Shown here piece after piece: positions 1 to 64,000 of a DNA stretch of 64,000 nucleotides. Where the stretch lies: the NCBI RefSeq assembly GCF_021730395.1, contig NC_069372.1, positions 64,348,221 through 64,412,220 on the forward strand. The letters are read 5' to 3'. The first letter of the stretch is position 1; every line of letters begins with the position of its first letter. Origin of the DNA: Mercenaria mercenaria. Its lineage: Eukaryota. The notes under the pieces were generated by a model that saw only the letters and a list, made by a program, of their open reading frames with translations, made no database searches and was not told the origin of the DNA. Made by a program: the position numbers and the translations under genes.

Positions 1-205
1 GACTTGAGAACCACTAGGCCAAGAGTGTTGAAATTTAGCGGGATGACTGGACATGCCAAGTAGATGATCCCTATTGCAGCCAACCATCAGTGTCTCTTTG
101 ACTTTCGCTCCTGACCCCTATTGACTTCTTGCCTATAGGACTTTGCATTTGGGGAGACATGCGCTTTTTTACAAAAGCATTTTCTAGTTCAATATTAGAG
201 GAAGA
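1..205 (+). mobile_element. 3' end (truncated by the window edge) of a repeat family with internal ~150-bp tandem units. It ends at a 'TGGGGAGACATGCGC' motif. Same family as 19455-20890.
   Basis: 1-205 aligns by eye with 20690-20890, including 'ccctattgcagccaacc.tca.tgtctctttgactttcgct' and the terminal 'ggggagacatgcg'. Confidence 0.6.
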
Positions 206-405
206 GTTGTTGGTTAAAGATAGCTTGCATTATCTGGTGTCACTTATCAAACTGAATGTAATTTTGTAAGATCAACTCACTATTGAGGCTCCATTTGGTT
301 TATGAACAGTTGCTACATAAATTATGTATTGGGCCTTTTTCTAAACTTTTAATCTAAAAAATTAATAGTGATTTACAATTGTACTAAGTGATGTTTTTCG
401 AACAG

Positions 406-476
406 TCAGAATTTTTGTCCCTTGGTATCGGAAACAACATCTCGAACAGTTACTCACTGCTTCTCAGCCTCTGGCA
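406..476 (+). CDS. BRAP: Candidate upstream BRAP exon (SEFLSLGIGNNISNSYSLLLSLW + 2 nt). AG acceptor at 404-405, GT donor at 477-478. Splice phase is compatible with the next exon.
   Basis: Open frame with consistent phase and plausible splice sites. Protein similarity to human BRAP is weak. Confidence 0.3.
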
Positions 477-526
477 GTAGTGTTCATATCTCAGGAAAAT
501 GATGTTTACTGTTCTTTAAAGACCGC

Positions 527-870
527 CTTGGTAGCCTAGTGGTAGAGCGTCCACTTCGAGTGCGGGAGGTCGTGGGTTCGATCCCCGGCCGCGTCATACC
601 TAAGACGTAAAAAATGGTACTAGTAGCATCCTCGCTTTGTGCTCAGCATTAAGAGGATAGTGCTAGGACTGGTCAGCCCGGTGTCAGTATAATGTGACTG
701 GGTGGGGTATCATGCCACGTGTCTACGGCGTGATATTCCAGTGAGGCAGCACTATAAAGTTGGGCATTGTGCTCACTGCTACAAGTAGACACCGTCGTTT
801 ATATGACTGAAAAATTGTTGAAAAAGACGTTAAACCTGAACACACACACACACACACATACTTTAAATAT
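527..870 (+). mobile_element. tRNA-derived SINE. The tRNA-like head is at 527-600; the tail ends in (CA)9.
   Basis: Head shows tRNA features (GGTAGAGCG D-arm, GGTTCGATCC T-arm) but its acceptor stem does not pair. The body 'tgaaaaatggtac…gcattaag…gtcagcccgg…tcagtataatgtga…cagtgaggcagcactataaagttgg' recurs at 10975-11245 and on the minus strand at 20190-20425. Confidence 0.75.
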
Positions 871-960
871 CAATGAAGTAACTGTGTACCATTGTAAAGT
901 TTTATGAACATTAAGAAGATGGCTTTGTGATATGAAACAGTCTCATATTTTATATTTCAG

Positions 961-1071
961 TCATTTAACGAGCCTGTCAGATGAGACACAGAGGAGTGAG
1001 CTGATCTGTATGTTAGCTGTTCCTGCTAAATATACCATTCACGATCTGCTCAAGTTCAATGGACCTTGTTT
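961..1071 (+). CDS. BRAP: BRAP exon (…HLTSLSDETQRSELICMLAVPAKYTIHDLLKFNGPC…).
   Basis: Acceptor tttcag|T, donor TT|gtaagt. The translation aligns to human BRAP 'MTSLKEDVRRSAMLCILTVPAAMTSHDLMKF'. Confidence 0.7.
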
Positions 1072-1125
1072 GTAAGTTTAAACTGTTTTACCTAAATGAG
1101 CTTAAATATTGATCGTCAGGTTTAT

Positions 1126-3148
1126 ATTGCAGGTACAAAGTACATGATGTATAAATCATGTATAATTTTAACTGCAGGGCTGGTATAGAGTACATTATGT
1201 ATAAATCTTGTATAATTTTAACTGCAGGGCTGGTATAGAGTACATTATGTATAAATCATGTATAATTTTAACTGCAGGGCTGGTATACAGTACATTATGT
1301 ATAAATCATGTATAATTTTAACTGCAGGGCTGGTATAGAGTACATTATGTATAAATATTGTATAATTTTAACTGCAGGGCTCATATAGAGTACATTATGT
1401 ATAAATCATGTATAATTTTAACTGCAGGGCTGGTACAGAGTACATTATGTATAAATCATGTATAATTTTAACTGCAGGGCTGGTAGAGAGTACATGATGT
1501 ATAAATCATGTATAATTTTAACTGCAGGGCTGGTAGAGAGTACATGATGTATAAATCATGTATAATTTTAACTGCAGGGCTGGTACAGAGTACATGATGT
1601 ATAAATCTTGTATAATTTTAACTACAGGGCTGGTACAGAGTACATGATGTATAAATCTTGTATAATTTTAACTGCAGGGCTGGTATAGAGTACATTACAT
1701 ATGTATAAATCTTGTATAATTTTAACTGCAGGGCTGGTAGAGAGTACATGATGTATAAATCATGTATAATTTTAACTGCAGGGCTGGTACAGAGTACATT
1801 ATGTATAAATCTTGTATAATTTTAACTGCAGGGCAGGTACAGAGTACATTATGTATAAATCTTGTATAATTTTAACTGCAGGGCTGGTACAGAGTACATG
1901 ATGTATAAATCATGTATAATTTTAACTGCAGGGCTGGTATAGAGTACATTACATATGTATAAATCTTGTATAATTTTAATTGCAGGGCTGGTACAGAGTA
2001 CATGATGTATAAATCTTGTATAATTTTAACTGCAGGGCAGGTACAGAGTACTTGATGTATAAATCTTGTATAATTTCAACTGCAGGGCTGGTACAGAGTA
2101 AATGATGTATAAATCTTGTATCATTTGAACTGCAGGGCTGGTACAGAGTACATGATGTATAAATCTTGTATAATTTCAACTGCAGGGCTGGTACAGAGTA
2201 AATGATGTATAAATCTTGTATAATTTTAATTGCAGGGCTGGTATAGAGTACATTACATATGTATAAATCTTGTATAATTTTAATTGCAGGGCTGGTACAG
2301 AGTACATGATGTATAAATCTTGTATAATTTTAACTGCAGGGCTGGTACAGAGTACATGATGTATAAATCTTGTATAATTTCAACTGCAGGGCTGGTACAG
2401 AGTACATGATGTATAAATCTTGTATAATTTCAACTGCAGGGCTGGTACAGAGTAAATGATGTATAAATCTTGTATCATTTGAACTGCAGGGCTGGTACAG
2501 AGTACATAATGTATAAATCATGTATAATTTTAACTACAGGGCTGGTACAGAGTACATGATGTATAAATCATGTATAATTTTAACTGCAGGGCTGGTACAG
2601 AGTACATGATGTATAAATCTTTTATAATTTTATTTATTTATTTGTTTTGTTGGGTTTAATGTCACACCAACACAATTATAGGTCATATGGCGACTTTCCA
2701 ACTTTGATGGTGGAGGAAGACCCCAGGTGCCCATCTGCGCATTATTTCATCACGAGCAGGCACCTTGGTAGAACCACCGACCTTGTATAACTAACTGCAG
2801 GGCTGGTACAGGGTACATGATGTATAAATCTTGTATAACTTTAACTGCAGGGCTGGTACAGGGTACATGATGTATAAATCTTGTATAACTTTAACTGCAG
2901 GGCTGGTACAGGGTACATGATGTATAAATCTTGTATAACTTTAACTGCAGGGCTGGTACAGGGTACATGATGTATAAATCTTGTATAACTTTAACTGCAG
3001 GGCTGGTACAGAGAACATGATATATATAAAGCATGTATGGTATTTACCACAGGGCTTGCTTGTATAGAGCACATTTTGTGTAAATTATAATGCAGGACTG
3101 GTGTAGAGCACATGATGTATATTATCATATATATTATTTTTACTGCAG
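1126..3148 (+). repeat. Intronic minisatellite, ~60-bp unit × ~33 (actgcagggctggtacagagtacatgatgtataaatcttgtataattttaactgcag). It is interrupted by a SINE fragment at 2620-2795. The 3' units degenerate into the real acceptor of exon 3149.
   Basis: Direct reading: long runs of near-identical 60-mers. The last unit is the genuine 'ttttactgcag|GGCTGGTATAGAG' exon boundary. Confidence 0.95.
2620..2795 (-). mobile_element. 5'-truncated SINE 3' portion with a conserved core. It is inserted into the minisatellite with a ~10-12 bp imperfect TSD (cttKtataaYt).
   Basis: The core 'ggtcatatggcgactttcca…ggtggaggaagacc…gcattatttcatcac…ggtagaaccaccgacc' is shared with 13330-13595, 15576-15822, 36297-36358 and 42395-42575. 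The tail 'ttgggtttaatgtc…' is the reverse complement of the 15822 tail. Confidence 0.7.
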
Positions 3149-3227
3149 GGCTGGTATAGAGTATATGAGGATAATCAGAGATGGTTCTCCAAACCAGTAC
3201 ATGGTGCTTGTCAAGTTTAGAAATCAG
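3149..3227 (+). CDS. BRAP: BRAP exon (L/AGIEYMRIIRDGSPNQYMVLVKFRNQ).
   Basis: Acceptor ctgcag|G, donor CAG|gtttgt. Matches human 'IEQMKIIRDSTPNQYMVLIKFRAQ'. Confidence 0.8.
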
Positions 3228-3707
3228 GTTTGTTAGTTGTTTTTATTTTATTTGATTTATTTATCAAATTTTATTCAAGCTACACTCTGTAACAGTTCTG
3301 TTTTGTTTGTCTGCTTTTGTGGGTAAATGAATGAATTTGTCTAATGTAAAATGAAAACCTTTGTCTCTAGTGAGTGGTTCTTTTAGGCTAGATTTTTGGG
3401 TCTTTCATTGTATCGACAGTCGTAAATATATGTTTTCATTGCTCATCAAAGGCCAGGAGACTTTCTAGTCTATATTATAGAGGTAGATGTGAGGAGCCTT
3501 TCTAGATAGGCAGGCACCTGTAAACCAGCTGGAAGGTTTCATGGCATGAAAAAAATCAGCACAGGCATGGATAAAAATGCAATGGTGATGTGCAAATGAT
3601 TTTTATTGAATGATATTGATTATTTTTAAGATTCTTTGGTATGATAATGTACTCATTCCTCTATGTGATATGTATATTGTATCTCAGTATTTGCTGAAAT
3701 TTTGCAG

Positions 3708-3821
3708 AAGTTTGCTGACGAGTATTATACAGCATATAACAACACAACATTCAACAGTATAGAGACAGATATTTGTCATCTTGTGTATGTTGGTAGAGTT
3801 GAAATGCTGAAGGAATCTGAG
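3708..3821 (+). CDS. BRAP: BRAP exon (KFADEYYTAYNNTTFNSIETDICHLVYVGRVEMLKESE).
   Basis: Acceptor ttgcag|A, donor GAG|gtcagt. Matches human 'FNSIEDDVCQLVYVERAEVLKSED'. Confidence 0.8.
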
Positions 3822-4267
3822 GTCAGTTTGTTAGACATTGTGAATCAAAGCAGTGTCAGCCTATGAAAAAGTATTTGTTGTTTGATTATTCAGGTAAAAT
3901 ATCTTTAGTATTTTGTACAAAATTTTTCCCTTGAAACATCTTTGAATATAAGACAGTATTACACATCATTCCTCCTTGGTGTTAATTGAGAGTCATCACA
4001 GTATCTCAAAAGAACCAGGGTTATATCATATTTAGAAGTAAATGCACTGTGAAACCGTTGAATTTTATTGACATGAAATTCTGTGGTTTTGGTCAAAATG
4101 ACTATTTCAAGGGGTTTTGAATCCACGAAATTACATTTTTGTGGATAAAATGAATGGGAATTTTATATGGAATTCATGTTACTTTTAACTGGTTTTACAA
4201 AAGTAAAGACTACAAACATTGGACCCTCATGAATGTTAATGCTTTCATAGTATGTTTTTTTTTCTAG

Positions 4268-4333
4268 AATGCATGCATGCCGGTACCAGGAATGACAGAG
4301 CTGCCAAACTGTCCTGTGTGTCTGGAAAGAATG
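4268..4333 (+). CDS. BRAP: BRAP exon, start of the RING finger (NACMPVPGMTELPNCPVCLERM).
   Basis: Acceptor tctag|A, donor ATG|gtaaaa. Matches human 'TELPKCTVCLERM'. Confidence 0.85.
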
Positions 4334-5281
4334 GTAAAATGATCTGTAATTGTAAATGTTGCTGCCAATCTTGGAACATTTGTTTCATTGTCAGTTTGAA
4401 GGGTGTTACTGTAACTGCCAGTGTTGTGTAAAGTCATAAAAAGTCTACCAGTGGTTTTATAAAAAATAAAAACTTGTGTGTAATTAAATGTTCAGGATTC
4501 TTTGATATATGTTACTAGATCATAATGTAGACACACATGAATGGATAATTCAAAATTGAATTCAAAGTACCCCTGCAAGACTTGTACACATGTTCTATAG
4601 CCCTATTGAAATTTATGAAAGCCATTAGGGTTTTGAAGTTGGGTATTTAAGGTACTTCTGCATGTTTGGTTAGAAATTTTTTCTGCAATGTAGAATTTGA
4701 TTAAACTCTGATTTTTCAAAACTTCTGAATATACCTAGAAAATTCAGTAAATAAAAAAGATAGGGTCGTGTGCTTGATTTTTTGCTAGACTGATTTGAAA
4801 AAATTAGACCTCACGCAGTTTTTCATAATGGAAGTCTATGGGGAAATCATAACTTTTCATGAATAGAAATTTTTCTACAATGTAGAATTTAATGAAACTT
4901 CCCACAGTTGTAAATAAGCATATGGCCTATGATGTGGGGAAATAAAATGTATAGGTCCATGTGCTTAATTTTGAGATATTTGACCTTGATTAAAGTGAAC
5001 CGCGCTTTTCAGCTTATTTTAAGACATTATTTTGAAGTTTTAATGTGTCAGATGTTTTGATATCATATTTTAACTTTAGAAAGACAGTAACAGTGCTATT
5101 GTAATAAATTTACTCATAGGTTGCTGTTAATTCATAATATGATTTTTGTTTCGGTACGCCGAATCCAGGCTTTATTCCAAGTTTTCCAGATAAATGACGT
5201 TACGCTATCACTTCCGGTTTACCAAGCATGTAGAACTACCTTAAAACTATTTTATTCATGTATTTTGTAACTGTGTTACAG

Positions 5282-5364
5282 GATGAATCAGTAGATGGGA
5301 TATTGACCATATTGTGCAATCATGCCTTCCATATGGAGTGTTTGGATAAGTGGGGAGACACAAG
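5282..5364 (+). CDS. BRAP: BRAP exon, RING finger (DESVDGILTILCNHAFHMECLDKWGDT).
   Basis: Acceptor ttacag|G, donor AG|gtaagt. Near-identical to human 'DESVNGILTTLCNHSFHSQCLQRWDDT'. Confidence 0.9.
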
Positions 5365-5686
5365 GTAAGTAGATAAAGCTGTTTACTTAGATATTCTTTT
5401 CTATGAGTAAAGAATCTGATACTTTTATGATTTGGGACTGTGTCTTTTTACAGGAGTAAATTTGTGCAGGAAAAAAAAAAACCTATAAAGGATACTGTAA
5501 TATCAGACATTTTTGTGTGACCAAAAGTTTTCAAATGTGTAGACTCATTATTTTGCAAGGTTGACTCTTCACATAAACTGTCGGAATTTGTCTTTGAGTA
5601 ATTGAATTCAACTTCCTGCTGGGACTAATGTTTGCGAAATAAATACAAAATACTATATCAGTAAAATTTAGTACCTCACAGTTTTT

Positions 5687-6400
5687 TAGCTCACCTGAGC
5701 ACGAAGTGCTTGGGGTGAGCTATTCTGATCGCTCACTGTCTGGCGACCGACTGACATTTTTCCTTCAAAGAACATCTTCTGTGAAACCATGTGGTGGAAG
5801 TTGATGAAACTTGGCCCAGATGTTCCCTGGGTAGTGCTATTTCAAATTTGTTCAAATGGTTCCGTTAGGTTGCACATAGGAGCCGCCAGAGCTAAAAATA
5901 GAACAGTCTTCAAATGACATCTCCCTTAAACCGCTGGTTTGATTTCAAAATAATCTCACACAAATGGTCCTTATGTAACCCTGTCAAGATTGTTCAAATT
6001 ATTATTCATCAAAAAACATGGCCTTCAGGGGGTGTGGACACTTTTCCCAATATGTATATAGTGGAAACTTTAAAAAAAATTCTTGTATGAAACTGCTGGC
6101 CAAATTTTGAAATAATTTCACACAAATGGTCCTTGTAAGACCCAGTATATTGGAAACTTATGAAATTATTGTCAGAAACATCAGGTCCAATTTTAGAATA
6201 ATTTTACACAAATGTTCCTTGTGAGACCCTTTACGAAGATTGTACAAATAATTCTGTTTCATCAAAAAGCATTGCCACTAGGAAGTGTGGTCACTGTACC
6301 CCTTAGTAATGTAGTGGAAACTTGAAAAAATCTTCACTTGATATGTTGTCATATCACATCATTCCCCAAATGTCTTACCCCACATCTGCCCCGACTCCCA
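5687..6400 (+). mobile_element. Helentron-like non-autonomous element (HINE-like). 5' end is TTAGCTCACCTG…CAAGGTGAGCT; the 3' end is unclear.
   Basis: The 5' terminus is shared with elements at 16398 and 21652. Internal ~150-bp repeats begin around 6040. Confidence 0.5.
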
Positions 6401-6490
6401 CCTCAACACACACACAGTACCTGCCTGTATTTATTTAGTTGAAACTTTTAGCTGTTCAAGCAAGCGACTAAACTGTTTGTCTGTTTGCAG

Positions 6491-6566
6491 TTGTCCTGTG
6501 TGTAGATACTGTCAAACACCTGAAGAAGCAGCAGACAATAGATGTATGAAGTGTGGCTCACAAGAG
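6491..6566 (+). CDS. BRAP: BRAP exon (SCPVCRYCQTPEEAADNRCMKCGSQE).
   Basis: Acceptor tttgcag|T, donor GAG|gttagt. Matches human 'CPVCRYCQTPEPVEENKCFECGVQE'. Confidence 0.9.
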
Positions 6567-6611
6567 GTTAGTATTTTTGTCTTATACATAAAAGATTTAT
6601 TTTTTGCACAA

Positions 6612-8457
6612 TTTTAGCACATCTAAACCAAATATTCTGGGTGAGCAATTAGTTTTGGTAAATGGTCAAGTGGTCCTGGTGTTCACAATTTTACATAATT
6701 ATCTTTTTTTCTGAAATGACTGGTCACCAAACTTGGTCTGTAGCATCCTGGCAAGGTCCTCTCTCAATTTTGTTAAAACGGTTCTACTTACTCGAGGGCC
6801 TGTAAAGGGGCATCATAGCTATAAATAGAACAAACCTTTTAAAGACTTCTCATGAAACACTGGATGGATCTTTGTTAAACCTGGTCTTTAGGGTCATTAT
6901 AAGGTTCTAGAGCTAAATATAGAACTACCTTTAATGGACACTTTCTCATTAAATGCTTGTTGGTTCCTAAGCAAACTTTCAGTATTCAGTAATTATCATT
7001 CAGTATAATCAGTAATTGTCAATATAAAGTCTTCTTCCAAATGCATTCAATAGGGGAGTTTGGTCCCAATTAGGGGCCACTAGAGCTAAAAATAGAATTT
7101 TTTTTTAAACAACTCCTGAACTGCTAGATGAATCTTCATCAGTCTTGTCGTGTAGCATCATTATAAGGTCTTCTCCAAAATTCGTATAAATGGGGACACT
7201 CTGCCTGCATTAGGAGTCACTAGTCTAAGAGCTATTAGTAGAAACACCTTTAAACAACTTCCTCTCATCAGCTGCTTAATGGATTTTCATCAAACTTGGT
7301 CTGTAACATAATTAGGCCTGTGAGGTCCTTTTCCTCTTCCAGCTTTGTTCAGATGGGGTGCTTGGTCCCTTTAAGGGGCCAGTAGAGCCAAAAAATAGAA
7401 ATATCTTTAAAGAGCTTCTTTTCATGAACCGCTGGATGGATCTTAATCAGACTTGGTATTCAGGATCATTATGAGGTTTTCTCCAAAATTGTTCGAATAG
7501 GTATGCTTGGACACTTCAAGGGGCCACTTGAGCTAAAGATATAAACACCTGCAAACGACCTCCTAATGAACCTCTTTTTGGATTTTCATCAAGCTTGGTC
7601 TGTAGCATTATTGTAAGGTCTTCTTTAGAGTTGGCCCCTTTTAGATGCAGCTGGATGTTAAAAATAGAAATACTTACAAACAACTGCTTCTCATGAACCA
7701 TTAGATGGATCTTGATTAAGTTTGCTCTGTAGCATAGTTTTGCTCTTTTAGGGGTTGCCAGAGTCAAAGATAGGAAAACATTTAAACCGCTCCCATTTTC
7801 GTGGCAGCTATAGCTAAAAATAGAAACACTTTTAAATGACTTCATCTCATGAAGCTTTTGATAGATCCACATGAGACTGTGTCATTAGCATCAGTATTAA
7901 GTCTTTCCTCAGATTAGTTCAAATGGGGGCACTCAACTCTTTTTTTAGGGACCAATAGAACTAAAAATAGAATTACCTTTTAACAATTTCTTCTCATGAA
8001 CTGCTTGATGGATTTTTACCAAACTTGGTCTGTAGCATCATTATAAGGGTCTTGTATACATTTGTTCAAATGTGGTTGCTCAGCCGTTAAAAGGGCTGCT
8101 GGATTTGAAAATAGACATACATGTACCTTTGAATGACTTCTTTTCATGATCTGCTTCATGGGTCTTCATCAAACTTGGTTTGTGGCATCATTGTAAAGTC
8201 CTCTTCCAGATTTATTCAGATGGAGGCGCTATGCCCCTTTTAATGGTCGTTTGAGCTAAACATAGAGGACATCCTTTAAATGACTTCTTCTCATGAACTG
8301 CTTGGTAAACTTTCATGAAGCTTGGTTTATAGCCTTATTGTAAGGTTTTAGGGGCCACTTGTTTGTGCCATTTATGATTCAGTGTGTCATACCTATATTC
8401 AAGATGAAACTGTTAAGGGCAGGTGAGCGACTTTGGGCTACTGTGGCCATTTTGTCT
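6612..8457 (+). mobile_element. Helentron-like element carrying ~11 tandem copies of a ~150-165 bp satellite (gggccactagagctaaaaatagaa… unit). 3' end is CAGGTGAGCGA…GGGC…GGCC…TTTTGTC.
   Basis: Degenerate 5' 'ttttagcacatc…ctgggtgagca' and a 3' CAGGTGAGCGA inverted relative to the 5' AGCTCACCTG. The same satellite occurs without flanks at 52060-52520. Confidence 0.55.
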
Positions 8458-8911
8458 TAATTTGCCAAAAGATACAGACATAATTTATTTTCTGTCTGTT
8501 GTAGTTTTTAGCTTTATTGTTTTAAGAAGAAATATTCTAATCATCGAGTTGTTTACATTGGTGTCATACCTTTGTTAAAGTTTTGCCAGCATAATTATGG
8601 CCAAGTTAGATAACTCTTGGTTGAATTTGATTCAAATTATGGCCCGTTTTCAAAATTCAGTGTAAAATTTTGCATGCAACTGTCACGCTGTACATGTCTT
8701 GTTATACTATATGTTTATCATATTTTTTTATTCAGGGTCAGAATAATAAGGTCATGACTCATCTAATTTGATAAACTGGCCATTCTTTAAAATAATTCTT
8801 TTACTGTATATGCTACTCTTAGACATTAAACTGATTGTTTGATCTCTGTCTTATGTTCTTCTTTTTGTTTTGAATAAAATTGTCAGTATGTGTTACTGTT
8901 TATGTTTTCAG

Positions 8912-8979
8912 AGTTTATGGATTTGTCTAATTTGTGGAAACATTGGCTGTGGTCGGTATGTCGGGCTGCATGCGTTCAG
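8912..8979 (+). CDS. BRAP: BRAP exon, UBP-type zinc finger ([22 protein letters not shown]).
   Basis: Acceptor ttttcag|A, donor CAG|gtttgt. Matches human '[22 protein letters not shown]'. Confidence 0.9.
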
Positions 8980-9156
8980 GTTTGTTACAATGTTGTTTTT
9001 TTTGTCTGAAAGATGCTGCAATATCATACCTGAGGGACAAATTTTCCTACATTTTGTGTTTGTATCAATCTATTAAATAAAGTAAATTGCCAAATTTATT
9101 TGATCAAAATTCAAGATTCAAGAAAAATTGTCTGCAAGAAGTGGTTGTTTGGTTTT

Positions 9157-10370
9157 TAGCTCGACTATTCGAAGAATAAGTAGAGCTATCCTACTCACCA
9201 CGGCGTCGGCGTCGGCGTCACACCTTGGTTAAGTTTTCCGTACCAGTCCACATCTTGACAAAGTCTTTTGAGATAAAGCTTTGAAACTTTCAACACTTAT
9301 TTACCATCATCATGGCCAGTTATAGGCAAGAGCACATAACTCCATCAAGGATTTTGGCTGAATTATGGCCCCTTTAGACTTAGAAATCATTGTTAAGTTT
9401 TTCGTACCAGTTCATATTTTGACAAAGTCTTTTGAGATAAAGCTTTGAAACTTTCAACACTTGTTTACCATCACCATGGCCAGTTATAGGTAAGAGTACG
9501 TAACTCCATCAGGGATTTTGGACTGAATTATGGCCCCTTTCGACTTAGAAATCTTGGTTAAGTTTTTCGTACCAGTTCATATTTAGACAAAGTCTTTTGA
9601 GATAAAGCTTTGAAACTTTCAACTCTTGTTTACCATCACCATGTCCAGTTATAGGCAAGAGCACATAACTCCATCGAGGATTTTGGCTGAATTATGGCCC
9701 TTTTTGACTTAGAAATCTGGGTTAATATTTCGTACCAGTTCATATTTTGACAAAGTCTTTTGAGATAAAGCTTTGAAACTTTCAACACTTGTTTACCATC
9801 ACCATGTCCAGTCATAGGCAAGAGAACATAACTCCGTCAAAGATTTTGGCTGAATTATGGCCCCTTTTGACTTAGAAATCTTGGTTAAGTTTTTCGTACC
9901 AGTTCATATTTTTTGTAAAGTGTTTGACATATGGCTTTTAAACTTTTATCACTTGTTTAGTATAATAGTCTCTATCTGTAGGAAAGAGAACATAACTCTG
10001 TCATCTATTTTGGCTGAATTATGGCCCTTTTTGGACTTTGAAATTGGTTCTGTTTTCATACAAGTCCATGTTTTGTCAAAACTATTTGACATATGGCTTT
10101 TAAACTTTGAACACTTGTTTATCATTATGATTTCCATCTGTAGGCAAGAGTACATAACTATTTTGGCTGAATTATGGCCGTTTTTGGACTTTGAAATTGG
10201 CTCATATATTGCCATTTAGTGCAAGACTTATCGAAATCAAAGTAATACAGGAACATTGTTTGTCTAATCTATCTATTTCTTTTGTCTGAATATCCGTGGA
10301 AATATTTTGACCCCATTCTTCAATCAGTTCTTCGAATAGTCAATCACGCTGTCATCAGACAGCTCTTGTT
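9157..10370 (+). mobile_element. Helentron-like element, second family. Asymmetric terminal inverted repeat (TIR) CGACTATTCGAAG / CTTCGAATAGTC; 3' hairpin GCTGTCatcaGACAGC followed by CTTGTT. It carries ~6 tandem ~165-bp units.
   Basis: TIR and hairpin read directly at 9161-9173 and 10330-10370. The tandem units are 'ttttcgtaccagttcatattttgacaaagtcttttgagataaagctttgaaactttcaacac…'. Confidence 0.65.
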
Positions 10371-10655
10371 ATGACAGCAAAATTATATGATATCATAATT
10401 CAGTTAAATACTACTCCGTTAAGCAGCTATGACAATTTAATCAGCTATAAATCACAAAACATGAATAAGGTAATTATATATCAAATTATGAAAAATAGTG
10501 ATGTAAAAAATAACCAGTCCATGGTAATTTAGGGAGTATAAAAAGGTGGAAAGTGGGAGGCAAAGTGCTGTGTTGTAGAGGTTTGAAGCTATGTTGTAAA
10601 TTTGTAGATTATTTCATATTTTTTCTACTTTCATGTGACTGTTCTGTATTTCCAG

Positions 10656-10836
10656 ACATTTTCAAGAGACCCATCATACCTATGCTATGGAGTTAGGTAA
10701 CAATAAAGTGTGGGACTATATTGGTGATAACTATGTACATAGGCTGGTGCAGAATAAATCTGATGGTAAATTGGTGCGAGTTGATGAAGGAGGAAATCCT
10801 GTACAAGATGAAAAAATGGATGCTTTAAATTTAGAG
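10656..10836 (+). CDS. BRAP: BRAP exon, zf-UBP ([61 protein letters not shown]).
   Basis: Acceptor ttccag|A, donor GAG|gtatat. Strong match to human '[32 protein letters not shown]…EEKIDALQLE'. Confidence 0.9.
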
Positions 10837-10974
10837 GTATATAGACTAGTAGTAATTAAATATTTGTAGTAAATAGCATCATCTGCAAAATGTTGAAGCC
10901 CTCAATTCAATATTATTGATTTTTTTCTCTTTTTGAGAAAAAAAAACACACACTTAAATTTCTTCTATCCTACA

Positions 10975-11245
10975 TCACTGCAACAGTAGCCAAGTGGTAG
11001 AGTGCCTTACCAGTGTTGTACCAAAGATGTGAAAAATGGTACAAGTAGCTTCCTTGCTTAGCATTCAGCATTAAGGGGATGGTTTTAGGACCAGTCAGCC
11101 CGGCATCAGTATAATGTGAATGGTGGTGGTATGATATAACATTTCTATGGTATGATACCCAGTGAGGAAGCACTATAAAGTTGGTCATTGTGCTCACTTC
11201 TGCAAGTAAATGTTGAAAAAGATGCTAACCTGAGCACACACACCA
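10975..11245 (+). mobile_element. SINE copy of the same family as 527-870, with a degenerate head.
   Basis: Shared body 'gtgaaaaatggtacaagtagc…gcattcagcattaagg…ccagtcagcccggcatcagtataatgtga…cagtgaggaagcactataaagttggtcattgtgctcact'. Confidence 0.75.
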
Positions 11246-11900
11246 TACACACCCAAATTTTTGCTATGTACATAACAGGGTAGAGATGTATTTCATATTT
11301 CAAAGGATAGTTCAGTGTTTCACTGTTTCACTGTCCAGTTCTTACTGAATTTGATGTTTTATTGATACCTTCTAACTATAAAAACAATCTACAAAAGCCT
11401 GGAGGTGTGGCTCTTAGAAGATATGGTATATTATTAGCGAAATGCACAAATATAAAGAAAAAATAAAGGTAAAGACTGGCACCTTATATGTATGTACATA
11501 TACTGGTACATGTAACTGCTGGGCAGCCGCTTTAATCTACCATACAAGTATGTTAGATTATTTTACATCTTGAATTGTGAATGCTGTTTCATTAACATAA
11601 TGGGTGCCAGTATTTCTGGTAAATTTTCTTAAGGGACTTTAGTTTAAAAGTGTTCTGGTTTAAACTGTAAAAAGTAAATGAGGTTTTAGCATTTGTTTGT
11701 AAGATATAGGTGTAGAAGATTTGTTTTACATTTAAACACTACAGATTTTGTCAGTATTTGTGAAAGTAGTGAAGGATTCCTTTTCGTAATTAAGAAATGT
11801 AATGGTGAATATTTCTTTTGAGTTTTAATGCAATTGACCAAGACTAAATTCATGGAAATGACATAATGAAGGATTTTTTGAAATTATTTTACAATTTCAG

Positions 11901-11990
11901 TACACATATTTGTTGACCAATCAACTTGAATCTCAACGCTTGTATTTTGAAGAAAAGATTGAAGAAGTTGAAAAAACAGTATTGGGAAAG
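11901..11990 (+). CDS. BRAP: BRAP exon (YTYLLTNQLESQRLYFEEKIEEVEKTVLGK).
   Basis: Acceptor tttcag|T, donor AAG|gtaata. Matches human 'YSYLLTSQLESQRIYWENKIVRIEKD'. Confidence 0.85.
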
Positions 11991-13044
11991 GTAATAATGT
12001 GACTACAATATGCTTTCAGTAAGACATTTAAAAAGTGGGACACTTACTTATAAATATGTTTAGATTTGTCCATAGCTGCAGCTTTTAGACTACTACTTGA
12101 AGTAGTAGGATAAGGTCATTTTTCCACATAACATAGAATAAAGGCGGGACACAGATATGGAAATGAAATTCGTACGTCATACATATAGCAATCCAAATTT
12201 AAGATTATAAAGATTGAAGCCTTTTCATCGGATGAAAGATCATAATGTTGACATGAAAGAATTCCAGAATGCCTTAGAATCAGCTTTAAATTTAATATCT
12301 TTAAACTGCATATCTTTAATCTCGGGCAAATTTTTTAAAATTAAGGACCTAGAAACATTTAATAGACAAAATGTTATTATGCGGTTATGGAAAATTTCTT
12401 TAAAATCTAAATTTACTGTTCACAAAAATGACATCAAAATTGAGATGTTACAATGAACTCCCATTGTGAAAGCTTGTCTGAAGCTCTAATCATTCCAGCA
12501 AAAAAAGCAAACAAGCAAACAAGTCTATCTCTCTATACACCTGTAAGATGGGAAGTATTATGGGAACACCACAACAAAAATTGTCCACTCTCCAACTCGA
12601 GCTGTTCTTGACTTGGTCAAACTATTTACAGCAGTAATATCAGGGCCAAATAGTTGGATTGTCCATTTGACTTGAGTTATTGCCCTTGAATTACTTTATA
12701 TTTGTGATAATTGACAGTGTTTGCACTCTGAATTACTTAATATTGCAAAATTTGACAGTGACTGCTCTCTAAATGGCTTTATTATGCAAAATTTGGCAGT
12801 GTCTACTCTCTGAATGGCTTGCTTAATATTGAAAAAAAAATTAATGGTGTTTACACTCCGAATTGATTAATATTGCCAAAATTGATGGTGTCCACTCTAA
12901 CTTGAGCGTATCTTGTCCGATGTTCGCCAAACTTTGAATTTATTATAATCATATCTCAATAAAAAAGCATGTGGATTGCCTAAGTGCCTGTTAACTATGT
13001 TTTGAATTCCTTTACAGCTTAACAAGATGTATATTATTGTATAG

Positions 13045-13158
13045 GTACACTTAGTTGAAGAGGAGAACTTGAATTTAGCGGAGCAGTGTAGTCATTTGCA
13101 TGTAACACTTGAAGCAGCCAACAAAGAAAAACAACTCTGTGAGAAAAAATGCTCTCAT
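13045..13158 (+). CDS. BRAP: BRAP coiled-coil exon (VHLVEEENLNLAEQCSHLHVTLEAANKEKQLCEKKCSH).
   Basis: Acceptor tgtatag|G, donor CAT|gtaagt. In phase, with coiled-coil character like the human segment. Confidence 0.7.
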
Positions 13159-13329
13159 GTAAGTACATGTACATATATATATAACACAAAATGATATTTA
13201 CAGTTGCGAAGGCAGCAGTTACTAGTACGTGTATGAATATAAATTTTTCTTGTTACAAATCAGTATTACAGGATTGGAATTCTGTTTGCAAATATTTCTA
13301 TGAAAACACACCTGAAGTAAACAAATAAG

Positions 13330-13595
13330 GGGTTTGTGGCCGAATGATTAAGCTTTGTGACTTCAAATCATTTGCCCTCCACTGCTGTGGGTTCAAAAGG
13401 TTGCTTTGGGTGTGGAATTATTTCATGAGAGGAAGCCATCAGGCTGGATTGCAGAGGGTGGGTGGTTCAACCCAGGTGCCTGCCTGAAATAATGCCCAAA
13501 GGAGCAACTAGAGTCTTTTTCCACTGTAAAAAGCTCTAACGTTGTCATATGACCTATAATTGTGATGGTATAGCATTCAATCCAACAAGAAAACA
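13330..13595 (+). mobile_element. tRNA-derived SINE with a conserved central core (A-box-like TGGCCGAATGATTAAGC, B-box-like GGTTCAAAAGG).
   Basis: Core 'acccaggtgcctgcctgaaataatgc…gtcatatgacctataattgtgatggtatagcattcaatccaac' shared with the other copies. Confidence 0.7.
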
Positions 13596-13779
13596 GCTTG
13601 AGTAGACAGATTGGAAACTGTTCTGAGGTAATCTGCACCATGTATTTGAGTTTGAGGACCAGTCACAAATCTGAAGCATCTAATCGGTTGATTCTAAACT
13701 CAGATTTGAAATTGATCATTTTGCTCTCAAACTCATCATTACCACAGACTATACAAGTTATGGCTTTTTCTATTTCCAG

Positions 13780-13926
13780 TTACAGACACGATTGAAGAAG
13801 GCTTTACATGATCTGCAAGAAGAGAAAGAAATGAACAAATGTTTATTAGAAAATCAACTAGTTTGGCAAAAACGAGTTACCTCCCTTGAAAATGAAATGA
13901 AGGACTTCACAGCTGCCAAAGATAAA
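13780..13926 (+). CDS. BRAP: BRAP coiled-coil exon (LQTRLKKALHDLQEEKEMNKCLLENQLVWQKRVTSLENEMKDFTAAKDK).
   Basis: Acceptor tttccag|T, donor AAA|gtatgc. Matches human 'LKEEQEMNKCLRANQ…'. Confidence 0.8.
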
Positions 13927-14682
13927 GTATGCATAAATGTCAGATACACTGACATGTTTATATTTTAACTAACATTTTTAGAATTTTCTTTTATATAAAC
14001 AAAGAAGGATTTTACCATGTATTGTCTTGTTGATTAGAACACTTTTCGCAAAATGACCTAGTTTTGGCTATTCTGGTTTACTCCCTCGTATTTAAAACTG
14101 CATTTTATTCCAGATTAGTATCCCTTCCTGGTGTAATTCGAACGTGTTAGAATGCAAATAGATTTTAGTTTTGCATGCTTTGCAGATAAAACACGGTTCT
14201 GAGTTCAGATGCAAAGTAATCTAATCACAAAGGCTGAAGGCCTGGGTGATTAATTACAATGCATCTGAACGAAAAAACAAAGCACACAAAACTAAAATCT
14301 ATTTCTCAGTTCTAAACCTGCCTAGTTAGCTAATAGGTAGAATACATGACTATGTACCTAGAGGTTGCAAGTCTATCCCTGGGTGAGAAATATTATCAAT
14401 AAGACGGTTAGACAGAAGAAAGTAACTATATCTTAAGTCATTTATCCTCCACCTGTGATTAATGTTGAGTAGTTGTCATTTACTTTCTACTACAGCACTG
14501 TTGACTTTCACAACATATTCTGCATAATCTTGTAATAGTATTATCTAACTTGAGAGTTACTTCCTCAAAATCCCACTTGAATGGGGTTTATGGCTATGAT
14601 ATATATTCAAAAACAATATTATACATTCATAAGTTTTTGCACAGAACTGATGGACTACATGTGAAATGTTTTCTTCATTTAG

Positions 14683-14859
14683 GAACTGCAAGACTTGAGG
14701 GAACAGTTACGTGATGTAATGTTTTATGTAGAAGCCCAAGGTAAACTCCAGCATGCTGAGGGTGTGTCGCAGGAAGAGATTGAAGGAAGTCATGTGATTG
14801 TCGGTGCAGCATCCGGCACCTCTACACACAGTCGTAAAGCAAGAAAAAAACAAAGATGA
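14683..14859 (+). CDS. BRAP: BRAP terminal coding exon (ELQDLREQLRDVMFYVEAQGKLQHAEGVSQEEIEGSHVIVGAASGTSTHSRKARKKQR*).
   Basis: Acceptor tcatttag|G, stop TGA at 14857-14859. Matches human 'IQEQLRDVMFYLETQQKI…'. The 3'UTR follows. Confidence 0.85.
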   Translation, partial: ELQDLREQLRDVMFYVEAQGKLQHAEGVSQEEIEGSHVIVGAASGTSTHSRKARKKQR

Positions 14860-15575
14860 AAACTGAATATATATTATTTACATAGTTACATTACTGTAGT
14901 GAAAAGTGTGGGAAATATTTACGTCTTCTGTTGAGCTGGAATAGTGGAGTTAGAAAGACAATGCTAGGTTCCTGTGTTAGGATAAGGAATTCTGAACAAT
15001 AATGGGAGAGACAGACTTATCATGTGGTATCATCCTTTACCTGTTGTCCATTGTCCATAGTTTTACATTCTAGAGGTTACAATTTTAGACCAGTCATAAT
15101 GAAACTTTGTCAGACCAGATTAATACTTGGTTATCTAGTGTCAAAAACATTAGATCAGTTCTTAAAAAACTTTGTGAAAATTTTATAATTCCACATTTTC
15201 TACTAAATTTAACATGTATAATCAAAACTAGGTAGATAGGTCAAAACTTGAGCATCTTGAGCCCATGATGGTCCCCAGCAACAAAATTCCTGGATTATAC
15301 AGAACAACCACAGCAGTAATACTTTTAAGGCTTGGCCTTCATCAGTTTATTATGTTCTGGAAAAAAATCGGCATACAGTTAAGTTGCATTACTTATTTAC
15401 CCAAACATTTTACAAAATATTTTTATTTTGCTATTGGACAATTATTATGCTCCCTTGGCAAAGAGAAGGTATGCTGTTTTGCTCAAATTCTAAAGGCTGG
15501 TCTGGTCAATAGACTGTTTGGTCTTGCATTCTTGAACCTATAGTGGTCAAACTTCATAGGACGAATGCCAATGGT

Positions 15576-15822
15576 CAGAGGTCTCCGTGGCCAAATGGTT
15601 GCCCCTCATCGATGTGGGTTCGAGCCTCACTCGGGGCTTTGAACTCTTCATGTGAGGAAGTCATCCAGCTGGCTTACGGAAGGTCGTGGTTCTACCCAGG
15701 TGCCCGTGATGAAATAATGCACGGAGGGGTATCTGGGGGTCTTCCTCTACCATCAAAGCTGGAAAGTCGCCATGTGACCTATAATTGTTGGTGCGACATT
15801 AAACCCAACAAAATAAAATAAA
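15576..15822 (+). mobile_element. tRNA-derived SINE of the same core family, intact, with an (AAAT)n-like tail.
   Basis: Head 'ggtctccgtggccaaatggttgcccctcatcgatgtgggttcgagcc'; core 'cccaggtgcccgtgatgaaataatgc…gtcgccatgtgacctataattgttggtgcgacattaaacccaacaaaataaaataaataaa'. Confidence 0.8.
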
Positions 15823-16397
15823 TAAAGAATGCCTGTGGTTAGTACTAAACTCGTATATTTGGGGTCAGTAGGTCAGTACAGTGAACTTGATAATGAAATC
15901 AATACTGATTAATAAGTAAAGAACACTTTCTTTCTGCCCTCAAATTTTTAAGGATGCCTTTGGCCAACAGATGGTCCGAATGGTTCTGTAGGTCAGTAGG
16001 TCAAAGGGAAATACTACATTGGCCTAGAGTCTGAAAATGGTTTCCCAAAAATAAATGGAGACTGATTGGTCGTTTGATTGCTAATGTTCTTATGATGATT
16101 TCCTGTGGTCAGTAGGTAACCCTTGTTCATTAGTTAATTTGTGTCAAGGTCACAGTGACCATGATATTCAAAATGGTTTCTGATCAATGTCTGGAACACT
16201 TAGTGTTGTCATAATTTCGAAGGTTATCACAGCAATGAAAATAACATACCCAGCTTCCACTGACAGACCAATTCTTGTTTGTATAAAACATTTTAAAGAT
16301 AATTTTCTTTTTATAGCCCTGATGGTGTTGTGTTTAATTTTTCTACCAATCACCTCATTGATGTTTTTACCTGATTGTCATTTACACCATTTTATTT

Positions 16398-17657
16398 TTA
16401 GCTCACCTGTCACATAGTGACAAGGTGAGCTTTTGTGATCACCTGTCGTCCGTCGTCAGTCTGTGCGTGCGTACGTCAACAATTTCTTGTTTGCACGATA
16501 GTGGTTTTATTTATGATTTTATTTTAACCAAACTTGTTCACAACTTGTATCACCATAAGATCTCGATTCTTTTCTTGAACTGGCCAGATCCCATTATGGG
16601 TTCCAGAGTTATGGCCCCTGAAAGGGCCAAAATTAGCTATTTTGACCTTGTCTGCACAATAGCAGCTTTATTTATGATTTGATTTTTACCAAACTTGCGT
16701 ACAACTTGTATCACCATAATATCTTGGTTCCTTTCTGGAACTGGCCAGATTCCTTTATGGGTTCCAGAGTAATGGCCCCTGAAAGGCCCAAAAATAGCTA
16801 TTTTGACCTTGTCTGCACAATAGCAGCTTTATTTATGATTTGATTTTTACCAAACTTGCACACAACATGTATCACCATAAGATCTTGGTTCCTTTCTGGA
16901 ACTGGCAAGATTCCATCATGGGTTCCAGAGTTATGGCCCCTTAAAGATCCGAAATTGGCTATTTTGGCTTTTGCAGCCATATAGAGACTTCATTTATGGT
17001 TTTATTTGATACAAACTTCCAAAATATCTTCAACAACAATAAATTTTTGATTCCATGACAAATCAGATCCAGTCGTAGGTTTCAGAGTTATTTTATACCT
17101 GATTACCTCCCCTGATTGTAATAAATATGGATTTATATCAGTAAATATTTACAGGACTTATTTGAAATTTCATTATTGTTATTAGTTGGACTAAGACAAT
17201 CAGGGTAGATACAATGTACTGATTTTTTGTCAAATTACCTCCCTTTATTTCAAATTAAAATGGGTATATCTCCGTAACTAATGAAGATACTGATCTGAAA
17301 TTTCATTTATGTCAACAGATTTATTTGGCAGATCTTTCTTTTGTTCACTTATAATTTCTTTTTTTAATTACTTCACATTTACTTTACTATAAATAGCTTA
17401 TTTTTAGTAACTTTTTTATTATTGGCCATAGGGAAAAACGGAGACCACTTTTCTGTGGTACAACATGGATGGTACCTCCAATTTTTAGGTATATTTTGAC
17501 ATATCTATACCTTGTAAGAATTTTTTTTCTTTTTGGTTAAATTTCTTCCCTTTGTTGTTCCTGTCCTTTGGACTTAGATATTTTTTCTGAGGACCTTCTT
17601 GTCCTCAAGGGCAGTGATAACAGGTGAGCGATATAGGGCCATCATGGCCCTCTTGTT
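16398..17657 (+). mobile_element. Helentron-like element. 5' is TTAGCTCACCTG…CAAGGTGAGCT; 3' is CAGGTGAGCGATATAGGGCCatcatGGCCCTCTTGTT. Internal ~170-bp tandem units × 3.5 at 16500-17000.
   Basis: Asymmetric terminal inverted repeats (AGCTCACCTG vs CAGGTGAGCG), a 3' GC hairpin and a CTTGTT terminus, all read directly. Confidence 0.7.
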
Positions 17658-18806
17658 AATACAGTATATGTCAAGAAAATGTAAGATGGGAATGTTAGTC
17701 ATACATAATTATTAGGTAATTATCTTATATTTCAGTTCTCACATAGAAATTATGACATGTTTATAAATTCATCCCCATTTTGAATGAGAATAAATGCAAT
17801 AATGTCATTACATTCAGTTGATTTAAACCAATGATTCTACAAAGTAATGATTATGATTTTTTTTTCCGTGCATGTTTTTAGCTTGTCTGAATTATGAAAA
17901 AGATCTACAAGGTATTGTTGTCAATTGATTGTTGGCATTGGTTACAATTTTTGTTTAGGCCCATTTTTACTCAAAACTTTATAAGCTATAGCTTTGAAAC
18001 TTTGAACATATGTTTATCATCATTAGATGAGTAAGTAGGCCCAGAATTATGGCTCCTTATTTGCTTAGAAAATCATAAATTCTTGGATATGTCCACTTTG
18101 CATGATTACTTTAAGAATAATAGCTTTGAAACTGTGTACCCTTGTTTTATTGTCATAAGATGAGTAAGCAGCTCAAGAACCATAATTTTTTTTTCATTTT
18201 TTAAGAATTATGGATCTTTTTAACTTTAAAAAGAAAATCAATATTTCTTTGTTGAATACTATAGCTTTGAAACTTTATACATTTGTACATTGTTTTTGTT
18301 ATCAGAAGGCCAAGAACTGTAACTGTTTTCTTGCATATTGTCTACATAGAACACTTACAGATGAGTGTTGGCATCTGAAGGCAGTTCACTTATTAGCATG
18401 TTGTTCTGACATTACTGAGGTCCCTTGTCTGTAACTAACTTTAGCTGTGACTATGAGTTCGTAATTTTAAGTCAGTGTACATCTTGCACACCATAGTATT
18501 TGTGTCACACAGTTGTCATATATGAACCATGGATTAGCATTGTGAGCAGTTAAAGAAATATGGTACCCCTGTGGGATTATAATTTTCATAATTATGTTCA
18601 TCCTCTCAAGAATATTTGAGACACTGCTCTATATTGTTGATGTATTGATGTGAATATGTATTTGTTATGTTAAAATGCTCTTTATATTTTAATTTATCTA
18701 TGTTGTATTTATAATACAAGATTTGTTTCTTAATGAAAAATAAATGATATTTATGAAACTTTTTCTTATAATAATTGCTATATTGTCGGCATTATAATAA
18801 TGTCTC

Positions 18807-18837
18807 CCACACCACTGTGGTGGGAGACATATTGATT
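18807..18837. repeat. Perfect 31-bp palindrome atgtctcccacaccactgtggtgggagacat (two abutting 'GGGAGACAT' termini).
   Basis: Direct reading. The same 'TGGGAGACAT' motif recurs at 19190, 19455, 20845 and 160. Confidence 0.8.
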
Positions 18838-19504
18838 TACTCTTGTCTGTCTGTGTGTGTGTCTGTCCATCTATCTGTCACGAATCTTGTCTGTGCTCCA
18901 AGTCAAACAGTTCTCATTCGATCTTCACCAAACTTGAACAAAATGTGTTTGCCAATAAGTCCTCGGCCAAGTTCGATAACTAGCCAAATCGGCCTTGGCA
19001 CTTCGGAATCATGGCCCTTGAATTACCAAAAATGCTGATGCCAGTGATACAGGTCTTGGTGCATGGTTGACTCAGATACATAATGAAAGGCCATTTTTTC
19101 CAAAACTTACTCCAAAACTATCAAAGGTATATTTTTTGTGAGTAAACAGTATATAAAGACAGACTTACTATTCAGATGATTAGGCAGTTGTGGGAGACAT
19201 GCGCTTTTCTCAAAAGCAGCTCTAGTTGAGAGAAAGACTACTCTTTAACATGTTTACATGAAAAGATTGGTGTAAGTTTGGTGTAAACATAACAACATCA
19301 TTATTGTCTGAATATTTATGACTTTTAGCAAACAAAACAACAAAATTTGAGGGAGAGATGTAAAACCTGGAAACTTTACCACTAATGCCTGAAAATAGCA
19401 CAAGAGACCATGAAATATTTTTTACATCTCTCCCCCCTTCCCATACACACACACTGGGGAGACATATTGTTTTTGGCAGATTTTATGGAGTAGACAGCTC
19501 TTTT

Positions 19505-20790
19505 GTTTTTGGGGACGCTCCATCAAAGGTCAAGGTCACAGGGACCTGAACATGGAAAACCATCCATTTCTGATCACTAACTTTTGAAACACTTGATCTA
19601 GAACGTTGAAACTTCATTGGATGATTGGACATGCAAAAGAGATGACCCCTATTGATATAGGGGTTACTCTGTGAAAGGTCAAGGTCACAGGGGCCTGAAC
19701 ATGGAAAACCATTTCCAATAAATAACTTGAGAACTACTTGGCCCAGAATGTTGAATCTTCATAGGATGAGTGGATATGCAGAGTAGATGGCCTCTATTGA
19801 TTTTGGGGTCACATTGTGAAAGGTCAAGGTCACAGCAGCCAGAACATAGAAATCCATTTCAGTAACTTGAGAACCATTTGATCTAGAACCTACAAACTTC
19901 ATAGAGTGATAGTACTTACAGAGTAAATGACCCCTATTGTTTTTGGTCATTCCATCAAAGGCCAAGGTCACAAGAGCCATCTCTCGGTAACACTTCGTTT
20001 TTGATCAATAACTGTAGAACCATTTGATCTAGAGCCTCAAACTTCATAGGGTGATAGGTGATAGTTTAATGTTTGGGTTTACTAGATCAAAGGTCAAGGT
20101 GACAGGGACCTGAACATGGAAAACCGTTTCTGGTCAATAACTTTAGAATTCTTAACCCAGAATTTAGTTTATACATAATTTATTTTAGGTCGATTGTGAA
20201 GGAAGTTCTACACTTGATATTAATCACTCTCGACACCTCGTTCCTGATGGAATCCATCGCCACGAGGGTATGAGAGAAAATGCCAGTTTCCCTTTTAATG
20301 CTGAGCGCCAAGCAAGGGAGCTACTGATACCATTTTCACGTCTTTTGTATGACGCGACCGGGGATCGAACCCACAACCTCCCGCACTCGAAGCGGACGCT
20401 CTACCACTAGGCTATCGGGGCGGTTTAAATATATAACTTGACCTAGAATATTGAAACTTCATAGGATGATTGGACATGTAGAGTAGATGACTCTTATTGA
20501 TTTTTGGGTCACATAATCAAAGGTCAAGGTCAACAGGACCAGAACATAGAAAACGGTTTCCGATCAGTAACTTCAGAACCATTTGACTCAGAACCTTAAA
20601 ACTTGATAGTACTTACAGAGTAGATGACCCTTATTGTTTTTGGGGTCACTTGAGCTATGGTCAAGGTCGCAGGGGTCTGAACATGGAAAACTGTTTCCGA
20701 TCAATAACTTGAGAACTGCTTGACCCAGACTGTTGAAACTTCGTAGAATGATTGGACATACCTATTGCAGCCAACCTTCATTGTCTCTTT
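19505..20790 (+). repeat. Tandem array of ~150-bp units × ~9 (…atcaaaggtcaaggtcacagggacctgaacatggaaaacc…cttgatctagaac.ttgaaacttcatagg.tgattggacatg.a.agtagatgacccctattg…). It is interrupted by a SINE at 20190-20425.
   Basis: Direct reading. Each unit carries AAAGGTCAAGGTCA. Confidence 0.9.
20190..20425 (-). mobile_element. tRNA-derived SINE (same family as 527-870) inserted into the 150-bp array.
   Basis: The reverse complement of 20341-20420 folds as a tRNA-like head with anticodon loop TTCGAGT and a degraded acceptor stem. The body matches the 600-700 region. Confidence 0.75.
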
Positions 20791-21651
20791 GACTTTCGCT
20801 CATGTCACCTATTGATTTCTTGCCTATTACGACTATGCATTGGGGGAGACATGCGTTTTTCTACAGAAGTATCTTCTAGTTTTAAATGGGATTAAATTTG
20901 GGGAATACCTCATCTTAAACCTCTGTTCTTTCACATACAAAGACATTGTACCCTCGATATAGAACTAGTAACATGCTGAAGAATAGTATCATATGACGGT
21001 TTTCTTTTTGCCTCGGTATGGACGAATTTATATGTAAGCATTATTCAGCAAAAATAATAACAGATGCGTTTGGAATATATTCATACCCACTTGTTTTAAT
21101 AGATAGTGACAGACTTGGCTTTGTAAAACATGGGGTATCAGCTTAGTAGATCTACTTGTGAAACATTTCAACTACAATAAAATGTCCTCTAACTAAAATA
21201 GCGAACAAACTTACAGTAAGAATTAAACGTGACGTCATTTCGTTCATTTGAGTTTCGATGTCTCATCCAGAAATTTAATGGTACCCAATCCATGGTGGCT
21301 GCTTTTATATAGACAAAGAAATAAGAGAGCCACCCTCCACTTCTCACAGGACATCGATGGAAGTAGGTCATAAATATACCGAGTTCTTCCGTCGGTCACA
21401 ATGTCCTGACAAGCCAGATGGTGTCAAACGTGCCGGACGAAATTTCCCCGGTATCATATAATAGAAGTGTTTGGTATATGATACAGAAGAAAAATTTCGC
21501 CTTAAACCTCAAAGGAATCGTTTGAAAGAAGACGACCTGCTGTAGATGTGTCAACATGACGGCATGCAGAGAAAAACCCTGAATGCTTAAGGTGAGTTGT
21601 GGGAGAGGAGGGCTTAGTGGCTACAACCGCCCTGTAAGAGCGATTTGCTTA

Positions 21652-23097
21652 TTAGCTCACCAGAGCACAAAGTGCTCAAGGTGAGCTATTGCATATGTAA
21701 CCGGTCATTGTCCGGCGTCCGTCGTGTGTCGTGCGTCGTCTGTCAACATTTGCCTTGTGAACACTCTAGAGGCCACATTTGTGACCCACTCTTTATGAAA
21801 CGTGGTCAGTATGTTAGTCTTGATTATCTTTAGGTCAGCTTCGAAACTGGGTCATGTGGGGTCAAAAACTAGGTCAATAGGCCAGATCAAAGGAAAAGCT
21901 TGTGAACACTCTAGAGGCCACAGTTGTGACCCAATATTTATGAAAGTTGGTCAGAATATTTGCCTTGATGATTTCTAGGTCAAGATATAATCTGGTTTAT
22001 GTGAGGTCAAAAACTAGGTCACCCGGTCAAATCAAAGGAAAATATTATGAACACTTTAGAGGCCACAATAATGACTCAATCTTTATGAAACTTGGTCAGA
22101 ATGTTTGTCAGAATGTTTGTCTTGATGATTTCTGAGACTGGGTTATGTCGGGTCAAAAACTAGGGTACTAGGCCATATCAAAGGAAAATCTTGTCAACAC
22201 TCTATAGACCACAATTTAAGTTTGAAGCTCATGCGAATTAGTCAGAATGTTTAAAGATCTATAGGTCACGTTCGAATCTGGGTCATGTGGGGTCAAAAAC
22301 TAGGTCACCCGGTCAAATCAAAGGAAAAGCTTGTGAACAATTTTGAGGCCAAAGTTGTAACACAATCTTTATGAAACTTGGCCTGAATGTTTAACTTGAT
22401 GATTTCTAGGTCAAGTGTGGTATTTAAAACTAGGTGTGAATAGGTGGAACAACTACACATAACTATGTTTGGTCAGTTAGACCGAAGGATCAAAGGAAAA
22501 AGCTGCAGATGAAACAAATCTAGAGGCCATAATTGTGCACTCAATCTTTTTAAAATTTGGTCAGAATGTTTGTCTTAATGATCTCTAGGCCAGGTTAGAA
22601 TCTGGGTTATGTGTAGTTAAAAACTAGGTCAGTATACCAGATCAAAGGAAAAGCTTGTCAACACTAAAGAGGCCACAGTTGTGACCCAATATTTATGAAA
22701 CTTTGTCAGAATGTTTGCCTTTATGATCTATAGGTCAATTTTGAAACTGGGTCATATGGGGTTAAAAACTAGGTCAGTAGGCCAGATCAAAGGGAAAACT
22801 TGTGAACATTCTACAGGCCAAAGTTGTGATTCAGTTTTTATGAAACGTGGTCAGAATGTTTGTCTTGATGATCTCTAGGTACAGTTTTAATCTGGGTCAT
22901 TTTGGGTTAAAAACTAGGTCACATGGTCAAATCAAAGGAAAAAGTTGTGAACACTCTAAAGGCAACAGTTGTGACTCAATCTTTATGAAACTTGGTCAGA
23001 ATGCTTGTCTTGATGATCTCTAAGTTAAAATCGAAACTGGGTCAGTAGGCCAGATCAACTCTGGTGAGCGATATAGGGCCTTCATGGCCCTTTTGTT
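21652..23097 (+). mobile_element. Helentron-like element with ~10 tandem ~125-150-bp units (…ggtcaaaaactaggtca…gatcaaaggaaaagcttgtgaacactctagaggccaca…). 3' is CTGGTGAGCGATATAGGGCCttcatGGCCCTTTTGTT.
   Basis: Same terminal architecture as the element at 16398-17657. Confidence 0.7.
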
Positions 23098-23689
23098 TTT
23101 TCTTTTAATATTGTCGTCAAGCATCGTCTTTGAGTCAACGTCATTTAAATTTCATTTGCCATGAACATTGACTCATTTGGGTTAATATTTCTTGGTTTTT
23201 TGACTTATACTACAAAGAGGTAAATTACCTTCACCTTTTGACGTCAAAAACTTATCGAAGGGTATACCAGCTGACTTGTCCACGGTCCAAACTGTACAAA
23301 GCATAATTATACTGTGGGCGAATGCTCGGATGGACCGTCATTACAAATAAATGAACAGAAGAACGAATGCGGTTATATATTTATATTTTCCGTTGCAGAC
23401 AAAACTCGACCTAGCCGCATAAATGTTTACCTCACATCAGACATGACACCATTTGGTCGTCCGGATAATATGTACAACGTCCCATCATTGCGGAACGCAT
23501 ATAACCCGATTGCAGCGGCGACAGAGGAGGCTGTTTGGACAGTATATACTGGATTTCGGCGACCCTGTGGCATAGCGATGTGCCTTGTGATTTGCCAAAA
23601 GTAAAATATAAAATCTTTAATATTAACTATTTAAAGCTTTAAATCTTGATACTTAATATTGTCTGCAAAATACTTTTCTCTTTTTTGCC

Positions 23690-26060
23690 GCTGTCAGAAC
23701 GGCTTCATGCAAAGTGCTATTAAGTTTGTCTACTGCTGTCAGCACGGCACAACAGGAAGTGCTATTCAGTTTGTTTACTGCTGTCAGCACGGCACAACAC
23801 GAAGTGCTGTTCTCTTTGTCTACTGCTGTCAGCACGGCACAACAGGAAGTGCTATTCAGTTTGTTTACTGCTGTCAGCACGGCACAACACGAAGTGCTGT
23901 TCTCTTTGTCTACTGCTGTCAGCACGGCACAACAGGAAGTGCTATTTAGTTTGTTTACAGCACGGCACAACAGGAAGTGCTATTCAGTTTGTTTACTGCT
24001 GTCAGCACGGCACAACACGAAGTGCTGTTCTCTTTGTCTACTGCTGTCAGCACGGCACAACAGGAAGTGCTATTTAGTTTGTTTACTGTCAGCACGGCAC
24101 AACACGAAGTGCTGTTCTCTTTGTCTACTGCTGTCAGCACGGCACAACAGGAAGTGCTATTTAGTTTGTCTACTACTGTCAGCACGGCACAACACGAAGA
24201 GCTGTTCTCTTTGTCTACTGCTGTCAGCACGGCACAACAGGAAGTGCTATTTAGTTTGTTTACTACTGTCAGCACGGCACAACACGAAGTGCTGTTCTCT
24301 TTGTCTACTGCTGTCAGCACGGCACAACAGGAAGTGCTATTTAGTTTGTCTACTACTGTCAGCACGGCACAACACGAAGTGCTATTTAGTTTGTCTACTG
24401 CTGTCAGCACGGCACAACACGAAGTGCTATTTAGTTTGTCTACTGCTGTCAGCACGGCACAACAGGAAGTGCTATTCAGTTTGTTTACTGCTGTCAGCAC
24501 GGCACAACACGAAGTGCTATTCAGTTTGTTTACTGCTGTCAGCACGGCACAACACGAAGTGCTATTTAGTTTGTCTACTACTGTCAGCACGGCACAACAT
24601 GAAGTGCTGTTCTCTTTGTCTACTGCTGTCAGCACGGCACAACAGGAAGTGCTATTTAGTTTGTGTACTACTGTCAGCACGGCACAACACGAAGTGCTGT
24701 TCTCTTTGTCTACTGCTGTCAGCACGGCACAACAGGAAGTGCTATTTAGTTTGTCTACTGCTGTCAGCACGGCACAACACGAAGTGCTATTTAGTTTGTC
24801 TACTGCTGTCAGCACGGCACAACACGAAGTGCTATTTAGTTTGTCTACTGCTGTCAGCACGGCACAACAGGAAGTGCTATTCAGTTTGTCTACTGCTGTC
24901 AGTACGGCACAACACGAAGTGCTATTCAGTTTGTGTACTGCTGTCAGCACGGCACAACAGGAAGTGCTATTCAGTTTGTTTACTGCTGTCAGCACGGCAC
25001 AACACGAAGTGCTATTCAGTTTGTTTACTGCTGTCAGCACGGCACTTCGTGTTCAGTTTGTCTACTGCTGTCAGTACGGCACAACACGAAGTGCTATTCA
25101 GTTTGTGTACTGCTGTCAGCACGGCACAACAGGAAGTGCTATTCAGTTTGTTTACTGCTGTCAGCACGGCACAACACGAAGTGCTATTCAGTTTGTTTAC
25201 TGCTGTCAGCACGGCACAACACGAAGTGCTATTCAGTTTGTTTACTGCTGTCAGCACGGCACAACACGAAGTGCTATTTAGTTTGTCTACTGCTGTCAGC
25301 ACGGCACAACACGAAGTGCTATTTAGTTTGTCTACTACTGTCAGCACGGCACAACACGAAGTGCTGTTCTCTTTGTCTACTGCTGTCAGCACGGCACAAC
25401 ACGAAGTGCTATTCAGTTTGTTTACTGCTGTCAGCACGGCACAACACGAAGTGCTATTTAGTTTGTCTACTGCTGTCAGCACGGCACAACATGAAGTGCT
25501 GTTCTCTTTGTCTACTGCTGTCAGCACGACACAACACGAAGAGTTGTTCTTTTTTGTCTACTGTTTGTCTACTGCTGTCCGCACGGCACAACACGAAGTG
25601 CTGTTCTGTTTGTCTACTGCTACAGCACGACAGAACACGAAGTAATGTTCTGTTTGTCTACTGCTGTCAGCACGGCACAACACGAAGTGCTGTTCTGTTT
25701 GTCTACTGCTATCAGCACGGCACAACACGAAGTGCTGTTCTATTTGTCTACTGCTGTCAGCACGGCACAACACGAAGAGTTGTTCTTTTTTGTCTACTGT
25801 TTGTCTACTGCTGTCCGCACGGCACAACACGAAGTGCTGTTCTGTTTGTCTACTGCTGCAGCACGACAGAACACGAAGTAATGTTCTGTTTGTCTACTGC
25901 TGTCAGCACGGCACAACACGAAGTGCTGTTCTGTCTGTCTACTGCTATCAGCACGGCACAACACGAAGTAATGTTCTATTTGTCTACTGCTGTCAGTACG
26001 GCACCACGCAAAGTGCCGTTCTATTTTTCTACCGCTGTCAGTATGACACCACCCGAAGCT
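23690..26060. repeat. 60-bp minisatellite × ~39 (ctactgctgtcagcacggcacaacacgaagtgctgttctctttgt / …caggaagtgctattcagtttgtt variants, partly alternating as a 120-bp higher-order unit). The array decays towards its 3' edge.
   Basis: Direct reading. The unit length is a multiple of 3 and lacks stops in several frames, which explains the overlapping 643/434/415-aa and antisense 361-aa ORFs. Confidence 0.95.
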
Positions 26061-29000
26061 ATTCTGTTTATCGACTGTGCGGCAGCACGCGAAGTACTGT
26101 TTTATTGTCCTATTTTATTGAACTGTCAAATGCATATTGATTACATGAGCGGTGCACAGAATATTTTAATCTTCGGTTGATTTTCGGTACAAACACATGT
26201 ACAAAGTAACCAGCAATTGAAATGGTTTATATTTAAAGCGTGTATACCTAATGTACGCAAGTCACGATAGCTCAGTGTTCATCGTCAATAGTTTTAAACC
26301 TGTAGGTCGTAAGATCGAAACCTCTTAGTGTCAGTGTGTGTTTGTGTGTGTTTTTAACAAAGTTCCACAAACACGTTGTACATGTACATTTTCATCCAGT
26401 ATTTCCTAAACTGTATTTTTACAAGTATTCTTTTTTCTATTTTTATCTCTTTTATTATTTCCCATTTCATATACAAATGTATATATTTCTATGTTATTTT
26501 TTTATTCACAGTTCATTTCACTACATTACAAATTTCATAAATATAAATTACAACTAGATAGATTCATCATTCAGTTTCCTCGCGATGTCGGTACTGCTGA
26601 CCTCGGAGTTATATAAATTATATAAATAATTAAAAATGAAAAAATAAAAATGTTCTCGCTAATGGGTTCGAACCAGCGATTTCCTGCATACTAGCTATGT
26701 GCTGTAACCACTGAGCCACAGATACGACCGACGAGTGCATGTTTCACTTACAATACTAATAATGATATTTAGACACTTGACCAAAATTTCTTTCCGTAAA
26801 ACATACGGATAGCACCGAAGTTGGGCCGAATATTATAATATCGAATGCACAGAGCGTATAATGTATGCATATTTGACAGGTTAAAAAATAGTACAATACA
26901 TGTGGAAGGGGGGTTAGTTAATCCAAGATGAAATTACAACAAGTCTTGTTATTTCCCTTTGACCAGTTTCTTTTCATACACATGTGCTTTACCGTTGCCT
27001 GGTTATAATGGATATCGCGGGAATATCATCACATGTGCTCGGATTTTGACCGTTTTATTGAACTTTTTATAGTAAAGACCGAGACATCAGGCCCCGAACT
27101 GAGGTGTGAGCATTTCTCTGTTCCAAAAACTGTAATAGATTCAGCTGGATTAAACTATTTCGATCGAAAAACGTTGCAATATCAGGAAATATTTTTCTGT
27201 CTTTGAAATAACTTTGAACATTACAAAAATAAGCATTTAAATTATTCTTTCATTGAAGCTAGTCGAGATATAGTTGTTAGCTTGTTATAGTCCCCTAATC
27301 AAGGTTAACTGATGGTCTCCGACATGTGTAAGTGATGTTAAAATATATGTCCAAAGATAGTACCCGGTGCTTCAGAAAAAAACCCACATACACACACACA
27401 AAAGACAACTGCTGTACATCATGCACGTCGGGATTAGCAATACCATCCATTTGTTGCTATTGTATTTGTGTCAAATGTATGTCATCATGGGCTTTTTAGC
27501 TTATCTGATTTGAAATAAAATGTCTGTCTGTCTGTCTGCCTGTTCTCATTGCGAGCAATACTGCCAGAACCAGAGCATGTTATCTTAGGTAAGGAAAAAG
27601 ATACTTTGCAAGATGTAACTAGCTTGAAAAATAAAAGAATAAGTAAACTTTATAACCATTATTGTAGGCACATCAGCTGAACTAATGATGTATACGTGGC
27701 ACAACCAGAACTAACCAATTATGTTTGTATTTGTGGTAAAAAAAGCAAGAGTACGTAAACTCGCAGCTGAATTGCACCTAAAATATCACGTTTATGGTAA
27801 AAAAATACTTAAACACATAATATTATAGAGTATGTAAATAATTTAGAACCGTCAGATATTTTAAGGTTACTATAATTGTACCAAAGAATATGAACGAGAT
27901 ATTACGTGGAATAATACTAGGCGACTTTAGTAGGAGCGCAATGATGCATCCGCGTAAGAACAAGTGTATATTGTCCGTTACAAGTCCAATGACCTATTCA
28001 TAACATACACGTTTATGAAAAAAATCGAATATGAACAAACAGCAACACTTGAAATTATATGCTGGTCAGAAACACAACATTTACGATTATTTAGAATTTA
28101 GAGATGTAAAAAATCTTCTTCATCTTCCAAAGGGGAGTATTATTTTCTATCGCTTTGTAAAACGGTAAAATTTAGCAGTGATCTTGCTACATGTTTTTTT
28201 TTTACTTGATGTATGACTAAATCTGCTTGTCTTTTGATATATTAATAATATATATATTACCAGCGTAACTACAAGAACATAATATCTACAAAAGAACATC
28301 TATTCTTCTTCTCCGGTTTCATCTGTGCAATAAACAGGCATGATTTGTGCGGATAAAGCCAATAGAAGTAAAACATGATCCATGGAGCCAATATTGGCAA
28401 ATCTGTGTAATTTCATATCACATATCTTCATTTTATTCCAGTTAATTAAGTTGTTATTGCATTCAAATATATTTATATTTTCAAATACGATCCCTGAACG
28501 ATCTTTGAGGTTATGAATAGAGCATCAAGGGCGGTTAGTGTGTCCATTTGCTGTAGATTTATGTATGAAATATGTAATACACCGCTGTTTAAACTATTCA
28601 TACAACTTTATTAACATCTCTGTTATGTATACCTCTTTTAGAAAACTGCATTTTTACAAAAATAAAGCAAAATGGAGATAGATATGGCGGAATCCCCGCC
28701 TAGGAAACAAAACATTGCACGTGCACACGCACACAGCCACAAATCCATCTACCCACCTATCCAGCTGTTGTTGTTTTGTTTCGGAGAGGGTGCATTCTTT
28801 TAATGTAACTATTTCTTCTTGGTATTTTCTTCATTTTTTATTTGTTTGATTGACTTTGCTCATGAGAGGCAATGAAATGTGCAATATCTTTCTAGTCCCC
28901 ACGGAACAGGCGTAAATGTGCAATATCTTTCTAGTCCCCACGGAACAGGCGTAAATGGATTTATATTAGACAAGTATTAAATGGACTCCATGTTCTCTCT

Positions 29001-29617
29001 TTTATACATAAATCGTTTGTTTACATACAAATGTACTTATATTCTCCTTCACTTTTCTGCATATATGTAAACATCTCATTGTGACTTACATTAAACTCTT
29101 TCAAAGAAAAATGCAAATCTAGAAAATTAATACAAAACATTTTTGGCCTTTGCTTAGTAAAACAATTAGCTATAGACAAGTGCACTTTAATTTAGTATCG
29201 AGGAACCTGTTTATCTCTATCGCGGAGACGCAACATATTAAAAAGCTCTTTTGCCCTGTTTTTAACACTTATCAAAACATACATCAAACGAAACACATAA
29301 AATAAAGTCAATTGTTTGGCAAATGATATTCATAAAATAAAGCACCGGGCGCACAAATAGTTAACTGTCTATAAACAGCCAAGTTAATCTATATGAAGTA
29401 ATGAAACGACGAGCTAAAACTGTAATGGAAATTATACCGTACAGTTATTTCAGGCGAGAAAAGCCCAAACTTATGACTTCAGAAATAGCATTCATTTGCA
29501 GAAGATATCAAATTCAGGCACGTCCTTCGTGTTTCAAGAATATTCTGTAGAATTTACATCTCGTTAAAATACCCAATGGGACTATTAACAAAGATATCTG
29601 AACATGTAACATGATTA

Positions 29618-29907
29618 CGGTGCCCCTAAAGTTACATGTTACACACTTTTTTTCCACTTAGGTAATGTGAGACTTTTTTTTATTTCAACTATTTCGTTTA
29701 AACGAAATGATTTCGTTTGAACGAAATAACTATTTCGTTTAAACGAAATCATTTCGTTTAAACGAAATAAGTTTAAACGAAATAGTTATTTCGTTAAAAC
29801 GAAATCATTTCGTTTAAACGAAATAAAAAAGTCTCACATTACCTAAGTGGAAAAAAGTGTGTAACATGTCACTTTAGGGGCAGGCACGAAAGAAGTCTAT
29901 TCCAGTG
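29618..29907. mobile_element. Foldback/palindromic insertion present only in copy 1 of the duplication. Long inverted arms (gtgcccctaaagttacatgttacacacttttttt ccacttaggtaatgtgagac…) enclose repeats of the self-palindrome atttcgtttaaacgaaat.
   Basis: The inverted repeat is read directly. The paralogous site at ~36860 lacks the insert. Confidence 0.7.
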
Positions 29908-31337
29908 GCTGCTTAAAATGGCAAAATCCGCAAACCGTTTTTCCGGTTACAGTAATTTTTCTTTTCAGTAACGTTTCAATTTTTATGACAGTTTTTAGTA
30001 TTTCCTGAAAAACGTATTACCAGTTCAATTTTAAAAGGTGAAATAATATAATTTTCCCAAAAGAAGCAAAACTTTCTGAGCATTTCTCCTGCATATTTAT
30101 CAAGGGGCAAGTGCCAACATAGTGTAATTTATGTCGTCAAATAGTTTTATACGGTAACACGATAAAAACGAAAATGTTGCAGGCTCGGATTGATTGAGCC
30201 TGTTCATGGACGGTAGTAGAAATTGATGCTACTGTCCATGCCCTTTAGCCCTTGGTTGAGAATGACTCAACATTTACACATGCTACAAGTACAAAAGATA
30301 ATAGGTAAAGGTAGATTTCTCGGAAGCACAGAGCACCAAAAAACACAGCCTCAGAGCCACGTGTTTCCAAAGTAGGCCCACAACAAAAAGAAGCTGTAAT
30401 GGAAAAATATTACAGACGGGTTGCTTCAAAAATGTAACAAGTACATATAAATTTATGCCAAGTATAGATAGAGGGGGAGAAAGTGGCAATGGGTAAAAAG
30501 GGGAAAGGGGTTGGGGTTGGGGGAGGAAATAGAAGGGGAAAGTAGAAAAAAGATGAATATACAAAGTGAATGCTACATTCCTTAATTAAGGTTACACTAC
30601 AACGTAAACCACAATAGCGCACACATTCATGTATCAAAGATAAACACACAGCGACACCCAACTAACTAACATAGAAAAACGAACAGGTAAGATACAAGAC
30701 CACAGTAGGGCACCGCTTTAGAAAAACAATTTAGAGACATCCGCATATGTGTTCGTACGGCAGTGCACATGGAACCTTCAATGATACACTACACATGGAA
30801 CCTTCAATGATACACTAGAGTGTAAATCAATGAAAAGCGGAACAGTTTAAATAATAGGCATACATTTGTAACTAAACAAACTGGAGTTTAGAAAGGGGGT
30901 CAGAGGTTATGGAGCCTGCATATCATATGAACTGCCAAAAGACAAAATTAAAAAGCAGGCACCATTTCCAAGGGGTAATTATACAATACCCAAAGCTATG
31001 AAAGCGAGGGTATTGAACCACCCAGGCCGTAGTGTTAAAACTGAGAAACTGAACTACCAATAACATGACATAAATGTCGTGCTGAACAATTTTTTTCATT
31101 GAATATCTTTCGGCAAACTGGCAGCAAACGGAAATCTTTTTTTTTCAACTGTTATGTCAAATTGCATCCCAAATATGCAAGTGTACTTTCACTTTTGAAA
31201 CAAATGCGAACGCTTACCTACGAATATCTGTAGCAGTAGATGCGTCTTGTTCGAATTCAAATTTACGTGTTTTATTGTCTAAACGGTCAGATATATTAAT
31301 ATTCTACAAAAGATGAAATATTTTCAACATTGTTACT

Positions 31338-33163
31338 TTTTAGCATAGAGTTTTTGTGATCGCTCGATGTCCGTCGTCTCTCTTCTGTCTGTTTGTCGTC
31401 TGTCTGTCAACATTTAGCTTGTGTATGCTATAGAGGCTGTACTTTTCAATAGATCTTTATGCAAAATTTGGTCAGAACAATTACCTTGATAAAATCTAGG
31501 CCAAGATCGAAAATGGGTCATCTGGAGTAAAAAAACTAGGTCACTAGGTCAAATCAAAGAAAAACCTTGTGTATGCGATAGAGACTGTATTTTTCAATTG
31601 ATCTTCATGAATTTTGGTCAAATGATAACCTTGATAAAATCTAGGCCAGCTTTAAAAATGGGCTATCGGGAGTCAAAAACTAGGTCACTAGGTCAAATAA
31701 AAGAAAAACCTTGTGTATGCGATAGAGACTGACTGTATTTTTCAATTGATCTTCATGAATTTTGGTCAAAATGATTGTCTTGATGAAATCTAGGTCAAGT
31801 TTGAATATGGGTTATCTCGGGTTAAAAACTAAGTCACTAGGTCATATCAAGGAAAAAGCTTGTTTATACAATAGGGACTTCATTTTACACCAAATTTTAA
31901 TGAAATTTGATCAGAATGTTTGTCTGGATGAAATCTAGGTCAAGTTGGAATGTGGATCATCTGGGGTCAAATACTAGGTCAAAAGGTCAAATTAAAGAAG
32001 AATTCTGTGTATGCAATAGGGGCTGCATTTTACATTAGATATTCATAAAATTTAGTCGGAATAATTGCTCTGATGAAATCTAGGAGGAGTTCGAATATGG
32101 GTTATCTGGGATTAAAAACTAGGTCACTAGGTCAAATCAAAGAAAAAACTTGTGTATGCGATAGGGGCTGCGTTTTACACAGGATATTCATGAAATTGAT
32201 CAGAATGTTTGTGTGAATGAACTCAAGGTTGAGTTCGAATGTAGGTCATCTAAGGTCAAAAACTAGGTCATCCGGTCAAATTAAAAAAAAACTTGTGTAC
32301 GCAAAAGGGGCTGCATTTTACACTGGATATTCATAGAATTTAATAAGAATGATTGCCTTGACGAAAACTAGGTCAGTTTCAAATATGGGTTATCTGGGGT
32401 CAAAAACTAGGTCGCTAGGACAAATCAAAGAAAAACATTGTGTATGCGATAGAGGCTGTATTTCTCAATTGAGGTTCATGAAATTTAGTCAGAATAATTG
32501 CCTTGGTACAATCGAGGTCAGGTTTGAATATTGATTATCTGGGGTCAAAAAATAGGTCACTAGGTCAAATTAAAGAAAAACCTTGTGTAAGCAACATGTG
32601 CTGCATTTTACACCCGATCTTCATGAAATTTGATCACAATATTTGTCTTGATATCTTCTAGGTCAGATTTGAATCTGGGTCATGTTGGGTCATAAACTAG
32701 GTCATCTAGTCAAATCAAAGGAAAAGCTTGATAACACTTAAGAGGCCACATGTATGACCATATCTTCATGAAATTTGATCAAAATGTTTATGTTGATGTT
32801 TAAAGTCTTGGATGATTTCGAATGTGGGTCTCATGGGGCCAACAACTAGGTCACTAGATCAAATCAAAGGAAAAGCTTGTATACATTCTAGAGGTCACTT
32901 CTTTCATTCTTCCTGAAACTTTGTCAGAATGTTTTTTTTTTATGGAATCTTGGACAAGCACGAATCTGGGTCATGTGCGGTCAGAAACTAAGTCACTAGG
33001 TCAGATCACAGAAAGTACTTGTTTACCCTCAATATTTTTGATCCAATCTTAATGAAAATTGGTTAGGATATTTGTTTCTGTGAAGTCACTAGGTCAAACA
33101 TGTTTACACTGTTATGGTGTGTTTCTCAGGTGCGCGACCTAGGGCCAACTTGGCCCTCTTGTT
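31338..33163 (+). mobile_element. Helentron-like element with its 5' hairpin deleted, carrying ~12 tandem ~130-bp units (…ctaggtcactaggtcaaatcaaagaaaaaccttgtgtatgcgatagaggctg…). 3' is CAGGTGCGCGACCTAGGGCCaacttGGCCCTCTTGTT.
   Basis: 3' terminus and internal array read directly. There is no counterpart in duplication copy 2, so it was inserted after the duplication or deleted from copy 2. Confidence 0.65.
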
Positions 33164-34687
33164 TGTTGACCTATTAATTAAAACAAATCAGTACATATCA
33201 AGTGTAACCAAACAGTTTAATGCGTCTTTGTAACACAAATATGTTCGGACACAAAATATGTCACATGTTAATATATTCTGATGCTGTCTTTTATTTCATC
33301 TGCAAAAGTCTTGAAATCAATTATTATATTGTAATCTGAGCTTCGTTTTACATTGGTACATTGTAGTTATCCCATATTTATATTTCCAATTCTGATTTCT
33401 GGAAATATTAACATGCGAATACAACAATCCTTTACCATAAAAGTAATAAGACATATAAATCATCATTGTTTTCCATTTAGGGGTTTATTGATAATAGCAA
33501 ATTTGCGATACACGATAGAGTAACTTGCATTATGGTTAATATCACTCTATTTGTAGTGGGGACGTATAAAACGGCTTTGTCTGAATAAGTTAATCATTTT
33601 CCAGAGCTTTTTTGGGCATTTTGCCAGTGAATCATGAAGGAAACATTTATGTAACGAAAACTCAGTCTTATATTTATCTTATCCTTAGGAAAAAGTATGT
33701 TTATCAAATTTATACTTAAGTTCAATCAGCTTTTCCTTGGTTGTTCAATAAGGATAAGAAAATCTAATTTTAGAACATTCTAGAAAACCTCATGTGAAAA
33801 TCTAATATGTAATTAAACTTTAATGTTTATTCAATTACATGATCAAAAACTCTGATTGTTCGCGCCTTATGTAAACTATAACAAAACGTGCAGTAGCTTT
33901 ATTAATGCTTAAATAAATATTGTTTATCGAAATGTTACCAATATTTCTCATACCTATGTCTAAAAGGTTTGTTACAATACTAAGAGATAATTTCAAAATA
34001 TCATGAAATGTGCAATCAGTAATTCCATCAAATCTAGAAATAAAATTCGTTAACTTGGTTTGATAAACATCCGGTCGTTTTGGATCACTGACACCATTCA
34101 AATTTTCTAGAATTGTAGGCGCTAGGGCGTGATTGATGTTGCACTTTCCATTACCTCCCCTAAACTTATTTAAACCGAGTCTGCTATAATTTTGCTTGGT
34201 TGCTTTCTATTTCTTATAGATTATATTACCGAAACCAAAAGGAAACACTGTCAGTAAGGCCTAAAAATTCTTTGTTTCCGGTAACATGCTCAAAATAATT
34301 AGGGTAGGAAGGTCGGAATTGTTTTTTTTTCTTTTATTTTTTTTATATTTTTTTTTAAGTGAGTCTTTTCGGAAATTATTTTTGTGTCAAAAATGAATAC
34401 AAATAAGGGGGTTATGCCTTTAAAGCACCAGTAAGTTGGTTTCTAACATCACCGACCATGTTTAAGGCATAGAAAGTGCAGTTTTGCAACCTTTTGTTAA
34501 AAAAGTTGAAAAAAATATTCTCCAAGGCCATACAACTTTTAGTGTCAGGCCAACAATTTAGGGTAGGTCGGGATTTCGGAGAAAAACAATATTTTACGCC
34601 TAATATTTCTGTCCAAAAACAACCGATATTGAATTTCAGTCCCCTACTGATTGAAAACCAGTTTCAGAGAATATAGGATTGCGCTTT

Positions 34688-34740
34688 TCCGTTCGTCCGT
34701 CCGTCCGTCTGTCCGTCCATCATTTCGTCCGTCCGTTTGC
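34688..34740. repeat. (CCGT)n-like microsatellite. A degenerate counterpart in the paralog lies at ~40880-40915.
   Basis: Direct reading. Confidence 0.8.
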
Positions 34741-34899
34741 ACTTTTGTGTCCAGTCAATTGCAAATAAAAATATACTCTATAAACGTGTTCAAACTCTTT
34801 ATATTGATACAGTTTTTGTTATTTCAACTAAGTTTAGCTAAATATTCTACTGATTAATAATTATTGCTCATGATTTATTATTATACTATATAGTAAATG

Positions 34900-35169
34900 T
34901 CCCCATGTGGTTCTGGGACGATTTATGTATAAAAAGAATTGGAACCACTGCCTAACCCTTGCATGATCGTAAGAGGCGACTAATAGGGTCTTAACACTTG
35001 GTTTTGCTGTAACTCTGTGATTCCAGCAGGTATGCAAATTTTGATTCCATACCTCATACTTTTATTTCGATGTAAATGAGATGTGAAACCAAAATTTGTA
35101 GTCCTGTTTGGCGCCATATAACCTATATTGTGTTGGTGCGCCGTAAAACCCAAATAAATAAATAAATAA
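34900..35169 (+). mobile_element. SINE-like insertion with a perfect 12-bp TSD atatagtaaatg (34888-34899 and 35170-35181). Present only in duplication copy 1.
   Basis: The TSD is read directly. Tail 'tgttggtgcgccgtaaaacccaaataaataaataaat' matches the SINE tail family. Confidence 0.7.
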
Positions 35170-36339
35170 TATAGTAAATGCTTTAATTTCAACACGATCG
35201 CTGGATGCAATTGATATTCGACCACACATATTTAAGAGCAAGCCTTTTCACACAAGAATATTGTCGCAAAAATAAAGCATGGGTATGACCTTGGAGCAAG
35301 GCATAATTGGCTAACTCCATTAGCGTTTATTGCTGAATTGTAGACATATCATTAGTTTACTCTCATCTTCTATGTATGATGTCTTTTCTATCAACCTTTA
35401 TCGGAGGTTCAGATCAGTTCACAGTCAGATATCGAAAGACTTGCGGTAGTATTTGTTAAAATATTGGGAGCTTGGTACACCCAGATGTTTAACTTATAAA
35501 CAGAGGACAAATGATGTGAAACATCATGCCATCCATCAATTCCTCACGTCTCACGTGGACCATATGCATTGTCTGGGTATCGATTTCAGGGGATACTGGG
35601 TATGCACTCTCTCTATTTAGCTTAATATCCTGCTATAAAACATATCGCTGAATACAGTACTTTTGCGACAAAACTAGGATGATTAAGGAGAAGTTACTAC
35701 CTTTATTACTTTTCTTTTACAAATATTTTTATCGTCCATTTGGAACTATTGCTAATATATCGCAGTATTACCAAGCAGACGAAAAATTGGTCTTTAATGT
35801 CAAAACTCCCTGTGGTGTTTACGCCACTGACCTCTTTGGTGTGTCCTGGTGTGTCCATGTGTGTCTTCATGTATGTTTGTGTCTTTTTGTTATTTCTATG
35901 TTTGATGCATTATACTCGTACGTGTACGTGTATACATTATCAAGAACCATATTTCCACTAGACTGATGCATGAGACGTTGCATCCCGCCTGAGTTTTTAA
36001 TTTGCTTAGTTTTCCTTGTCAAGTGGTCTCTCAATACAGGTATATGTTAAAAGGAAAGAGAAAATGGTGATCTAATTTCGCGCTTTAATAGTGCCTTTGT
36101 CAGAGTTTTGTTGCACTTTCATGATCTTAAATCTATACATTGATAACTGTTGTAATATCCTTGTAGAACATATTTCTTACTTACCTATTAGATTAAGTGT
36201 ATGAATATGTAGAAAGTGTATTCTTTGTTACTATCTGATATAAACGGTCTTACTTCCTGAGCTAACCATTCAGTTCATTCGCATTACCTTTGCTTTTTTT
36301 TTTGGATTTAACGCCGCACCGACACATGATAGGTCATAT

Positions 36340-39300
36340 GGCGACTTTCCACCTTTGCTTTTTATTTTAGACATCAAATAAACAGGAGTGCACTTTGATT
36401 CAGTATCGAGAACCCTGTTTATCTTGGAGAGTCAACACAATATAGCAATTATTTTTGCCCTGTATTTTTACACTTTACAAAACATGCGTCAAACGAATCA
36501 CATGAAATAAAGGCAGCATTTTTTGCTCTCAATTATTTGGCAAACGATTTCAGAAAATAAAGCATCGGATGCAAAGATAGTTAACTATCTACAAACAAAG
36601 ATGTTTTATTAGCCAAGTTAATCTTGATGTAATGAAACGACAAGCTAAATCTGTAAAAGGAAATTATACTGCAGTTATTTCAAACAAGAAAAGCTCAAAC
36701 TTATGGCTCCAGAGAAAACATTCAATTGTAGAAGATATTAAATTCGAGGAGTTTATGTTTCAATATCCTTCGTATTCCAAGATCAGACTAGAACAATATT
36801 CTGTACAATTTGCAGCTCGTTAATATACTCCAGGGGACCAGTAACAAAGTTCTCTGAACATGTAACATGATCCAGCACGAAAAATTGTCTGTTCTAGTTT
36901 CTGTTTAAAACGGCAAAATTTACAAACCGTATTATGGTATTTAATGTTTTGGATACAGAAAATCAACTTTCCAGTAACGTTTTATCTTTTTTTGACAGTT
37001 TTATGTCATGGAAATGCATTTACAGACCCATTCAAATGTAGAAAGAATATCATTTTTCCCGAAGGCGCATTTCACCTGCATATTGATCAAGGGGGAGTGC
37101 CAACATAGTGTGATTTATGTCATCAAACAGTTTTATACGGGTTTAGTGAACTGCGCCAGCATCAGAATTTAGTCTCAGTCTGACAATTTTTATCAAATAA
37201 TCTTACCGCTAACTTCTGACTGCTAACGCCTACTAGCGCATAATTCCGAACATGACTGGTTGTGTTTGTAGCAACTGATGACAACTTGCATGAGATTAGC
37301 GGGTTGATTTTCAAATATGATCATGGGTTAACTGGACTTTTAAATAAAAAAAAAAAAACACATTGAAACCCCGTTAGAAATTTAATTGACGGCAATAAAC
37401 CTTAATATACAGGATGTATGTTTTAAGGACAAAGCATAAATTATAAGCGAAATATCAATTGTGACCAACCATTTAATCTGACAAACAAACATGCTGGGAC
37501 GAAGAATATGTCTGATTTATTCTGATGCTGTCACTTTAAAACGATTATTTCATCGGAAAATGTCTTAGAAGAAATTTCCACCTTGTAATATGAGCTTCCT
37601 TTCACAGTGATAGCTATCCTGTATTAATAACTCCATCTATTAAATCTGGAAATGATAAATTGAGAATAAGACATATAAATCATTATTCATTTTCCAGTTA
37701 ATGGCTTAGTATCTTTCATTAATAAACTATAAATTTATAACCGTGCGAAGACAAGACCTATCATATAAACTTTTTTACGCTGTAAAGGTAGACTTCACAT
37801 CAGCTTTAATTCCAGTGTTCTGTTTCTAATGTCTATTTTCTATGCTGTTCCGTTAGTGCAGTTGTAACACAACCTTGATTTGTGGACTTTTCAGGCCGAG
37901 AACACCATATGATGATGCAGAGACGAAATAAAAAACACGATGGGATTAGAGCAATATTTCTAAATAGTTCAGTTGTCGTGTAGGATATCGAGAATAAAAA
38001 GGATAAAAATGCGACATGCCATCGATTCCTGAGTTAAGTGGGTTTACGATCCATAAATCTGATCTGCGATCGAAATCAAACTGTTGCGTATGTTGTACTC
38101 TTGAGATATTTTTGCTACGGATAACGAAAAACAAAAATGTTCTACCCGCATCATTTATCATAAACCCATTCTTTCTTTGTATGCTATATAAAATCGAACT
38201 GAAGCTTTTTGTGTATTTTTTTTTATATTTTCATGCAATGCATGTATACTATTGCATATATGTTCAAAACATCTATATATTCCAGAGTAACTTTGAAGTA
38301 TTATTTTTTTACAAAACTGTCTCAGTTTTGAATGGCAATATTATTCAATATTCCATTGCCTCCTCTTTCTTTTATATGTGTATCATACTTTGACGTATAG
38401 TTAGATTTATTGTACATTTATTACAACTGCAAAATGTTAACCTAGAACTTAGTTCACGAACATGAGCATATTTTCCAACGGAACTTTCTACATTACATTC
38501 ATATTATCATTATTTTTATTATATACCTATATAAATTCTGTAAAATATCAATTAAATATGAACAGGCAGGAACAAATTCAGTATTATACCTTTTAAGTTC
38601 CCTATTGTACCTTCCGTATTGTATGCTGCCGGACTACTTTCATTAATATGCATGACCTGACACAGTTCTATAAGTAGCGCAGATAAAAACTTCACTTAGT
38701 TCCATTTTGATATCGATAAACATTGAAGATTTCGTTCAAAAACAAAATAACAAACAAAAGGAAGAGGTATATAACTGCAGCTCGATCTGGGATTTTGTAT
38801 TCGGCTCTCGTGGATTTTGCAAGGTCGGATCACACACGTCGTTTGCGCGCCTCGTGAGATCCGATCTGGCAGAAATCCACTCGAGCCAAATACAGCATCC
38901 CAGATCGAGCTACTGTTATAATAATCCTATTTTATATAGTATTGTTGAAGTTGCATCCTTTGAAAGCAAAGAATGCAACCAAGAAGAACAATAGCTGACT
39001 CGTTTTGACTGAGTCTGTCCATGACAGGTATGAAATCACCAGTTAAATGTTCAGCAACCCTATAATTCGTCTAAATAAGTAAACCATTTTCCAGAGTGGA
39101 GAGGTTCTCGTTTTCAAGGGTATTTTTCGAATGCATCATGAGAGAAATATTTCAGGAACGGAAACTCAGCTCAGTTTCTAAAATTGCGCAATGCATAATT
39201 ATAACAATAGTAACAGAATCGTGTCGGATGTTTTTTTTTTAAATCTAATTCTGTTTTTTTTTTTCTGACCAAAATATTTTATCTGACAATTTTTATATAT

Positions 39301-41250
39301 CTTAACAAAATCAGTTTTAAAGTTCCAAAGAAAAACATTTTAGATCGAATACATAATTTTGTATTTCATTTCTTATAATCTTTCAAGAAACGAGACTTGC
39401 GTCAAACTGGCATATCAGATGGCATATCAGATGGTTAATCACATTTAACATTTTATGACATTTTTCTGTTATAACAGTTTCATATAACGTGTTAGACATT
39501 TATCTGAGGAACAAAAAGGCCCTTAACATAAAGTTAGAAATATCCTCTTTTTGATTTATATCAAACAGGATTAACCTCCTCCCTTTTATATGACAATATT
39601 AAAAAAGTTGAGTATGTCTTTTGACTAGGTTTGCATTAACATATGATAGATATTTGAGCAATCTGGAATAAAAAAAATAAAGCACGGAAAAATGGAAGCT
39701 TGAAAGGTTTTATTCCATTCTATCATTGCTAAACTAAGGGATGTAATGATAATTCTTCAAATCTACATTTCTATAGAATCTCGGCAATTCTTTGGTATAT
39801 AAACTACAAGTGCTCTTATATCTATATTAGCCTATGGGAAATGTATGTTTATCAAATTTAACTCTTCCCTGGTTGTGCAAAAAGGTTTTAGAAATATCTT
39901 AAGTGTAAATCCAACATGTATTTAGTGCTTAGTAAAGACAGATAAGAATACATGATTAAATTCAACGTTTATGTAATTACATGATCAAAATGTTATTAAC
40001 CACCTTGAATAGGTGAGGCAGAAAATCATTTTTGTATGATGCTCTTGCGCATTGACTGCAGCTTATGACAACTAAAACGAAACGTGCAGTAGCTTTTTTA
40101 CATTTAAATAACGTGTATTGAAAAAAATGTTACAAGCACTTTTTATGTCTATTTTTACAAGCTTTGTTACAATATGAGGGTTCACATTTTGAGATAATTT
40201 CTAAATATCAAGAAATATGCGCTCTATAATTTCATCACATTCCTCCTTTAGAGACGCCGATGCAGAAATAAAATTCGTTACTTTGGTTTGATAAACGTGA
40301 AAGATTTTGGAAAAAAGCAGCTGTAAAAAGTCTCTCCGTACTTGGATTAAGTGTTGTTATCTTTTCTGGTTCTTTTGGACCTCGGTCCTAAAATTGAATT
40401 CCGTTTTACCCGGCTCTAGGGGACGTGGTTGGTGTTGCAATTTCAATCGCCTGTAATGAACAAACACAGTCAAACTGAGACCGCTACCACTTTGTTTGGT
40501 TGCAATATAATTATGCTTCAAAAGGATCTTATTATAGAGCATATTATTAAAACAAAAAGAAAACACTGTCATTAATGTTTCTATTGTTATATTTATGGGT
40601 TGGCAGTGAGAGGTTAGGACTGAGGAAAGGGAGAAAACTCTGTGTTCTGATTAAAGACTTAGTAAAAGAGTTGTTTCCCTTGCCAAGTAAGTGTTCTGAC
40701 GATAACATCCGAGTTTGCCTCATTGTTTATTACATTCTGTAAATGTCTAGTCATTTTTACAAATACACCTCATAAATACCATTTTTCTGGTCACAATTAC
40801 ATAAACTGACATTAAAAAATGGAGTGCAGATAAGTCCCCTACAGGACGAAAACCAGTTTCGGGGACTATAAGATAGCGCTTTCCATTCGTTCGTCATTCT
40901 GTCCGTCCGTTTGTATTTTCGTGTCCGGTCTATTGTAAACACAAATGTTTTCTATAAACATGTTCAAGCACTTTATTCTAAGGTTAGCTAATTATTTTAA
41001 TTAGTGAAAAATTAACATTCATATATTCAACAACTATTATTTAACATATCGTAGATACTTTAATTTCAAAACGATCGCTGGACGCGTTTGAATTTCGACC
41101 ATCCGTATTTAAGAGAAAGTCTTTTCACACAAGGATATTGTCGCAAAAATAAGGAATGGATAAGACCTTGGAGCAAGCTCCATTAGTGCTTCTTGCTAAA
41201 TTGTACGCATATCATTAATGGCAAGACGCACGTATTACTCCCATCTTCCA
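36340..41250 (+). repeat. Copy 2 of the tandem segmental duplication.
   Basis: See copy 1. Begins next to SINE fragment 36297-36358. Confidence 0.75.
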
Positions 41251-42394
41251 AGTTAGAGATGTTCCTCTGTTGGAGGAAAGTCACATATTGAAAGTCATGC
41301 TGTGATATTTGTTAAGCTATCAGGAGGTGTACACTGTTCGATAGTGCCGTTTGCCTTATTATCTCTCTCTTATACATCATTTTTAAGAATTTCAATTGTA
41401 GTTTAAGGAATTGTTAAAATATTCAAAATATCTTGATAAGTTTAGAAGTAATCGTCAAAATCGTTTTTACTGGATATTATCCCATTATTAATTTCAGCAA
41501 TTTTGGGCATAATTTATTTTAAAACAATCACATTTTGACTGAATTCGTCGATTGACTTTCATAAAACTTTCAGGATATCTTAGTTACCTTCCCATTAGAG
41601 CAAAACTTAAGTTAATGTTAACTTATAAATATGTATTACTTTACGACGAAGTTTTATGAAAACAGAACGTACTTGAATGAAAACGAGTATATTGCCAAGA
41701 AAACGACATTTGACAATGGTTGGATCATACATTTAACTATTAGGTTCAATGCTATTGTTATCTTTATTGCAATATCTTAGCTTTGTGCGGGACGATATTA
41801 CGATAGGAATTTGATATGAAAATCTACGATAAAGTCTAAAAAATCTCGGTTGTGAATAAAAGAAACTTGATTAAAAGATTTCCGCTAAAGAATAAATTCT
41901 TTGCATCGGACCAACAGCTGTGCTCAATTGTAATATGAAAACTCTCTCTCAAAAATAAATTCTCTGCGTCGGACCAGCTGCACAGCTTTATCGGCATCTG
42001 AATATCTATCTTTCAGGAATAAAGTCTGCGCTGGACCAGCTACTCTGCCTAACTGTGACCTCTCTGTCTCTGTCTACGGTGGGACTCAAACTACTCCATA
42101 GCTCTTGATCCGGAGGCGAACGCTTTACCACTGAGCACACGATTCCACTTTCGGTGAAGTAATTTTGTCTAATGGTACAGAGTCCGCCTCCGGTGCAGAA
42201 GGTCGCGGATTCTATCCACGGTCGCGTACCAAGGATGTGAAAAATGGTACCAGTTGCTCCCTTAAACTGCTCAGCATTATGTATATAGAACAGGCTCTTC
42301 TCTCAAACTGTGAGGACTGATGTCTAAAATGGTAGAATTTGTTTCAGGATTCACCTTGATTTAATTACTGTAAGAATAGTAATTTTGTATCAGA

Positions 42395-42575
42395 TATTTT
42401 CGTGTTTGGGTTTAACGTCGCACCGACACAATTATAGGTTATATGGCGACTTTCCAGCTCTGATGGTGGAGGAAGACCCTATGTGCCTCTCCGAGCATTA
42501 TTTCATCACGAGCGGGTACCTGGGTAGAACCACCGACCTTCTGTAAGCCAGCTGGATGGTGTATCAGATATAGGA
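42395..42575 (-). mobile_element. SINE (core family), minus orientation. Adjacent tRNA-like head fragments lie at 42080-42300.
   Basis: Core 'ggttatatggcgactttccagctctgatggtggaggaagaccc…gcattatttcatcacgagcgggtacctgggtagaaccaccgacc'. Confidence 0.7.
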
Positions 42576-43801
42576 TCCGATATACTATTTTCGTGCTAAT
42601 TATAAATGTAAAGGAGAACAACAGGTTGTAATCAATGAGCGCCGTTAAACATTTCTGGTAAAATAAAGCAACTCCTCATAAAAGTACATTTGAACGAACT
42701 TTCTAAAAGTTTAAAATTATGTTAAAGTAACTATTTTGACGAAATTAAATCGACAATGGGCCGCATGCTAGCTTATTTTTATTTTATAAAGCTAATCTTG
42801 TCTAAATGTATATTACATTTTGTAATAAAGTTCGGTTGATCATCTCGTTTGTGCTTTTGTACTTCAAAGTTTCAATTTCTATCACGTGTGTTTACCTGCA
42901 TTACTTTAACCGAATCATTAGTTATATAAAATGTCTGTATTAGAAAGAATTTGGCAAAACAACCAAACAAATCATATAAGATTTCAGATAAAGAAAATCG
43001 TTTATTATCGATATTAAGACCCTTTCCATTGATTAACTCAAAACATTAATGCTTTTCTGGTGTTATCTTAAAACACAACTTTCCAACTACTATATAACGT
43101 ACGCCAGTAACGCTCTAACAAAACGTTTTGTGCAAATGATTCACGTAATGTCTCCACGGCAATGCATAACTTAGAGAAGTTAGTTTAGCTCGAATCTGAT
43201 AAGGTCTCAAAAGGCCAAAAGTTCATACACTACTAGTCTAATTAAATTTGTTCAGATTATAGATTCCAGAGTGAGCTACTTATATAAGCTAGAAAGCAAT
43301 CTCATGGGTCAATAAAACTCTTAATAATACAATTTGTGATGCGAAACTTTCTTTAATTTTTGGAAAGTGCTGTCCGTACACACGAGATTTACTGCTTTGA
43401 AATGGTGAATCGAGTTAACGTAAATGCATTGACTAAATTGTCCCTTTAGATCCAAATTTATCAGACAATAAGAGTAGACTCAGTCAAATGTATTAAAAAC
43501 ATATGACATTTTCTTGCTTCTTACCTAAAGATATTTGTAATGCACAGATTTCATAGTTGATAACAGCTGATAATACTTACAATTGTTGCACATAATTTAT
43601 TTCTTAAATGATAATATTGTATCAGAGTAAACATGCAAAAAGCGTATATGATATTTTAGAGAGATAGTTATTGGGAAGAAAAGTGTACTTTTGATTTAGA
43701 AACTGACCCGATCTGTCTGTATTATAGAACAAAATAACAACACAACGGGAAACTTCAATTATAACCTTCCGTTGTACCAGAATATAACTGACTTTAAAAT
43801 A

Positions 43802-44044
43802 ATATGAGCCGTGCCATGGGAAAACCAACATAGTGGGTATGCGACCAGCATGGATCCAGACCAGCCTGCGCATCCGCGCAGTCTGGTCAGGCTCCATGCT
43901 GTTCGCTAACAGTTTCTCCAATTCCAATAGGCTTTAAAAGCGAACAGCATGGAGCCTGACCAGACTGCGCGGATGCGCAGGCTGGTCTGGATCCATGCTG
44001 GTCGCAAAGCCACTATGTGGGTTTTCCCATGGCACGGCTCATAT
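43802..44044. mobile_element. Palindromic ~243-bp MITE (arms ~105 bp; TIR TGAGCCGTGCCATGG…; flanking TA on both sides, so Stowaway / Tc1-mariner-like).
   Basis: A near-perfect inverted repeat is read directly. The 79-aa and 101-aa ORFs here are artifacts. Confidence 0.7.
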
Positions 44045-44337
44045 GTTAATTTCCTATCCCATACTACCAGATGTTGACGAATTGCCGGAGAATAAGCCAA
44101 CAATAAACCGTGGGTTTAGCGTAGAAGTCGTATAAGCGGATTATACAAGTGGGGAAACATTCTTTAATGTAGCGGGCAAATTCTAGAATTTCCAAGAAGT
44201 GCGTTGGAGGCGAGGTATCCAGTACTGCATGATCAGAAATTGATATTTACAAAATCTGAAAAAATAAACATGCAGTAATTACATTCAAACTTAATATTGT
44301 TTATAATAATCTATTCATAAGCATGTGTAGTTTATGC

Positions 44338-44580
44338 ATATGAGCCGTGCCATGAGAAAACCAACATAGTGGGTTTGCGACCAGCATGGATCCAGACCAG
44401 CCTGCGCTTCCGCGCAGTCTGGTCAGGATCCATGCTATTCGCTAACAGTTTCTCTAATTGCAATAGGCTTTGAAAGCGAACAGCATGGATCCTGACCAGA
44501 CTGCGCGGATGCGCAGGCTGGTCTGGATCCATGCTGGTCGCATACCCACTATGTTGATTTTCCCATGGCACGGCTCATAT
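44338..44580. mobile_element. Second copy of the same palindromic MITE. It lies inside a ~536-bp tandem duplication whose units are 43793-44329 and 44329-44870.
   Basis: Direct reading. The flanks (…ccagatgttgacgaattgccggagaataagccaacaataaaccgtg…) are duplicated too. Confidence 0.7.
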
Positions 44581-47039
44581 GTTAATTTCCTATCCCATAC
44601 TACCAGATGTTGACGAATTGCCGGAGAATAAGCCAACAATAAACCGTGAGTTTAGCGTAGAAGTCGTATAAGCGGATTATACAAGTGGGGAAACATTCTT
44701 TAATGTAGCGGGCAAATTCTAGAATTTCCAAGAAGTGCGTTGGAGGCGAGGTATCCAGTACTGCATGATCAGAAATTGATATTTACAAAATCTGAAAAAA
44801 TAAACATGCAGTTATTACATTCAAAGTTAATGTTGTTTATAATAATCTTTTCATAAGCATGTGTAGTTTATGCATATGAATTTGTTCAAGCTAAATTCCC
44901 GAGGACTCTTCCGTCATGTAAAGTGCCAGTGCTAAATGCCAAATACGTTATACTATCATGCCAAATATTTAATTTAAACACTAAATATTAAATGTTTATG
45001 CTTTGATAGAAGCTCTTGATACTAATTGCCAAATATCTATATAGTATTAATTGCTGTATTAACTGTTTCATATCAAATGTCAGTCGTATGTAGTAAATGT
45101 ATTTGACTTTCAATATTTGAAGACGTAATGTTTAAAGTCACGTACTACTCTTTACTTACAAATTTGTTTTCTGTGATATATGGTACGTATCTAAGCAACA
45201 TCTGTTGAAAATATTTGAACTTTTATTAGCTTTTGTATCTTCTCAGTAAACAAGCTTACAGACATCATTACTGCGTAAATAGTCAAACTTTTAGTTAATA
45301 TCTTTTGAATTTTAATAACGTGCTATATTTGTAGCCAGGTTCTACAATTAATAACTGAAACTTTAAAATACATTGCATATGTTGTTTACCTGGCTTCCTG
45401 TGCAAGCCATTGGCAAGCATAAGAATGCAAATATACGAAAGAGACTATACTTTCCAAACTATTTGCTTCTGTTTGTGAATTGGACATATAGTATACAGTT
45501 GTATGCGTTTTATTTATGTGTTCCAGTATGGGTCATTGATATTGAAATTAAAATCTAACTTAGGCTAGATTTTCTCTTAAATACATTAACCTAAATTAAT
45601 ATTTTTAAAGGTAATATATCCATAGGCCATCTGAAATCACCAAATGTGAGTATTATTTTGTGAGTTTTTTTGGATAGGGGTGAAAAACTTAGGTAAGACA
45701 CTTGCCGAAGAAAATTGTATAAATAAAAATATTAATGTGACAAAATTATAATGGGTATGTTTTTCCTTATTGACTTACAGCTTGCTTTAACAGTTAATGC
45801 CGTTTTTCTTGTTTTTATGTCATAGCCATTCGTCACAGCTCTTTCACCCTCAGTATGTTGGACAGTAGCATAATAAGTGAGTCCCTGGCTATTCCTTGAT
45901 ACAAGCGGATCTGATGTTGAATTTGGAATGGCTGCCTGTCTTGAATTAGAGGATATTAAACAAATACATTGCAAACTTGATACTTAATCAAAGTACTGAT
46001 AGTACAGTACTGATGGAAGGTGATTTATGTTAGTACGTGTATGAAAAGAATCCATTCCAAAAATGGCACAAGCGCTAACAGCGCTTTGATAGTAAGAAAC
46101 CCAATACATATAGGATTTGATTCGGCTAACCATATCATCAATATGATACTGCGATTTGGTGATATATGCAGTTATACATCCACACCCCTGTACAGTAAAA
46201 AGATGTAAAGTAAAGGCACAGAGCCGATAGTTATTCGTAGGAAATTACTGCGCCATTGGATTATATTCAAATATGTTGAACTATTTTTTACTGGGCATGA
46301 GTACTTGTAACTTCGCGATCAAGTCCACTGCAGCATCAAAGGTGGTAATAGAGTAGGCCAAAGCTTCCGTTCTGTAACGATAATGAGGCCAGAGTTGATA
46401 AATTATTCCGCATTGAACTACATTGTACAGCGGATAGAAACGAAATAGTTGTGAGACAGTCTATTCCTGTTTAAATTCTGCGCGGTCACACAGAGAAGGT
46501 TTCAAAAACATTAGAACATTCCTTCTGTTTTTATTTTTGAAATCATTCGCCCTCCACCTCTAATGATTCATGTGGGGAAATTGGCATTTACTTACGGAGA
46601 ACAGGTTTGTACTGGTATAGAATCCATTAACTGCCCGCCGTTACATAACTGAACTACTGTTAAAAAAAACGGCGTTAAACCCAAAACAAACAAACACCTT
46701 TTCCTTAAATGATTTCCTTCTAGAATAAATTATGAGGTCGTGCGAACGTGATTATTTCAAATAAACATGAGTACAAATGAAACAAAAATCAAATGACATT
46801 TTAAAATCCAAAAAGAACATGAGACACATCATTATATTTCTATGCCACAACATTAACAGGAAAACGAAATAAAAACTTGTCGTAAAATATGGAAACAATT
46901 ATCAGGAGTAAAACAAACCTATCAGTATGCATATAGCGTAGAATTAGCTTATAATTGTTTGATTTGTTTTCATTTTAAGTAACACCAGCACAGTCAAGGT
47001 TTTCAGAGGAGACTCGATGTGTATGGTAGCATATTTCTG

Positions 47040-47340
47040 CATCCACTTAAGCAGATAATTTTCGTATTCGTATAATTTTCGTGAAAATTCCAAAGCTTTT
47101 TATGAAAAGAAACTCTTGTTCTAAGTGAAAAAATCACGAATGTGCCAACTACTGCATGCGATAATAAATAAATGATTAAGATATTTTTTTCGAAACTATG
47201 CTTGTTTTCGTGAAAAATGAATTATCTTGAAAAAAGAAGTTGTTTTTTTCTGCATACGATAATCTTGAAAATATCATGAAAATCATATAACTTTCAAGAC
47301 AAAAAAGAATATCGCGAAAATTAAAACTTTACGCGAAAAA
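47040..47340. promoter_or_regulatory. Cluster of ≥8 'TCG(T/C)GAAAA'-type motifs, including one canonical trimeric heat-shock-element-like site TTCgtGAAaaTTC (~47078-47091).
   Basis: Motifs read directly. No associated gene is visible, so any function is speculative. Confidence 0.2.
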
Positions 47341-50300
47341 GTAAAACCTGGTGTTTTTGGAATATGAAGTTAACATGCATCGAGCCGTGTTCAGATGTCG
47401 CAGTTTTATACATTACCGTTTGCTGAGATGATGCTTGGTGCCTAATACCCTATCCTCCCAAGGGTCCTAATCCGTTCTTGATAATAAAGTTTATATGCAT
47501 GGAACTATTTATCATTTCTGCGTCACAATTTAAGCCTCTTGGTCAGAGTGCGATACACAGTGAGCTTGCTTTAGGTTTTCTTACCAGTTGATAGGTATAA
47601 CATCGGGCTTAAGTGATACGATGGCAAGTAGCCGTTCTTCAATTATACATACAATTAACTAAAGCAAATATATTATAATGTTTTCGTCTACTTGAAAGAA
47701 ATAATGACCGGATATATAACCATTTATAAAGTGCCTAAAAACCTCTTTGATTCTTGATTTGTGCCAAAATAATGTCTGGTATCACAGCTGAGCTAAGAAT
47801 ACGCTTAGTGTTAATTTAAAGTAGCATTTTGCGCATCTTACTGCACATAGTGTGTTTTTGGTGAATGTTTTATGAAAGAAATTTTCGGTTGCCGTACATT
47901 TAAATGTGTTAAATTAACGATAATGCTGCATATTTGAAGTTGATGCTTTAGAAATTAAGAAATCAGACTTATAATATAATAGTTCTTTTCTTCAGTTTTT
48001 TACGCAGTGATCTGCCTTACCTATAGGTAGAGATTTCTGAAATGGAAGGGAAGCAACTCCTGCGTGAAGTTTGACTTTTCCTAAAATGACCACCAGAGTC
48101 AAAATAAGAAAAGTCATATTTGGAAAGTTATTATTTCGTACTGGTAACAGGAAGTATTTGGTATATTGGGCTAAAAGCTATAATTTCCTCCACCATTTTT
48201 TACGCACACATCTATTTCAGCTGGATAATTACTTGAAAAATACGCCTTATTCCACTTTAAGGTACCAGATCTGGTAACAAAACTGGGTGGATATTTTCAG
48301 TTAAGATTAATTCCAATAAGATTAGTTCCTGTGCTGCATTACACACATAACCGAATTGTACTACACATTCGCACTTGTTCAACATTTGCATATCTCTGTC
48401 ATCATGCCTCAGAAATCAGCAGTGACATTTTCTTTAACTTATCAATTTAGTGTAGCGTTTGCCATACATATAACTCGAAGTACGCCAGTAATATACATTA
48501 CCCTCAGCTGCTTTGTTGCAACTTCTGCGAATATCACTTTAAATGTTTAGTCTTCGCTATCAAGTCAATGATGTTTGCACGGGATCAACAAAACGATTCG
48601 CATTTTAAGAGGTCGCGAAGAAAGCAATTAATTTGTTTTCCACTTTAACTTTTATTACAAAGTTTATTCCATAATCGTGATTCTGTCGGGAAAGAAGCAT
48701 AGCGTATGAATTGTTTAAGGATTAAAGCGCCTTACTGGAAATTCGTTACCGGAACCAATTTAAAAATGGAATTTAAATGCAGCAAGCAATTTAAATAAGA
48801 CTGCCTTCTCGGGCAAGGAAAATACAAAAAAGATTCGAAATGAGTATGCATTAGAAACAACATTCCGTATCTGTTTCGTCAGAAGGTAGTAGTTATCATG
48901 TTTGTGATTTCTTTTAAACTATTTTACATTTCGTGTATTCATTCTACCCTTTGCATGCCCTGATTTTGCATACATATTATAATATAGCTAGGTATTTCTT
49001 ATCATAACTAATAAGTTATTCTTCATTTTGCTATTTTCATGTGCCAAGGATAGTTACATTTTCATTTTGGCCGGGTCAGTTTTCTGTGTAAATGATTTTT
49101 AAGGTTTGCAGCTTTACTGGTTGTATTTGTAGGTATTCCTGTGCATTCCGCTTATACGCGGAACTCTGTTATACATCTATTAAATAGACTCCATGGTCCA
49201 AAAGAACCAGAAAATATAACAACACTGAATCCAAGTACGGGGGGACTTTTTACAGCCGCCACAAGTCATTTGTAGATTGTGGTTGTGAAAGTTAATGAAA
49301 TTGGTATAAAATCCTTTGGAAGCATAGAATGCAAATAGTAGAATAATCGCAGACACGATTTGATTAATTCTGTTCACGAGCAACATCTCTCTCGCCTCCT
49401 AACATTGGCTATAGCGGAACTATATTACACATCTATTGAATGAACACATTGATTCCAAAGAACTAGAAAATATTACAACACTGAATCCATGTACGGGGAG
49501 ACTTTTTTTACAGCCGCCACACGGCACTTAAAGATTGCTTTTGTTATACACATTAGAATATAATATAGCTTAAAGTAATGTAATATTGTTTTAACTTCAT
49601 TCCATCTGGGGCCTTCTTGGCCGAGTGGTTAAGGTAGCTGACTCAGATAGATAGGTACTTTTATTTCCTCCATAATATGAAGAGCACAAATATGATAAAA
49701 TGCAAACATCTCATTGTAGTGGTGACTTTATGTTCGGGCTTAAATGATCGTTCGCTTTCTGGGAATGAGAGGTTCCGGTTTGCAGGGGCATGTTTCTAAT
49801 GAAGTAAGAAGAAAACATATCCGGATCGCAAACTTCGGAGGGCTAGATTATCAGCCTTGAGTTGTACTAATATATATGCGCTTAATTTACATCTTTTTGC
49901 GATACCATCAGTTGAATTAGTTTTTAACTTCAGCAGTATTCCGGAGCTAAAAGAAAGATTGCATAGAAAAGCCAAGTAGTATATCCTCTATTGTCAATTA
50001 TTTTGCCTTAGAGAATGATGTTAGAAATGTTTTATCATCATTACGCAACAATAGTAACATAAACGTTCCGGATGTTGCTTAAATTACAGTTTTCCTGACA
50101 AATATGTCAGATTAGACATTTTAAATACATCTTGATAATAGTCAGTATTTCCGTTCCAAAGAAAATCAATTAAAATCGAATAAATCATCGTGTTTCATTC
50201 TATTTATGCTTTGAAAAAGCAAGATTTGCGTCAAAATGATAAATCATCTGTTAACGGGCTACACGGAACAAATATATCTTGCATGATGTTCTCGCGCACT

Positions 50301-52059
50301 GATTACGGCTTAATGTGACATCTATTACGAAGCATACATCAGTTTTGCTTGTATTTGACATGATATGCCTGCCAAAATTTTCCCAGTACAGCTAATCATT
50401 TTCTGGACAAGGTTTGTTTACGTAACCGAGACACTTCCAAAGGAAAGTGCGTTCTGTATTACCCTCCGTAACGCAACTTTGAAAAAAGAACAACCAACAG
50501 AGATGCTATTTCAATTTAATAAACGTGAAGGCTTTCGGAAAATCGAATTATATGAATCTTATTAATACTAAAAAGGACACATTGTTAGTCTTTCATTTTA
50601 AGTACAAACTAGTAAAATTGAATTACAAAAGCTAATAATGTTTGAAACAGGCCTTCTCATTTCCACATTATAAATAATATCAACAAATGACATTTTCCTG
50701 ATTACAATAATGAGCTAATGGACTATTGGCATTACATTTTATAAAATTTTAAAACGAAGAAATCGCATTTACAAGAAATATAACAGAGGTTGCGAGTATG
50801 TTGGAATTTTATTATATAAAACAATAAGCATAAGAGCTTTCAACGTTGATTCTTGATGTGCGCTGTCATTTAAAGACTAGTGTCGTAAAACATATAAATT
50901 AAATTTAAGAACACTAGTGCTATTCATAGATTTGCCCGAAGTCCCAATAATCTTTACACGCCGCACACGTCTAAACGCACAAACATACACTCAGTTTCAA
51001 AAGAAAGTGTGCACTTAGTTTTCTGTTATTTTTTCTCGGTTATTTTCATGAAAACTTATAATGTTTGGTACCAAAATTTTAATCAGTTCGTAAACAAATT
51101 GGTGTGCATTTTAGATTTTGAATTATACGTGAGAGTTAGTGTATGAAAAAATGAAACAAAAACGTCGGGGAATTTTTCGGCGAACGCCGTCTATGAACGA
51201 ATTCGTTACCTATGCCACGTGACTTCAGTTTGCAAATCAAATTACTTGATAACGTATTATAGACAATTTATCAAAATGGAAGATTTATGCAACACTCTGC
51301 CTGACTGGACGAGAGTGTCAATTTCTTTCACTCTGTTGATTGTGCTACGCCGAGTGAAATGTAGACAAAGCGTTTATCCTAAACGACGCTGTTCACAGTT
51401 TTAAAGCTAACTTTGGCTCAGTATATTTAGCAAGAATATTGATATATCTCAAAATGATAAGTAAGTTTAATAAATATGATAAAAACCTGTTCAAATACCA
51501 ACATATATCAAATTAAAGAAAGAGCTGAATACGGTCTGCGTATCACATGAATAAGGGTGTGATAAGAGTGTTTTATGTAGAGAAGTGCTTTTTAAAAGAT
51601 TTTCCTTGTTACAATTGTCGTCTGTATATGAAAAGGTTTCTTGCTTTTGTGACTTATTCAGATTGCATATTAAAATGAATACTTGTTTGCTTTGATATAT
51701 TTGTTATAAATTATTTAACTGATTTATTATATATGAATATTTTTCTTTAGTATGGTATGCAAATATTGAACTCAGTTGAAATCTGTTTTATTATGCATAT
51801 GCTATATAATGACTGAATCTCATTACACTGAAAGGAAGGTACGCTGCATACAGTTTATCTATGTGATATGACTACGGTTAAACTTTGCTAATGAAACAGA
51901 AATATTGAAATAATTACACTTGTATGTTTTGCTTGACCTTCACTTTTTATAGGTGTGACGTCATTGTCCAAAGATTCATGAATAGCGAATATGCATTTGT
52001 TAAAGCGGGATCAGTTGGCCTATTTTAGAAATAAATAAAAATAATAAATAAAAAAATCC

Positions 52060-52520
52060 TTTAATTGATTTTTTCTCATGTATTCTAATCAAACTTGATT
52101 TGTAGCATCTTTATTAGTCCCGCAGCCAACTTTGTTCAGCTGGGACATTTGACCCCTTTTAGGGGCTGCTAGAGCTAAAACTAGAAATGCCTTTATACAG
52201 CGTCTCATGAACAGCTTGGTGGATCTTTGTCATACTTGGTCTGGAGCATCATTATAAGGTCCTCTTCCAAATTTATTTATATAGGAACTTGGGCCCTATT
52301 AGGGACCACTATAGCTAAAAGTAGATATGCCTTTCTTCGCATTAACCACTAAAATGTAATGGATTTTTATCAAACTCGATGTGTAACAATATCGTAAGGT
52401 CTCCTGCTATTTTGTTACAAATTGGGATAGGGACCAATTTAGCTAAAAATATAAACACGTTTAATGACCTCTTCTCATGAACCGCTTCATGAATCTTCAT
52501 CAAACTACTGCTGTAATTAT
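52060..52520 (+). repeat. About 3 units of the ~150-bp 'ggggctgctagagctaaaactagaaatgcc…' satellite, without Helentron termini.
   Basis: Same unit as 6612-8457. Confidence 0.7.
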
Positions 52521-53772
52521 TCGTCTAAGGATAAACGAAACAAAATTGCAACCCTACGAAACCTTTGCGAAAAATTACAAGAGAACCATTTAAATTGTTA
52601 AAGTGCGGTGTTTAGTTTTGCAATTTGAAAAATGTTAGATGAAAGATGAATGTTAGATGAAAAATTCATAAACTTCTTTCCTTTTTACAATTCGCCGACC
52701 ATCATTTTTAAAGATATTTCTTGTTTGAAATATTTAAACTTAAAAAGTGCACACTTTCTTTTGGAACTGAGTATATCCTCCAATCAAGGTCTATCTCTTC
52801 AACGAATTTGAAACTTTTTACAATTTTACTATATTGTTTTTGAAAACAAATTTACGTTAAGAATTTTATAGAAACCATCAGAATTATACAGAAATATATT
52901 CAGAAAATGAGCACTCGCTCGAAAGTTTTCTCTGAGACAGAATATGCTTATATTTTGCTCATCTTATTCTATAAAAAACACGTTTACTTTTGTAGCAAGA
53001 ATATTATAATCGGCGAACAAGAATTTAACGTAAGCAGGTCTTTATGATTGTGCTAGCAAGATGTTTTAGAGATCGTTAGCCTGACATTTAGTTTGATTTT
53101 CTGGTACTTAGGGAAATAAAACAAATGACTTTTGTAGCAATCTCCTTAAAAGATAAATATAAGGATTGGATATCACTCTGTTCTTTTAAACAGTGTATAA
53201 ACTACTTCTTGCAATCATCCAAAGATATCTAATGCAATTCGTGGGCGGACAAGAAGTCCCAGGTTGGTTGATTCTCGTCTTAACGCAGAAAAAAGTAGAT
53301 ACATTCATTTGAGGTCGTCGATTAAAGAGATACATATTAGTGATTGGTGTCGAGGAATTTCAAACTGCATATCTTTCAGCGGACGACTCCGACAGCAATT
53401 ATTGAAGTAGCAGTCAGTCTCAGCAAATTGTCCTCGATTATTGCAATTTCAAGTAACAGTTCAATTTTCTTTGCACATAATAAGAAGATTCTTTTTCAAT
53501 AACTACCATGCAATAATTGCAGAGGATAAAAGAGGACCGTACACAGATATCATTGTTCTAAATGACAACCAATTGTTTGTTGCGAATCAACATGCTCTGA
53601 ATTTAAACAATAGGTACCAATAAGTGTCTTGCCAAATGGGTAATTGTTTTAAATTAGTGTTACTATACCGGAATAATTTTAACGTTTATTTCTTACTTTG
53701 ACGTTTATAACACAGTATTTACCCTAAGGGGTACCAAATGTTTTAAGACACTATAGTTTTCACTCAGTTTTA

Positions 53773-54490
53773 TTAACGTTTCGGCCTTAAGGTCTTTATC
53801 AAAATGACAAATTCCGAGAATTACTCTACATCATGGCGTCTCATAATATAACAATATTTGAAATACAAAACAGGAATTGACGTAACGTTATTAAACGTCA
53901 ACGTAAAATCCCGCTAAAAAGCGACACACATTTATGATGCACAAGGACTGTCTACTGGCCACATGATTAAAAAGTTATAGACTTAATGTGCAGAAATACA
54001 TCAAGCTAGTGAAGTCCCCATGCTATCATGGGAGACAAATTAAAATTATATCCTAATCAATTCGTTGGTAGGACAATGAAAGTTTATATTCCATAGATAT
54101 ATTACAAAAAATAAACTAAAACAAACAAAGATACCCATAAAATTTTGCATTCAACCATTAGCTCATTACTAAAACGAACAAAAATTCGTTTTATTTTTAT
54201 TTTTGTTCTTTTAAGTAATGACCTAATGGTTGAATGCAAAATTTTATGGGTATCTTTGTTTGTTTTAGTTTATTTTTTTTGTTAATCATGTGGCCAGTAG
54301 ACAGTCCTTGTGCATCATAAATGTGTGTCGCTTTTTAGCGGGATTTGACGTTGACGTTTAATAACGTTACGTCAATTCCGGTTTTGTATTTCAAATGTTG
54401 TTATATTATGAGACACCATGATGTAGAGTAATTCTCGGAATTTGTCATTTTGATAAAGGCCTTAAGGCCGAAACGTTAATAAAACTTGTT
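53773..54490. mobile_element. About 720-bp foldback element. Arms of ~200-400 bp are inverted around a centre at ~54182. The left arm carries an extra ~140 bp (53970-54110) that is missing from the right arm.
   Basis: Reverse-complement matches between 53773-53969 and 54283-54485, and between 54115-54180 and 54185-54250. Confidence 0.75.
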
Positions 54491-56597
54491 GACGTTTTAG
54501 TTTAAAAAGGAGAAAAGTACAATTAAAATAAAAGCGTTAGAAGCGAAGCTCTTATAACTAGACAGCCAGAAATTCAAATTTAGATAACACAAAAATGTGT
54601 ATGCAAAAGAATGTTTGTTTCGGAATAAAATAAATGCATTTTGCATATTTATATCTATGTGAAGGTGTTTGAAATTAACTCTTTAACTTGTAACGTTAAG
54701 TGCCTAATGCTAAAATTTTAGTCAAAAGCGAAACACCTAATGCTGAATGTCAAGTATATATGCAGACAAAAAAATAAAATTTATAGAAGGCCGGTGCACC
54801 ATAAAAATAACAAAAAATCATACATATTTAATGCTTAATGTCAAATACGTAATGCTAAATGCAAAATACGTAACGCTACATACTAAATACAATATGCAAT
54901 ATACTTAATACTAAACGCCAAATGCTGAATGACAAAAAGCTCATGCTTATTGCCAAATGATTAAAGCTAATAATCAAATTCCGTAAATGTAAGAGTTAAA
55001 GATATCTTTCTCTTAAACTAATGACTGTACCTTTTAAATACTTGAAAACATTTAAACTGAAAAATATTCTGCAGTTGATTTGAAGCAATACCATGTTTTA
55101 CTGGTCATTTGAAAATGGATTCGAAATTGTTTTTTTTTTTCAATTATATCTAAGAAAATTATTTAAACACAGTTATGTTAAGAAAGTCATTGACTAAAGG
55201 ATACATCCATTCATTGGTATATTAAGCCTTTTATTTGTGTAATCACGAAGCAATAAGCATTCGGCTTTTATTGTTTCGAACTTCACATTTAACAATTATT
55301 TTACTGTTCCATTTTTTCAATCAATATGTGAAATTTAGCATTTTGCATTATCTATTTGTCAGTTAGTATTTTGCATTAGACACATAATTCTAAATATAAA
55401 TTGTAAATTGCCAAATACCAGGTGTCTTACTGTTTTACTTTGTAGTGCCATGCGTTTGTAATCTTTTATATTCAAAGATATCATGTGAAATTTGTTTGGT
55501 GTGAAGTAATCATTTTTATCTACCGGTAACATAAAACTGTACTTAAATGTTAAGACAATTATCATTTCCATTTCGTATGTAACATTTATCATTTAGCATG
55601 ATATCCCGGTCTTCTGTAAACTATGGAAGGCCGGTGGGCCATGATCATTTCCAAAATGTTAATGAACAATGTCATTTGCCAAGTAATTAGTGTTTAGTTT
55701 TGATTGTAAAACGGTGATTTCCAGGGATAAATGCTATTTGGTAATTGCAAAATGCCGAACAATAAATGCTAAATGTTAATTGCTGTTAAGTGCGTACTCA
55801 AGGAGCTGAATATATTAATGCATCCTGTAAGTCATTGGTCTAGAACTTTAGCTCGTTTTCTTAACATCTAATAGGCTCATTTCCCATGACCGGTATTATT
55901 CTTTTAGTTCAGTCTAGTAGAACAATAATTAAAAGTTACATTCGTTAGTTCAAGAGGTAAACTCATAAAGTTGAAGACTTTGATGATTAACATTTATCAT
56001 TTGGTAATTACTAAATCATCTATTTGACATTTAGCATCTGACATTAAACATTAAATACATGCATTTGACATGAAGAAAAACCATTTAGCATTAATTATTT
56101 GTCAATTAGCAATTAGCATGGAGCACCGGCCTTACATAAAATAGACTAACATACATGCATTTGCTTTTTCCCTCTAAAACATATTACTGTTTTGTACGAT
56201 AAATTTTGATAATATACCCGCCTCATCTTTACAGTAAGTAAGTACGTGTATCTTTGAAATCTATTAATCCATAGTTTTAAATGTATTTCAGACTCAAACA
56301 GTTTAACAAGTACTATTTCATTACATTTTCCCTAGAATTTATTGAATACCTATATCAAGGCTTTGTTGAAAAACGGCGTTAAGCCCTAAACAAACAAACA
56401 AAATATACCAGGGTTTCAGAAATCTGCAAATGTATTGGTAGCCCATTGGGCTACTAATATCTTAGTCTAATAGCCCGAACATTTTGGTTTATTTGGCAAA
56501 ATATGTTTAGTGCATGTACGCTATAGTTGGATGGATATAGGTTTCATAATTTTAGTCATACAATTTTGAGACTATTCTGGTGAAGTATAGGTGTCAG

Positions 56598-57818
56598 ATG
56601 GCTGGTAAGGAGGTACAGGAGTATGTGGAGTGTACTATGGGATCACAGAGGATCACTCGGGTGGCCACACCTTCTACAGGTGCACGTAAACGACACATGT
56701 CAGCACCAGGGTCAGGTGAATTGTCAGCTAAGAAGTTAAAAAGCCTAAATCTTGAGCCTTTGCAATCTCTTGACTTTGAAAGTGATCGTAGAACTGTGAG
56801 TGCCAAGCGTAAGGTGAACCGCAGATTGTATTCCAAGGAGTCCAACAGCAGTGAGGATAGTGATGATGATGACAGTCAGTTTGTGGTAACTAGTGCAGAA
56901 GTACATGTGAACGCTAGTACAAGTGTGGAACAACTGATAAGTAAGCTTTCTATTGACATGCATAAGATGTATGAGAACTTACATAGTAGAATTGAGGCAT
57001 TAGAATCAGGTCTTGAGGATAAAATTGTGCACAGGATATCCAATGTGTTTGACAAACGTTTTAGAACTGAAGTGAATAAGTTGGAGAAGAAAGTTGATGA
57101 TAAGATTGATGCAAAATTTGACACATTTAAGGAAGAAATTAAAGGTGAAATAAAGGCTGAGGTGAATTCAGAACTTGGCAAGTTGAATAATAAAATTGAA
57201 CAGTTTTCACAACAAACAGGAAGTGAAGTGTCGAGAGATTTTGATCGTAGTGTGGCAATACTAAACCTCCCAGAGTCTAGAGGTGAGAACATTGAAACCA
57301 AAGTGAATGCTTTAGTCCGTGAAGGCTTGAAAATTCGTGACATTAGAATTTCAAGTGTGTCTCGAAAACGAGCAGCCAATAAAGACAGTGACGGAGTGGT
57401 GATTGTGAAGTTTTCTTCTAGGGAAGATAAGCAGAAAGTTATGTCTGCCAAGAAATCTCTGAGAGACAGTAGACAGTATGCACAAGTTTACATAAACCAT
57501 GATCAGCCTAAAAGCGAACGTGTCTTTGCAAACAATTTTAGAAAAATTCTTTCTGCAATGAGGACTGGGGATTCCAACCTTGAAATGCGTGGTACGCATG
57601 TCGTGAACCGGAGGGACTCATCTGGTAGGCGTGACAATGATAACGGTCGAGATAATCGAGATCGTCGTGGTGATAGCCGTGGTAACCACGGTGATGATAA
57701 CAGCAGGAGAAATGACTACCGTGATCGTGATTCTGAGTGGAGTTCTGCGGGTAGACATCGTAATTCCCGTGGCTCGGGTCGTGGAGGACCTGGTCGTGGG
57801 TACAATTCCCGTAGATAG
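56598..57818 (+). CDS. LINE ORF1p, L1-type. The N-terminus may be GTG 56580 or ATG 56598. It has a coiled coil, an RRM-like domain ('SVAILNLPESRGE…VVIVKFSSREDKQKVMSAKKSL') and an RG/RD-rich C-terminal tail. It ends at TAG 57816-57818.
   Basis: The ORF is from the six-frame track. Its domain logic resembles L1 ORF1p (Transposase_22): coiled coil, then an RRM whose 'NLRIIGVPE'-like and 'IIVKF' elements are preserved. Confidence 0.75.
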   Translation: MAGKEVQEYVECTMGSQRITRVATPSTGARKRHMSAPGSGELSAKKLKSLNLEPLQSLDFESDRRTVSAKRKVNRRLYSKESNSSEDSDDDDSQFVVTSAEVHVNASTSVEQLISKLSIDMHKMYENLHSRIEALESGLEDKIVHRISNVFDKRFRTEVNKLEKKVDDKIDAKFDTFKEEIKGEIKAEVNSELGKLNNKIEQFSQQTGSEVSRDFDRSVAILNLPESRGENIETKVNALVREGLKIRDIRISSVSRKRAANKDSDGVVIVKFSSREDKQKVMSAKKSLRDSRQYAQVYINHDQPKSERVFANNFRKILSAMRTGDSNLEMRGTHVVNRRDSSGRRDNDNGRDNRDRRGDSRGNHGDDNSRRNDYRDRDSEWSSAGRHRNSRGSGRGGPGRGYNSRR

Positions 57819-59474
57819 ATTCTTGCGGGGTTTTGGAACGTTCGAGGTTGGAAAAGTGATCCAAATTCTGACAATAGTGTTTTTAGATCATTTTGTTTGA
57901 AGAACTTTTCTTGTGACATTTTAGGGGTAGCTGAAACACACCTGGTAGGACTTGATGAGCTCAACATTACAGGTTACAAGTGGATCGGGCATAACAGATC
58001 TCTCTTACACAAGAATGCTCGAACTGGGTCCGGCGGAATTGGCTTTCTGATAAAAAATGAACTGTATAATGATTTTGATGTTTCAATTTTAGACAATTCA
58101 GTTGAAGGAATTCTTTGGTTAAAGTTAGTACATAAAGTTACAAGTTTCACAATTTTACTATGTGTCTGCTACCTTCCTCCTGAAAATTCTTCAAGGCATT
58201 TTGATGTTATTTCTTTTTACGACAATCTTTTATGTAATTTTTATGAATATCAGAAAACTGGTTTACCTTTTATTTGCGGAGATTTTAATAGTAGATGTGG
58301 TGAGCTAGAAGATATGATTATTGGGGTAGATAATGTTAGACCTCGGAAAGTTGTTGATTTTAAAGTGAATAATTATGGTGAATTGTTTATAGATTTTTTA
58401 ATAAATACAAACATGTGTATGCTCAATGGTCGATTTGACGAGATGTTCAATACTTATACGTCTGTTTCAACTAAAGGACTTTCAGTGGTTGATTATTGTA
58501 TTTGTAAACACCAGAACTTAAATGTTTTTACTGATTTTAAGGTTATTCCACCATCTGATTTAGTGGGTAGTAATAGCCCTATTTGTGGTGTGATGTCAAC
58601 TTGTTTACCAGATCACTCTGTTTTACTGTGGAATATTTTGCTTGATATTGATACATGTACTGAAAATTATGATTGTAATTTGCTTGAAAATAACAAAGAT
58701 TCAGAGTCATATGTTAAATTTGACTTGTCAAAAATTCCAGATAATTTTATGAAGGATGAAACCACTTTGTTGCTTTTAAATGAAAGTATTGTAAATTTAG
58801 AACAAGGTTTACAAAGACAACATGATATAGATGCTGTATATACTCAGTGGTGTGATATTGTTAAACAAAATATGTACAATAATGTGCCATATAAAACGTT
58901 CAAATCTGGCTCTCAAAGTAAGCGTTTTAAGCCAGGTAAGCCCTGGTGGAATCCTGTATTGTCTGAAATGTGGAGCTCTGTCTGTCAGCTGGAAAGAAAT
59001 TGGCGTAAAAGTAATGGTAATGTAAATTGTAAAAGTAACTTTGTACAAGCAAGAAAACAATTTGATAGGGAGGTTCAAAGAGCTAAACGGACATATTGGT
59101 ATAATCTACAAAATGATATTATTGCTGAATGTAATGATAATAATACATCATTTTGGAAAACTGTAGGTAAAGTTGGGGTTGGCTGTTCTAAGCCATCAAA
59201 AATCCCTGTAGAAATTGTTGATAGTGATGGCTCTATCACGCATGACATTGTCAAGGTTCTTAGAAAATGGCAGTCTGATTTTAGCTCACTTTTTAATGTT
59301 AACCATGGAAATACATCTGGTCACTTTTATACAATGTCGTCCAATGATGATAGTCTGAGAATCTTTAACGATAATATTTCAATATTGGAAGTGAAAAAAG
59401 CCGTTGACAATGCCAAGCGTGGTAAGGCTTCTGGGTATGATACAATTCCAGCTGATGTTTTGAAAAATGATACC
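57819..59474 (+). CDS. LINE ORF2 part 1. APE-type endonuclease (N-terminus ILAGFWNVRGW…; …GDFNSRCGELE…) plus linker. It is in frame directly after the ORF1 TAG, has no ATG of its own, and ends at an in-frame TAA at 59475-59477.
   Basis: Frame 0 is continuous from 57819. The ORF listed at 57897-59477 is the same frame. Confidence 0.8.
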
Positions 59475-59477
59475 TAA

Positions 59478-61331
59478 GTATTATTTTTGCATGCACTGTA
59501 TAATGTTTGTTTTAATTCTGGTAGTTTACCATCTATTTGGAGCAAATGCATCATAAATCCAATACCTAAGTCTTCTACATTAGATCCAAGAGACCCTCTT
59601 TCATACAGAGGAATAGCTTTAGCCCCTGCTATGTACAAGATGTTTTGTTTTATATTAAATGATAGATTGACTTCTTGGTGTAATGTAAATGACAAGATTG
59701 TGGATGAACAGAATGGCTTTAGGAAGAATCGTAGTACGGTTGATCAGATATCGTCCCTTACGTCAATTATTGAGACTCGTAAGGCACTCGGGAAATCGAC
59801 TTTCTGTGCGTTCATTGATTTTCGTAAGGCGTACGATTCAATCAATTGTCATAAGCTTTGGCAGCGTCTTTCATATATTGGAGTGTCCGGTAAATTGTTT
59901 TCTTGTTTAAGGTCATTGTATTCATCCACATACTCTTGCGTTAGAGTCAATAATTTACATACAGATTGGTTTGATGTAACGTGCGGGTTGAGACAAGGTT
60001 GTGTTCTTTCGCCACTTTTATTTAATCTGTATATAAATGATCTTGCTACATTTATAAAAGCTTTGAATGTTGGTGTAACTATAAATAATGAGAAAGTTTG
60101 CCTTCTCATGTATGCTGATGACATAGTTCTTATGGCAGAGTCAGCCAAGGATTTGCAACTTTTATTGAACGCCTTACATGATTGGTGTGGTACAAATGAT
60201 ATGACTATCAATGTTAACAAAAGTAATGTTGTGCATTTTAGAAAACAATCTGTTCAGAGGTCTTCTTTCAGTTTTATGTGTGGTAATCAAACATTAGATG
60301 TAGTTGATAGATACACTTACCTTGGTTTAGTATTAAATGAATTTTTAGACAATAGTATTACTGCCAAGGCTGTGGCACAAAGCGCTGGTCGTGCTCTAGA
60401 CTTACTAATTGCAAAAAGTAAATCGGCAGGAGGTTTCCCACATGATGTTTTTAAGACATTATATGATTCATTGGTGTGGCCTGTTATTGAGTATGGTTCT
60501 AGCATTTGGGGCTTCAGGGCTCGCTCATGTATAGACACAGTCCAGAATAGGGTAATGCGCTTTTTTCTGGGAGTAGGCAAGTACTCACCTACTATGGGTT
60601 TATATGGTGAGCTGGCTTGGGATCCTCCGCAGGTCCGTCAATTAGTCTCTGTGTACCGGCTTTTGGTACGTCTTTCCCGCACCAATGAATCTCGTTTGAA
60701 TAAACGAGTTGCGCTTTGGTCTATGGCCTTGGCTGGCAGTCGTTGTAAGAACTGGTTCTTTTATGTCTGTCAGAAAATACATGATACTGGTATGTTAAAT
60801 ACATGTATAAATTCACCAATTATATCTTCCAATGTGCAGAAACTTAAAGATCTTGCCATGTGTAAATTTAAACAAGACTGGTTAACAAAAATAAATAATA
60901 ATACTGGTCCTTCTAGAAATGGTGGTAACAAACTTCGTACTTATTGCACTTTTAAATCAGAATATGTTGTAGAAAAATACTGTTCAATGATTTTACCGCC
61001 TTCACATAGATCAGCATTTTGTAAATTTAGACTAGGTGTTGCACCTCTCAGAATAGAAACTGGGCGCTATGAAGGTCTCAGATTTGATGACAGAATTTGT
61101 CCTTTCTGTAATGATGTCGAAACTGAAATACATGTACTGATGCAATGCGAGGTATATAGTGATTTAAGAAATGCCTTGTTCAGCAAAGCTTGTGATATTG
61201 ATGAAAATTTTATGTCACTCACTGATAATGATAAAACTAAGTTTATATTTTCCAACCATGATGTTATAAGGGTTAGTGCCAAAACCTGTTTTAGTATACT
61301 TAATAGAAGAATGTGTTTTCTTTGTAAATAA
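59478..61331 (+). CDS. LINE ORF2 part 2. Reverse transcriptase (FIDFRKAYDS; GLRQGCVLSPLLFNLYINDL; MYADDIVLMAES) plus a C-terminal Cys/His motif (CPFCNDVETEIHVLMQCEVY).
   Basis: Canonical RT motifs A, B and C are read in the 614-aa ORF. It is in the same frame as part 1. Confidence 0.85.
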   Translation, partial: VLFLHALYNVCFNSGSLPSIWSKCIINPIPKSSTLDPRDPLSYRGIALAPAMYKMFCFILNDRLTSWCNVNDKIVDEQNGFRKNRSTVDQISSLTSIIETRKALGKSTFCAFIDFRKAYDSINCHKLWQRLSYIGVSGKLFSCLRSLYSSTYSCVRVNNLHTDWFDVTCGLRQGCVLSPLLFNLYINDLATFIKALNVGVTINNEKVCLLMYADDIVLMAESAKDLQLLLNALHDWCGTNDMTINVNKSNVVHFRKQSVQRSSFSFMCGNQTLDVVDRYTYLGLVLNEFLDNSITAKAVAQSAGRALDLLIAKSKSAGGFPHDVFKTLYDSLVWPVIEYGSSIWGFRARSCIDTVQNRVMRFFLGVGKYSPTMGLYGELAWDPPQVRQLVSVYRLLVRLSRTNESRLNKRVALWSMALAGSRCKNWFFYVCQKIHDTGMLNTCINSPIISSNVQKLKDLAMCKFKQDWLTKINNNTGPSRNGGNKLRTYCTFKSEYVVEKYCSMILPPSHRSAFCKFRLGVAPLRIETGRYEGLRFDDRICPFCNDVETEIHVLMQCEVYSDLRNALFSKACDIDENFMSLTDNDKTKFIFSNHDVIRVSAKTCFSILNRRMCFLCK

Positions 61332-61852
61332 TGTCCATTGTATTTTACTTTTAGTACATATGTACATTATTTTTATCATTTATGTAGAATATTACTGCTA
61401 ATCTGTTCATTTCAGATCTGATCTGAGGTGATACTTAGTTTCTTAACACCATTTTTTCCCTAGCGCATTAGTGCATAACTTCCTTGTCAGTGTCTTAGTT
61501 CTAGAATCCTTTTATGGCAGATTTTAGTCTTGATTAGCAGTTATAGTCTACATTTTATCATGTAGATATTAATACTCAGTCATATTGTTGTAATGTATAA
61601 TATGATTGAGATTATGTAGTCTCTTGTAGTTCTTTGTGACTATATATTAAGTAAGGTGCCATTGATTTGTTAAACTGTTTTAATGTTTGATTTGATGTCT
61701 ATTACAAATCTTTTAAGATTGGCCATACATGTATTTTATTGAATTGATTTCATGTATTATATGTAAGCATGTGATGGAATAGACAATAAACTTTGATAAA
61801 CTACATGTGTTGTTATAAATATTGTTCCATAAAATAGCAATTATGCACCTGT

Positions 61853-62087
61853 CAATATTTTGCCCGCCCGGGGGAGCGGCGGGCATACACGGGACTTTAG
61901 ACAGAAGACCATTCCCGACAGGCGGGAATTTGACAAACATTTGATGTACCAACCAGGCTCTAGGGTGGGATTTAGACAAAAAAGGCTGTCCCTAGGGTGG
62001 GGATTTAGACAACAACATTTTTGAAATGTCAAATTCCCCCGGGTCGGCCCGCCGTCCCCCTGGGCGGGCAAAATATTGACAGGTGCA
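61853..62087. mobile_element. 235-bp MITE with ~32-bp TIRs (TGCACCTGTCAATATTTTGCCCGCCCGGGGG) and a 3-bp TSD TTA, so PIF/Harbinger (Tourist-like).
   Basis: TIRs and the TTA at 61850-61852 and 62088-62090 are read directly. Confidence 0.7.
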
Positions 62088-64000
62088 TTATCGTTAATCA
62101 CTTTTTCGCCTGGATTTTTTCATTTGAGTTTAATGGATAAAATTAGTCATAAATGGGAATTCTTCTACCATTAGTTATTGCAAACTGACAATAACACAAA
62201 AAATTGTCATCAATTTCTATAAACTTACCAGTCTCTTACAGTATCAATTGCATTTATAGGTTTTATGTTTACGACAATATAAGCGTATTATTTAAACTTG
62301 TATAAAACATGTTACTATTCCATTCAAAGCTTACTGTTGCCTAATGGATGATATTTTTGTCAGGAGTTTGGAGAACATCTAAATAAAAATTGATGAGAAG
62401 ATAACGTTTAAAATACCAGATTTTTTTTTACAATCGTTTTTTTTTGCATGTAGTCCACATTGTACATTATTAACTATTAATTCACAAGAACACCTTTCTT
62501 GAACATTTATAATCATCATACCTTCTAGTATTATGCTTTATATTATATGAAAGTTGAATGTGACTCATTCTGTACAAATTACTCTTATATCACAGCAGTA
62601 ATTTGGTAAATTATAAATGTCAGTTTTTTTAATATTCAAATTATTACAATGCCTGTAAACGTACAGAATAGAGTGGCTTCTTATTCATTATACTTTGGGC
62701 ATAGATATTATTATGTTATTTCTATCCTACTGGTACGTTTTATAACGTACGAATTAAAGATTAGACAATTACTAAATTTACACTGTGTAAATGATTTCTT
62801 CTTTAATGTCGTTTATCACCGTCATCTATATATAGAAATATCACATTTATATACAAATATATAAATGTTGTAATTTCTGCTGGGTTCTCAATTAAAGTAT
62901 GGATGACGAATGGATGACATTGTATTCGTCATACACATATTTAATAGAAAACCAGTCTGTGTTTTCCATATAGAATAAAATATTTAACGAAGTTTGAGCC
63001 AGGAATAATTATCTCATTTAATGTCTCCTTTAACGTAGTACGTCTGCAAACTCGCTAGAATCACTGGCTTTCAACCTTGTATGAATGTCATTGAATTATC
63101 AAAGAAATGAAAAATACGTCTCATACATTATTCGGTTCTCCTCACAGTTATCCGTGTCAAATTGATGAAAGTAAATTTGAATTTTGTATTCAAGATACAT
63201 TAGTAATGGGTTCTGTCATATAATGAACTTGATTTATAAATCAAGGGAATTGGATTATCAAGAAACAAGGACGTGCTTATTGATTTCTTATAAAAATTCT
63301 AACTTACCGTCAAAATCTAAAATGTCTTCCTTGTCATGGTATGATAACGGCATAATTTTGTTTTTGGAATGATTTTCTTCACTGAACAATGACATGCGCT
63401 AGATTATAAATTCAATAAATTTATGTGTATTTTTGTGACTTTCAAAAGCACAGTTTATGATCGTAGAATGAATAAAAAAGTATACTGGTTATATTCAATT
63501 AAATAGCATTATTAACGGCTTAACTAGATGTATTCTAAATCAAAAGTATGTGCGTTTGCTAATTGCTAAAATAATGGCAAAATAAAAGTTGTGCTAGAAT
63601 ACGTGTTAAAGATATGCAATTGCCATCGTTGACTAAAACATTTCATCTTTAGGTTTTTACATAAAATGGAGAAATTCCTCATGCAAGGTATTTAATTTTA
63701 CTAAAAATATACATAAATAGTGTGTGTAGAGCTGCATTTGTAATTAAATGTCATGCAGTAACTGTCAATAGTTAAAAACAAAAACTTCCAATTGTTGAGT
63801 GATGTACACATTATGTATATTGATAAATGGAATACTTTTGTATTGCAATTAACATATGATACATAAACATGATCGGCCATGTTGATTTATTTATAGATGT
63901 AAGTTTGTTAGTTATACGTTTGTGTCACTTGAAAAGACAAATACCAGGCTCAATTTTCACTAGACTATCAATTTCTGAAATTTAGTGTCAGAACTGATGG

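Follow-up and report, generated by a model that had tools for sequence, protein, structure and literature searches.

The intron that precedes a 79-nt BRAP exon in the window (the whole 64-kb stretch of DNA analysed here) is made up almost entirely of a 50-bp minisatellite, each unit of which copies the intron's own 3′ splice site together with the beginning of the exon that follows. We consider the array to be a boundary-derived intronic minisatellite of the type known as "mirages", and we put the probability of this explanation, taken with the history and behavior proposed below, at about 0.8. It is an unusually large acceptor-side case, in which 36 near-perfect decoy 3′ splice sites are transcribed ahead of the real one.

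The BRAP Gene and the Array-Bearing Intron

The gene was located by tblastn with a BRAP-like probe, and this lead was confirmed by a protein search with the joined exon translations. The probe mapped twelve BRAP exons, all on the + strand, from 944 to 14832. The joined translations identify the gene as BRAP, the best match among homologues shorter than 500 aa being that of Mytilus galloprovincialis (E = 1.8e-140, 76% identity), and the BRAP matches contain the Pfam domains PF07576 (BRAP2), PF13639 (RING), and PF02148 (zf-UBP). A protein search with ~100 residues around the intron for transcripts or gene models of the same species gave five weak or partial matches, none of them from this species.

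The upstream exon is delimited by an acceptor AG at 959–960 and by the donor TT/gtaagt at 1071/1072 (a slash marks the splice junction throughout). Its 3′ end reads "...KFNGPC" plus TT, and it has orthologues in Mytilus, in the gastropod Batillaria, and in the metagenome contigs L007 and L011. The array-bearing intron that follows (1072–3148, 2077 nt) is in phase 2. The next exon begins (TT)G GCT GGT ATA GAG TAT ATG, that is, L-AGIEYMRIIRDGSPNQYMVLVKFRNQ, with gtttgt after its end. A reading made earlier from the sequence only had placed a BRAP exon at 3149, and the 79 nt from this position do translate to conserved BRAP coding sequence. The features of the region are given in Table 1.

Table 1. 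Features of the array-bearing BRAP intron and its flanking exons (window coordinates).
Feature	Position	Strand	Basis
Upstream BRAP exon (…HLTSLSDETQRSELICMLAVPAKYTIHDLLKFNGPC plus 2 nt of a Leu codon)	961–1071	+	tblastn HSP 944–1066, sequence reading, orthologous exons
Unique part of the intron, including donor GT (1072–1073)	1072–1127	+	sequence reading, local alignment of the array edge
Left sub-array: truncated first copy and ~29 units, of 50 bp except for three of 54 bp, decoys cag/GGCTGG	1128–2632	+	TRF, unit table
5′-truncated tRNA-derived SINE inside one unit	2633–2784 (approx.)	-	blastn copies, alignment, target-site duplication
Right sub-array, decoys 2801, 2851, 2901, 2951, and 3001	2785–3052	+	unit table
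Terminal pair of degenerate units, 43 and 53 bp long, with decoys at 3053 and 3096, then authentic polypyrimidine tract and AG (3147–3148)	3053–3148	+	identity to the junction, pyrimidine content
Authentic BRAP exon, 79 nt, translation AGIEYMRIIRDGSPNQYMVLVKFRNQ, donor GT at 3228–3229	3149–3227	+	tblastn, protein search, ortholog comparison

Structure of the Array

TRF reports a single array at 1132–3026 with a period of 50, 37.4 copies, 86% matches, and a score of 2504. Three degenerate copies beyond this call extend the array to 3148, and local alignment puts its left edge at ~1128, so that it occupies 1128–3148. Only 56 nt of unique intron sequence separate it from the donor, and the entire intron apart from these 56 nt and a SINE belongs to the array. 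Each unit has the structure ...ttttaactgcag/GGCTGGTA, then C or T, then AGAGTACATGATG, with the acceptor at the slash. When the units are anchored on AG/GGC or AG/GAC, 36 in-register decoy acceptors can be counted from 1178 to 3096, followed by the authentic site at 3149; the copy number rests on one assembly and one haplotype. Besides these 36, an additional degenerate "ttgcag" is found at the left edge (1126–1131). The large tandem array noticed earlier in this interval is thus real, while its unit, given as 60 bp, measures 50 bp, and the count of ~33 decoys has to be raised to 36.

The units are mostly spaced at 50 bp, with three units of 54 bp and one interval of 211 bp that holds the insert, and the last three unit intervals are 52, 43, and 53 bp. 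The left sub-array terminates in the left copy of the target-site duplication of the SINE (2619–2632). At the other end, the units stay in register right up to 3148/3149, the functional junction being the terminal unit.

The Unit as a Copy of the BRAP Splice Junction

The true junction at 3148/3149 reads tttttactgcag/GGCTGGTATAGAGTATATGAGG. The unit consensus is identical to it at 35 of 41 ungapped positions (−19 to +22), versus a best score of 23/41 for the junction 41-mer at the ~124,000 other positions on the two strands of the 64 kb, and the top match to the unit among the 253 other CAG/G sites in the window is 20/41. The similarity therefore goes far beyond the generic YAG/G consensus, and the homology proposed in the sequence-only reading, in which the unit copies both the acceptor and the start of a BRAP coding exon, is borne out. 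If one gap is allowed, homology to the junction stretches from −17 to about +27. On these alignments the whole 50-bp unit is accounted for by approximately the last 20 nt of the intron and the first ~26–30 nt of the exon.

All left and central units score 33–35/41 against the junction. A gradient of similarity to the exon was sought along the array and none was found, only the last three units being degenerate (32/41, 20/41, and 30/41). Within the window, the unit is confined to this locus. A 30-mer of it, with up to three mismatches allowed, occurs 30 times in the window, always within the array, the expected number being 0. The 64-kb window contains no copies of the unit outside the array and no extra local copies at the other BRAP exon boundaries, and an exact scan of metagenome contigs with a 38-nt stretch of the unit gave no matches.

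Orthologous Introns and the Direction of Copying

The start of the exon encodes the conserved residues G-I-E-x-M/L-R/K-I-I/V-R-D, the equivalents being EGIEYLRIVRD in Mytilus and EFIENIKIIRD in Nematostella. The same phase-2 intron, three codons before I-E, is present at all five other loci examined, and in each of them it is devoid of an array. Its length is ~495 nt in Mytilus (locus L001), ~193 nt in Batillaria (L003), ~330 nt in Nematostella (L004), ~233 nt in metagenome contig L011 ("KFNAPVL/KGIEYMRVIRDGSPNQYMVLVKF"), and 592 nt in metagenome contig L007 ("KFNGPCL/KGIEYMRVIRDSSPNQYMVLVKFRNQ"), the closest relative found. Locus L003 and loci L006–L014 were examined by DNA search, sequence reading, and TRF. 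In cnidarian-like genomic DNA (L010), the array is also missing from the stretch of ~480 nt that was read ahead of the exon. Two further sequences were set aside as intron comparisons: BRAP at the P0003 locus is intronless and hence uninformative on introns, and L005 is an intronless cnidarian-like transcript.

A conserved exon start, together with a conserved intron position and phase in the absence of the array, means that copying ran from the boundary into the array. Judging from these comparisons, the intron boundary is ancient and the array is a lineage-specific gain made in situ. In-situ duplication of the acceptor and exon start had been claimed earlier, with orthologous introns named as a check on lineage specificity; the array-free introns of all five relatives and the confinement of the unit to the locus within the window agree with it. 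At the synonymous position +16, the units, L007, and Mytilus have C, and the exon in the window and L011 have T. This gives at most a hint of an earlier state retained in the units.

The SINE Insertion and Turnover of the Array

The element inside the array carries an (AAAT)n tail at its low-coordinate end and lies between the two copies of an imperfect ~13-nt target-site duplication, CTTTTATAATTTTA (2619–2632) and CTTGTATAACTAA (2782–2794). The duplication consists of unit sequence, which shows that the SINE entered an already existing array. At least five other copies of the element were found in the window by blastn with 75–88% identity (42406–42546, 15680–15829, 13457–13588, 36294–36357, and 35112–35169). 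Aligned copies reach further 5′ into a B-box-like head, GGGTTCGAGCC; the copy in the array lacks the head and begins AAGGTCGGTGG. The tRNA-like heads of the same element family lie at 525–596, 20350–20421, and 42169–42279. The second of these matches the Rfam tRNA model with 37.5 bits, and the third adjoins the tail copy at 42406–42546. Dispersed copies, a tRNA-like head in the fuller copies, a tail, and a target-site duplication are all present, as in a tRNA-derived SINE. The earlier notion of an interspersed SINE that inserted later into the array consequently stands, with its span revised from 2620–2795 to about 2633–2784.

To the left of the insert, 28 full units represent 19 sequence types with a mean pairwise identity of 92–93%, and identity barely falls with distance within this sub-array. 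Some neighboring interior units are identical. Two blocks of ~6 units, 1932–2235 and 2236–2539, are 95.7% identical, whereas other block pairs average 92.4%. The unit types and the block duplication fit repeated unequal exchange or slippage, and the array shows concerted evolution with edge units outside homogenization. On the right side of the SINE, three units are identical to one another and share private variants, C at −12 and G at +12, which occur in none of the 29 left-hand units and are not found in the authentic junction. These variants indicate that the two sub-arrays have been homogenized separately since the insertion.

Consequences for Splicing

When each of the 36 decoys is joined to the donor at 1071 and the donor at 3227 is retained, a stop codon appears within 6–30 codons in every case, and 3149 is the only acceptor that leaves the reading frame open. 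The premature termination suggested in the sequence-only reading would thus follow from the use of any decoy. From −7 to +8 the decoys are identical to the real site, and they depart from it once, at −8; their AG-free zone is comparable. Between −20 and −4 the authentic site has 11/17 pyrimidines with a T5 run, as compared to 8–10/17 in the decoys. The two decoys closest to the exon, 3053 and 3096 (8–9/17), are the weakest. When decoy blocks and the authentic junction were folded as RNA, the z-scores were −0.2, −2.3, and −0.2, and these provide no structural basis for silencing of the decoys. A search by eye for branch-point motifs found only a yUnAy at −7, in the decoys and the real site alike, and it does not discriminate between them.

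Reading frame and homology point to 3149, the exon-proximal acceptor, as the site chosen in productive mRNA. Some mis-splicing to decoys is plausible because the first decoy is only ~106 nt from the donor, a distance that suits intron definition. In Mytilus, an exon that is itself flanked by arrays runs, in the annotated BRAP protein, from the last acceptor to the first donor.

Boundary-Derived Arrays at Other BRAP Exons

That exon of Mytilus (L001, 11323–11412; YTYLLTSQLESQRLYFEEKMNQIEENGKLT) has on its 5′ side 27 or more copies of a 56-bp unit, in which 24 nt of intron are joined to 32 nt of exon, with up to 55/56 identity. On its 3′ side there are 10 extra donor copies, GTGAGGTTATATGTCAG, in units of 20–21 bp. 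In L007, 12 copies of a 33-bp unit come after the exon that ends in "...RCMKCGSQE"; the unit consists of the last 26 nt of that exon and "gtgagta", is in frame, and contains no stop. In total, four BRAP arrays at four different boundaries are found in three genomes (the window, Mytilus, and L007). The boundaries in the window that match the Mytilus and L007 array sites have no copies, so all four arrays are of independent origin. No boundary-derived arrays were found at the BRAP loci of the gastropod and the cnidarian.

In Mytilus BRAP, the two non-transposon minisatellites that reach five or more copies are both boundary-derived, as is the largest of the three arrays in L007, where the second (48 bp, 4.6 copies) is not. 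Three other repeats were considered as boundary arrays and rejected: the window minisatellite at 23712–26077 (45 bp, 52 copies) and the perfect 39-bp duplication at 28875–28957 have neither splice-site content nor exon adjacency, and the 34-bp array of Batillaria (L003, 23921–24457) lies in an intron of another gene, ~35 nt past the donor, which it does not include.

These data suggest that boundary-derived minisatellites may be common in bivalves. A stronger proposition, that minisatellites in bivalve genomes arise preferentially at exon–intron boundaries, as was previously suspected for amphioxus, we regard as doubtful. If it were true, the low chance that a random duplication hits a boundary (only ~3–9% per array), together with the selection expected to purge such arrays, would point to a boundary-targeted mechanism, for instance one involving the splice-signal sequence, DNA damage associated with transcription or splicing, or RNA-templated repair. 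Natural multi-decoy test beds for both 3′ and 5′ splice-site choice would then be available.

Proposed History and Alternative Explanations

We propose the following history of the array. A segment of ~50 bp, from ~20 nt before the 3′ splice site to ~26–30 nt into the exon, would have been duplicated in tandem in place. The copy joined to the rest of the exon would have served as the working boundary, and the upstream copy would have become intron. Replication slippage and unequal exchange may then have raised the number of copies to ~37, with homogenization ongoing, and an ancestrally short intron (193–592 nt in the relatives) would have grown to 2077 nt. Finally, the SINE would have entered one unit and divided the array into two separately homogenizing blocks. 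The left edge of the array, as placed by local alignment, falls in the exon-like half of the unit; the simplest one-step duplication is thus not enough, and a further deletion or rearrangement has to be assumed. The array itself would have no function of its own, and use of a decoy would introduce a premature stop and probably trigger nonsense-mediated decay. The last acceptor is most likely picked by exon definition, through pairing with exon sequence past +26 and with the authentic donor 79 nt downstream, and it may be aided by its slightly better pyrimidine tract and by the decay of the two nearest decoys. Such a choice is in keeping with the undisturbed splicing reported for amphioxus mirages (PMC3087553, PMC3902484) and with the pseudo-sites of F7, which work but lose by position (PMC1557585). 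On this account, tandem duplication and unequal exchange have probably left the array behind as a by-product, either neutral or slightly deleterious.

A functional array, in which regulated use of decoys yields stop-containing, NMD-sensitive transcripts and so tunes BRAP expression or delays splicing, seems improbable to us. It would draw on the near identity of the decoys to the real acceptor, on the premature stop that every one of them produces, and on the closeness of the first decoy to the donor, and the part of PMC1557585 that deals with human IFI6 and CBS describes the nearest pseudo-donors there as being in constitutive use. However, BRAP evidently works without an array in the five relatives, analogous arrays sit at differing boundaries in different species and look like a mutational accident rather than a conserved device, and amphioxus mirages were reported without aberrant mRNAs (PMC3087553, PMC3902484).

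The array or its size might also be an assembly artefact, created when repeat reads were joined wrongly or expanded too far. Assemblies of tandem repeats are prone to error, and the mirage of amphioxus BflGb6 was indeed mis-assembled in the draft genome (PMC3087553). Nevertheless, 19 ordered unit variants, three 54-bp variants, a SINE with its target-site duplication, and degenerate edges do not look like an artefact, and similar arrays occur in independent assemblies of other species, which makes this explanation very improbable. That a dispersed satellite or a transposon-borne minisatellite landed beside the exon, or that the 5′ end of the exon was recruited from the array, is scarcely credible: although the introns of the window are rich in transposon-associated tandem arrays (145–164 bp), the exon start encodes the conserved G-I-E-Y-M, the intron keeps the same position and phase in three bivalve-like sequences, one gastropod, and one cnidarian, the full 50-bp unit is explained by intron positions −20 to −1 and exon positions +1 to ~+30, and neither copies of the unit elsewhere in the 64 kb nor transposon termini beside the array were found.

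Origin of the array from its own boundary, which remains our preferred explanation, has several implications. The locus offers a natural test of how the spliceosome chooses an exon-proximal acceptor, as a mirror image of the donor array in human F7. The array is a likely length-polymorphic marker. The decoy sites of boundary-derived arrays can mislead gene predictors and should be kept in mind in gene annotation. Such arrays also bear on intron growth and on models in which introns arise through duplication of a boundary. Mirages, known so far mainly from amphioxus, may be common in bivalves.

Comparison with Known Systems

The term "mirages" denotes tandem repeats that span exon–intron boundaries. 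According to the account in PMC3087553, it was introduced for the amphioxus Adh3 gene (Canestro et al. 2002 NAR 30:2871). Mirages were subsequently described in the amphioxus globins BflGb6 and BflGb9, in TnC, and in PGBD5; normal splicing is reported to be undisturbed by them, and length or somatic instability was shown (PMC3087553, PMC3902484). In humans, boundary-spanning VNTRs are known in F7 (a 37-bp minisatellite of IVS7), IFI6 (6-16), CBS (IVS13), LMNB2, and PDGFA (intron 4) (PMC1557585). The origin of the BRAP array, called unusual for a minisatellite in the sequence-only reading, thus has precedents in both lineages. A full-text literature search returned no report of such arrays in bivalves or Mytilus within the texts searchable.

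The BRAP array has the properties of a mirage: its unit holds intron, exon, and a splice signal, it abuts the authentic boundary, its origin is local and lineage-specific, and its edge units escape homogenization. As in amphioxus, the unit spans the exon–intron boundary and many units retain their AG or GT signals. The closest counterpart is BflGb6, which is likewise acceptor-side, combines the 3′ end of the intron with the 5′ part of the exon, has the authentic copy last, and shows concerted evolution from which the edge units escape (PMC3087553). The two differ in the number of decoys (36 in the BRAP array vs. 3–6) and in the size of the unit (50 bp vs. 150–160 bp). A 50-bp unit falls inside the range of 10–72 bp that is cited for Adh3. 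Unlike the amphioxus mirages, which belong to a cephalochordate, the BRAP array resides in a mollusc, fills nearly a whole intron, and contains a SINE.

The human VNTRs resemble the BRAP array in that the terminal unit is the authentic junction and identical pseudo-sites are reiterated in the intron. In F7, the pseudo-sites are intrinsically functional yet lose by position, and normal splicing is kept (PMC1557585). The site adjacent to the exon is used in the human genes, and in the BRAP array the last acceptor would correspond to it. The human arrays, however, are donor-side, with the pseudo-sites downstream, whereas the BRAP array is acceptor-side, with the pseudo-sites upstream and transcribed first, and hence the 5′-to-3′ "oriented scanning" result obtained for F7 is not directly transferable. 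Donor-side equivalents of the human VNTRs are present in Mytilus (L001, 11413–11634) and L007 (1146–1544).

The Rogers 1989 model, as outlined in PMC3087553 and PMC2891723, explains intron gain or sliding by tandem duplication across AG/GT proto-splice sites. The BRAP array shares with it the tandem duplication of a segment that carries a splice signal, one copy of which turns intronic. However, the BRAP intron is not new: it is ancient, being common to Nematostella, and it has been expanded with its position and phase unchanged. In general, the BRAP array appears as a further example of a known phenomenon, distinct by its host phylum, its copy number, and its extent over nearly the whole intron.

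Boundary-derived arrays in other BRAP genes

In the BRAP locus of Mytilus galloprovincialis (L001, UYJE01008377), arrays of units that span an exon-intron boundary flank both ends of a single exon (11323-11412), which encodes YTYLLTSQLES...GKLT. The unit of the acceptor-side array consists of the acceptor of this exon together with the exon's first 32 nt, while the donor is followed downstream by 10 additional copies (GTGAGGTTATATGTCAG). In the annotated Mytilus BRAP protein, the acceptor in use is the last of its series and the donor the first.

A donor-side array was also found in L007, a marine metagenome contig whose BRAP is the nearest relative found of the BRAP in the window. Its 33-bp unit, repeated ~12 times, takes in the final 26 nt of the exon that codes for ...CPVCRYCQTPEEVADSRCMKCGSQE, followed by gtgagta. 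Since the unit reads in frame as VSRCMKCGSQE with no stop, the use of a pseudo-donor would add 11-residue repeats in the zinc-finger region of the protein.

The protein database search returned at least 120 BRAP homologues, all of them shorter than 500 aa among the matches listed. Full-length animal BRAP has about 560-600 aa. The protein index apparently does not yield longer proteins, and a full-length BRAP of the same species may have been missed for this reason.

Locations of arrays, repeats and mobile-element features
Feature	Source	Positions	Strand or context	Details
Acceptor-side array, Mytilus BRAP	L001	8939-11322	upstream of exon 11323-11412	56-bp unit, at least 27 copies
Donor-side array, Mytilus BRAP	L001	11413-11634	downstream of exon 11323-11412	20-21-bp units
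Donor-side array, BRAP	L007 (ENA OREC01018006)	1146-1544	gene on minus strand	
45-bp minisatellite (AAGTGCTATTCAGTTTGTCTACTGCTGTCAGCACGGCACAACACG)	window	23712-26077	downstream of BRAP	52.5 copies, 87% matches
Two-copy tandem duplications	window	28875-28957; 30766-30817		39 bp; 26 bp; both perfect (100%)
tRNA-like sequences, 72 nt	window	525-596 (+); 20350-20421 (-); 42169-42279		ARAGORN: tRNA-Ser(CGA)
Three long ORFs in succession	window	56580-61331	+	412, 526, 614 aa
Tandem arrays	window	9224-10159; 16486-16966; 19525-19946; 20480-20729; 21754-23044; 31418-32880		137-164-bp units, 71-89% identity
Similar arrays	L001	6065-6789; 6964-7234; 16177-16935	Mytilus BRAP introns	146-166 bp

Other repeats and mobile elements in the window

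The 45-bp minisatellite contains no splice site and adjoins no recognised exon. Its unit length of 45 is divisible by 3, which gives rise to long spurious ORFs on both strands (e.g., 23714-25645). The 39-bp and 26-bp duplications, for which no exon context was recognised, look like small, very recent events. A palindromic ~19-bp motif (ATTTCGTTTAAACGAAAT) is clustered at 29687-29826, with ~7 repeats at variable spacing.

The tRNA-like sequences form the head regions of SINEs that belong to one dispersed family. The tRNA-Ser(CGA) calls are devoid of the long variable arm, and only the copy at 20350-20421 reaches the Rfam tRNA threshold (37.5 bits). The copy at 42169-42279 adjoins a tail-segment copy (42406-42546), and it is this tail segment that is also inserted in the BRAP array of the window.

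The three successive ORFs look like a LINE-type retrotransposon: in the third, a reverse transcriptase domain is clearly recognisable (RVT_1, E = 1.7e-37), and the second matches endonuclease/exonuclease/phosphatase weakly, with an E-value of 3.6e-4 that falls short of the Pfam cut-off.

One of the arrays with 137-164-bp units sits within a BRAP intron. These arrays, and the similar ones in the BRAP introns of Mytilus, are probably transposon-associated satellite-like repeats.

What the first reader, a model, noticed from the sequence alone, without database searches (positions are those of the whole stretch)
5687..33163. Family of Helentron-like elements that each carry a different internal satellite array
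At least six elements share this architecture (5687, 6612, 9157, 16398, 21652, 31338). Each has a short asymmetric terminal inverted repeat (5' TTAGCTCACCTG… vs 3' CAGGTGAGCGA; a second family uses CGACTATTCGAAG/CTTCGAATAGTC), a GC-rich 3' hairpin (GGGCC-N5-GGCCC or GCTGTC-N4-GACAGC) and a …CTTGTT terminus. This matches what is described for Helentrons / HINEs in bivalves, which are known to carry satDNA (for example Cg170/BIV160-type). Here each copy encloses a different ~125-170-bp tandem array, so these elements look like vehicles that seed and disperse satellite arrays. One BRAP exon (6491-6566) sits in the ~200-bp gap between two of them.
Basis: partly seen in the sequence, partly recalled or inferred. 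Interest (0 to 1): 0.5.

Follow-up and report, generated by a model that had tools for sequence, protein, structure and literature searches.

The report
Satellite-carrying Helentron-type transposon copies (HINEs)
The region holds about a dozen decayed copies of a known kind of non-coding rolling-circle transposon (HINE), each carrying a short satellite-like repeat array; this genome component is already described in bivalves, although every copy here points the same way.

Summary
Four complete elements (C, D, E, F), one degenerate element (B) and one 3'-truncated element (A) share it. The order is a T-run, a 5' hairpin (subterminal inverted repeat plus its complement), a GTCY-type microsatellite, a 145-165-bp tandem array, a 3' inverted repeat, a 6-7-bp GC hairpin, and CTTGTT.

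This matches the published definition of HINEs (non-autonomous Helentrons) and the Cg_HINE/pearl/DTC84 elements of bivalves feature by feature. There is no target-site duplication.

The claim that each copy carries a different array is only partly right. A and B share one monomer type and E and F share another. D is distantly related to C and to E/F.

The same 3' terminus occurs in more than 120 metagenome host contigs and in the BRAP locus of another species. There it carries the same monomer families, always in the same orientation, and terminus sub-variants track array type.

No Rep/helicase partner was found.

Verdict: interpretation supported; ordinary, new members of a known kind.

One unexplained extra: all 13 HINE pieces in the window are co-oriented, and neighbouring pieces in the other loci are also mostly co-oriented.

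The parts
5682..6340 (+). Element A (terminal family 1), 3'-truncated or decayed. T-run 5682-5687; 5' subTIR GCTCACCTG 5689-5697; IR GGGGTGAGC 5712-5720; about 1.5 B-type monomers 5760-5946; then a second internal repeat of about 86-250 bp. No recognisable 3' module. Lies in a BRAP intron.
   Evidence: The 5' hairpin folds at -12.6 kcal/mol, z -4.1.
6612..8458 (+). Element B (family 1), old but full length. Degenerate 5' module (TTTTAGCACATC...GGGTGAGC 6639-6646); about 11 degenerate monomers of about 150 bp at 6717-8365; 3' subTIR CAGGTGAGCGA 8420-8430; decayed hairpin; TTTTGT end. Starts 46 bp after the donor site of the BRAP exon at 6489-6566.
   Evidence: The hairpin no longer folds.
9153..10370 (+). 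Element C (terminal family 2), complete. T-run 9153-9157; subTIR CGACTATTCGAAG 9162-9174 with adjacent IR; (GGCGTC)n-like short repeat; 164-bp x about 6 array 9224-10196; 3' subTIR CTTCGAATAGTCA 10330-10342; hairpin GCTGTC-ATCA-GACAGC 10348-10363; TCTTGTT end.
   Evidence: Hairpins z -2.3 (3') and -3.1 (5'). No TSD.
16395..17657 (+). Element D (family 1), complete. T-run 16395-16399; subTIR GCTCACCTG 16401-16409; IR 16422-16430; GTCY microsatellite about 16441-16480; 161-bp x3 array 16486-16968 plus a degenerate monomer to 17091; 3' subTIR CAGGTGAGC 17621-17629; hairpin 17635-17651; CTCTTGTT end at 17657.
   Evidence: 5' hairpin z -6.1, 3' hairpin z -2.6.
17875..18300 (+). Piece C'. TTTTTAGCTTGTC start followed by about 3 degenerate C-type monomers (17949-18147 and beyond). 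No 3' module.
18800..19227 (+). Element H (terminal family 3), complete and short. 5' subTIR ATGTCTCCCAC 18800-18810 with IR GTGGGAGACAT 18820-18830; (GTCT/GTGT)n microsatellite about 18843-18880; one monomer 18911-19033; 3' subTIR GTGGGAGACAT 19190-19200; palindrome GCTTTT-CTC-AAAAGC 19203-19217; CTCTAGTT end.
   Evidence: 5' hairpin z -3.9. The same LF + microsatellite + monomer combination is seen in L034.
19418..20881 (+). Element G (family 3). T-run 19418-23; 5' ATCTCTCCCC / IR GGGGAGACAT 19456-65; 145-bp 'AAAGGTCAAGGTCAC' monomers 19525-20166 and 20436-20762; 3' GGGGGAGACAT 20842-52; palindrome AGAAG-TAT-CTTCT; CTAGTT end. The array is interrupted by a minus-strand tRNA-Ser(CGA)-like SINE (about 20167-20435).
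21652..23097 (+). Element E (family 1), complete. subTIR GCTCACCAGAG 21655-21665; IR 21678-21686; (GTCC/GTCG)n microsatellite about 21700-21745; 145-bp x about 9 array 21754-23046; 3' subTIR CTCTGGTGAGC 23059-23069 (11/11 complementary); hairpin AGGGCC-N5-GGCCCT 23075-23091; TTTGTT end.
   Evidence: 5' hairpin z -6.8, 3' hairpin z -3.3. No TSD.
31337..33163 (+). Element F (family 1). The 5' hairpin is internally deleted (TTTTTAGCATAGAG...). Microsatellite about 31366-31410; 145-bp x about 11 array 31416-33098, homologous to E's; 3' subTIR CAGGTGCGC 33127-33135; hairpin 33141-33157; CTCTTGTT end.
   Evidence: 3' hairpin z -3.1.
1..189 (+). Piece G0. The 3' part of a family-3 element, cut by the window edge: a G-type monomer at 2-76, GGGGAGACATGCG at 151, palindrome GCTTTT..AAAAGC, CTAGTT end.
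15065..15155 (+). Piece E'. An isolated E-type monomer fragment just downstream of the last BRAP exon.
   Evidence: E 4.6e-5.
16143..16201 (+). Piece G''. An isolated G-type monomer fragment.
   Evidence: E 2.7e-4.
52046..52506 (+). Piece B'.
6489..6566 (+). BRAP coding exon (SCPVCRYCQTPEEAADNRCMKCGSQE) lying between A and B. This is context, not part of an element. Other BRAP exons lie at 5282-5362, 8897-8983, 10654-10854, about 11889-11990, 13081-13167, 13777-13923 and 14683-14832, all on +.
   Evidence: Pfam zf-UBP/RING homologues were returned.

Best explanation
These are non-autonomous Helentron-type rolling-circle transposons (HINEs) of the pearl/DTC84/Cg_HINE kind.

Each copy is a cassette. 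The left module is a T-run, a subTIR, its complement (forming a hairpin) and a GTCY microsatellite. The right module is a subTIR, a short GC hairpin and CTTGTT or CTAGTT. Between them sits a short array of 145-165-bp monomers in a fixed orientation.

The elements encode nothing. They must be moved in trans by a Helentron Rep/helicase(/endonuclease) encoded elsewhere, which would recognise the terminal hairpin and inverted-repeat modules and insert one strand into a T-run without duplicating the target. Arrays ride along and change copy number by slippage or unequal exchange. The elements therefore scatter short satellite-like arrays through genes and intergenic DNA.

Shown here:
- the architecture and its recurrence in three terminal families;
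- the absence of a TSD;
- the fixed array orientation;
- conservation of the termini across species;
- the pairing of terminus sub-variants with array types.

Inferred from the literature:
- the rolling-circle mechanism;
- trans-mobilisation;
- a role in seeding satellites.

The copies in the window are old (66-89% identity within or between arrays) and there is no sign of current activity.
For: Architecture and excess over chance.

Hairpins: the 5' subTIR+IR folds with z -3.1 to -6.8, and the 3' hairpins of C, D, E and F with z -2.3 to -3.3.

Boundaries: no TSD, T-runs at the 5' boundary, TT at the 3' end.

Coding capacity: none inside the elements.

Recurrence elsewhere:
- The base after ...TTGTT is T in 88 of 120.
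- 26 contigs hold complete elements of 417-2198 bp.
- 69 of 120 carry monomers of the window/L001 families upstream of the 3' end, and all 410 hits lie in the same orientation as the terminus.
- Terminus sub-variants track array type: GTTCC|CCTCT goes with E/F in 6 of 7, and GACCY|CCTTT with B/L1a in 18 of 23.

Other species: an independent family-1 element with 167-bp monomers sits in a BRAP intron of another species (L001:13557-15064).

Empty sites: L104 (filled) against L064:1-93 (94% identity) shows insertion inside a T-run with nothing duplicated. L075 against L088 shows the same at 77% identity.

Literature match:
- HINE definition (PMC4067079).
- Cg_HINE substructures, GTCY microsatellites, TT insertion, no TSD, and one array type per flank pair (PMC7492417).
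- DTC84/pearl ACGG/ACGA microsatellite, which is the reverse complement of the CCGT/TCGT seen here, and the 'AA' ends, which are the TT seen here (PMC3879986).

Monomer homology to a C. gigas CL1 (Cg170/HindIII-type) monomer: L001 monomers z=17.4, window B monomers z=3.4.
Against: - No autonomous Helentron (Rep/helicase) was found. The window has none; its only endonuclease ORF belongs to a LINE with a reverse transcriptase. The long ORFs of the 120 related contigs have none either.
- Termini could not be compared with Repbase/Dfam or with the Cg_HINE consensus sequences. The figures are not held and supplementary Table S2 is illegible.
- The empty sites come from relatives in other species, not from the window's own copies.
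- The outer 5' stem is invariant in the sampled copies, so there is no formal covariation support for it.
- The 3' hairpin ends 6 nt from the terminus, slightly closer than the 8-35 nt given for mite HINEs.
Confidence: 0.87

Rival explanations
1. Cut-and-paste MITEs of a TIR (DDE) transposon family that make a 2-bp TT/AA target-site duplication. This is the older reading of pearl and DTC84.
For: There are short inverted repeats near both ends, and T (=A) dinucleotides at both boundaries. DTC84 and pearl were first described this way (PMC3879986).
Against: The ends are asymmetric. The 3' repeat lies 37-41 nt inside the element and is followed by a hairpin and a fixed CTTGTT tail. The number of boundary T's varies. 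At the 94% empty/filled pair, the joined flanks of the filled site are one base shorter than the empty site, not longer. These families were re-classified as Helentron derivatives (PMC4067079, PMC7492417).
Confidence: 0.07
2. These are ordinary dispersed satellite or minisatellite arrays, spread by segmental duplication or unequal exchange. The flanking motifs are incidental and not transposon ends.
For: The arrays are old and heterogeneous. Some pieces (B', E', G'', C') have no termini.
Against: The same left and right modules flank unrelated arrays in the window. They recur in more than 120 contigs of other species, with arrays always in one orientation. The flanking host sequence differs at every copy.
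Confidence: 0.03
3. These are composite units made by 3' read-through or end-bypass of one element into the next. On this view the cluster D-C'-H-G-E (16.4-23.1 kb) is one or two large chimeric Helentron-type elements, not five insertions.
For: Five co-oriented elements lie within 6.7 kb with spacers of 200-770 bp. Compound Helitrons built from the ends of neighbouring copies are documented (PMC4224331). Head-to-tail Helitrons are also known.
Against: Each unit has its own complete left and right modules, from different terminal families. No second copy of the whole block was seen in the window or in the loci.
Confidence: 0.15

Closest known systems
Cg_HINE elements of Crassostrea gigas (Vojvoda Zeljko et al. 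2020, PMC7492417; annotated in Repbase as Helitron-N*_CGi)
   Same: The module order is the same: 5' subTIR + IR + GTCY/GTCC/GTCK microsatellite, then 140-180-bp satDNA-like array, then 3' subTIR + palindrome. Other shared points: subTIRs of 11-12 bp, arrays mostly 2-10 monomers in fixed orientation, T-rich/TT insertion, no TSD, copies in gene introns, and each array type tied to its own flank variant. B/L1a-type monomers are homologous to CL1 (Cg170/HindIII-type) monomers.
   Different: The host species is different and unidentified. The terminal sequences could not be compared with the Cg_HINE consensus. The oyster paper reports both insertion orientations genome-wide, whereas all 13 pieces here are co-oriented.
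pearl (CvA/CvE/CvG, Crassostrea virginica, Anadara), DTC84 (Donax trunculus), MgE (Mytilus galloprovincialis)
   Same: The modular structure is the same. The DTC84/CvG microsatellite ACGG/ACGA is the reverse complement of the CCGT/TCGT tract in family 1. Their 'AA' ends are the TT ends seen here. Core repeats are about 160 bp. DTC84 has a palindrome (TTGTCCGGACAA) at each core-repeat junction, and the D monomers here start CTTGTCTGCACAA.
   Different: These were originally described in the opposite orientation and as MITEs with a TSD. I made no sequence-level comparison of the flanks.
DINE-1/INE-1 of Drosophila and the HINE-Mo families of the mite Metaseiulus (Thomas et al. 2014, PMC4067079)
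   Same: All the defining features are shared: subTIRs, an IR beside the 5' subTIR (DINE-1 type), a microsatellite, optional central tandem repeats, a 3' stem-loop, TT insertion and variable terminal T's.
   Different: There is no sequence similarity. For DINE-1 and the mite HINEs an autonomous Helentron partner with matching ends has been identified, but none was identified here.
Canonical Helitrons (5' TC ... CTRR 3', insertion between A and T)
   Same: They share a 3' hairpin close to the end, the absence of a TSD, a presumed HUH Rep/helicase rolling-circle mechanism, and head-to-tail arrangements.
   Different: The elements here have subterminal inverted repeats, T-run targets and CTTGTT/CTAGTT ends. 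These are Helentron features, not Helitron features.

Membership tests
HINE (non-autonomous Helentron) | Non-coding interspersed repeat with defined boundaries | tested here: met
   The only ORFs inside the elements are two spurious ones within the arrays, with no Pfam hit. Boundaries are shared between copies and with more than 120 contigs elsewhere.
HINE (non-autonomous Helentron) | Subterminal inverted repeats of about 11-15 bp; the 5' one a few nt from the end, the 3' one about 38-60 nt from the 3' end | tested here: met
   E 11/11, H 11/11, C 12/13, G 10/11, D 9/9. The 5' subTIR follows a 2-6-nt T-run plus A. The 3' subTIR starts 37-41 nt from the end in C, D, E, F, H and G.
HINE (non-autonomous Helentron) | Inverted repeat (IR) next to the 5' subTIR (DINE-1 type), or a palindromic subTIR | tested here: met
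   5' hairpins fold at -6.8 to -15 kcal/mol, z -3.1 to -6.8, in A, C, D, E and H. The same 8-bp outer stem occurs in 43 distinct copies, with inner parts of variable sequence and length. The outer stem is invariant, so covariation cannot be measured.
HINE (non-autonomous Helentron) | Short palindrome (stem-loop) near the 3' end | tested here: met
   Stems of 6-7 bp in C, D, E and F (z -2.3 to -3.3). AT-richer palindromes in H and G do not differ from shuffles. The palindrome of B has decayed.
HINE (non-autonomous Helentron) | Microsatellite and/or central tandem repeats, in a fixed orientation relative to the flanks | tested here: met
   GTCY-type tracts follow the 5' hairpin in D, E, F, H (and a degenerate one in A). 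Arrays of 145-165 bp. All 410 monomer hits lie in the orientation of the terminus in 69 related contigs.
HINE (non-autonomous Helentron) | Insertion into T-rich sites (TT) without target-site duplication | tested here: met
   Window copies show T-runs at the 5' boundary, TT at the 3' end, and no flank repeat longer than chance. Relatives: T follows the terminus in 88/120, and empty/filled pairs L064/L104 (94%) and L088/L075 (77%) show no duplication. Empty sites for the window's own copies were not available.
HINE (non-autonomous Helentron) | Termini shared with an autonomous Helentron encoding Rep/helicase (and usually an endonuclease) | tested here: inconclusive
   There is no Rep/helicase ORF in the window. 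The APE-like ORF at 57897-59477 is followed by an RT and belongs to a LINE. Six of the 17 ORFs of at least 200 aa in the 120 related contigs were scanned and gave no Rep/helicase hit. The contigs are short (12 kb at most), so absence means little.
HINE (non-autonomous Helentron) | Sequence match to curated Helentron/Helitron-N consensus sequences (Repbase/Dfam) | not testable with these tools
   No TE library is available here. The Cg_HINE flank consensus sequences are in figures, or in an illegible supplementary table.
Cg170/HindIII (BIV160-like) satellite monomer family | Monomer sequence homology to Cg170-type repeats | tested here: inconclusive
   A C. gigas CL1 monomer taken from the supplement of PMC7492417 aligns to the L001 monomers with z=17.4 (0/300 shuffles). 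It aligns to the window's B consensus only with z=3.4 (5/300). B against L001 monomers gives z=8. C, D, E, F and G monomers show little or no similarity (C z=3.5; the others below 1). BIV160 itself was not available.
TIR-type MITE (cut-and-paste) | Symmetric terminal inverted repeats and a target-site duplication of fixed length | tested here: not met
   The 3' repeat is subterminal and is followed by a hairpin and tail. There is no TSD.

The most novel reading that the evidence does not exclude
HINE integration may be strand-specific at a regional scale, meaning that copies over tens of kilobases all point the same way. The evidence is as follows.
- All 13 pieces, from three terminal families and spread over 52 kb, are on the + strand.
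- In the BRAP locus of another species, 7 of 7 monomer clusters are on the + strand.
- In unrelated host contigs, neighbouring monomer clusters co-orient with the anchor element in 21 of 24 cases.
- The supply of T-runs on the two strands is nearly equal, so target supply does not explain the bias.

This would fit insertion coupled to the direction of transcription or of replication-fork movement, as shown for bacterial HUH single-strand transposons. Alternatively it could reflect orientation-specific homing next to resident copies. I found no report of such a bias. The oyster and Drosophila papers state only that both orientations occur.
Probability: 0.2. Interest if true: 0.65.

Novelty: new member of a known kind. 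Interest (0 to 1): 0.25.

Why it matters
The finding itself adds little. It was already established in oysters, clams, mussels and Drosophila that Helentron-derived non-autonomous elements carry and scatter satellite-like arrays.

Its practical value is for annotation. About 11 kb of the 27-kb stretch is HINE sequence, including copies that abut BRAP exons.

It also shows that the same terminal cassette is shared across several host species, with homologous arrays and with terminus variants tied to array types.

The possibly useful lead is the uniform orientation of all copies. If that holds genome-wide, it would bear on how Helentron-type rolling-circle transposons choose the target strand, which has not been worked out experimentally.

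Tried and rejected
- **Literature search for the terminus.** A full-text search for TTAGCTCACCTG gave one irrelevant hit.
- **Published Cg_HINE sequences.** The subTIR/IR sequences in supplementary Table S2 are illegible and the figures are not held. Only array sequences were usable; I took a CL1 monomer from them.
- **Species identification through BRAP.** The best full-length homologue is 74% identical and unnamed. Partial hits of 82-92% lead to an ENA contig (L001) and a JGI contig (L123), whose exons are only about 78-80% identical at the DNA level. The source species therefore stays unidentified. Two further BRAP loci have BRAP as a single 173-276-aa exon with closely spaced genes and were not examined further.
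- **Orthologous empty sites.** The introns of L001 are too diverged from the window to align.
- **Autonomous partner.** None in the window or in the related contigs.
- **Covariation in the 5' hairpin.** The outer stem is invariant, so the test is uninformative.
- **Target supply as the cause of co-orientation.** Rejected: there are 592 runs of four or more T against 517 of A outside the elements.
- **A and B as one element enclosing the exon.** Rejected: B has its own, degenerate, 5' module.
- **A minus-strand '3' end' at 18983-18999**. Rejected as a chance palindrome inside a plus-strand monomer.
- **Monomers as copies of the element's 3' terminus.** They start with CTTGT, like the CTTGTT tail. 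I noted this but did not test it beyond inspection.
- **Pfam scan of concatenated ORFs.** I prepared this to find genes downstream of BRAP but did not run it.

Full report
**What is there**

The stretch 5.6-33.2 kb contains tandem arrays with periods of 145-164 bp at 9224-10159, 16486-16966, 19525-20729, 21754-23044 and 31418-32880. A further, more degenerate array of about 150 bp at 6717-8365 was missed by TRF but is clear from direct-repeat and profile searches.

Reading the flanks and aligning them shows one recurring layout. It runs: a run of T, then AGC, then a 9-13-bp motif, then its reverse complement a few bases on, then a tract of GTCC/GTCG/GTCT-like tetranucleotides, then the array. 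After the array comes a second copy of the reverse complement of the 5' motif, a 6-7-bp GC-rich hairpin, and CTTGTT.

The motifs are far more frequent than chance:
- GGCC-N3-7-GGCCCTYTTGTT occurs 3 times against 0 in 100 shuffles.
- A hairpin followed by CTTGTT occurs 4 times on the + strand against 0.88 expected on both strands.
- GGGGAGACATRYK occurs 5 times against 0.18 expected.

As single strands the 5' modules fold into strong hairpins (z -3.1 to -6.8). The 3' hairpins of C, D, E and F also fold (z -2.3 to -3.3). That of B no longer does.

**Inventory**

By terminal motif there are three families.
- Family 1 (GCTCACCWG / CWGGTGAGC; hairpin AGGGCC..GGCCCT; CTTGTT end): A 5682-6340 (no 3' end), B 6612-8458 (degenerate), D 16395-17657, E 21652-23097, and F 31337-33163 (5' hairpin deleted).
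- Family 2 (CGACTATTCGAAG; hairpin GCTGTC..GACAGC): C 9153-10370, and perhaps the fragment C' 17875-18300.

G is interrupted by a tRNA-Ser-like SINE on the minus strand. Isolated monomer fragments lie at 15065-15155, 16143-16201 and 52046-52506.

The end of D at 17657 and all of family 3 are additions.

**Are the arrays all different?**

No. Profile searches show that A carries B-type monomers. E and F monomers are homologous (reciprocal nhmmer E-values of 1e-12 to 1e-24; 66-72% identity over more than 1 kb; consensus z=33). D is distantly but significantly related to F (z 7.4), E (4.2) and C (4.5). G is unrelated.

So the six listed elements carry four array types, not six, and some of those are remotely related.

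In C, D, E and F the first monomer starts with CTTG(T/G) directly after the left module.

**Context**

A tblastn with a human BRAP sequence recalled from memory locates eight BRAP exons on the + strand between 5282 and 14832. A, B and C are intronic and in sense orientation. D to F lie downstream of the gene.

The window has no Rep/helicase ORF. The endonuclease-like ORF at 57897-59477 is followed by a reverse transcriptase and belongs to a LINE.

**Target sites**

None of the seven elements with both ends has a flank duplication beyond what short T/A-rich flanks give by chance. All start after 2-6 T and end in TT.

**Evidence from elsewhere**

A BRAP homologue search led to a 2.8-Mb ENA contig from another species (L001; exons about 80% identical). 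One of its BRAP introns holds an independent family-1 element at 13557-15064. Its left module is TTTTTAGCTCACCTGAGCACAAAGTGCTCATGGTGA..., it has seven 167-bp monomers, and its right module is CAGGTGAGCAATCCAGGGCTATCATGGCCCTCTTGTT.

They are host DNA from several samples and at most about 80% identical to the window.

In these contigs:
- T follows the terminus in 88 of 120.
- 26 hold complete elements of 0.4-2.2 kb.
- 69 carry monomers of the window or L001 families upstream of the terminus, and all 410 profile hits lie in the terminus orientation.
- Sub-variants of the right module go with particular array types.

Joining the flanks of complete elements and searching the same contigs gave two empty-site candidates. 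L064:1-93 matches the joined flanks of the L104 element at 94%, with the junction inside a T-run and no extra bases. L088 matches L075 at 77% with the same picture.

Six of the 17 longest ORFs in these contigs were scanned and none is a Rep/helicase.

**Comparison with what is known**

Thomas et al. 2014 define HINEs by the following: subTIRs of 12-15 bp lying 2-4 nt from the 5' end and 38-60 nt from the 3' end; a 5-10-bp 3' palindrome; an IR next to the 5' subTIR (in DINE-1); microsatellites or tandem repeats; insertion at TT with variable terminal T's; and no TSD.

Vojvoda Zeljko et al. 2020 describe 11 Cg_HINE elements in the Pacific oyster with exactly this layout. They report GTCY/GTCC/GTCK microsatellites, 140-180-bp satellite-like central repeats in fixed orientation, one array type per flank pair, related flanks carrying unrelated arrays, intronic copies, and a link to the Cg170/HindIII satellite.

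DTC84 and pearl have the same modules, described in the opposite orientation. Their ACGG/ACGA microsatellite and 'AA' ends are the reverse complement of what is seen here.

A CL1 (Cg170-type) monomer from the oyster supplement is clearly homologous to the L001 monomers (z 17.4) and weakly to the window's B monomers (z 3.4). B and L001 monomers are related (z 8).

Two membership points remain open: a partner element, and a direct match to curated consensus sequences.

**Mechanism**

Shown here:
- conserved terminal modules able to form hairpins;
- insertion into T-runs without duplication;
- arrays that travel with the termini in one orientation.

Inferred from the Helitron/Helentron literature:
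- a Rep/helicase supplied in trans nicks at the ends;
- one strand is transferred, with the 3' hairpin acting as the stop signal;
- arrays vary by slippage or unequal exchange.

The window's copies are old (identity within arrays 71-89%), so there is no evidence of present activity.

**An unexplained extra**

Every HINE piece in the window, 13 in all from three terminal families and spread over 52 kb, is on the + strand (binomial p 2.4e-4). Other repeat families in the window occur in both orientations.

T-runs and A-runs outside the elements are nearly equally common (592 against 517), so target supply is not the cause.

In L001, all seven clusters of monomer hits are on the BRAP sense strand.

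In the metagenome contigs, oriented by the anchor terminus, other monomer clusters are 21 plus against 3 minus (p 2.8e-4). By my tally from the list, the count is 13 against 1 at distances above 500 bp. Left-module motifs downstream of the anchor are 14 plus against 2 minus.

Head-to-tail Helitrons are known. The oyster and Drosophila papers I read say only that both orientations occur.

Possible causes are nesting or homing next to resident copies, composite elements made by read-through, sense-strand bias in transcription units, or coupling to replication direction. I could not separate these with one window and short contigs.

**Verdict**

The elements are new members of a well-described kind, and interest is low. 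The uniform orientation is worth a genome-wide check.

Noticed in passing
window 1-52506 (13 pieces); L001; L003-L122: All HINE pieces in the window are on the + strand (13 of 13). The same co-orientation holds in the BRAP locus of another species (7 of 7 monomer clusters). Neighbouring clusters in metagenome contigs are 21 plus against 3 minus. T-run and A-run supply is about equal, so target supply does not explain it.
   Followed up: partly
It has subTIR ATGTCTCCCAC/GTGGGAGACAT, palindrome GCTTTT..AAAAGC and a CTAGTT end. The same left module, microsatellite and monomer occur in contig L034 of another species.
   Followed up: yes
window 515-787 (+), 20291-20429 (-), 11019-11208, 42169-42279: A tRNA-Ser(CGA)-like sequence with conserved flanks is present in several copies (ARAGORN calls two of them tRNA genes). 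It is probably a tRNA-derived SINE. One copy is inserted, in minus orientation, into the array of element G.
   Followed up: partly
window 6566/6612; L001 about 13535/13557: HINE 5' ends sit very close to splice donors: 46 bp after the BRAP exon in the window, and about 24 bp after a BRAP exon in L001. In sense orientation the left module begins with a T-run followed by AG, which resembles a splice acceptor.
   Followed up: no
window 9224, 16486, 21754, 31418 (array starts): In C, D, E and F the first monomer begins with CTTG(T/G) directly after the left module, echoing the CTTGTT at the element's 3' end. D monomers start CTTGTCTGCACAA, which is close to the junction palindrome TTGTCCGGACAA reported for DTC84 core repeats.
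   Followed up: no
window 21754-23046 and 31416-33098 against L043, L086, L094, L095, L112: E/F-type monomers are as similar, or more similar, between species (74-80% to the metagenome contigs) than between elements E and F within the window (66-72%).
   Followed up: no
window 23712-26077 and 1132-3026: There are two long minisatellites: 45 bp x 52 (GC 47%, starting about 600 bp after element E) and 50 bp x 37. The 3' part of the second (2630-2790) belongs to a dispersed repeat of about 150 bp, with copies in both orientations at 13422-13593, 15647-15829, 42397-42559 and 36294-36357.
   Followed up: no
window 56580-61331 (+): A non-LTR retrotransposon with ORF1, an endonuclease-like ORF (Exo_endo_phos, E 3.6e-4, below the Pfam cut-off) and a reverse transcriptase (RVT_1, E 1.7e-37).
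   Followed up: yes
window 43625-44782 (-): Repeated minus-strand ORF fragments (for example ...SMDPDQTARKRRLVWIHAGRKPTMLVFSWHGSY) occur in two or three nearby copies. They look like another dispersed repeat.
   Followed up: no
window 29687-29826: A cluster of short palindromic units (ATTTCGTTTAAACGAAAT) is repeated about seven times. The flanking stretches 29179-29615 and 29884-30154 have 70-73% copies at 36387-37140.
   Followed up: no

Follow-up and report, generated by a model that had tools for sequence, protein, structure and literature searches.

The 64-kb window (the whole stretch of DNA that we analysed) contains two neighbouring copies of one unit in direct orientation. We set the unit edges from pairwise alignments of the left and right ends of the two copies:

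29146–35500, + strand: copy 1 of the duplicated unit, 6,355 bp (~3,975 bp without three recognised insertions)
35501–36285: unique spacer between the copies, 785 bp
36286–41365, + strand: copy 2 of the duplicated unit, 5,080 bp

Using blastn and nhmmer, whose E-values served as the measure of significance, we found that the copies are joined by a monotonic, same-strand chain of eight blocks:

Block 1: 29142–29623 with 36347–36876, same strand, blastn core E 8e-82
Block 2: 29863–30155 with 36857–37141, same strand, blastn/nhmmer chain
Block 3: 33193–33488 with 37450–37709, same strand, blastn/nhmmer chain
Block 4: 33576–33669 with 39066–39173, same strand, blastn/nhmmer chain
Block 5: 33664–34070 with 39812–40298, same strand, blastn/nhmmer chain
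Block 6: 34070–34259 with 40365–40577, same strand, blastn/nhmmer chain
Block 7: 34628–34853 with 40823–41003, same strand, blastn/nhmmer chain
Block 8: 35166–35479 with 41043–41333, same strand, E 8e-44

The chance of eight blocks sharing order and strand is ~2e-7, and this is the sole such chain in the window, satellites and SINEs aside. The original prediction had placed two adjacent paralogous blocks at 29.1–35.4 kb and 36.3–41.2 kb; its edges are accurate to within about 50–100 bp, and comparing the window with itself yields collinear paralogy rather than short, scattered repeat matches.

Together, the eight blocks comprise 2,100 aligned nt with 79.7% identity, giving a K2P distance of 0.24 as the relative age that the prediction had proposed to read from the divergence between the copies. 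Transitions and transversions are about equally frequent (210 and 216), and the per-block K2P values (0.20–0.32) are consistent with a single event. Only ~2.1 kb of each 5–6 kb unit can be aligned today, at ~80% identity; about half of each unit is unalignable, such that large parts of its history are unrecoverable. A global MAFFT alignment of both units forced unrelated DNA together mid-unit at 45–50% identity, and from it we kept only the clear gaps (the foldback and a 67-bp insert).

The duplicated DNA is non-coding. In a six-frame comparison of the pair, matches are equal across frames with no frame preference; in the three frames given, ~270–290 of every 4,700 codons are stops, about one per 16 codons. 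Of 38 open stretches with 60 aa or more, none matches a Pfam family, and no Rfam family reaches its gathering score, the matches below that score being generic hairpins inside the foldback. The sequence of the pair points to no gene, RNA or regulatory function. Copies 1 and 2 are decayed duplicates of one non-coding stretch that were later given different transposon insertions, a real yet ordinary arrangement for repeat-rich, bivalve-like genomes.

Sequence found in copy 1 only

Four stretches, all but the 1.18-kb one listed in the prediction, interrupt the chain in copy 1 and are absent from copy 2:

29618–29885: foldback (MITE-like) element, about 268 bp; copy 2 is continuous at ~36871/36872
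30161–31337: 1.18 kb (block 2 ends at 30155); copy 2 has 309 unalignable bp (37141–37450)
31338–33168, + strand: HINE-type (Helentron-associated) non-autonomous element with ~10 monomers of a 145-bp satellite
34888–35180, + strand: SINE-like retroposon with TSDs, body 34900–35168, (AAAT)n tail

The foldback has terminal inverted repeats that start TGCCCCTAAAGTTACATG and a core made of a repeated 19-bp palindromic unit, ATTTCGTTTAAACGAAAT. Its arms are 97% complementary at 29621–29652 / 29851–29882 and 100% complementary at 29648–29679 / 29825–29856, and its predicted DNA fold has an energy of -120 kcal/mol (z = -28). The element itself, its start and its restriction to copy 1 had been correctly predicted, but it ends at ~29885, not at 29907. 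As in other foldback or MITE-like elements, a near-perfect hairpin of 268 nt, with terminal inverted repeats and short internal palindromic repeats, interrupts otherwise continuous sequence; it differs in that a TSD is not resolvable because the flanks have diverged. There is no second member of the family within the window. The adjoining 1.18-kb stretch has no match in copy 2 or in the rest of the window, and its open stretches have no Pfam match.

The HINE-type element holds its satellite array at 31418–32880 (TRF) and shares both flanks with elements at 21690–23102 and 16425–17050: a 5' flank with a GTCY-type microsatellite and a 3' flank reading CAGGTG(C/A)GCGA..GGGCCAACTTGGCCCTCTTGTT. The microsatellite of its left flank (GTCCGTCGTCTCTC...TGTCTGTTTGTCGTCTGTCTGTC) leads into the monomers, and in the right flank a 3' subTIR is followed by a palindrome (CAGGTGCGCGACCTAGGGCCAACTTGGCCCTCTTGTT at 33128–33168), an arrangement conserved at 23.1 kb and 17.7 kb. 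The 5' palindrome is largely deleted (TTTTTAGC-ATA-GAG...); the 5' subTIR and its complementary inverted repeat are clear in sister copies at 21.7 kb, 16.4 kb and 5.7 kb (AGCTCACCTG...CAAGGTGAGCT). The substructures correspond to those of Cg_HINE, a satellite-carrying HINE of Crassostrea gigas (PMC7492417): a GTCY-type microsatellite, tandem monomers of ~145 bp, a 3' subterminal repeat that pairs with its 5' counterpart and precedes a palindrome, and a probable T-rich target with no TSD; for the 5' subterminal repeat and its complementary inverted repeat, the likeness is seen in the sisters at 21.7 and 16.4 kb. The flanks here are T-rich (…ACTTTTT/AGC and …CTTGTT/TGTT) with no TSD seen, and copy 2 has no exact unfilled site for comparison. 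The Cg170 monomer is about 160–170 bp long; the present element differs from it in its 145-bp monomer, and its 5' palindrome is partly deleted. No autonomous Helentron partner is seen within the window. A Helentron-like satellite element of 1.8 kb had been predicted in copy 1 alone at 31338–33163; the TRF array and the shared flanks bear this out, with the end at 33168.

The SINE-like body is 269 bp long and is bounded by a perfect 12-bp TSD, ATATAGTAAATG, at 34888–34899 and 35169–35180; in copy 2, the unfilled site is a single diverged ATATCGTAGATA directly upstream of 41046. These data agree with the prediction of a copy-1 SINE with a 12-bp TSD at 34900–35169, apart from one base at the end of the body. 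Like SINEs that a LINE mobilises through a common 3' tail, this is a short non-coding retroposon with a simple-repeat tail and a TSD, and it has its 3' ~55 nt in common with family R, a second, dispersed SINE family in the window. Unlike them, it has no tRNA-, 5S- or 7SL-derived Pol III head detectable by ARAGORN or Rfam, even at E<=1, and we therefore call it SINE-like; it may be 5'-truncated or have a diverged head.

Sequence found in copy 2 only, and a partial relative

Copy 2 has sequence of its own, of which the prediction had listed only the 640 bp, and part of its middle has a relative further along the window:

36286–36363, - strand: 5'-truncated SINE (family R), a 52-bp fragment (36299–36350) with 13-bp duplications
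37710–39065: 1.36 kb; copy 1 has 88 bp here
39174–39811: 640 bp of extra sequence; copy 1 is contiguous at 33664–33669
40312–40379, - strand: 61-bp insert plus one 7-bp duplication TTTTGGA; copy 1 runs on unbroken at 34070 and has TTTTGGA once
49153–50545, + strand: locus 3, a partial, diverged relative of the middle of copy 2 (38955–40314) in four collinear blocks of 59–77% identity

The 52-bp SINE fragment is flanked by a perfect 13-bp duplication, ACCTTTGCTTTTT, present only at 36286–36298 and 36351–36363, and its unfilled counterpart in copy 1 is GCCTTTGCTTAG at 29146. Such 5' truncation with a 13-bp TSD is typical of target-primed reverse transcription. The left edge of homology lies within about 0–15 bp of this insertion at the left edge of copy 2, an unexplained coincidence with an expectation of ~4% given about six insertions. 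We considered whether the duplication breakpoint had cut through an element to leave the fragment at 36.3 kb, copy 2 then ending at the full element at 42.4 kb, and rejected this since the fragment has its own perfect 13-bp TSD and the spacer has no homology to 41.4–42.4 kb.

Blocks 4–6 belong to a repeat that is also present at locus 3, so these three of the eight are not low-copy in the strict sense. The 1.36-kb stretch includes a ~200-bp palindrome (38742–38945) and 70 nt (38955–39024) related to locus 3, and inside copy 2 there is an inverted-repeat relation between 38955–39028 and 40450–40527. The 61-bp insert (40312–40372) is 92% identical to 49195–49259 and 85% identical to 49457–49517 on the opposite strand. 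Locus 3 has an internal 135-bp direct repeat of its own, and no match to copy 1 is detectable there. We rejected it as a full third copy, as the middle segment alone matches.

Extra sequence in copy 2 alone had been predicted at ~39240–39840. It is present, at 39173–39812, but as an insertion the claim fares less well: its left part (39194–39417) is related to 50036–50246 (68% over 227 nt, E 5e-25), which makes loss from copy 1 likelier than gain in copy 2. The 640 bp are thus probably ancestral or transposon-borne sequence that was deleted from copy 1.

Origin and age of the pair

The foldback, the SINE-like retroposon, the truncated SINE and the 61-bp fragment all post-date the duplication (K2P ~0.24), because in each case the other copy keeps an unfilled site. 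The perfect TSDs likewise argue that two of these insertions are younger than the duplication, the chance of a TSD as old as the duplication staying intact being P ~0.06 for the 12-bp and ~0.05 for the 13-bp repeat. The pair had been proposed to timestamp several transposition events. It does so for the SINE-like element and the foldback, which have clean unfilled sites in copy 2, but for the Helentron-type element we only infer arrival after the duplication, because the adjoining 1.2 kb is unaligned and copy 2 has no exact unfilled site. The pair is thus a tidy internal control, or clock, for ordering transposition events, with little importance beyond annotation; given a whole-genome assembly, the same reasoning could be used to calibrate when SINE, HINE and MITE families were active relative to one another in this bivalve-like genome.

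The spacer bears on how the pair arose. Sensitive blastn in the window (word 7, E<=1) returned only noise and a SINE-family fragment, and nhmmer tiles gave no match; neither the DNA before copy 1 nor that after copy 2 holds a homologue. Under a simple tandem duplication one would expect no spacer, or a homologue of it after copy 2, and this is not what we see. The "tandem" ~6-kb duplication that had been predicted is therefore local and in direct orientation, but its copies are not joined head to tail in the strict sense; it is safer to speak of a "local direct duplication", although the partner of the spacer could have been lost.

We consider a single old duplication of non-coding low-copy DNA, followed by neutral decay and independent insertions, the best explanation, and we hold it with good confidence. 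In a transposon-rich genome, like that of a heterodont bivalve, ~4–5 kb of such DNA would have been copied to an adjacent position in direct orientation. The ancestral unit would already have held an older transposon-like segment (now blocks 4–6, with its relative at 49.2–50.5 kb), part of which would since have been lost from copy 1. Both copies would then have decayed neutrally through ~0.24 substitutions per site, numerous small indels and several gains or losses on the kb scale; copy 1 would have been struck by the foldback MITE-like element, the Helentron-type satellite carrier and the SINE-like retroposon, and copy 2 by the 5'-truncated SINE fragment and the 61-bp repeat fragment. If the event was tandem, it may have come about by unequal exchange or replication template switching; the 785-bp spacer would then have formed the end of the first unit, and the matching stretch behind copy 2 would have been lost or overwritten. 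The pair resembles tandem or local segmental duplications of intergenic or intronic DNA in animal genomes that then decayed neutrally: the copies are adjacent and in direct orientation, their blocks are collinear and evenly diverged, and each has taken up transposon insertions of its own that can be placed in order relative to the duplication. It differs from them in its unique spacer and in including no gene or exon.

It is unlikely that the pair instead reflects two independent side-by-side insertions, in the same orientation, of a long (4–5 kb) non-autonomous or composite mobile element. Separate insertions do predict the unique DNA between the copies, the region is saturated with transposons, the relative of blocks 4–6 and the inverted-repeat relations within copy 2 fit a mobile unit, and the missing TSD is compatible with Helitron-type elements, which leave none (PMC7492417). 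However, nothing at the unit edges amounts to a TSD, TIR or LTR when set against shuffled sequence, and the edges share no k-mer of 7 or more; terminal repeats, inverted or direct, are absent from the 5–6 kb unit, and no HINE-type subTIR or palindrome was found at its ends. There are no protein remnants by Pfam, though a non-autonomous element would still be compatible with this. Blocks 1–3, 7 and 8 have only their two copies in the 64 kb, whereas the true dispersed families in the window (SINE R, HINE, tRNA-derived heads) recur in 3–6 copies each; locus 3 spans only the middle of the unit, and it would take a coincidence for two insertions to land 785 bp apart in the same orientation. We give a somewhat smaller chance to the idea that the unit is an undescribed long non-autonomous mobile or transduced segment with no TSD or TIR, moved for example by a rolling-circle (Helitron/Helentron-type) partner, and that it inserted twice in neighbouring positions. 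In a variant of this reading, replication template switching during the duplication, rather than an ordinary later retroposition, could have left the SINE-derived 52 bp at the exact left edge of copy 2 as a templated junction insertion.

Similarly improbable is that the pair is the remnant of an older array of at least three units, with locus 3 as the surviving middle of an older third copy whose remainder was overwritten. Locus 3 is collinear with copy 2 on the same strand over four blocks, including sequence absent from copy 1 (38955–39024 and 39194–39417), but blocks 1–3 and 7–8 leave no trace near it even at E<=0.01, and its offset of ~10.3 kb does not fit the 7.2-kb period. Its partly inverted similarity (40317–40533 with 49517–49305) and internal direct repeat are more in keeping with a transposon family.

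Bivalve genomes have high heterozygosity, and their assemblies often contain false haplotypic duplications. The host is bivalve-like by its LINE RT relatives, so two haplotypes of one locus might have been set in tandem by the assembly, but this is very improbable: ~80% identity, kb-scale differences and at least four private transposon insertions are far beyond allelic divergence, which effectively refutes it, and different unique DNA flanks each copy. Chance or scattered repeat-family matches with no true paralogy are scarcely credible, for although a segment that has a relative elsewhere accounts for three of the eight blocks and SINE-family fragments occur near the edges, the block E-values reach 1e-82, order and orientation are strict across 5–6 kb, and divergence is uniform.

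The duplication had also been suggested to mark a locus prone to unequal crossing-over. The longest exact match between the copies is 19 bp and no 50-column window of their alignment exceeds 90% identity, so present-day unequal crossing-over is not supported; unlike young low-copy repeats, the copies are too diverged to serve as a recombination substrate or to drive recurrent rearrangement today.

Separately, we observed that the LINE RT in the window has its nearest relatives in Mercenaria, Mya and Dreissena, at 53–60% identity.

Collinear paralogy of two neighboring units

Comparing 28.0-36.3 kb with 35.4-43.0 kb by blastn and searching 500-600-bp tiles against the whole window with nhmmer, we found one monotonic same-strand chain of eight alignable blocks running from 29142/36347 to 35479/41333 (copy 1/copy 2), on which the two methods agree. 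The smallest block E-value is 8e-82, and the chance of eight blocks sharing order and orientation is ~2e-7. With satellites and SINE families set aside, there is no second long chain in the 64 kb; the outer blocks (1-3, 7, and 8) have zero other matches within the window. In copy 1 these outer blocks span 29146-29619, 29884-30160, 33190-33490, 34625-34855, and 35166-35500. The collinear paralogy claimed in the original prediction is real: this ordered chain was found, not just short, scattered repeat-family matches.

Aligned globally piece by piece, the eight blocks are 79.7% identical at 2,100 aligned positions, with 210 transitions, 216 transversions, and 478 gap columns. The K2P distance is 0.238 overall and 0.20-0.32 by block; this evenness fits a single duplication better than a mosaic of repeats that differ in age. 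Identity between the copies stays at or below 90% in every 50-column window, which gives no hint of selective constraint or of gene conversion in the recent past.

We detected no coding or RNA content in the duplicated region by frame comparison, stop counts, Pfam, or Rfam. In the six-frame comparison, matches are comparable in all frames on both strands, the signature of plain DNA similarity, and stops number about 270-290 per 4,700 codons in each of the three frames counted. None of the 38 open stretches of >=60 aa in 28.6-42.7 kb matches any Pfam family at E<=0.1. The region has no Rfam match at the gathering score; at E<=1, there are chiefly generic hairpin matches within a foldback in copy 1, scoring below half of the gathering thresholds. 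This is an old, decayed, non-coding local duplication, ordinary for a repeat-rich invertebrate genome.

Insertions private to one copy

Insertions specific to one copy
29618-29885, copy 1 only: foldback, 268 bp
31338-33168, copy 1 only: satellite carrier of HINE (Helentron-associated non-autonomous element) type, about ten 145-bp monomers
34900-35168, copy 1 only: SINE-like retroposon, (AAAT)n tail
36299-36350, minus strand, copy 2 only: 5'-truncated fragment of the dispersed SINE family R, 52 bp
40312-40372, copy 2 only: 61-bp insert with a TTTTGGA duplication

The foldback is bounded by TGCCCCTAAAGTTACATG... plus its complement, its arms are 97-100% complementary, and the fold of the strand has an energy of -120 kcal/mol (z = -28). 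The site in copy 2 runs uninterrupted from GAACATGTAACATGATCCAG into CACGAAAA. The foldback was correctly predicted as a copy-1-only insertion, but the end proposed for it, 29907, overshoots by about 20 bp.

Both flanks of the satellite carrier are common to elements at 21690-23102 and 16425-17050. The family has a 5' palindrome (AGCTCACCTG...CAAGGTGAGCT), a GTCY-type microsatellite, and, on the 3' side, CAGGTGAGCGA, which is complementary to the 5' repeat and precedes the palindrome GGGCCATCATGGCCC; its flanks are T-rich and no TSD is seen. The same substructures, with the same GTCY/GTCC microsatellite class, define the HINE elements of Crassostrea gigas (PMC7492417), and the predicted label "Helentron-like" stands. 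The 5' palindrome is mostly deleted in the 31338-33168 copy. That the carrier arrived after the duplication is an inference, since the 1.18 kb next to it (30161-31337) cannot be aligned to copy 2 either. The further members below are alike in their 5' palindrome and GTCY microsatellite and in their 3' subTIR and palindrome.

Further HINE/Helentron-type elements
21690-23102, 16425-17050, 18835-19120: satellite carriers
5680-5780, 17619-17770: solo 5' or 3' flanks

The SINE with a perfect 12-bp TSD was also predicted accurately: ATATAGTAAATG flanks the retroposon at 34888-34899 and 35169-35180 and is found nowhere else, and copy 2 has one diverged target site, ATATCGTAGATA. No tRNA, 5S, or 7SL head was detected in 34900-35168. 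Its final ~55 nt are common to family R, whose 3' end (…GCCATATGACCTATAATTGTGTTGGTGCGACGTTAAACCC plus an A-rich tail) also terminates this otherwise unrelated element; one tail in two SINE families suggests a LINE partner common to both.

Sequences of SINE family R
2640-2826 (minus), 13435-13598 (plus), 15660-15835 (plus), 42377-42576 (minus), 36299-36350 (minus), 35110-35168 (plus)

The two copy-2 insertions are absent from the original prediction. The R fragment is flanked by perfect ACCTTTGCTTTTT at 36286-36298 and 36351-36363, the sole occurrences in the window; in copy 1 the site is a single unfilled GCCTTTGCTTAG. Copy 1 is likewise contiguous at the site of the 61-bp insert, which matches the opposite strand of 49195-49259 at 92% identity. 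This relative lies in locus 3 (49.2-50.5 kb), which has an internal 135-bp direct repeat (49153-49286 and 49410-49544, 80% identity); each repeat copy holds a 61-65-bp sequence also inserted at 40312-40372.

If as old as the duplication, the TSDs would have stayed perfect with a probability of about 0.06 (12-bp) and 0.05 (13-bp); these low values agree with both insertions being younger than the duplication. The use of the pair lies in ordering a few transposon insertions in relative time.

Extra copy-2 sequence, unit edges, and origin

Copy-2 sequence without a copy-1 counterpart
37710-39065: 1.36 kb
39174-39811: 640 bp

Same-strand matches of copy 2 to locus 3
38955-39024 to 49311-49379
39099-39166 to 49767-49834
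39194-39417 to 50036-50246 (E 5e-25)
39985-40314 to 50231-50542

Both copy-2-only stretches have parts related to locus 3, and order is kept in all four matches. There are also inverted relations, inside copy 2 (38955-39028 versus 40450-40527) and between copy 2 and locus 3 (40317-40533 versus 49517-49305). Locus 3 has no match to copy 1, and blocks 1-3 and 7-8 leave no trace there. On the simplest reading, the ancestral unit would already have carried an old transposon-like segment, now the middle blocks 4-6, with locus 3 a member of the same family; copy 1 would later have lost at least about 0.6 kb of it. The predicted extra sequence in copy 2 is present (640 bp), but since the segment would be ancestral, with a relative at locus 3, deletion from copy 1 is more likely than gain in copy 2.

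In the alignment, homology starts at 29146 in copy 1 and 36351 in copy 2 and fades out at about 35500 and 41365. In copy 2, the truncated 52-bp SINE fragment inserted within about 0-15 bp of the left edge (36286/29146); this unexplained closeness may be fortuitous or may hint at how the junction arose. We rejected the idea that this fragment is an element severed by the breakpoint: it has its own 13-bp TSD, and the spacer between the copies has no homology downstream of copy 2.

The probable origin is one local duplication event that copied resident non-coding DNA. The main rival, in which a long non-autonomous element inserted twice side by side, would suit the transposon-rich setting and the 785-bp spacer (35501-36285); neither the DNA before copy 1, the DNA after copy 2, nor the rest of the window has a detectable relative of this spacer. 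We nevertheless regard such insertions as improbable: the units have no terminal signature (no terminal inverted or direct repeats at their edges; no candidate TSD, with no shared k-mer of >=7 and nothing better than in shuffled sequence), there is no protein remnant, and the outer blocks have no third copy. An assembly artefact is excluded by the 20% divergence and the private insertions.

The local duplication most likely arose in tandem, through either replication template switching or unequal exchange. Afterwards the copies would have decayed neutrally and been hit independently by transposons; the junction is too eroded for reading the mechanism. The suggestion that the locus is prone to unequal crossing-over finds no support in the present sequence: with a longest exact match of 19 bp, about 80% identity, and frequent indels, the copies are now poor substrates for homologous exchange.

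Repeat setting of the window

The window is satellite-dense, with 35% G+C.

Other repeats
1132-3026: 50-bp satellite, 37 copies
9224-10159: 164-bp satellite, 5.7 copies
23712-26077: 45-bp satellite, 52 copies, 47% G+C versus 35% in the window
56580-61331, plus: nearly intact non-LTR retrotransposon
56580-57818, plus: its ORF1
57897-59477, plus: its ORF2, endonuclease part
59487-61331, plus: its ORF2, reverse transcriptase part
525-596 (plus), 20350-20421 (minus), about 42166-42372 (plus): tRNA-Ser(CGA)-like sequences
482-868, 10974-11267, 20172-20458: related copies of the tRNA-derived SINE family
43799-44879, 53761-54491, 61833-62098, 38742-38945: a 536-bp direct repeat with internal palindromes, and further palindromic or foldback elements of ~200-700 bp

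Satellite units of 145-164 bp occur at several sites. The 50-bp array adjoins the R copy at 2640-2826, and the 45-bp array gives rise to long spurious ORFs of up to 643 aa in several frames. One in-frame stop divides the retrotransposon ORF2 into two same-frame ORFs; the best relatives of the reverse transcriptase ORF are in heterodont bivalves (Mercenaria, Mya, Dreissena) and in bivalve-host contamination of symbiont bins, at only 53-60% identity. This ORF, the sole clue to the host, points to a eukaryote, most likely a bivalve. The tRNA-Ser(CGA)-like sequences are heads of the tRNA-derived SINE family, not free-standing tRNA genes. The copies of the 536-bp direct repeat are 96.7% identical.

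Follow-up and report, generated by a model that had tools for sequence, protein, structure and literature searches.

How ORF2 of LINEs is translated from a bicistronic RNA, together with the rarity and the cis action of its product (ORF2p), is an old question which has been answered in part for human L1 and SART1. In both elements the translation of ORF2 is coupled to the termination of ORF1. SART1 carries the motif UAAUG at this position, and in human L1 the AUG of ORF2 is dispensable, since other sense codons can take its place (PMC5972666, PMC1965478).

For the Group 3 LINEs of Paramecium, which are of the APE type as well, readthrough of the stop codon has been suggested on the basis of consensus sequences, without a test of the stop identity or of the codon following the stop, here referred to as codon +1 (Guerin et al. 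2017, PMC5405496). Full-text searches of the literature found no animal LINE for which UAG readthrough has been described, and the Paramecium elements represented the one precedent found. The ATLN LINEs of Arabidopsis, which differ from the family studied here in being plant elements of the L1 clade, reportedly carry orf1 and orf2 in frame with an amber codon in between, and Noma and colleagues are said to have proposed its suppression in 2000. Outside of the LINEs a lone in-frame UAG is located between a nucleic-acid-binding structural protein and an enzymatic polyprotein in the gag-pol genes of gammaretroviruses such as Moloney MLV, where the fusion amounts to a few percent (PMC13517186). 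Furthermore, in some CR1/L2 subgroups a single ORF starts with domains of the ORF1 type, and a covalent linkage is therefore tolerated (Metcalfe & Casane 2014, PMC4120745).

Here we describe a LINE copy from Mercenaria mercenaria in which ORF1 and ORF2 share one frame and adjoin at a single UAG. It is located on the plus strand of a 64-kb window, which is the whole stretch of DNA that was analyzed. In contrast to SART1 and human L1, the clam family has no AUG, overlap or spacer at the junction; the frame is always shared and the UAG is conserved. The Paramecium elements differ by their ciliate host with its other genetic code usage, by an ORF1 ending in a zinc finger and by belonging to another RT clade. 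With CR1/L2 elements, which lie outside the L1 clade, the family shares an L1-like coiled-coil/RRM/CTD ORF1, but the single-ORF subgroups lack a junction stop.

Composition of the element

The frame from 56580 to 61331 comprised 1584 codons and contained only two internal stops, at codons 413 (TAG, 57816-57818) and 966 (TAA, 59475-59477), before it was closed by a terminal TAA at 61329-61331. By chance approximately 110 stops would be expected (~ 7% of random codons at the base composition of the window). Translation thus confirmed the initial annotation, which had described a frame open except for these two stops, with the endonuclease starting as ILAGFWNVRGW directly after the TAG. Its statement that ORF2 has no early ATG was correct as well, but the first in-frame ATG is residue 166 and not residue ~150.

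The element is an APE-type non-LTR retrotransposon (LINE) with an endonuclease and a YxDD reverse transcriptase (RT), and belongs to a LINE family of bivalves. No further copies were found within the window by tblastn and blastn. Likewise, a target-site duplication and the element's 5' end, upstream of 56598, were looked for in the window and not found.

ORF1 (56598..57815, 406 aa) encodes an L1-ORF1p-like protein of type II according to RefSeq identity, the AF2 model, Foldseek and the family alignment. Its likely start is the ATG at 56598, as judged from the N-terminal motif YVExxMxSQ common to the homologues, and the product is identical to the RefSeq protein P0001 of Mercenaria mercenaria. 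In the AF2 model, which is based on an alignment that is shallow (13 sequences; the ORF1 homologue search gave 9 matches only), a disordered N-terminus is followed by a long helix (aa 110-206, 56925-57215), an RRM/CTD-like fold (aa 218-341, 57249-57620) and a disordered Arg/Asn/Gly-rich tail reaching the UAG (aa 344-406, 57627-57815). The helix and the subsequent beta-alpha-beta-beta-alpha-beta domain correspond to the architecture of coiled coil, RRM and CTD. The top 11 Foldseek matches of the model were to human LINE-1 ORF1p (trimer 2yko/2ykp/2ykq, E 4.5e-6). At the level of sequence ORF1 had no Pfam match at E <= 0.1, Transposase_22 included, and none in the PDB sequence search; an exact look-up of the protein in the contig index returned no record.

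ORF2 (57819..61331) consists of 1170 codons and the terminal TAA, with one internal nonsense codon and without an initiator codon. It begins with an apurinic-type endonuclease domain (57819..58574), identified by a Pfam match to Exo_endo_phos (E 2.6e-5, residues 6-245 of the piece after the TAG), by an AF2 model (pLDDT 82) and by alignment A1, in which the E, N, D and GDxN residues were invariant. Beta-strand 1 of the model is formed by residues 3-7 (AGFWN) and includes the conserved catalytic Asn. The RT domain (59562..60329) contains the YADD motif and matched RVT_1 with E 1.7e-37 (residues 29-284, counted from the TAA). When compared to PDB sequences, R2 proteins and human L1 ORF2p scored alike (E 1e-22 to 1e-19), and neither the L1 nor the R2 clade was favoured by this search. 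A C-terminal Cys-His motif, CPFCNDVETEIHVLMQC (CX2CX7HX4C), was read from the sequence at 61098..61148.

A probable 3' UTR extends from 61332 to 61803, with a hairpin motif that is conserved (61413-61433) and the 3'-terminal motif of the family, TAAACTTTGATAAACTA, at 61787-61803. In relatives the 3' end reads GAGACnTTAATAAACTA plus a tail of (TCTG)n, (TCTATG)n or (TCTTGTA)n; the window copy has no such tail after the motif.

The TAA at 59475-59477 had been placed by the initial annotation between the endonuclease and the RT domain. We found it not in a spacer but within the N-terminal extension of the RT, in a conserved stretch (..GxDxIPxEVLKND[T][A/S]V.FLH.LFN.CF) 28 codons 5' of the RVT_1 match. 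A sense codon was found at this site in each of the 129 homologues that span it (A 48, S 32, V 13, T 12, C 9, L 9, others 6), so that the TAA is private to the window copy, a possibility that had been raised before. It probably arose from TCA (Ser). Because this inactivating TAA interrupts ORF2, the RT can no longer be made and the window copy is dead. The copy had also been regarded as young, which holds only in the sense of a single nonsense mutation and zero frameshifts.

Conservation of the junction stop

In total, 38 relatives were examined. An in-frame stop at the boundary between ORF1 and the endonuclease was present in 34 of them, representing approximately 28 lineages with less than 70% amino-acid identity. 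These elements had been gathered by endonuclease or ORF1 homology, without regard to the junction, and originated from Dreissena, from mollusc-like ENA assemblies and from metagenome contigs. The stop occupied the identical position in 31 elements and was located 1-6 codons upstream in the other three.

The identity of the stop was strongly biased. TAG was found in 32 elements and TAA in two, while TGA did not occur, whereas the ORF2-terminal stops of intact members comprised seven TAA, one TAG and one TGA (Fisher p = 6e-6 on lineage counts). Third codon positions among the lineages are near saturation (identity 0.39). A change from TAG to TAA requires one transition, yet it is rare at such divergence; selection for UAG is therefore implied.

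At least six elements (L086, L012, L013, L016, L020 and L023) were uninterrupted but for the UAG. In these six the upstream ORF was positive by the ORF1 profile, and ORF2 was complete with 1160-1185 aa. A sense codon occupied the junction in four relatives, namely CAG in L001 and AAG in L004, L087 and L088; all of these were decayed copies, and both codons are one mutation away from TAG. L089, a member of the L087 subfamily, carries TAG at this site. An ORF2 initiated by ATG in another frame, which had been named as a finding that would speak for decay, was seen in none of the relatives. The proposal of the initial annotation that the TAG is programmed, either for readthrough or for termination-reinitiation, is hence supported over that of a broken single ORF.

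The codon following the stop

None of the 34 elements had an ATG at the beginning of ORF2 or close to it; the first Met was found at variable positions between residues 21 and 199. Codon +1 was GTC, GTT, GTA or GTG at roughly equal frequencies, otherwise ATH, TTR or CTG, and never ATG. This position, two residues 5' of beta-strand 1 of the endonuclease, thus encodes Val, Ile or Leu with free synonymous change, and we therefore conclude that elongator tRNAs read it as an amino acid. As beta-strand 1 with the catalytic Asn is formed by residues 3-7 in the model, a functional endonuclease requires translation from the codon adjoining the stop.

The clam family offers a natural case of an ORF2 that is unable to start alone: no AUG is available, strand 1 follows two residues past the stop, and the UAG has been held across lineages with saturated silent sites. 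The junction is also short and portable.

Candidate readthrough of the UAG

We favour a programmed readthrough of the UAG at 57816..57818 yielding an ORF1p-ORF2p fusion, and consider this reading fairly probable from the comparison of the family members. Most ribosomes would stop at the UAG and release ORF1p. In a small fraction the UAG would be decoded by a near-cognate tRNA, for Gln, Tyr or Lys, and elongation would go on, resulting in a fusion of ORF1p, linker and ORF2p. Rare readthrough would set a high ratio of ORF1p to ORF2p, comparable to that of Gag to Gag-Pol in gammaretroviruses. The ORF1 tail 5' of the stop was Arg/Asn/Gly-rich and variable in length throughout the family, and with its predicted disorder it would be suitable as a linker.

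Positional conservation, a stop identity apparently under selection, an ORF2 without initiator and a constrained codon +1 are all consistent with readthrough, and from this combination we infer that ribosomes pass the UAG and that the fusion protein is produced. A stimulatory structure approximately 8-12 nt 3' of the stop, as would be expected of such a site, was not found in the family. The likeness to gammaretroviral gag-pol includes the preference for UAG, UAG-G as the commonest context and a downstream ORF lacking an initiator, and a fusion would be expected here too. The clam element differs in being a non-LTR LINE without a protease to split the fusion, and neither a pseudoknot nor any other conserved structure was detected 3' of its stop. 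If readthrough is true, the LINEs of the clam family have arrived by convergence at the retroviral Gag/Gag-Pol solution. ORF2p would then exist solely in a form fused to the RNA-binding ORF1p, so that cis-preference would have a physical basis and the stoichiometry would be fixed.

The sequence context of the stop was compared with the known readthrough hexanucleotides, which are UAG-CAR-YYA, UGA-CUA/CGG and the Beier-Grimm type III group UAG-GGV/GUA/GAU; the UAG-G contexts of type III generally depend on a 3' RNA structure (PMC13517186). G was the commonest base directly 3' of the UAG (21 of 30 members, about two thirds), and by analogy this UAG-G context may favour readthrough as in type III sites. 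Most contexts of the family were of the form UAG-GUN, unlike the gammaretroviral hexanucleotide, with UAG-GUA in four members and UAG-GAU and UAG-GGU in one each. The window copy has UAG-AUU, which is absent from the listed hexanucleotides. The leakiest context in mammalian assays is one without a purine at +4.

The initial annotation had proposed to look for a conserved structured element immediately after the TAG. RNAalifold did not reveal any: within 330 nt 3' of the stop, consensus pairs were absent from every window of the codon alignment of 21 members. The first ~50 nt after the stop folded only marginally better than dinucleotide shuffles (mean z -0.45, p 0.05), and the folds were heterogeneous, with no architecture in common. 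Compared to other windows of ORF2 the folding energy of the 45-50 nt 3' of the stop had a z of about -1; as it shrank to -0.45 against the shuffles, this apparent signal is mostly local composition. Conservation of synonymous sites after the stop amounted merely to a slight GCG-GGG preference at codons 3-4. With respect to suppressor tRNAs, ARAGORN found no CUA anticodon in the window and only two tRNA-Ser(CGA)-like genes.

Alternative explanations

The main rival is an AUG-independent termination-reinitiation in the style of human L1, in which the ribosome ends at the stop, remains on the RNA and resumes at the adjoining codon or beside it, so that ORF1p and ORF2p would be separate proteins. 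We regard this as rather unlikely, even though bicistronic LINE RNAs do use reinitiation, the ORF1 stop lies at the edge of ORF2 across the members, and the failure to find a readthrough-stimulating structure fits it. Reinitiation gives no reason for UAG over UAA or UGA, yet UAG accounts for 32 of the 34 junction stops while ORF2 mostly ends in TAA. Codon +1 appears to be under amino-acid selection and does not behave as a near-cognate start, with GTG no commoner than GTC, GTT or GTA. Overlap or adjacency of stop and AUG (UAAUG, AUGA) occurred in none of the 34 elements. Moreover, motif 1 of a TURBS (UGGGA) was present within 100 nt upstream of the junction in only 1 of 32 elements, and a conserved structure flanking the junction, downstream as in SART1, was not found by RNAalifold.

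A related mechanism appears improbable to us, although it would jointly explain the constrained codon +1, the missing start codon and the missing readthrough-stimulating structure. After termination at the UAG an elongator tRNA would resume at the next codon, giving a separate ORF2p that starts with Val, Ile or Leu without AUG, initiator tRNA or fusion.

Alternatively, UAG/G might act as a 3' splice acceptor of a subgenomic RNA that drops ORF1 and joins an upstream AUG exon to the first codon of ORF2. UAG alone among the stop codons ends in AG, and YAG/G is the acceptor consensus, which the frequent G as next base (21/30) would fit. A donor-like site is also present at the ORF1 start of the window copy (ATGGCTG/GTAAGG), but it would join out of frame (exon 1 = 7 nt). 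Additionally, a polypyrimidine tract is missing (positions -18 to -4 are T-poor with ~ 40% pyrimidine), two members have TAA, and progeny without ORF1, which would be expected from spliced templates given the cis-preference of LINEs, was absent among the loci. Splicing is therefore very improbable.

Equally improbable is an A-to-I editing of the amber codon, by which UAG would become UIG and be read as Trp, like at the amber/W site of hepatitis delta virus. UAG is a triplet preferred by ADAR, and this preference would account for UAG over UAA and UGA. However, in most members folding predictions leave the A of the stop unpaired (its mean pairing probability is 0.18, versus 0.55 over all positions). 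Edited templates would be copied to TGG, which no relative has at the junction; under cis-preference the TAG would not be maintained.

Simple decay of a single-ORF family, with the TAG as accidental nonsense like the TAA, is extremely improbable and effectively refuted, for although P0002, P0014, P0018 and P0030 form one continuous ORF across the junction and single-ORF CR1/L2 subgroups with ORF1-type domains are known (PMC4120745), these four sequences, with CAG or AAG in place of the stop, have decayed, and a stop at or near the junction codon persists in 34 divergent elements, at least six of them intact, in contrast to the site of the TAA with its sense codon in every homologue.

Annotation of related elements

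Gene callers mis-annotate elements of the clam family. The errors comprised false 'M' starts, fake introns and fragments of host LINEs filed under symbiont MAGs.

Open frame of the LINE copy

The frame at 56580-61331 (+) comprised 1584 codons up to its terminal TAA at 61329-61331. As described in the initial annotation, translation revealed only two internal stops, a TAG at 57816-57818 and a TAA at 59475-59477. With the window at 65% A+T, stops should make up about 7% of random codons, so the frame is open far beyond chance. Pfam searches placed an Exo_endo_phos endonuclease directly 3' of the TAG, again as annotated, and RVT_1 3' of the TAA. The ORF1 product (ATG at 56598) was 100% identical to a RefSeq protein from the hard clam Mercenaria mercenaria. 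Only one copy of the LINE was present in the window. At 56388-56402, approximately 200 nt 5' of the ORF1 start codon, an (AAAC)3.8 microsatellite may have been the insertion target or a tail left by a different retroposon.

The TAA at 59475-59477 falls within a motif that is conserved in the N-terminal extension of the RT. A search with the surrounding segment yielded more than 1,300 relatives, and among the matches listed a sense codon occupied the position in all 129 proteins spanning the site, two other Mercenaria proteins among them (Ala 48, Ser 32, Val 13, Thr 12, others 24). The suspicion that this stop is private to the window copy was thereby borne out. It represents decay, in the simplest case by a TCA to TAA change, and the copy is therefore dead.

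The junction stop within the family

A first search with the junction region, i.e. the boundary between ORF1 and endonuclease, returned a few proteins crossing the junction and many endonuclease-only proteins starting within a few residues of 'GFWN'. The DNA of one related locus (L003) showed that the called 'MKIGFWN' was actually TAA-TTG-AAA, an alternative start having been called directly after the stop. Family loci were gathered by endonuclease homology only (pattern in the GDFNSRCG motif, metagenome contigs) and supplemented with loci from the chromosome assembly of Dreissena polymorpha and from ENA assemblies. Excluding members with a sense codon at the junction, 34 elements with endonucleases 45-65% identical to that of the window copy were obtained, and all 34 had an in-frame stop followed immediately by [V/I/L]xxGFWNVxGW, the stop lying 1-6 codons upstream in L020, L021 and L023. 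An ORF1-profile match in the same-frame ORF directly upstream was found for 25 elements. The 34 elements represent approximately 28 lineages below 70% identity, and their third codon positions were near saturation (identity 0.39). At endonuclease identities of 35-41% or below (L035-L044 and beyond), the junction had Met residues and lacked the stop, so the trait is clade-specific.

The stop was TAG in 32 elements, TAA in two and TGA in none, compared with 7 TAA, 1 TAG and 1 TGA at the ORF2 termini of intact members (Fisher p = 6e-6, lineage counts). The TAG is thus a family trait, and this comparison of relatives supports the initial proposal that it is programmed.

In six elements an upstream ORF matching the ORF1 profile was followed by a complete ORF2 of 1160-1185 residues, UAG being the sole interruption. 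These were L086 (ORF1 of 410 aa, TAG, then 1172 aa), L012, L013, L016, L020 and L023. A sense codon at the junction was found in four junction-crossing ORFs (CAG in L001, AAG in L004, L087 and L088), each one mutation away from TAG and all in copies disrupted by multiple stops or frameshifts. L089, of the same subfamily as L087, carried TAG. The alternative of a recently inactivated single-ORF element, also raised initially, is thus excluded for the TAG.

Codon +1, the first codon 3' of the stop, was GTC, GTT, GTA or GTG at similar frequency, or ATT, ATA, ATC, TTA, TTG or CTG, with single cases of GCT and TGG; ATG never occurred. The pattern is that of an aliphatic residue selected at the amino-acid level and does not fit a near-cognate start codon. 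In ORF2 the first in-frame Met lay anywhere from residue 21 to 199. Beta-strand 1, which bears the catalytic Asn, corresponds to residues 3-7 after the stop in an AlphaFold endonuclease model (pLDDT 82), so that translation of the protein must run from the codon adjoining the stop onwards.

Putative mechanism

We consider programmed UAG readthrough, which would give an ORF1p-ORF2p fusion, to be the probable mechanism, because the UAG is conserved, the frame is strictly shared, codon +1 is constrained as in elongation and an AUG is lacking altogether. The UAG-G context of about two thirds of the members recalls Beier-Grimm type III sites, which usually require 3' structure (PMC13517186). The conserved structured element 3' of the TAG that had been envisaged was not found, as no consensus RNA structure was detected in the 330 nt 3' of the stop; for the first ~50 nt, predicted folding was only slightly stronger than in dinucleotide shuffles (z -0.45, p 0.05), without a common shape. 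The window contained no amber-suppressor tRNA. The expected stimulatory signal is missing, and the comparative evidence for a programmed stop is good.

The main rival, AUG-independent reinitiation as in human L1, would likewise do without an AUG at ORF2 and is less likely; no TURBS-like motif, the upstream motif of termination-reinitiation, was found at the junction. Maintenance of UAG|G as a splice acceptor is unlikely given the absent polypyrimidine tract, the TAA in two members and the lack of ORF1-less progeny, and so is editing between amber and W, as the A of the stop is predicted to be single-stranded and TGG copies are absent; moreover, should ORF2p act in cis on the RNA encoding it, neither would be compatible with keeping the TAG.

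In the AF2 model of ORF1p (shallow alignment), the disordered N-terminus leads into a ~97-residue helix, followed by an RRM-like domain that is extended C-terminally and by a disordered tail (aa 344-406) reaching the stop. The best Foldseek matches were to the human LINE-1 ORF1p trimer (2yko, E 4.5e-6). This tail, whose length differs among family members and which has a high Arg, Asn and Gly content, would serve as a flexible linker in a fusion.

Such an in-frame UAG in an animal LINE clade resembles the gammaretrovirus-type strategy. In Arabidopsis ATLN elements, orf1 has reportedly been described as separated from orf2 by an amber codon. Reviews of recoding and reinitiation in non-LTR elements cover SART1 (UAAUG), L1 reinitiation, HeT-A/TART frameshifting and 2A peptides, and stop-codon readthrough is absent there. 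A precedent for the idea of LINE readthrough comes from Paramecium (PMC5405496).

3' end, clade and surroundings

The RT of the window LINE was equidistant from L1 and R2. A type II ORF1 is known from outside the L1 clade, as are CR1/L2 subgroups with a single ORF (PMC4120745). The family 3' ends, in which a microsatellite follows a conserved terminal motif and the 3'UTR holds a conserved hairpin, resemble those of CR1/L2-like 'stringent' LINEs. The 3'UTR motif CAGATCTGATCTGAGGTRATA at 61413-61433 (hairpin ~61405-61437) also occurs in L007 (4687), L010 (4322), L011 (3624) and L012 (4601). It is kept to at most 4 mismatches between elements whose proteins are just 50-60% identical, folds into an 11-bp hairpin and probably serves as the stem-loop that the RT of a 'stringent' LINE recognises. 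The family terminus GAGACnTTAATAAACTA (61787-61803; also in L013, L015, L016, L023, L086, L004 and L001) is followed by short (TCTG)n, (TCTATG)n or (TCTTGTA)n; in the window copy the motif has diverged and the microsatellite is missing.

A MITE-like element at 61835-62096, ~30 nt beyond the 3' end of the LINE, carries GC-rich terminal inverted repeats of 59 nt (85% complementary). ARAGORN reported two 72-nt tRNA-Ser(CGA)-like sequences at 525-596 (+) and 20350-20421 (-), which may be SINE heads or pseudogenes since they are short for Ser tRNA.

Prokaryote-style gene callers let 'ORF2' begin with a TTG, GTG or ATT codon that directly follows the junction stop, and render this codon as M. Such a false initiator Met in public protein sets was confirmed by DNA for P0003 (L003 274-285) and inferred from the N-terminal sequences of P0016, P0020, P0027, P0036, P0039, P0048 and P0072. 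In the Mytilus coruscus gene models P0063 and P0085, the ORF1 tail is joined to ..ETHL.., skipping ~37 residues around the junction, which looks like a fake intron avoiding the stop. Four proteins filed under 'Candidatus Thiodiazotropha' MAGs (P0204, P0208, P0210 and P0223) share 49-56% identity with the RT of the window LINE and probably stem from contigs of the host, a lucinid clam, that were binned with the symbiont genomes.
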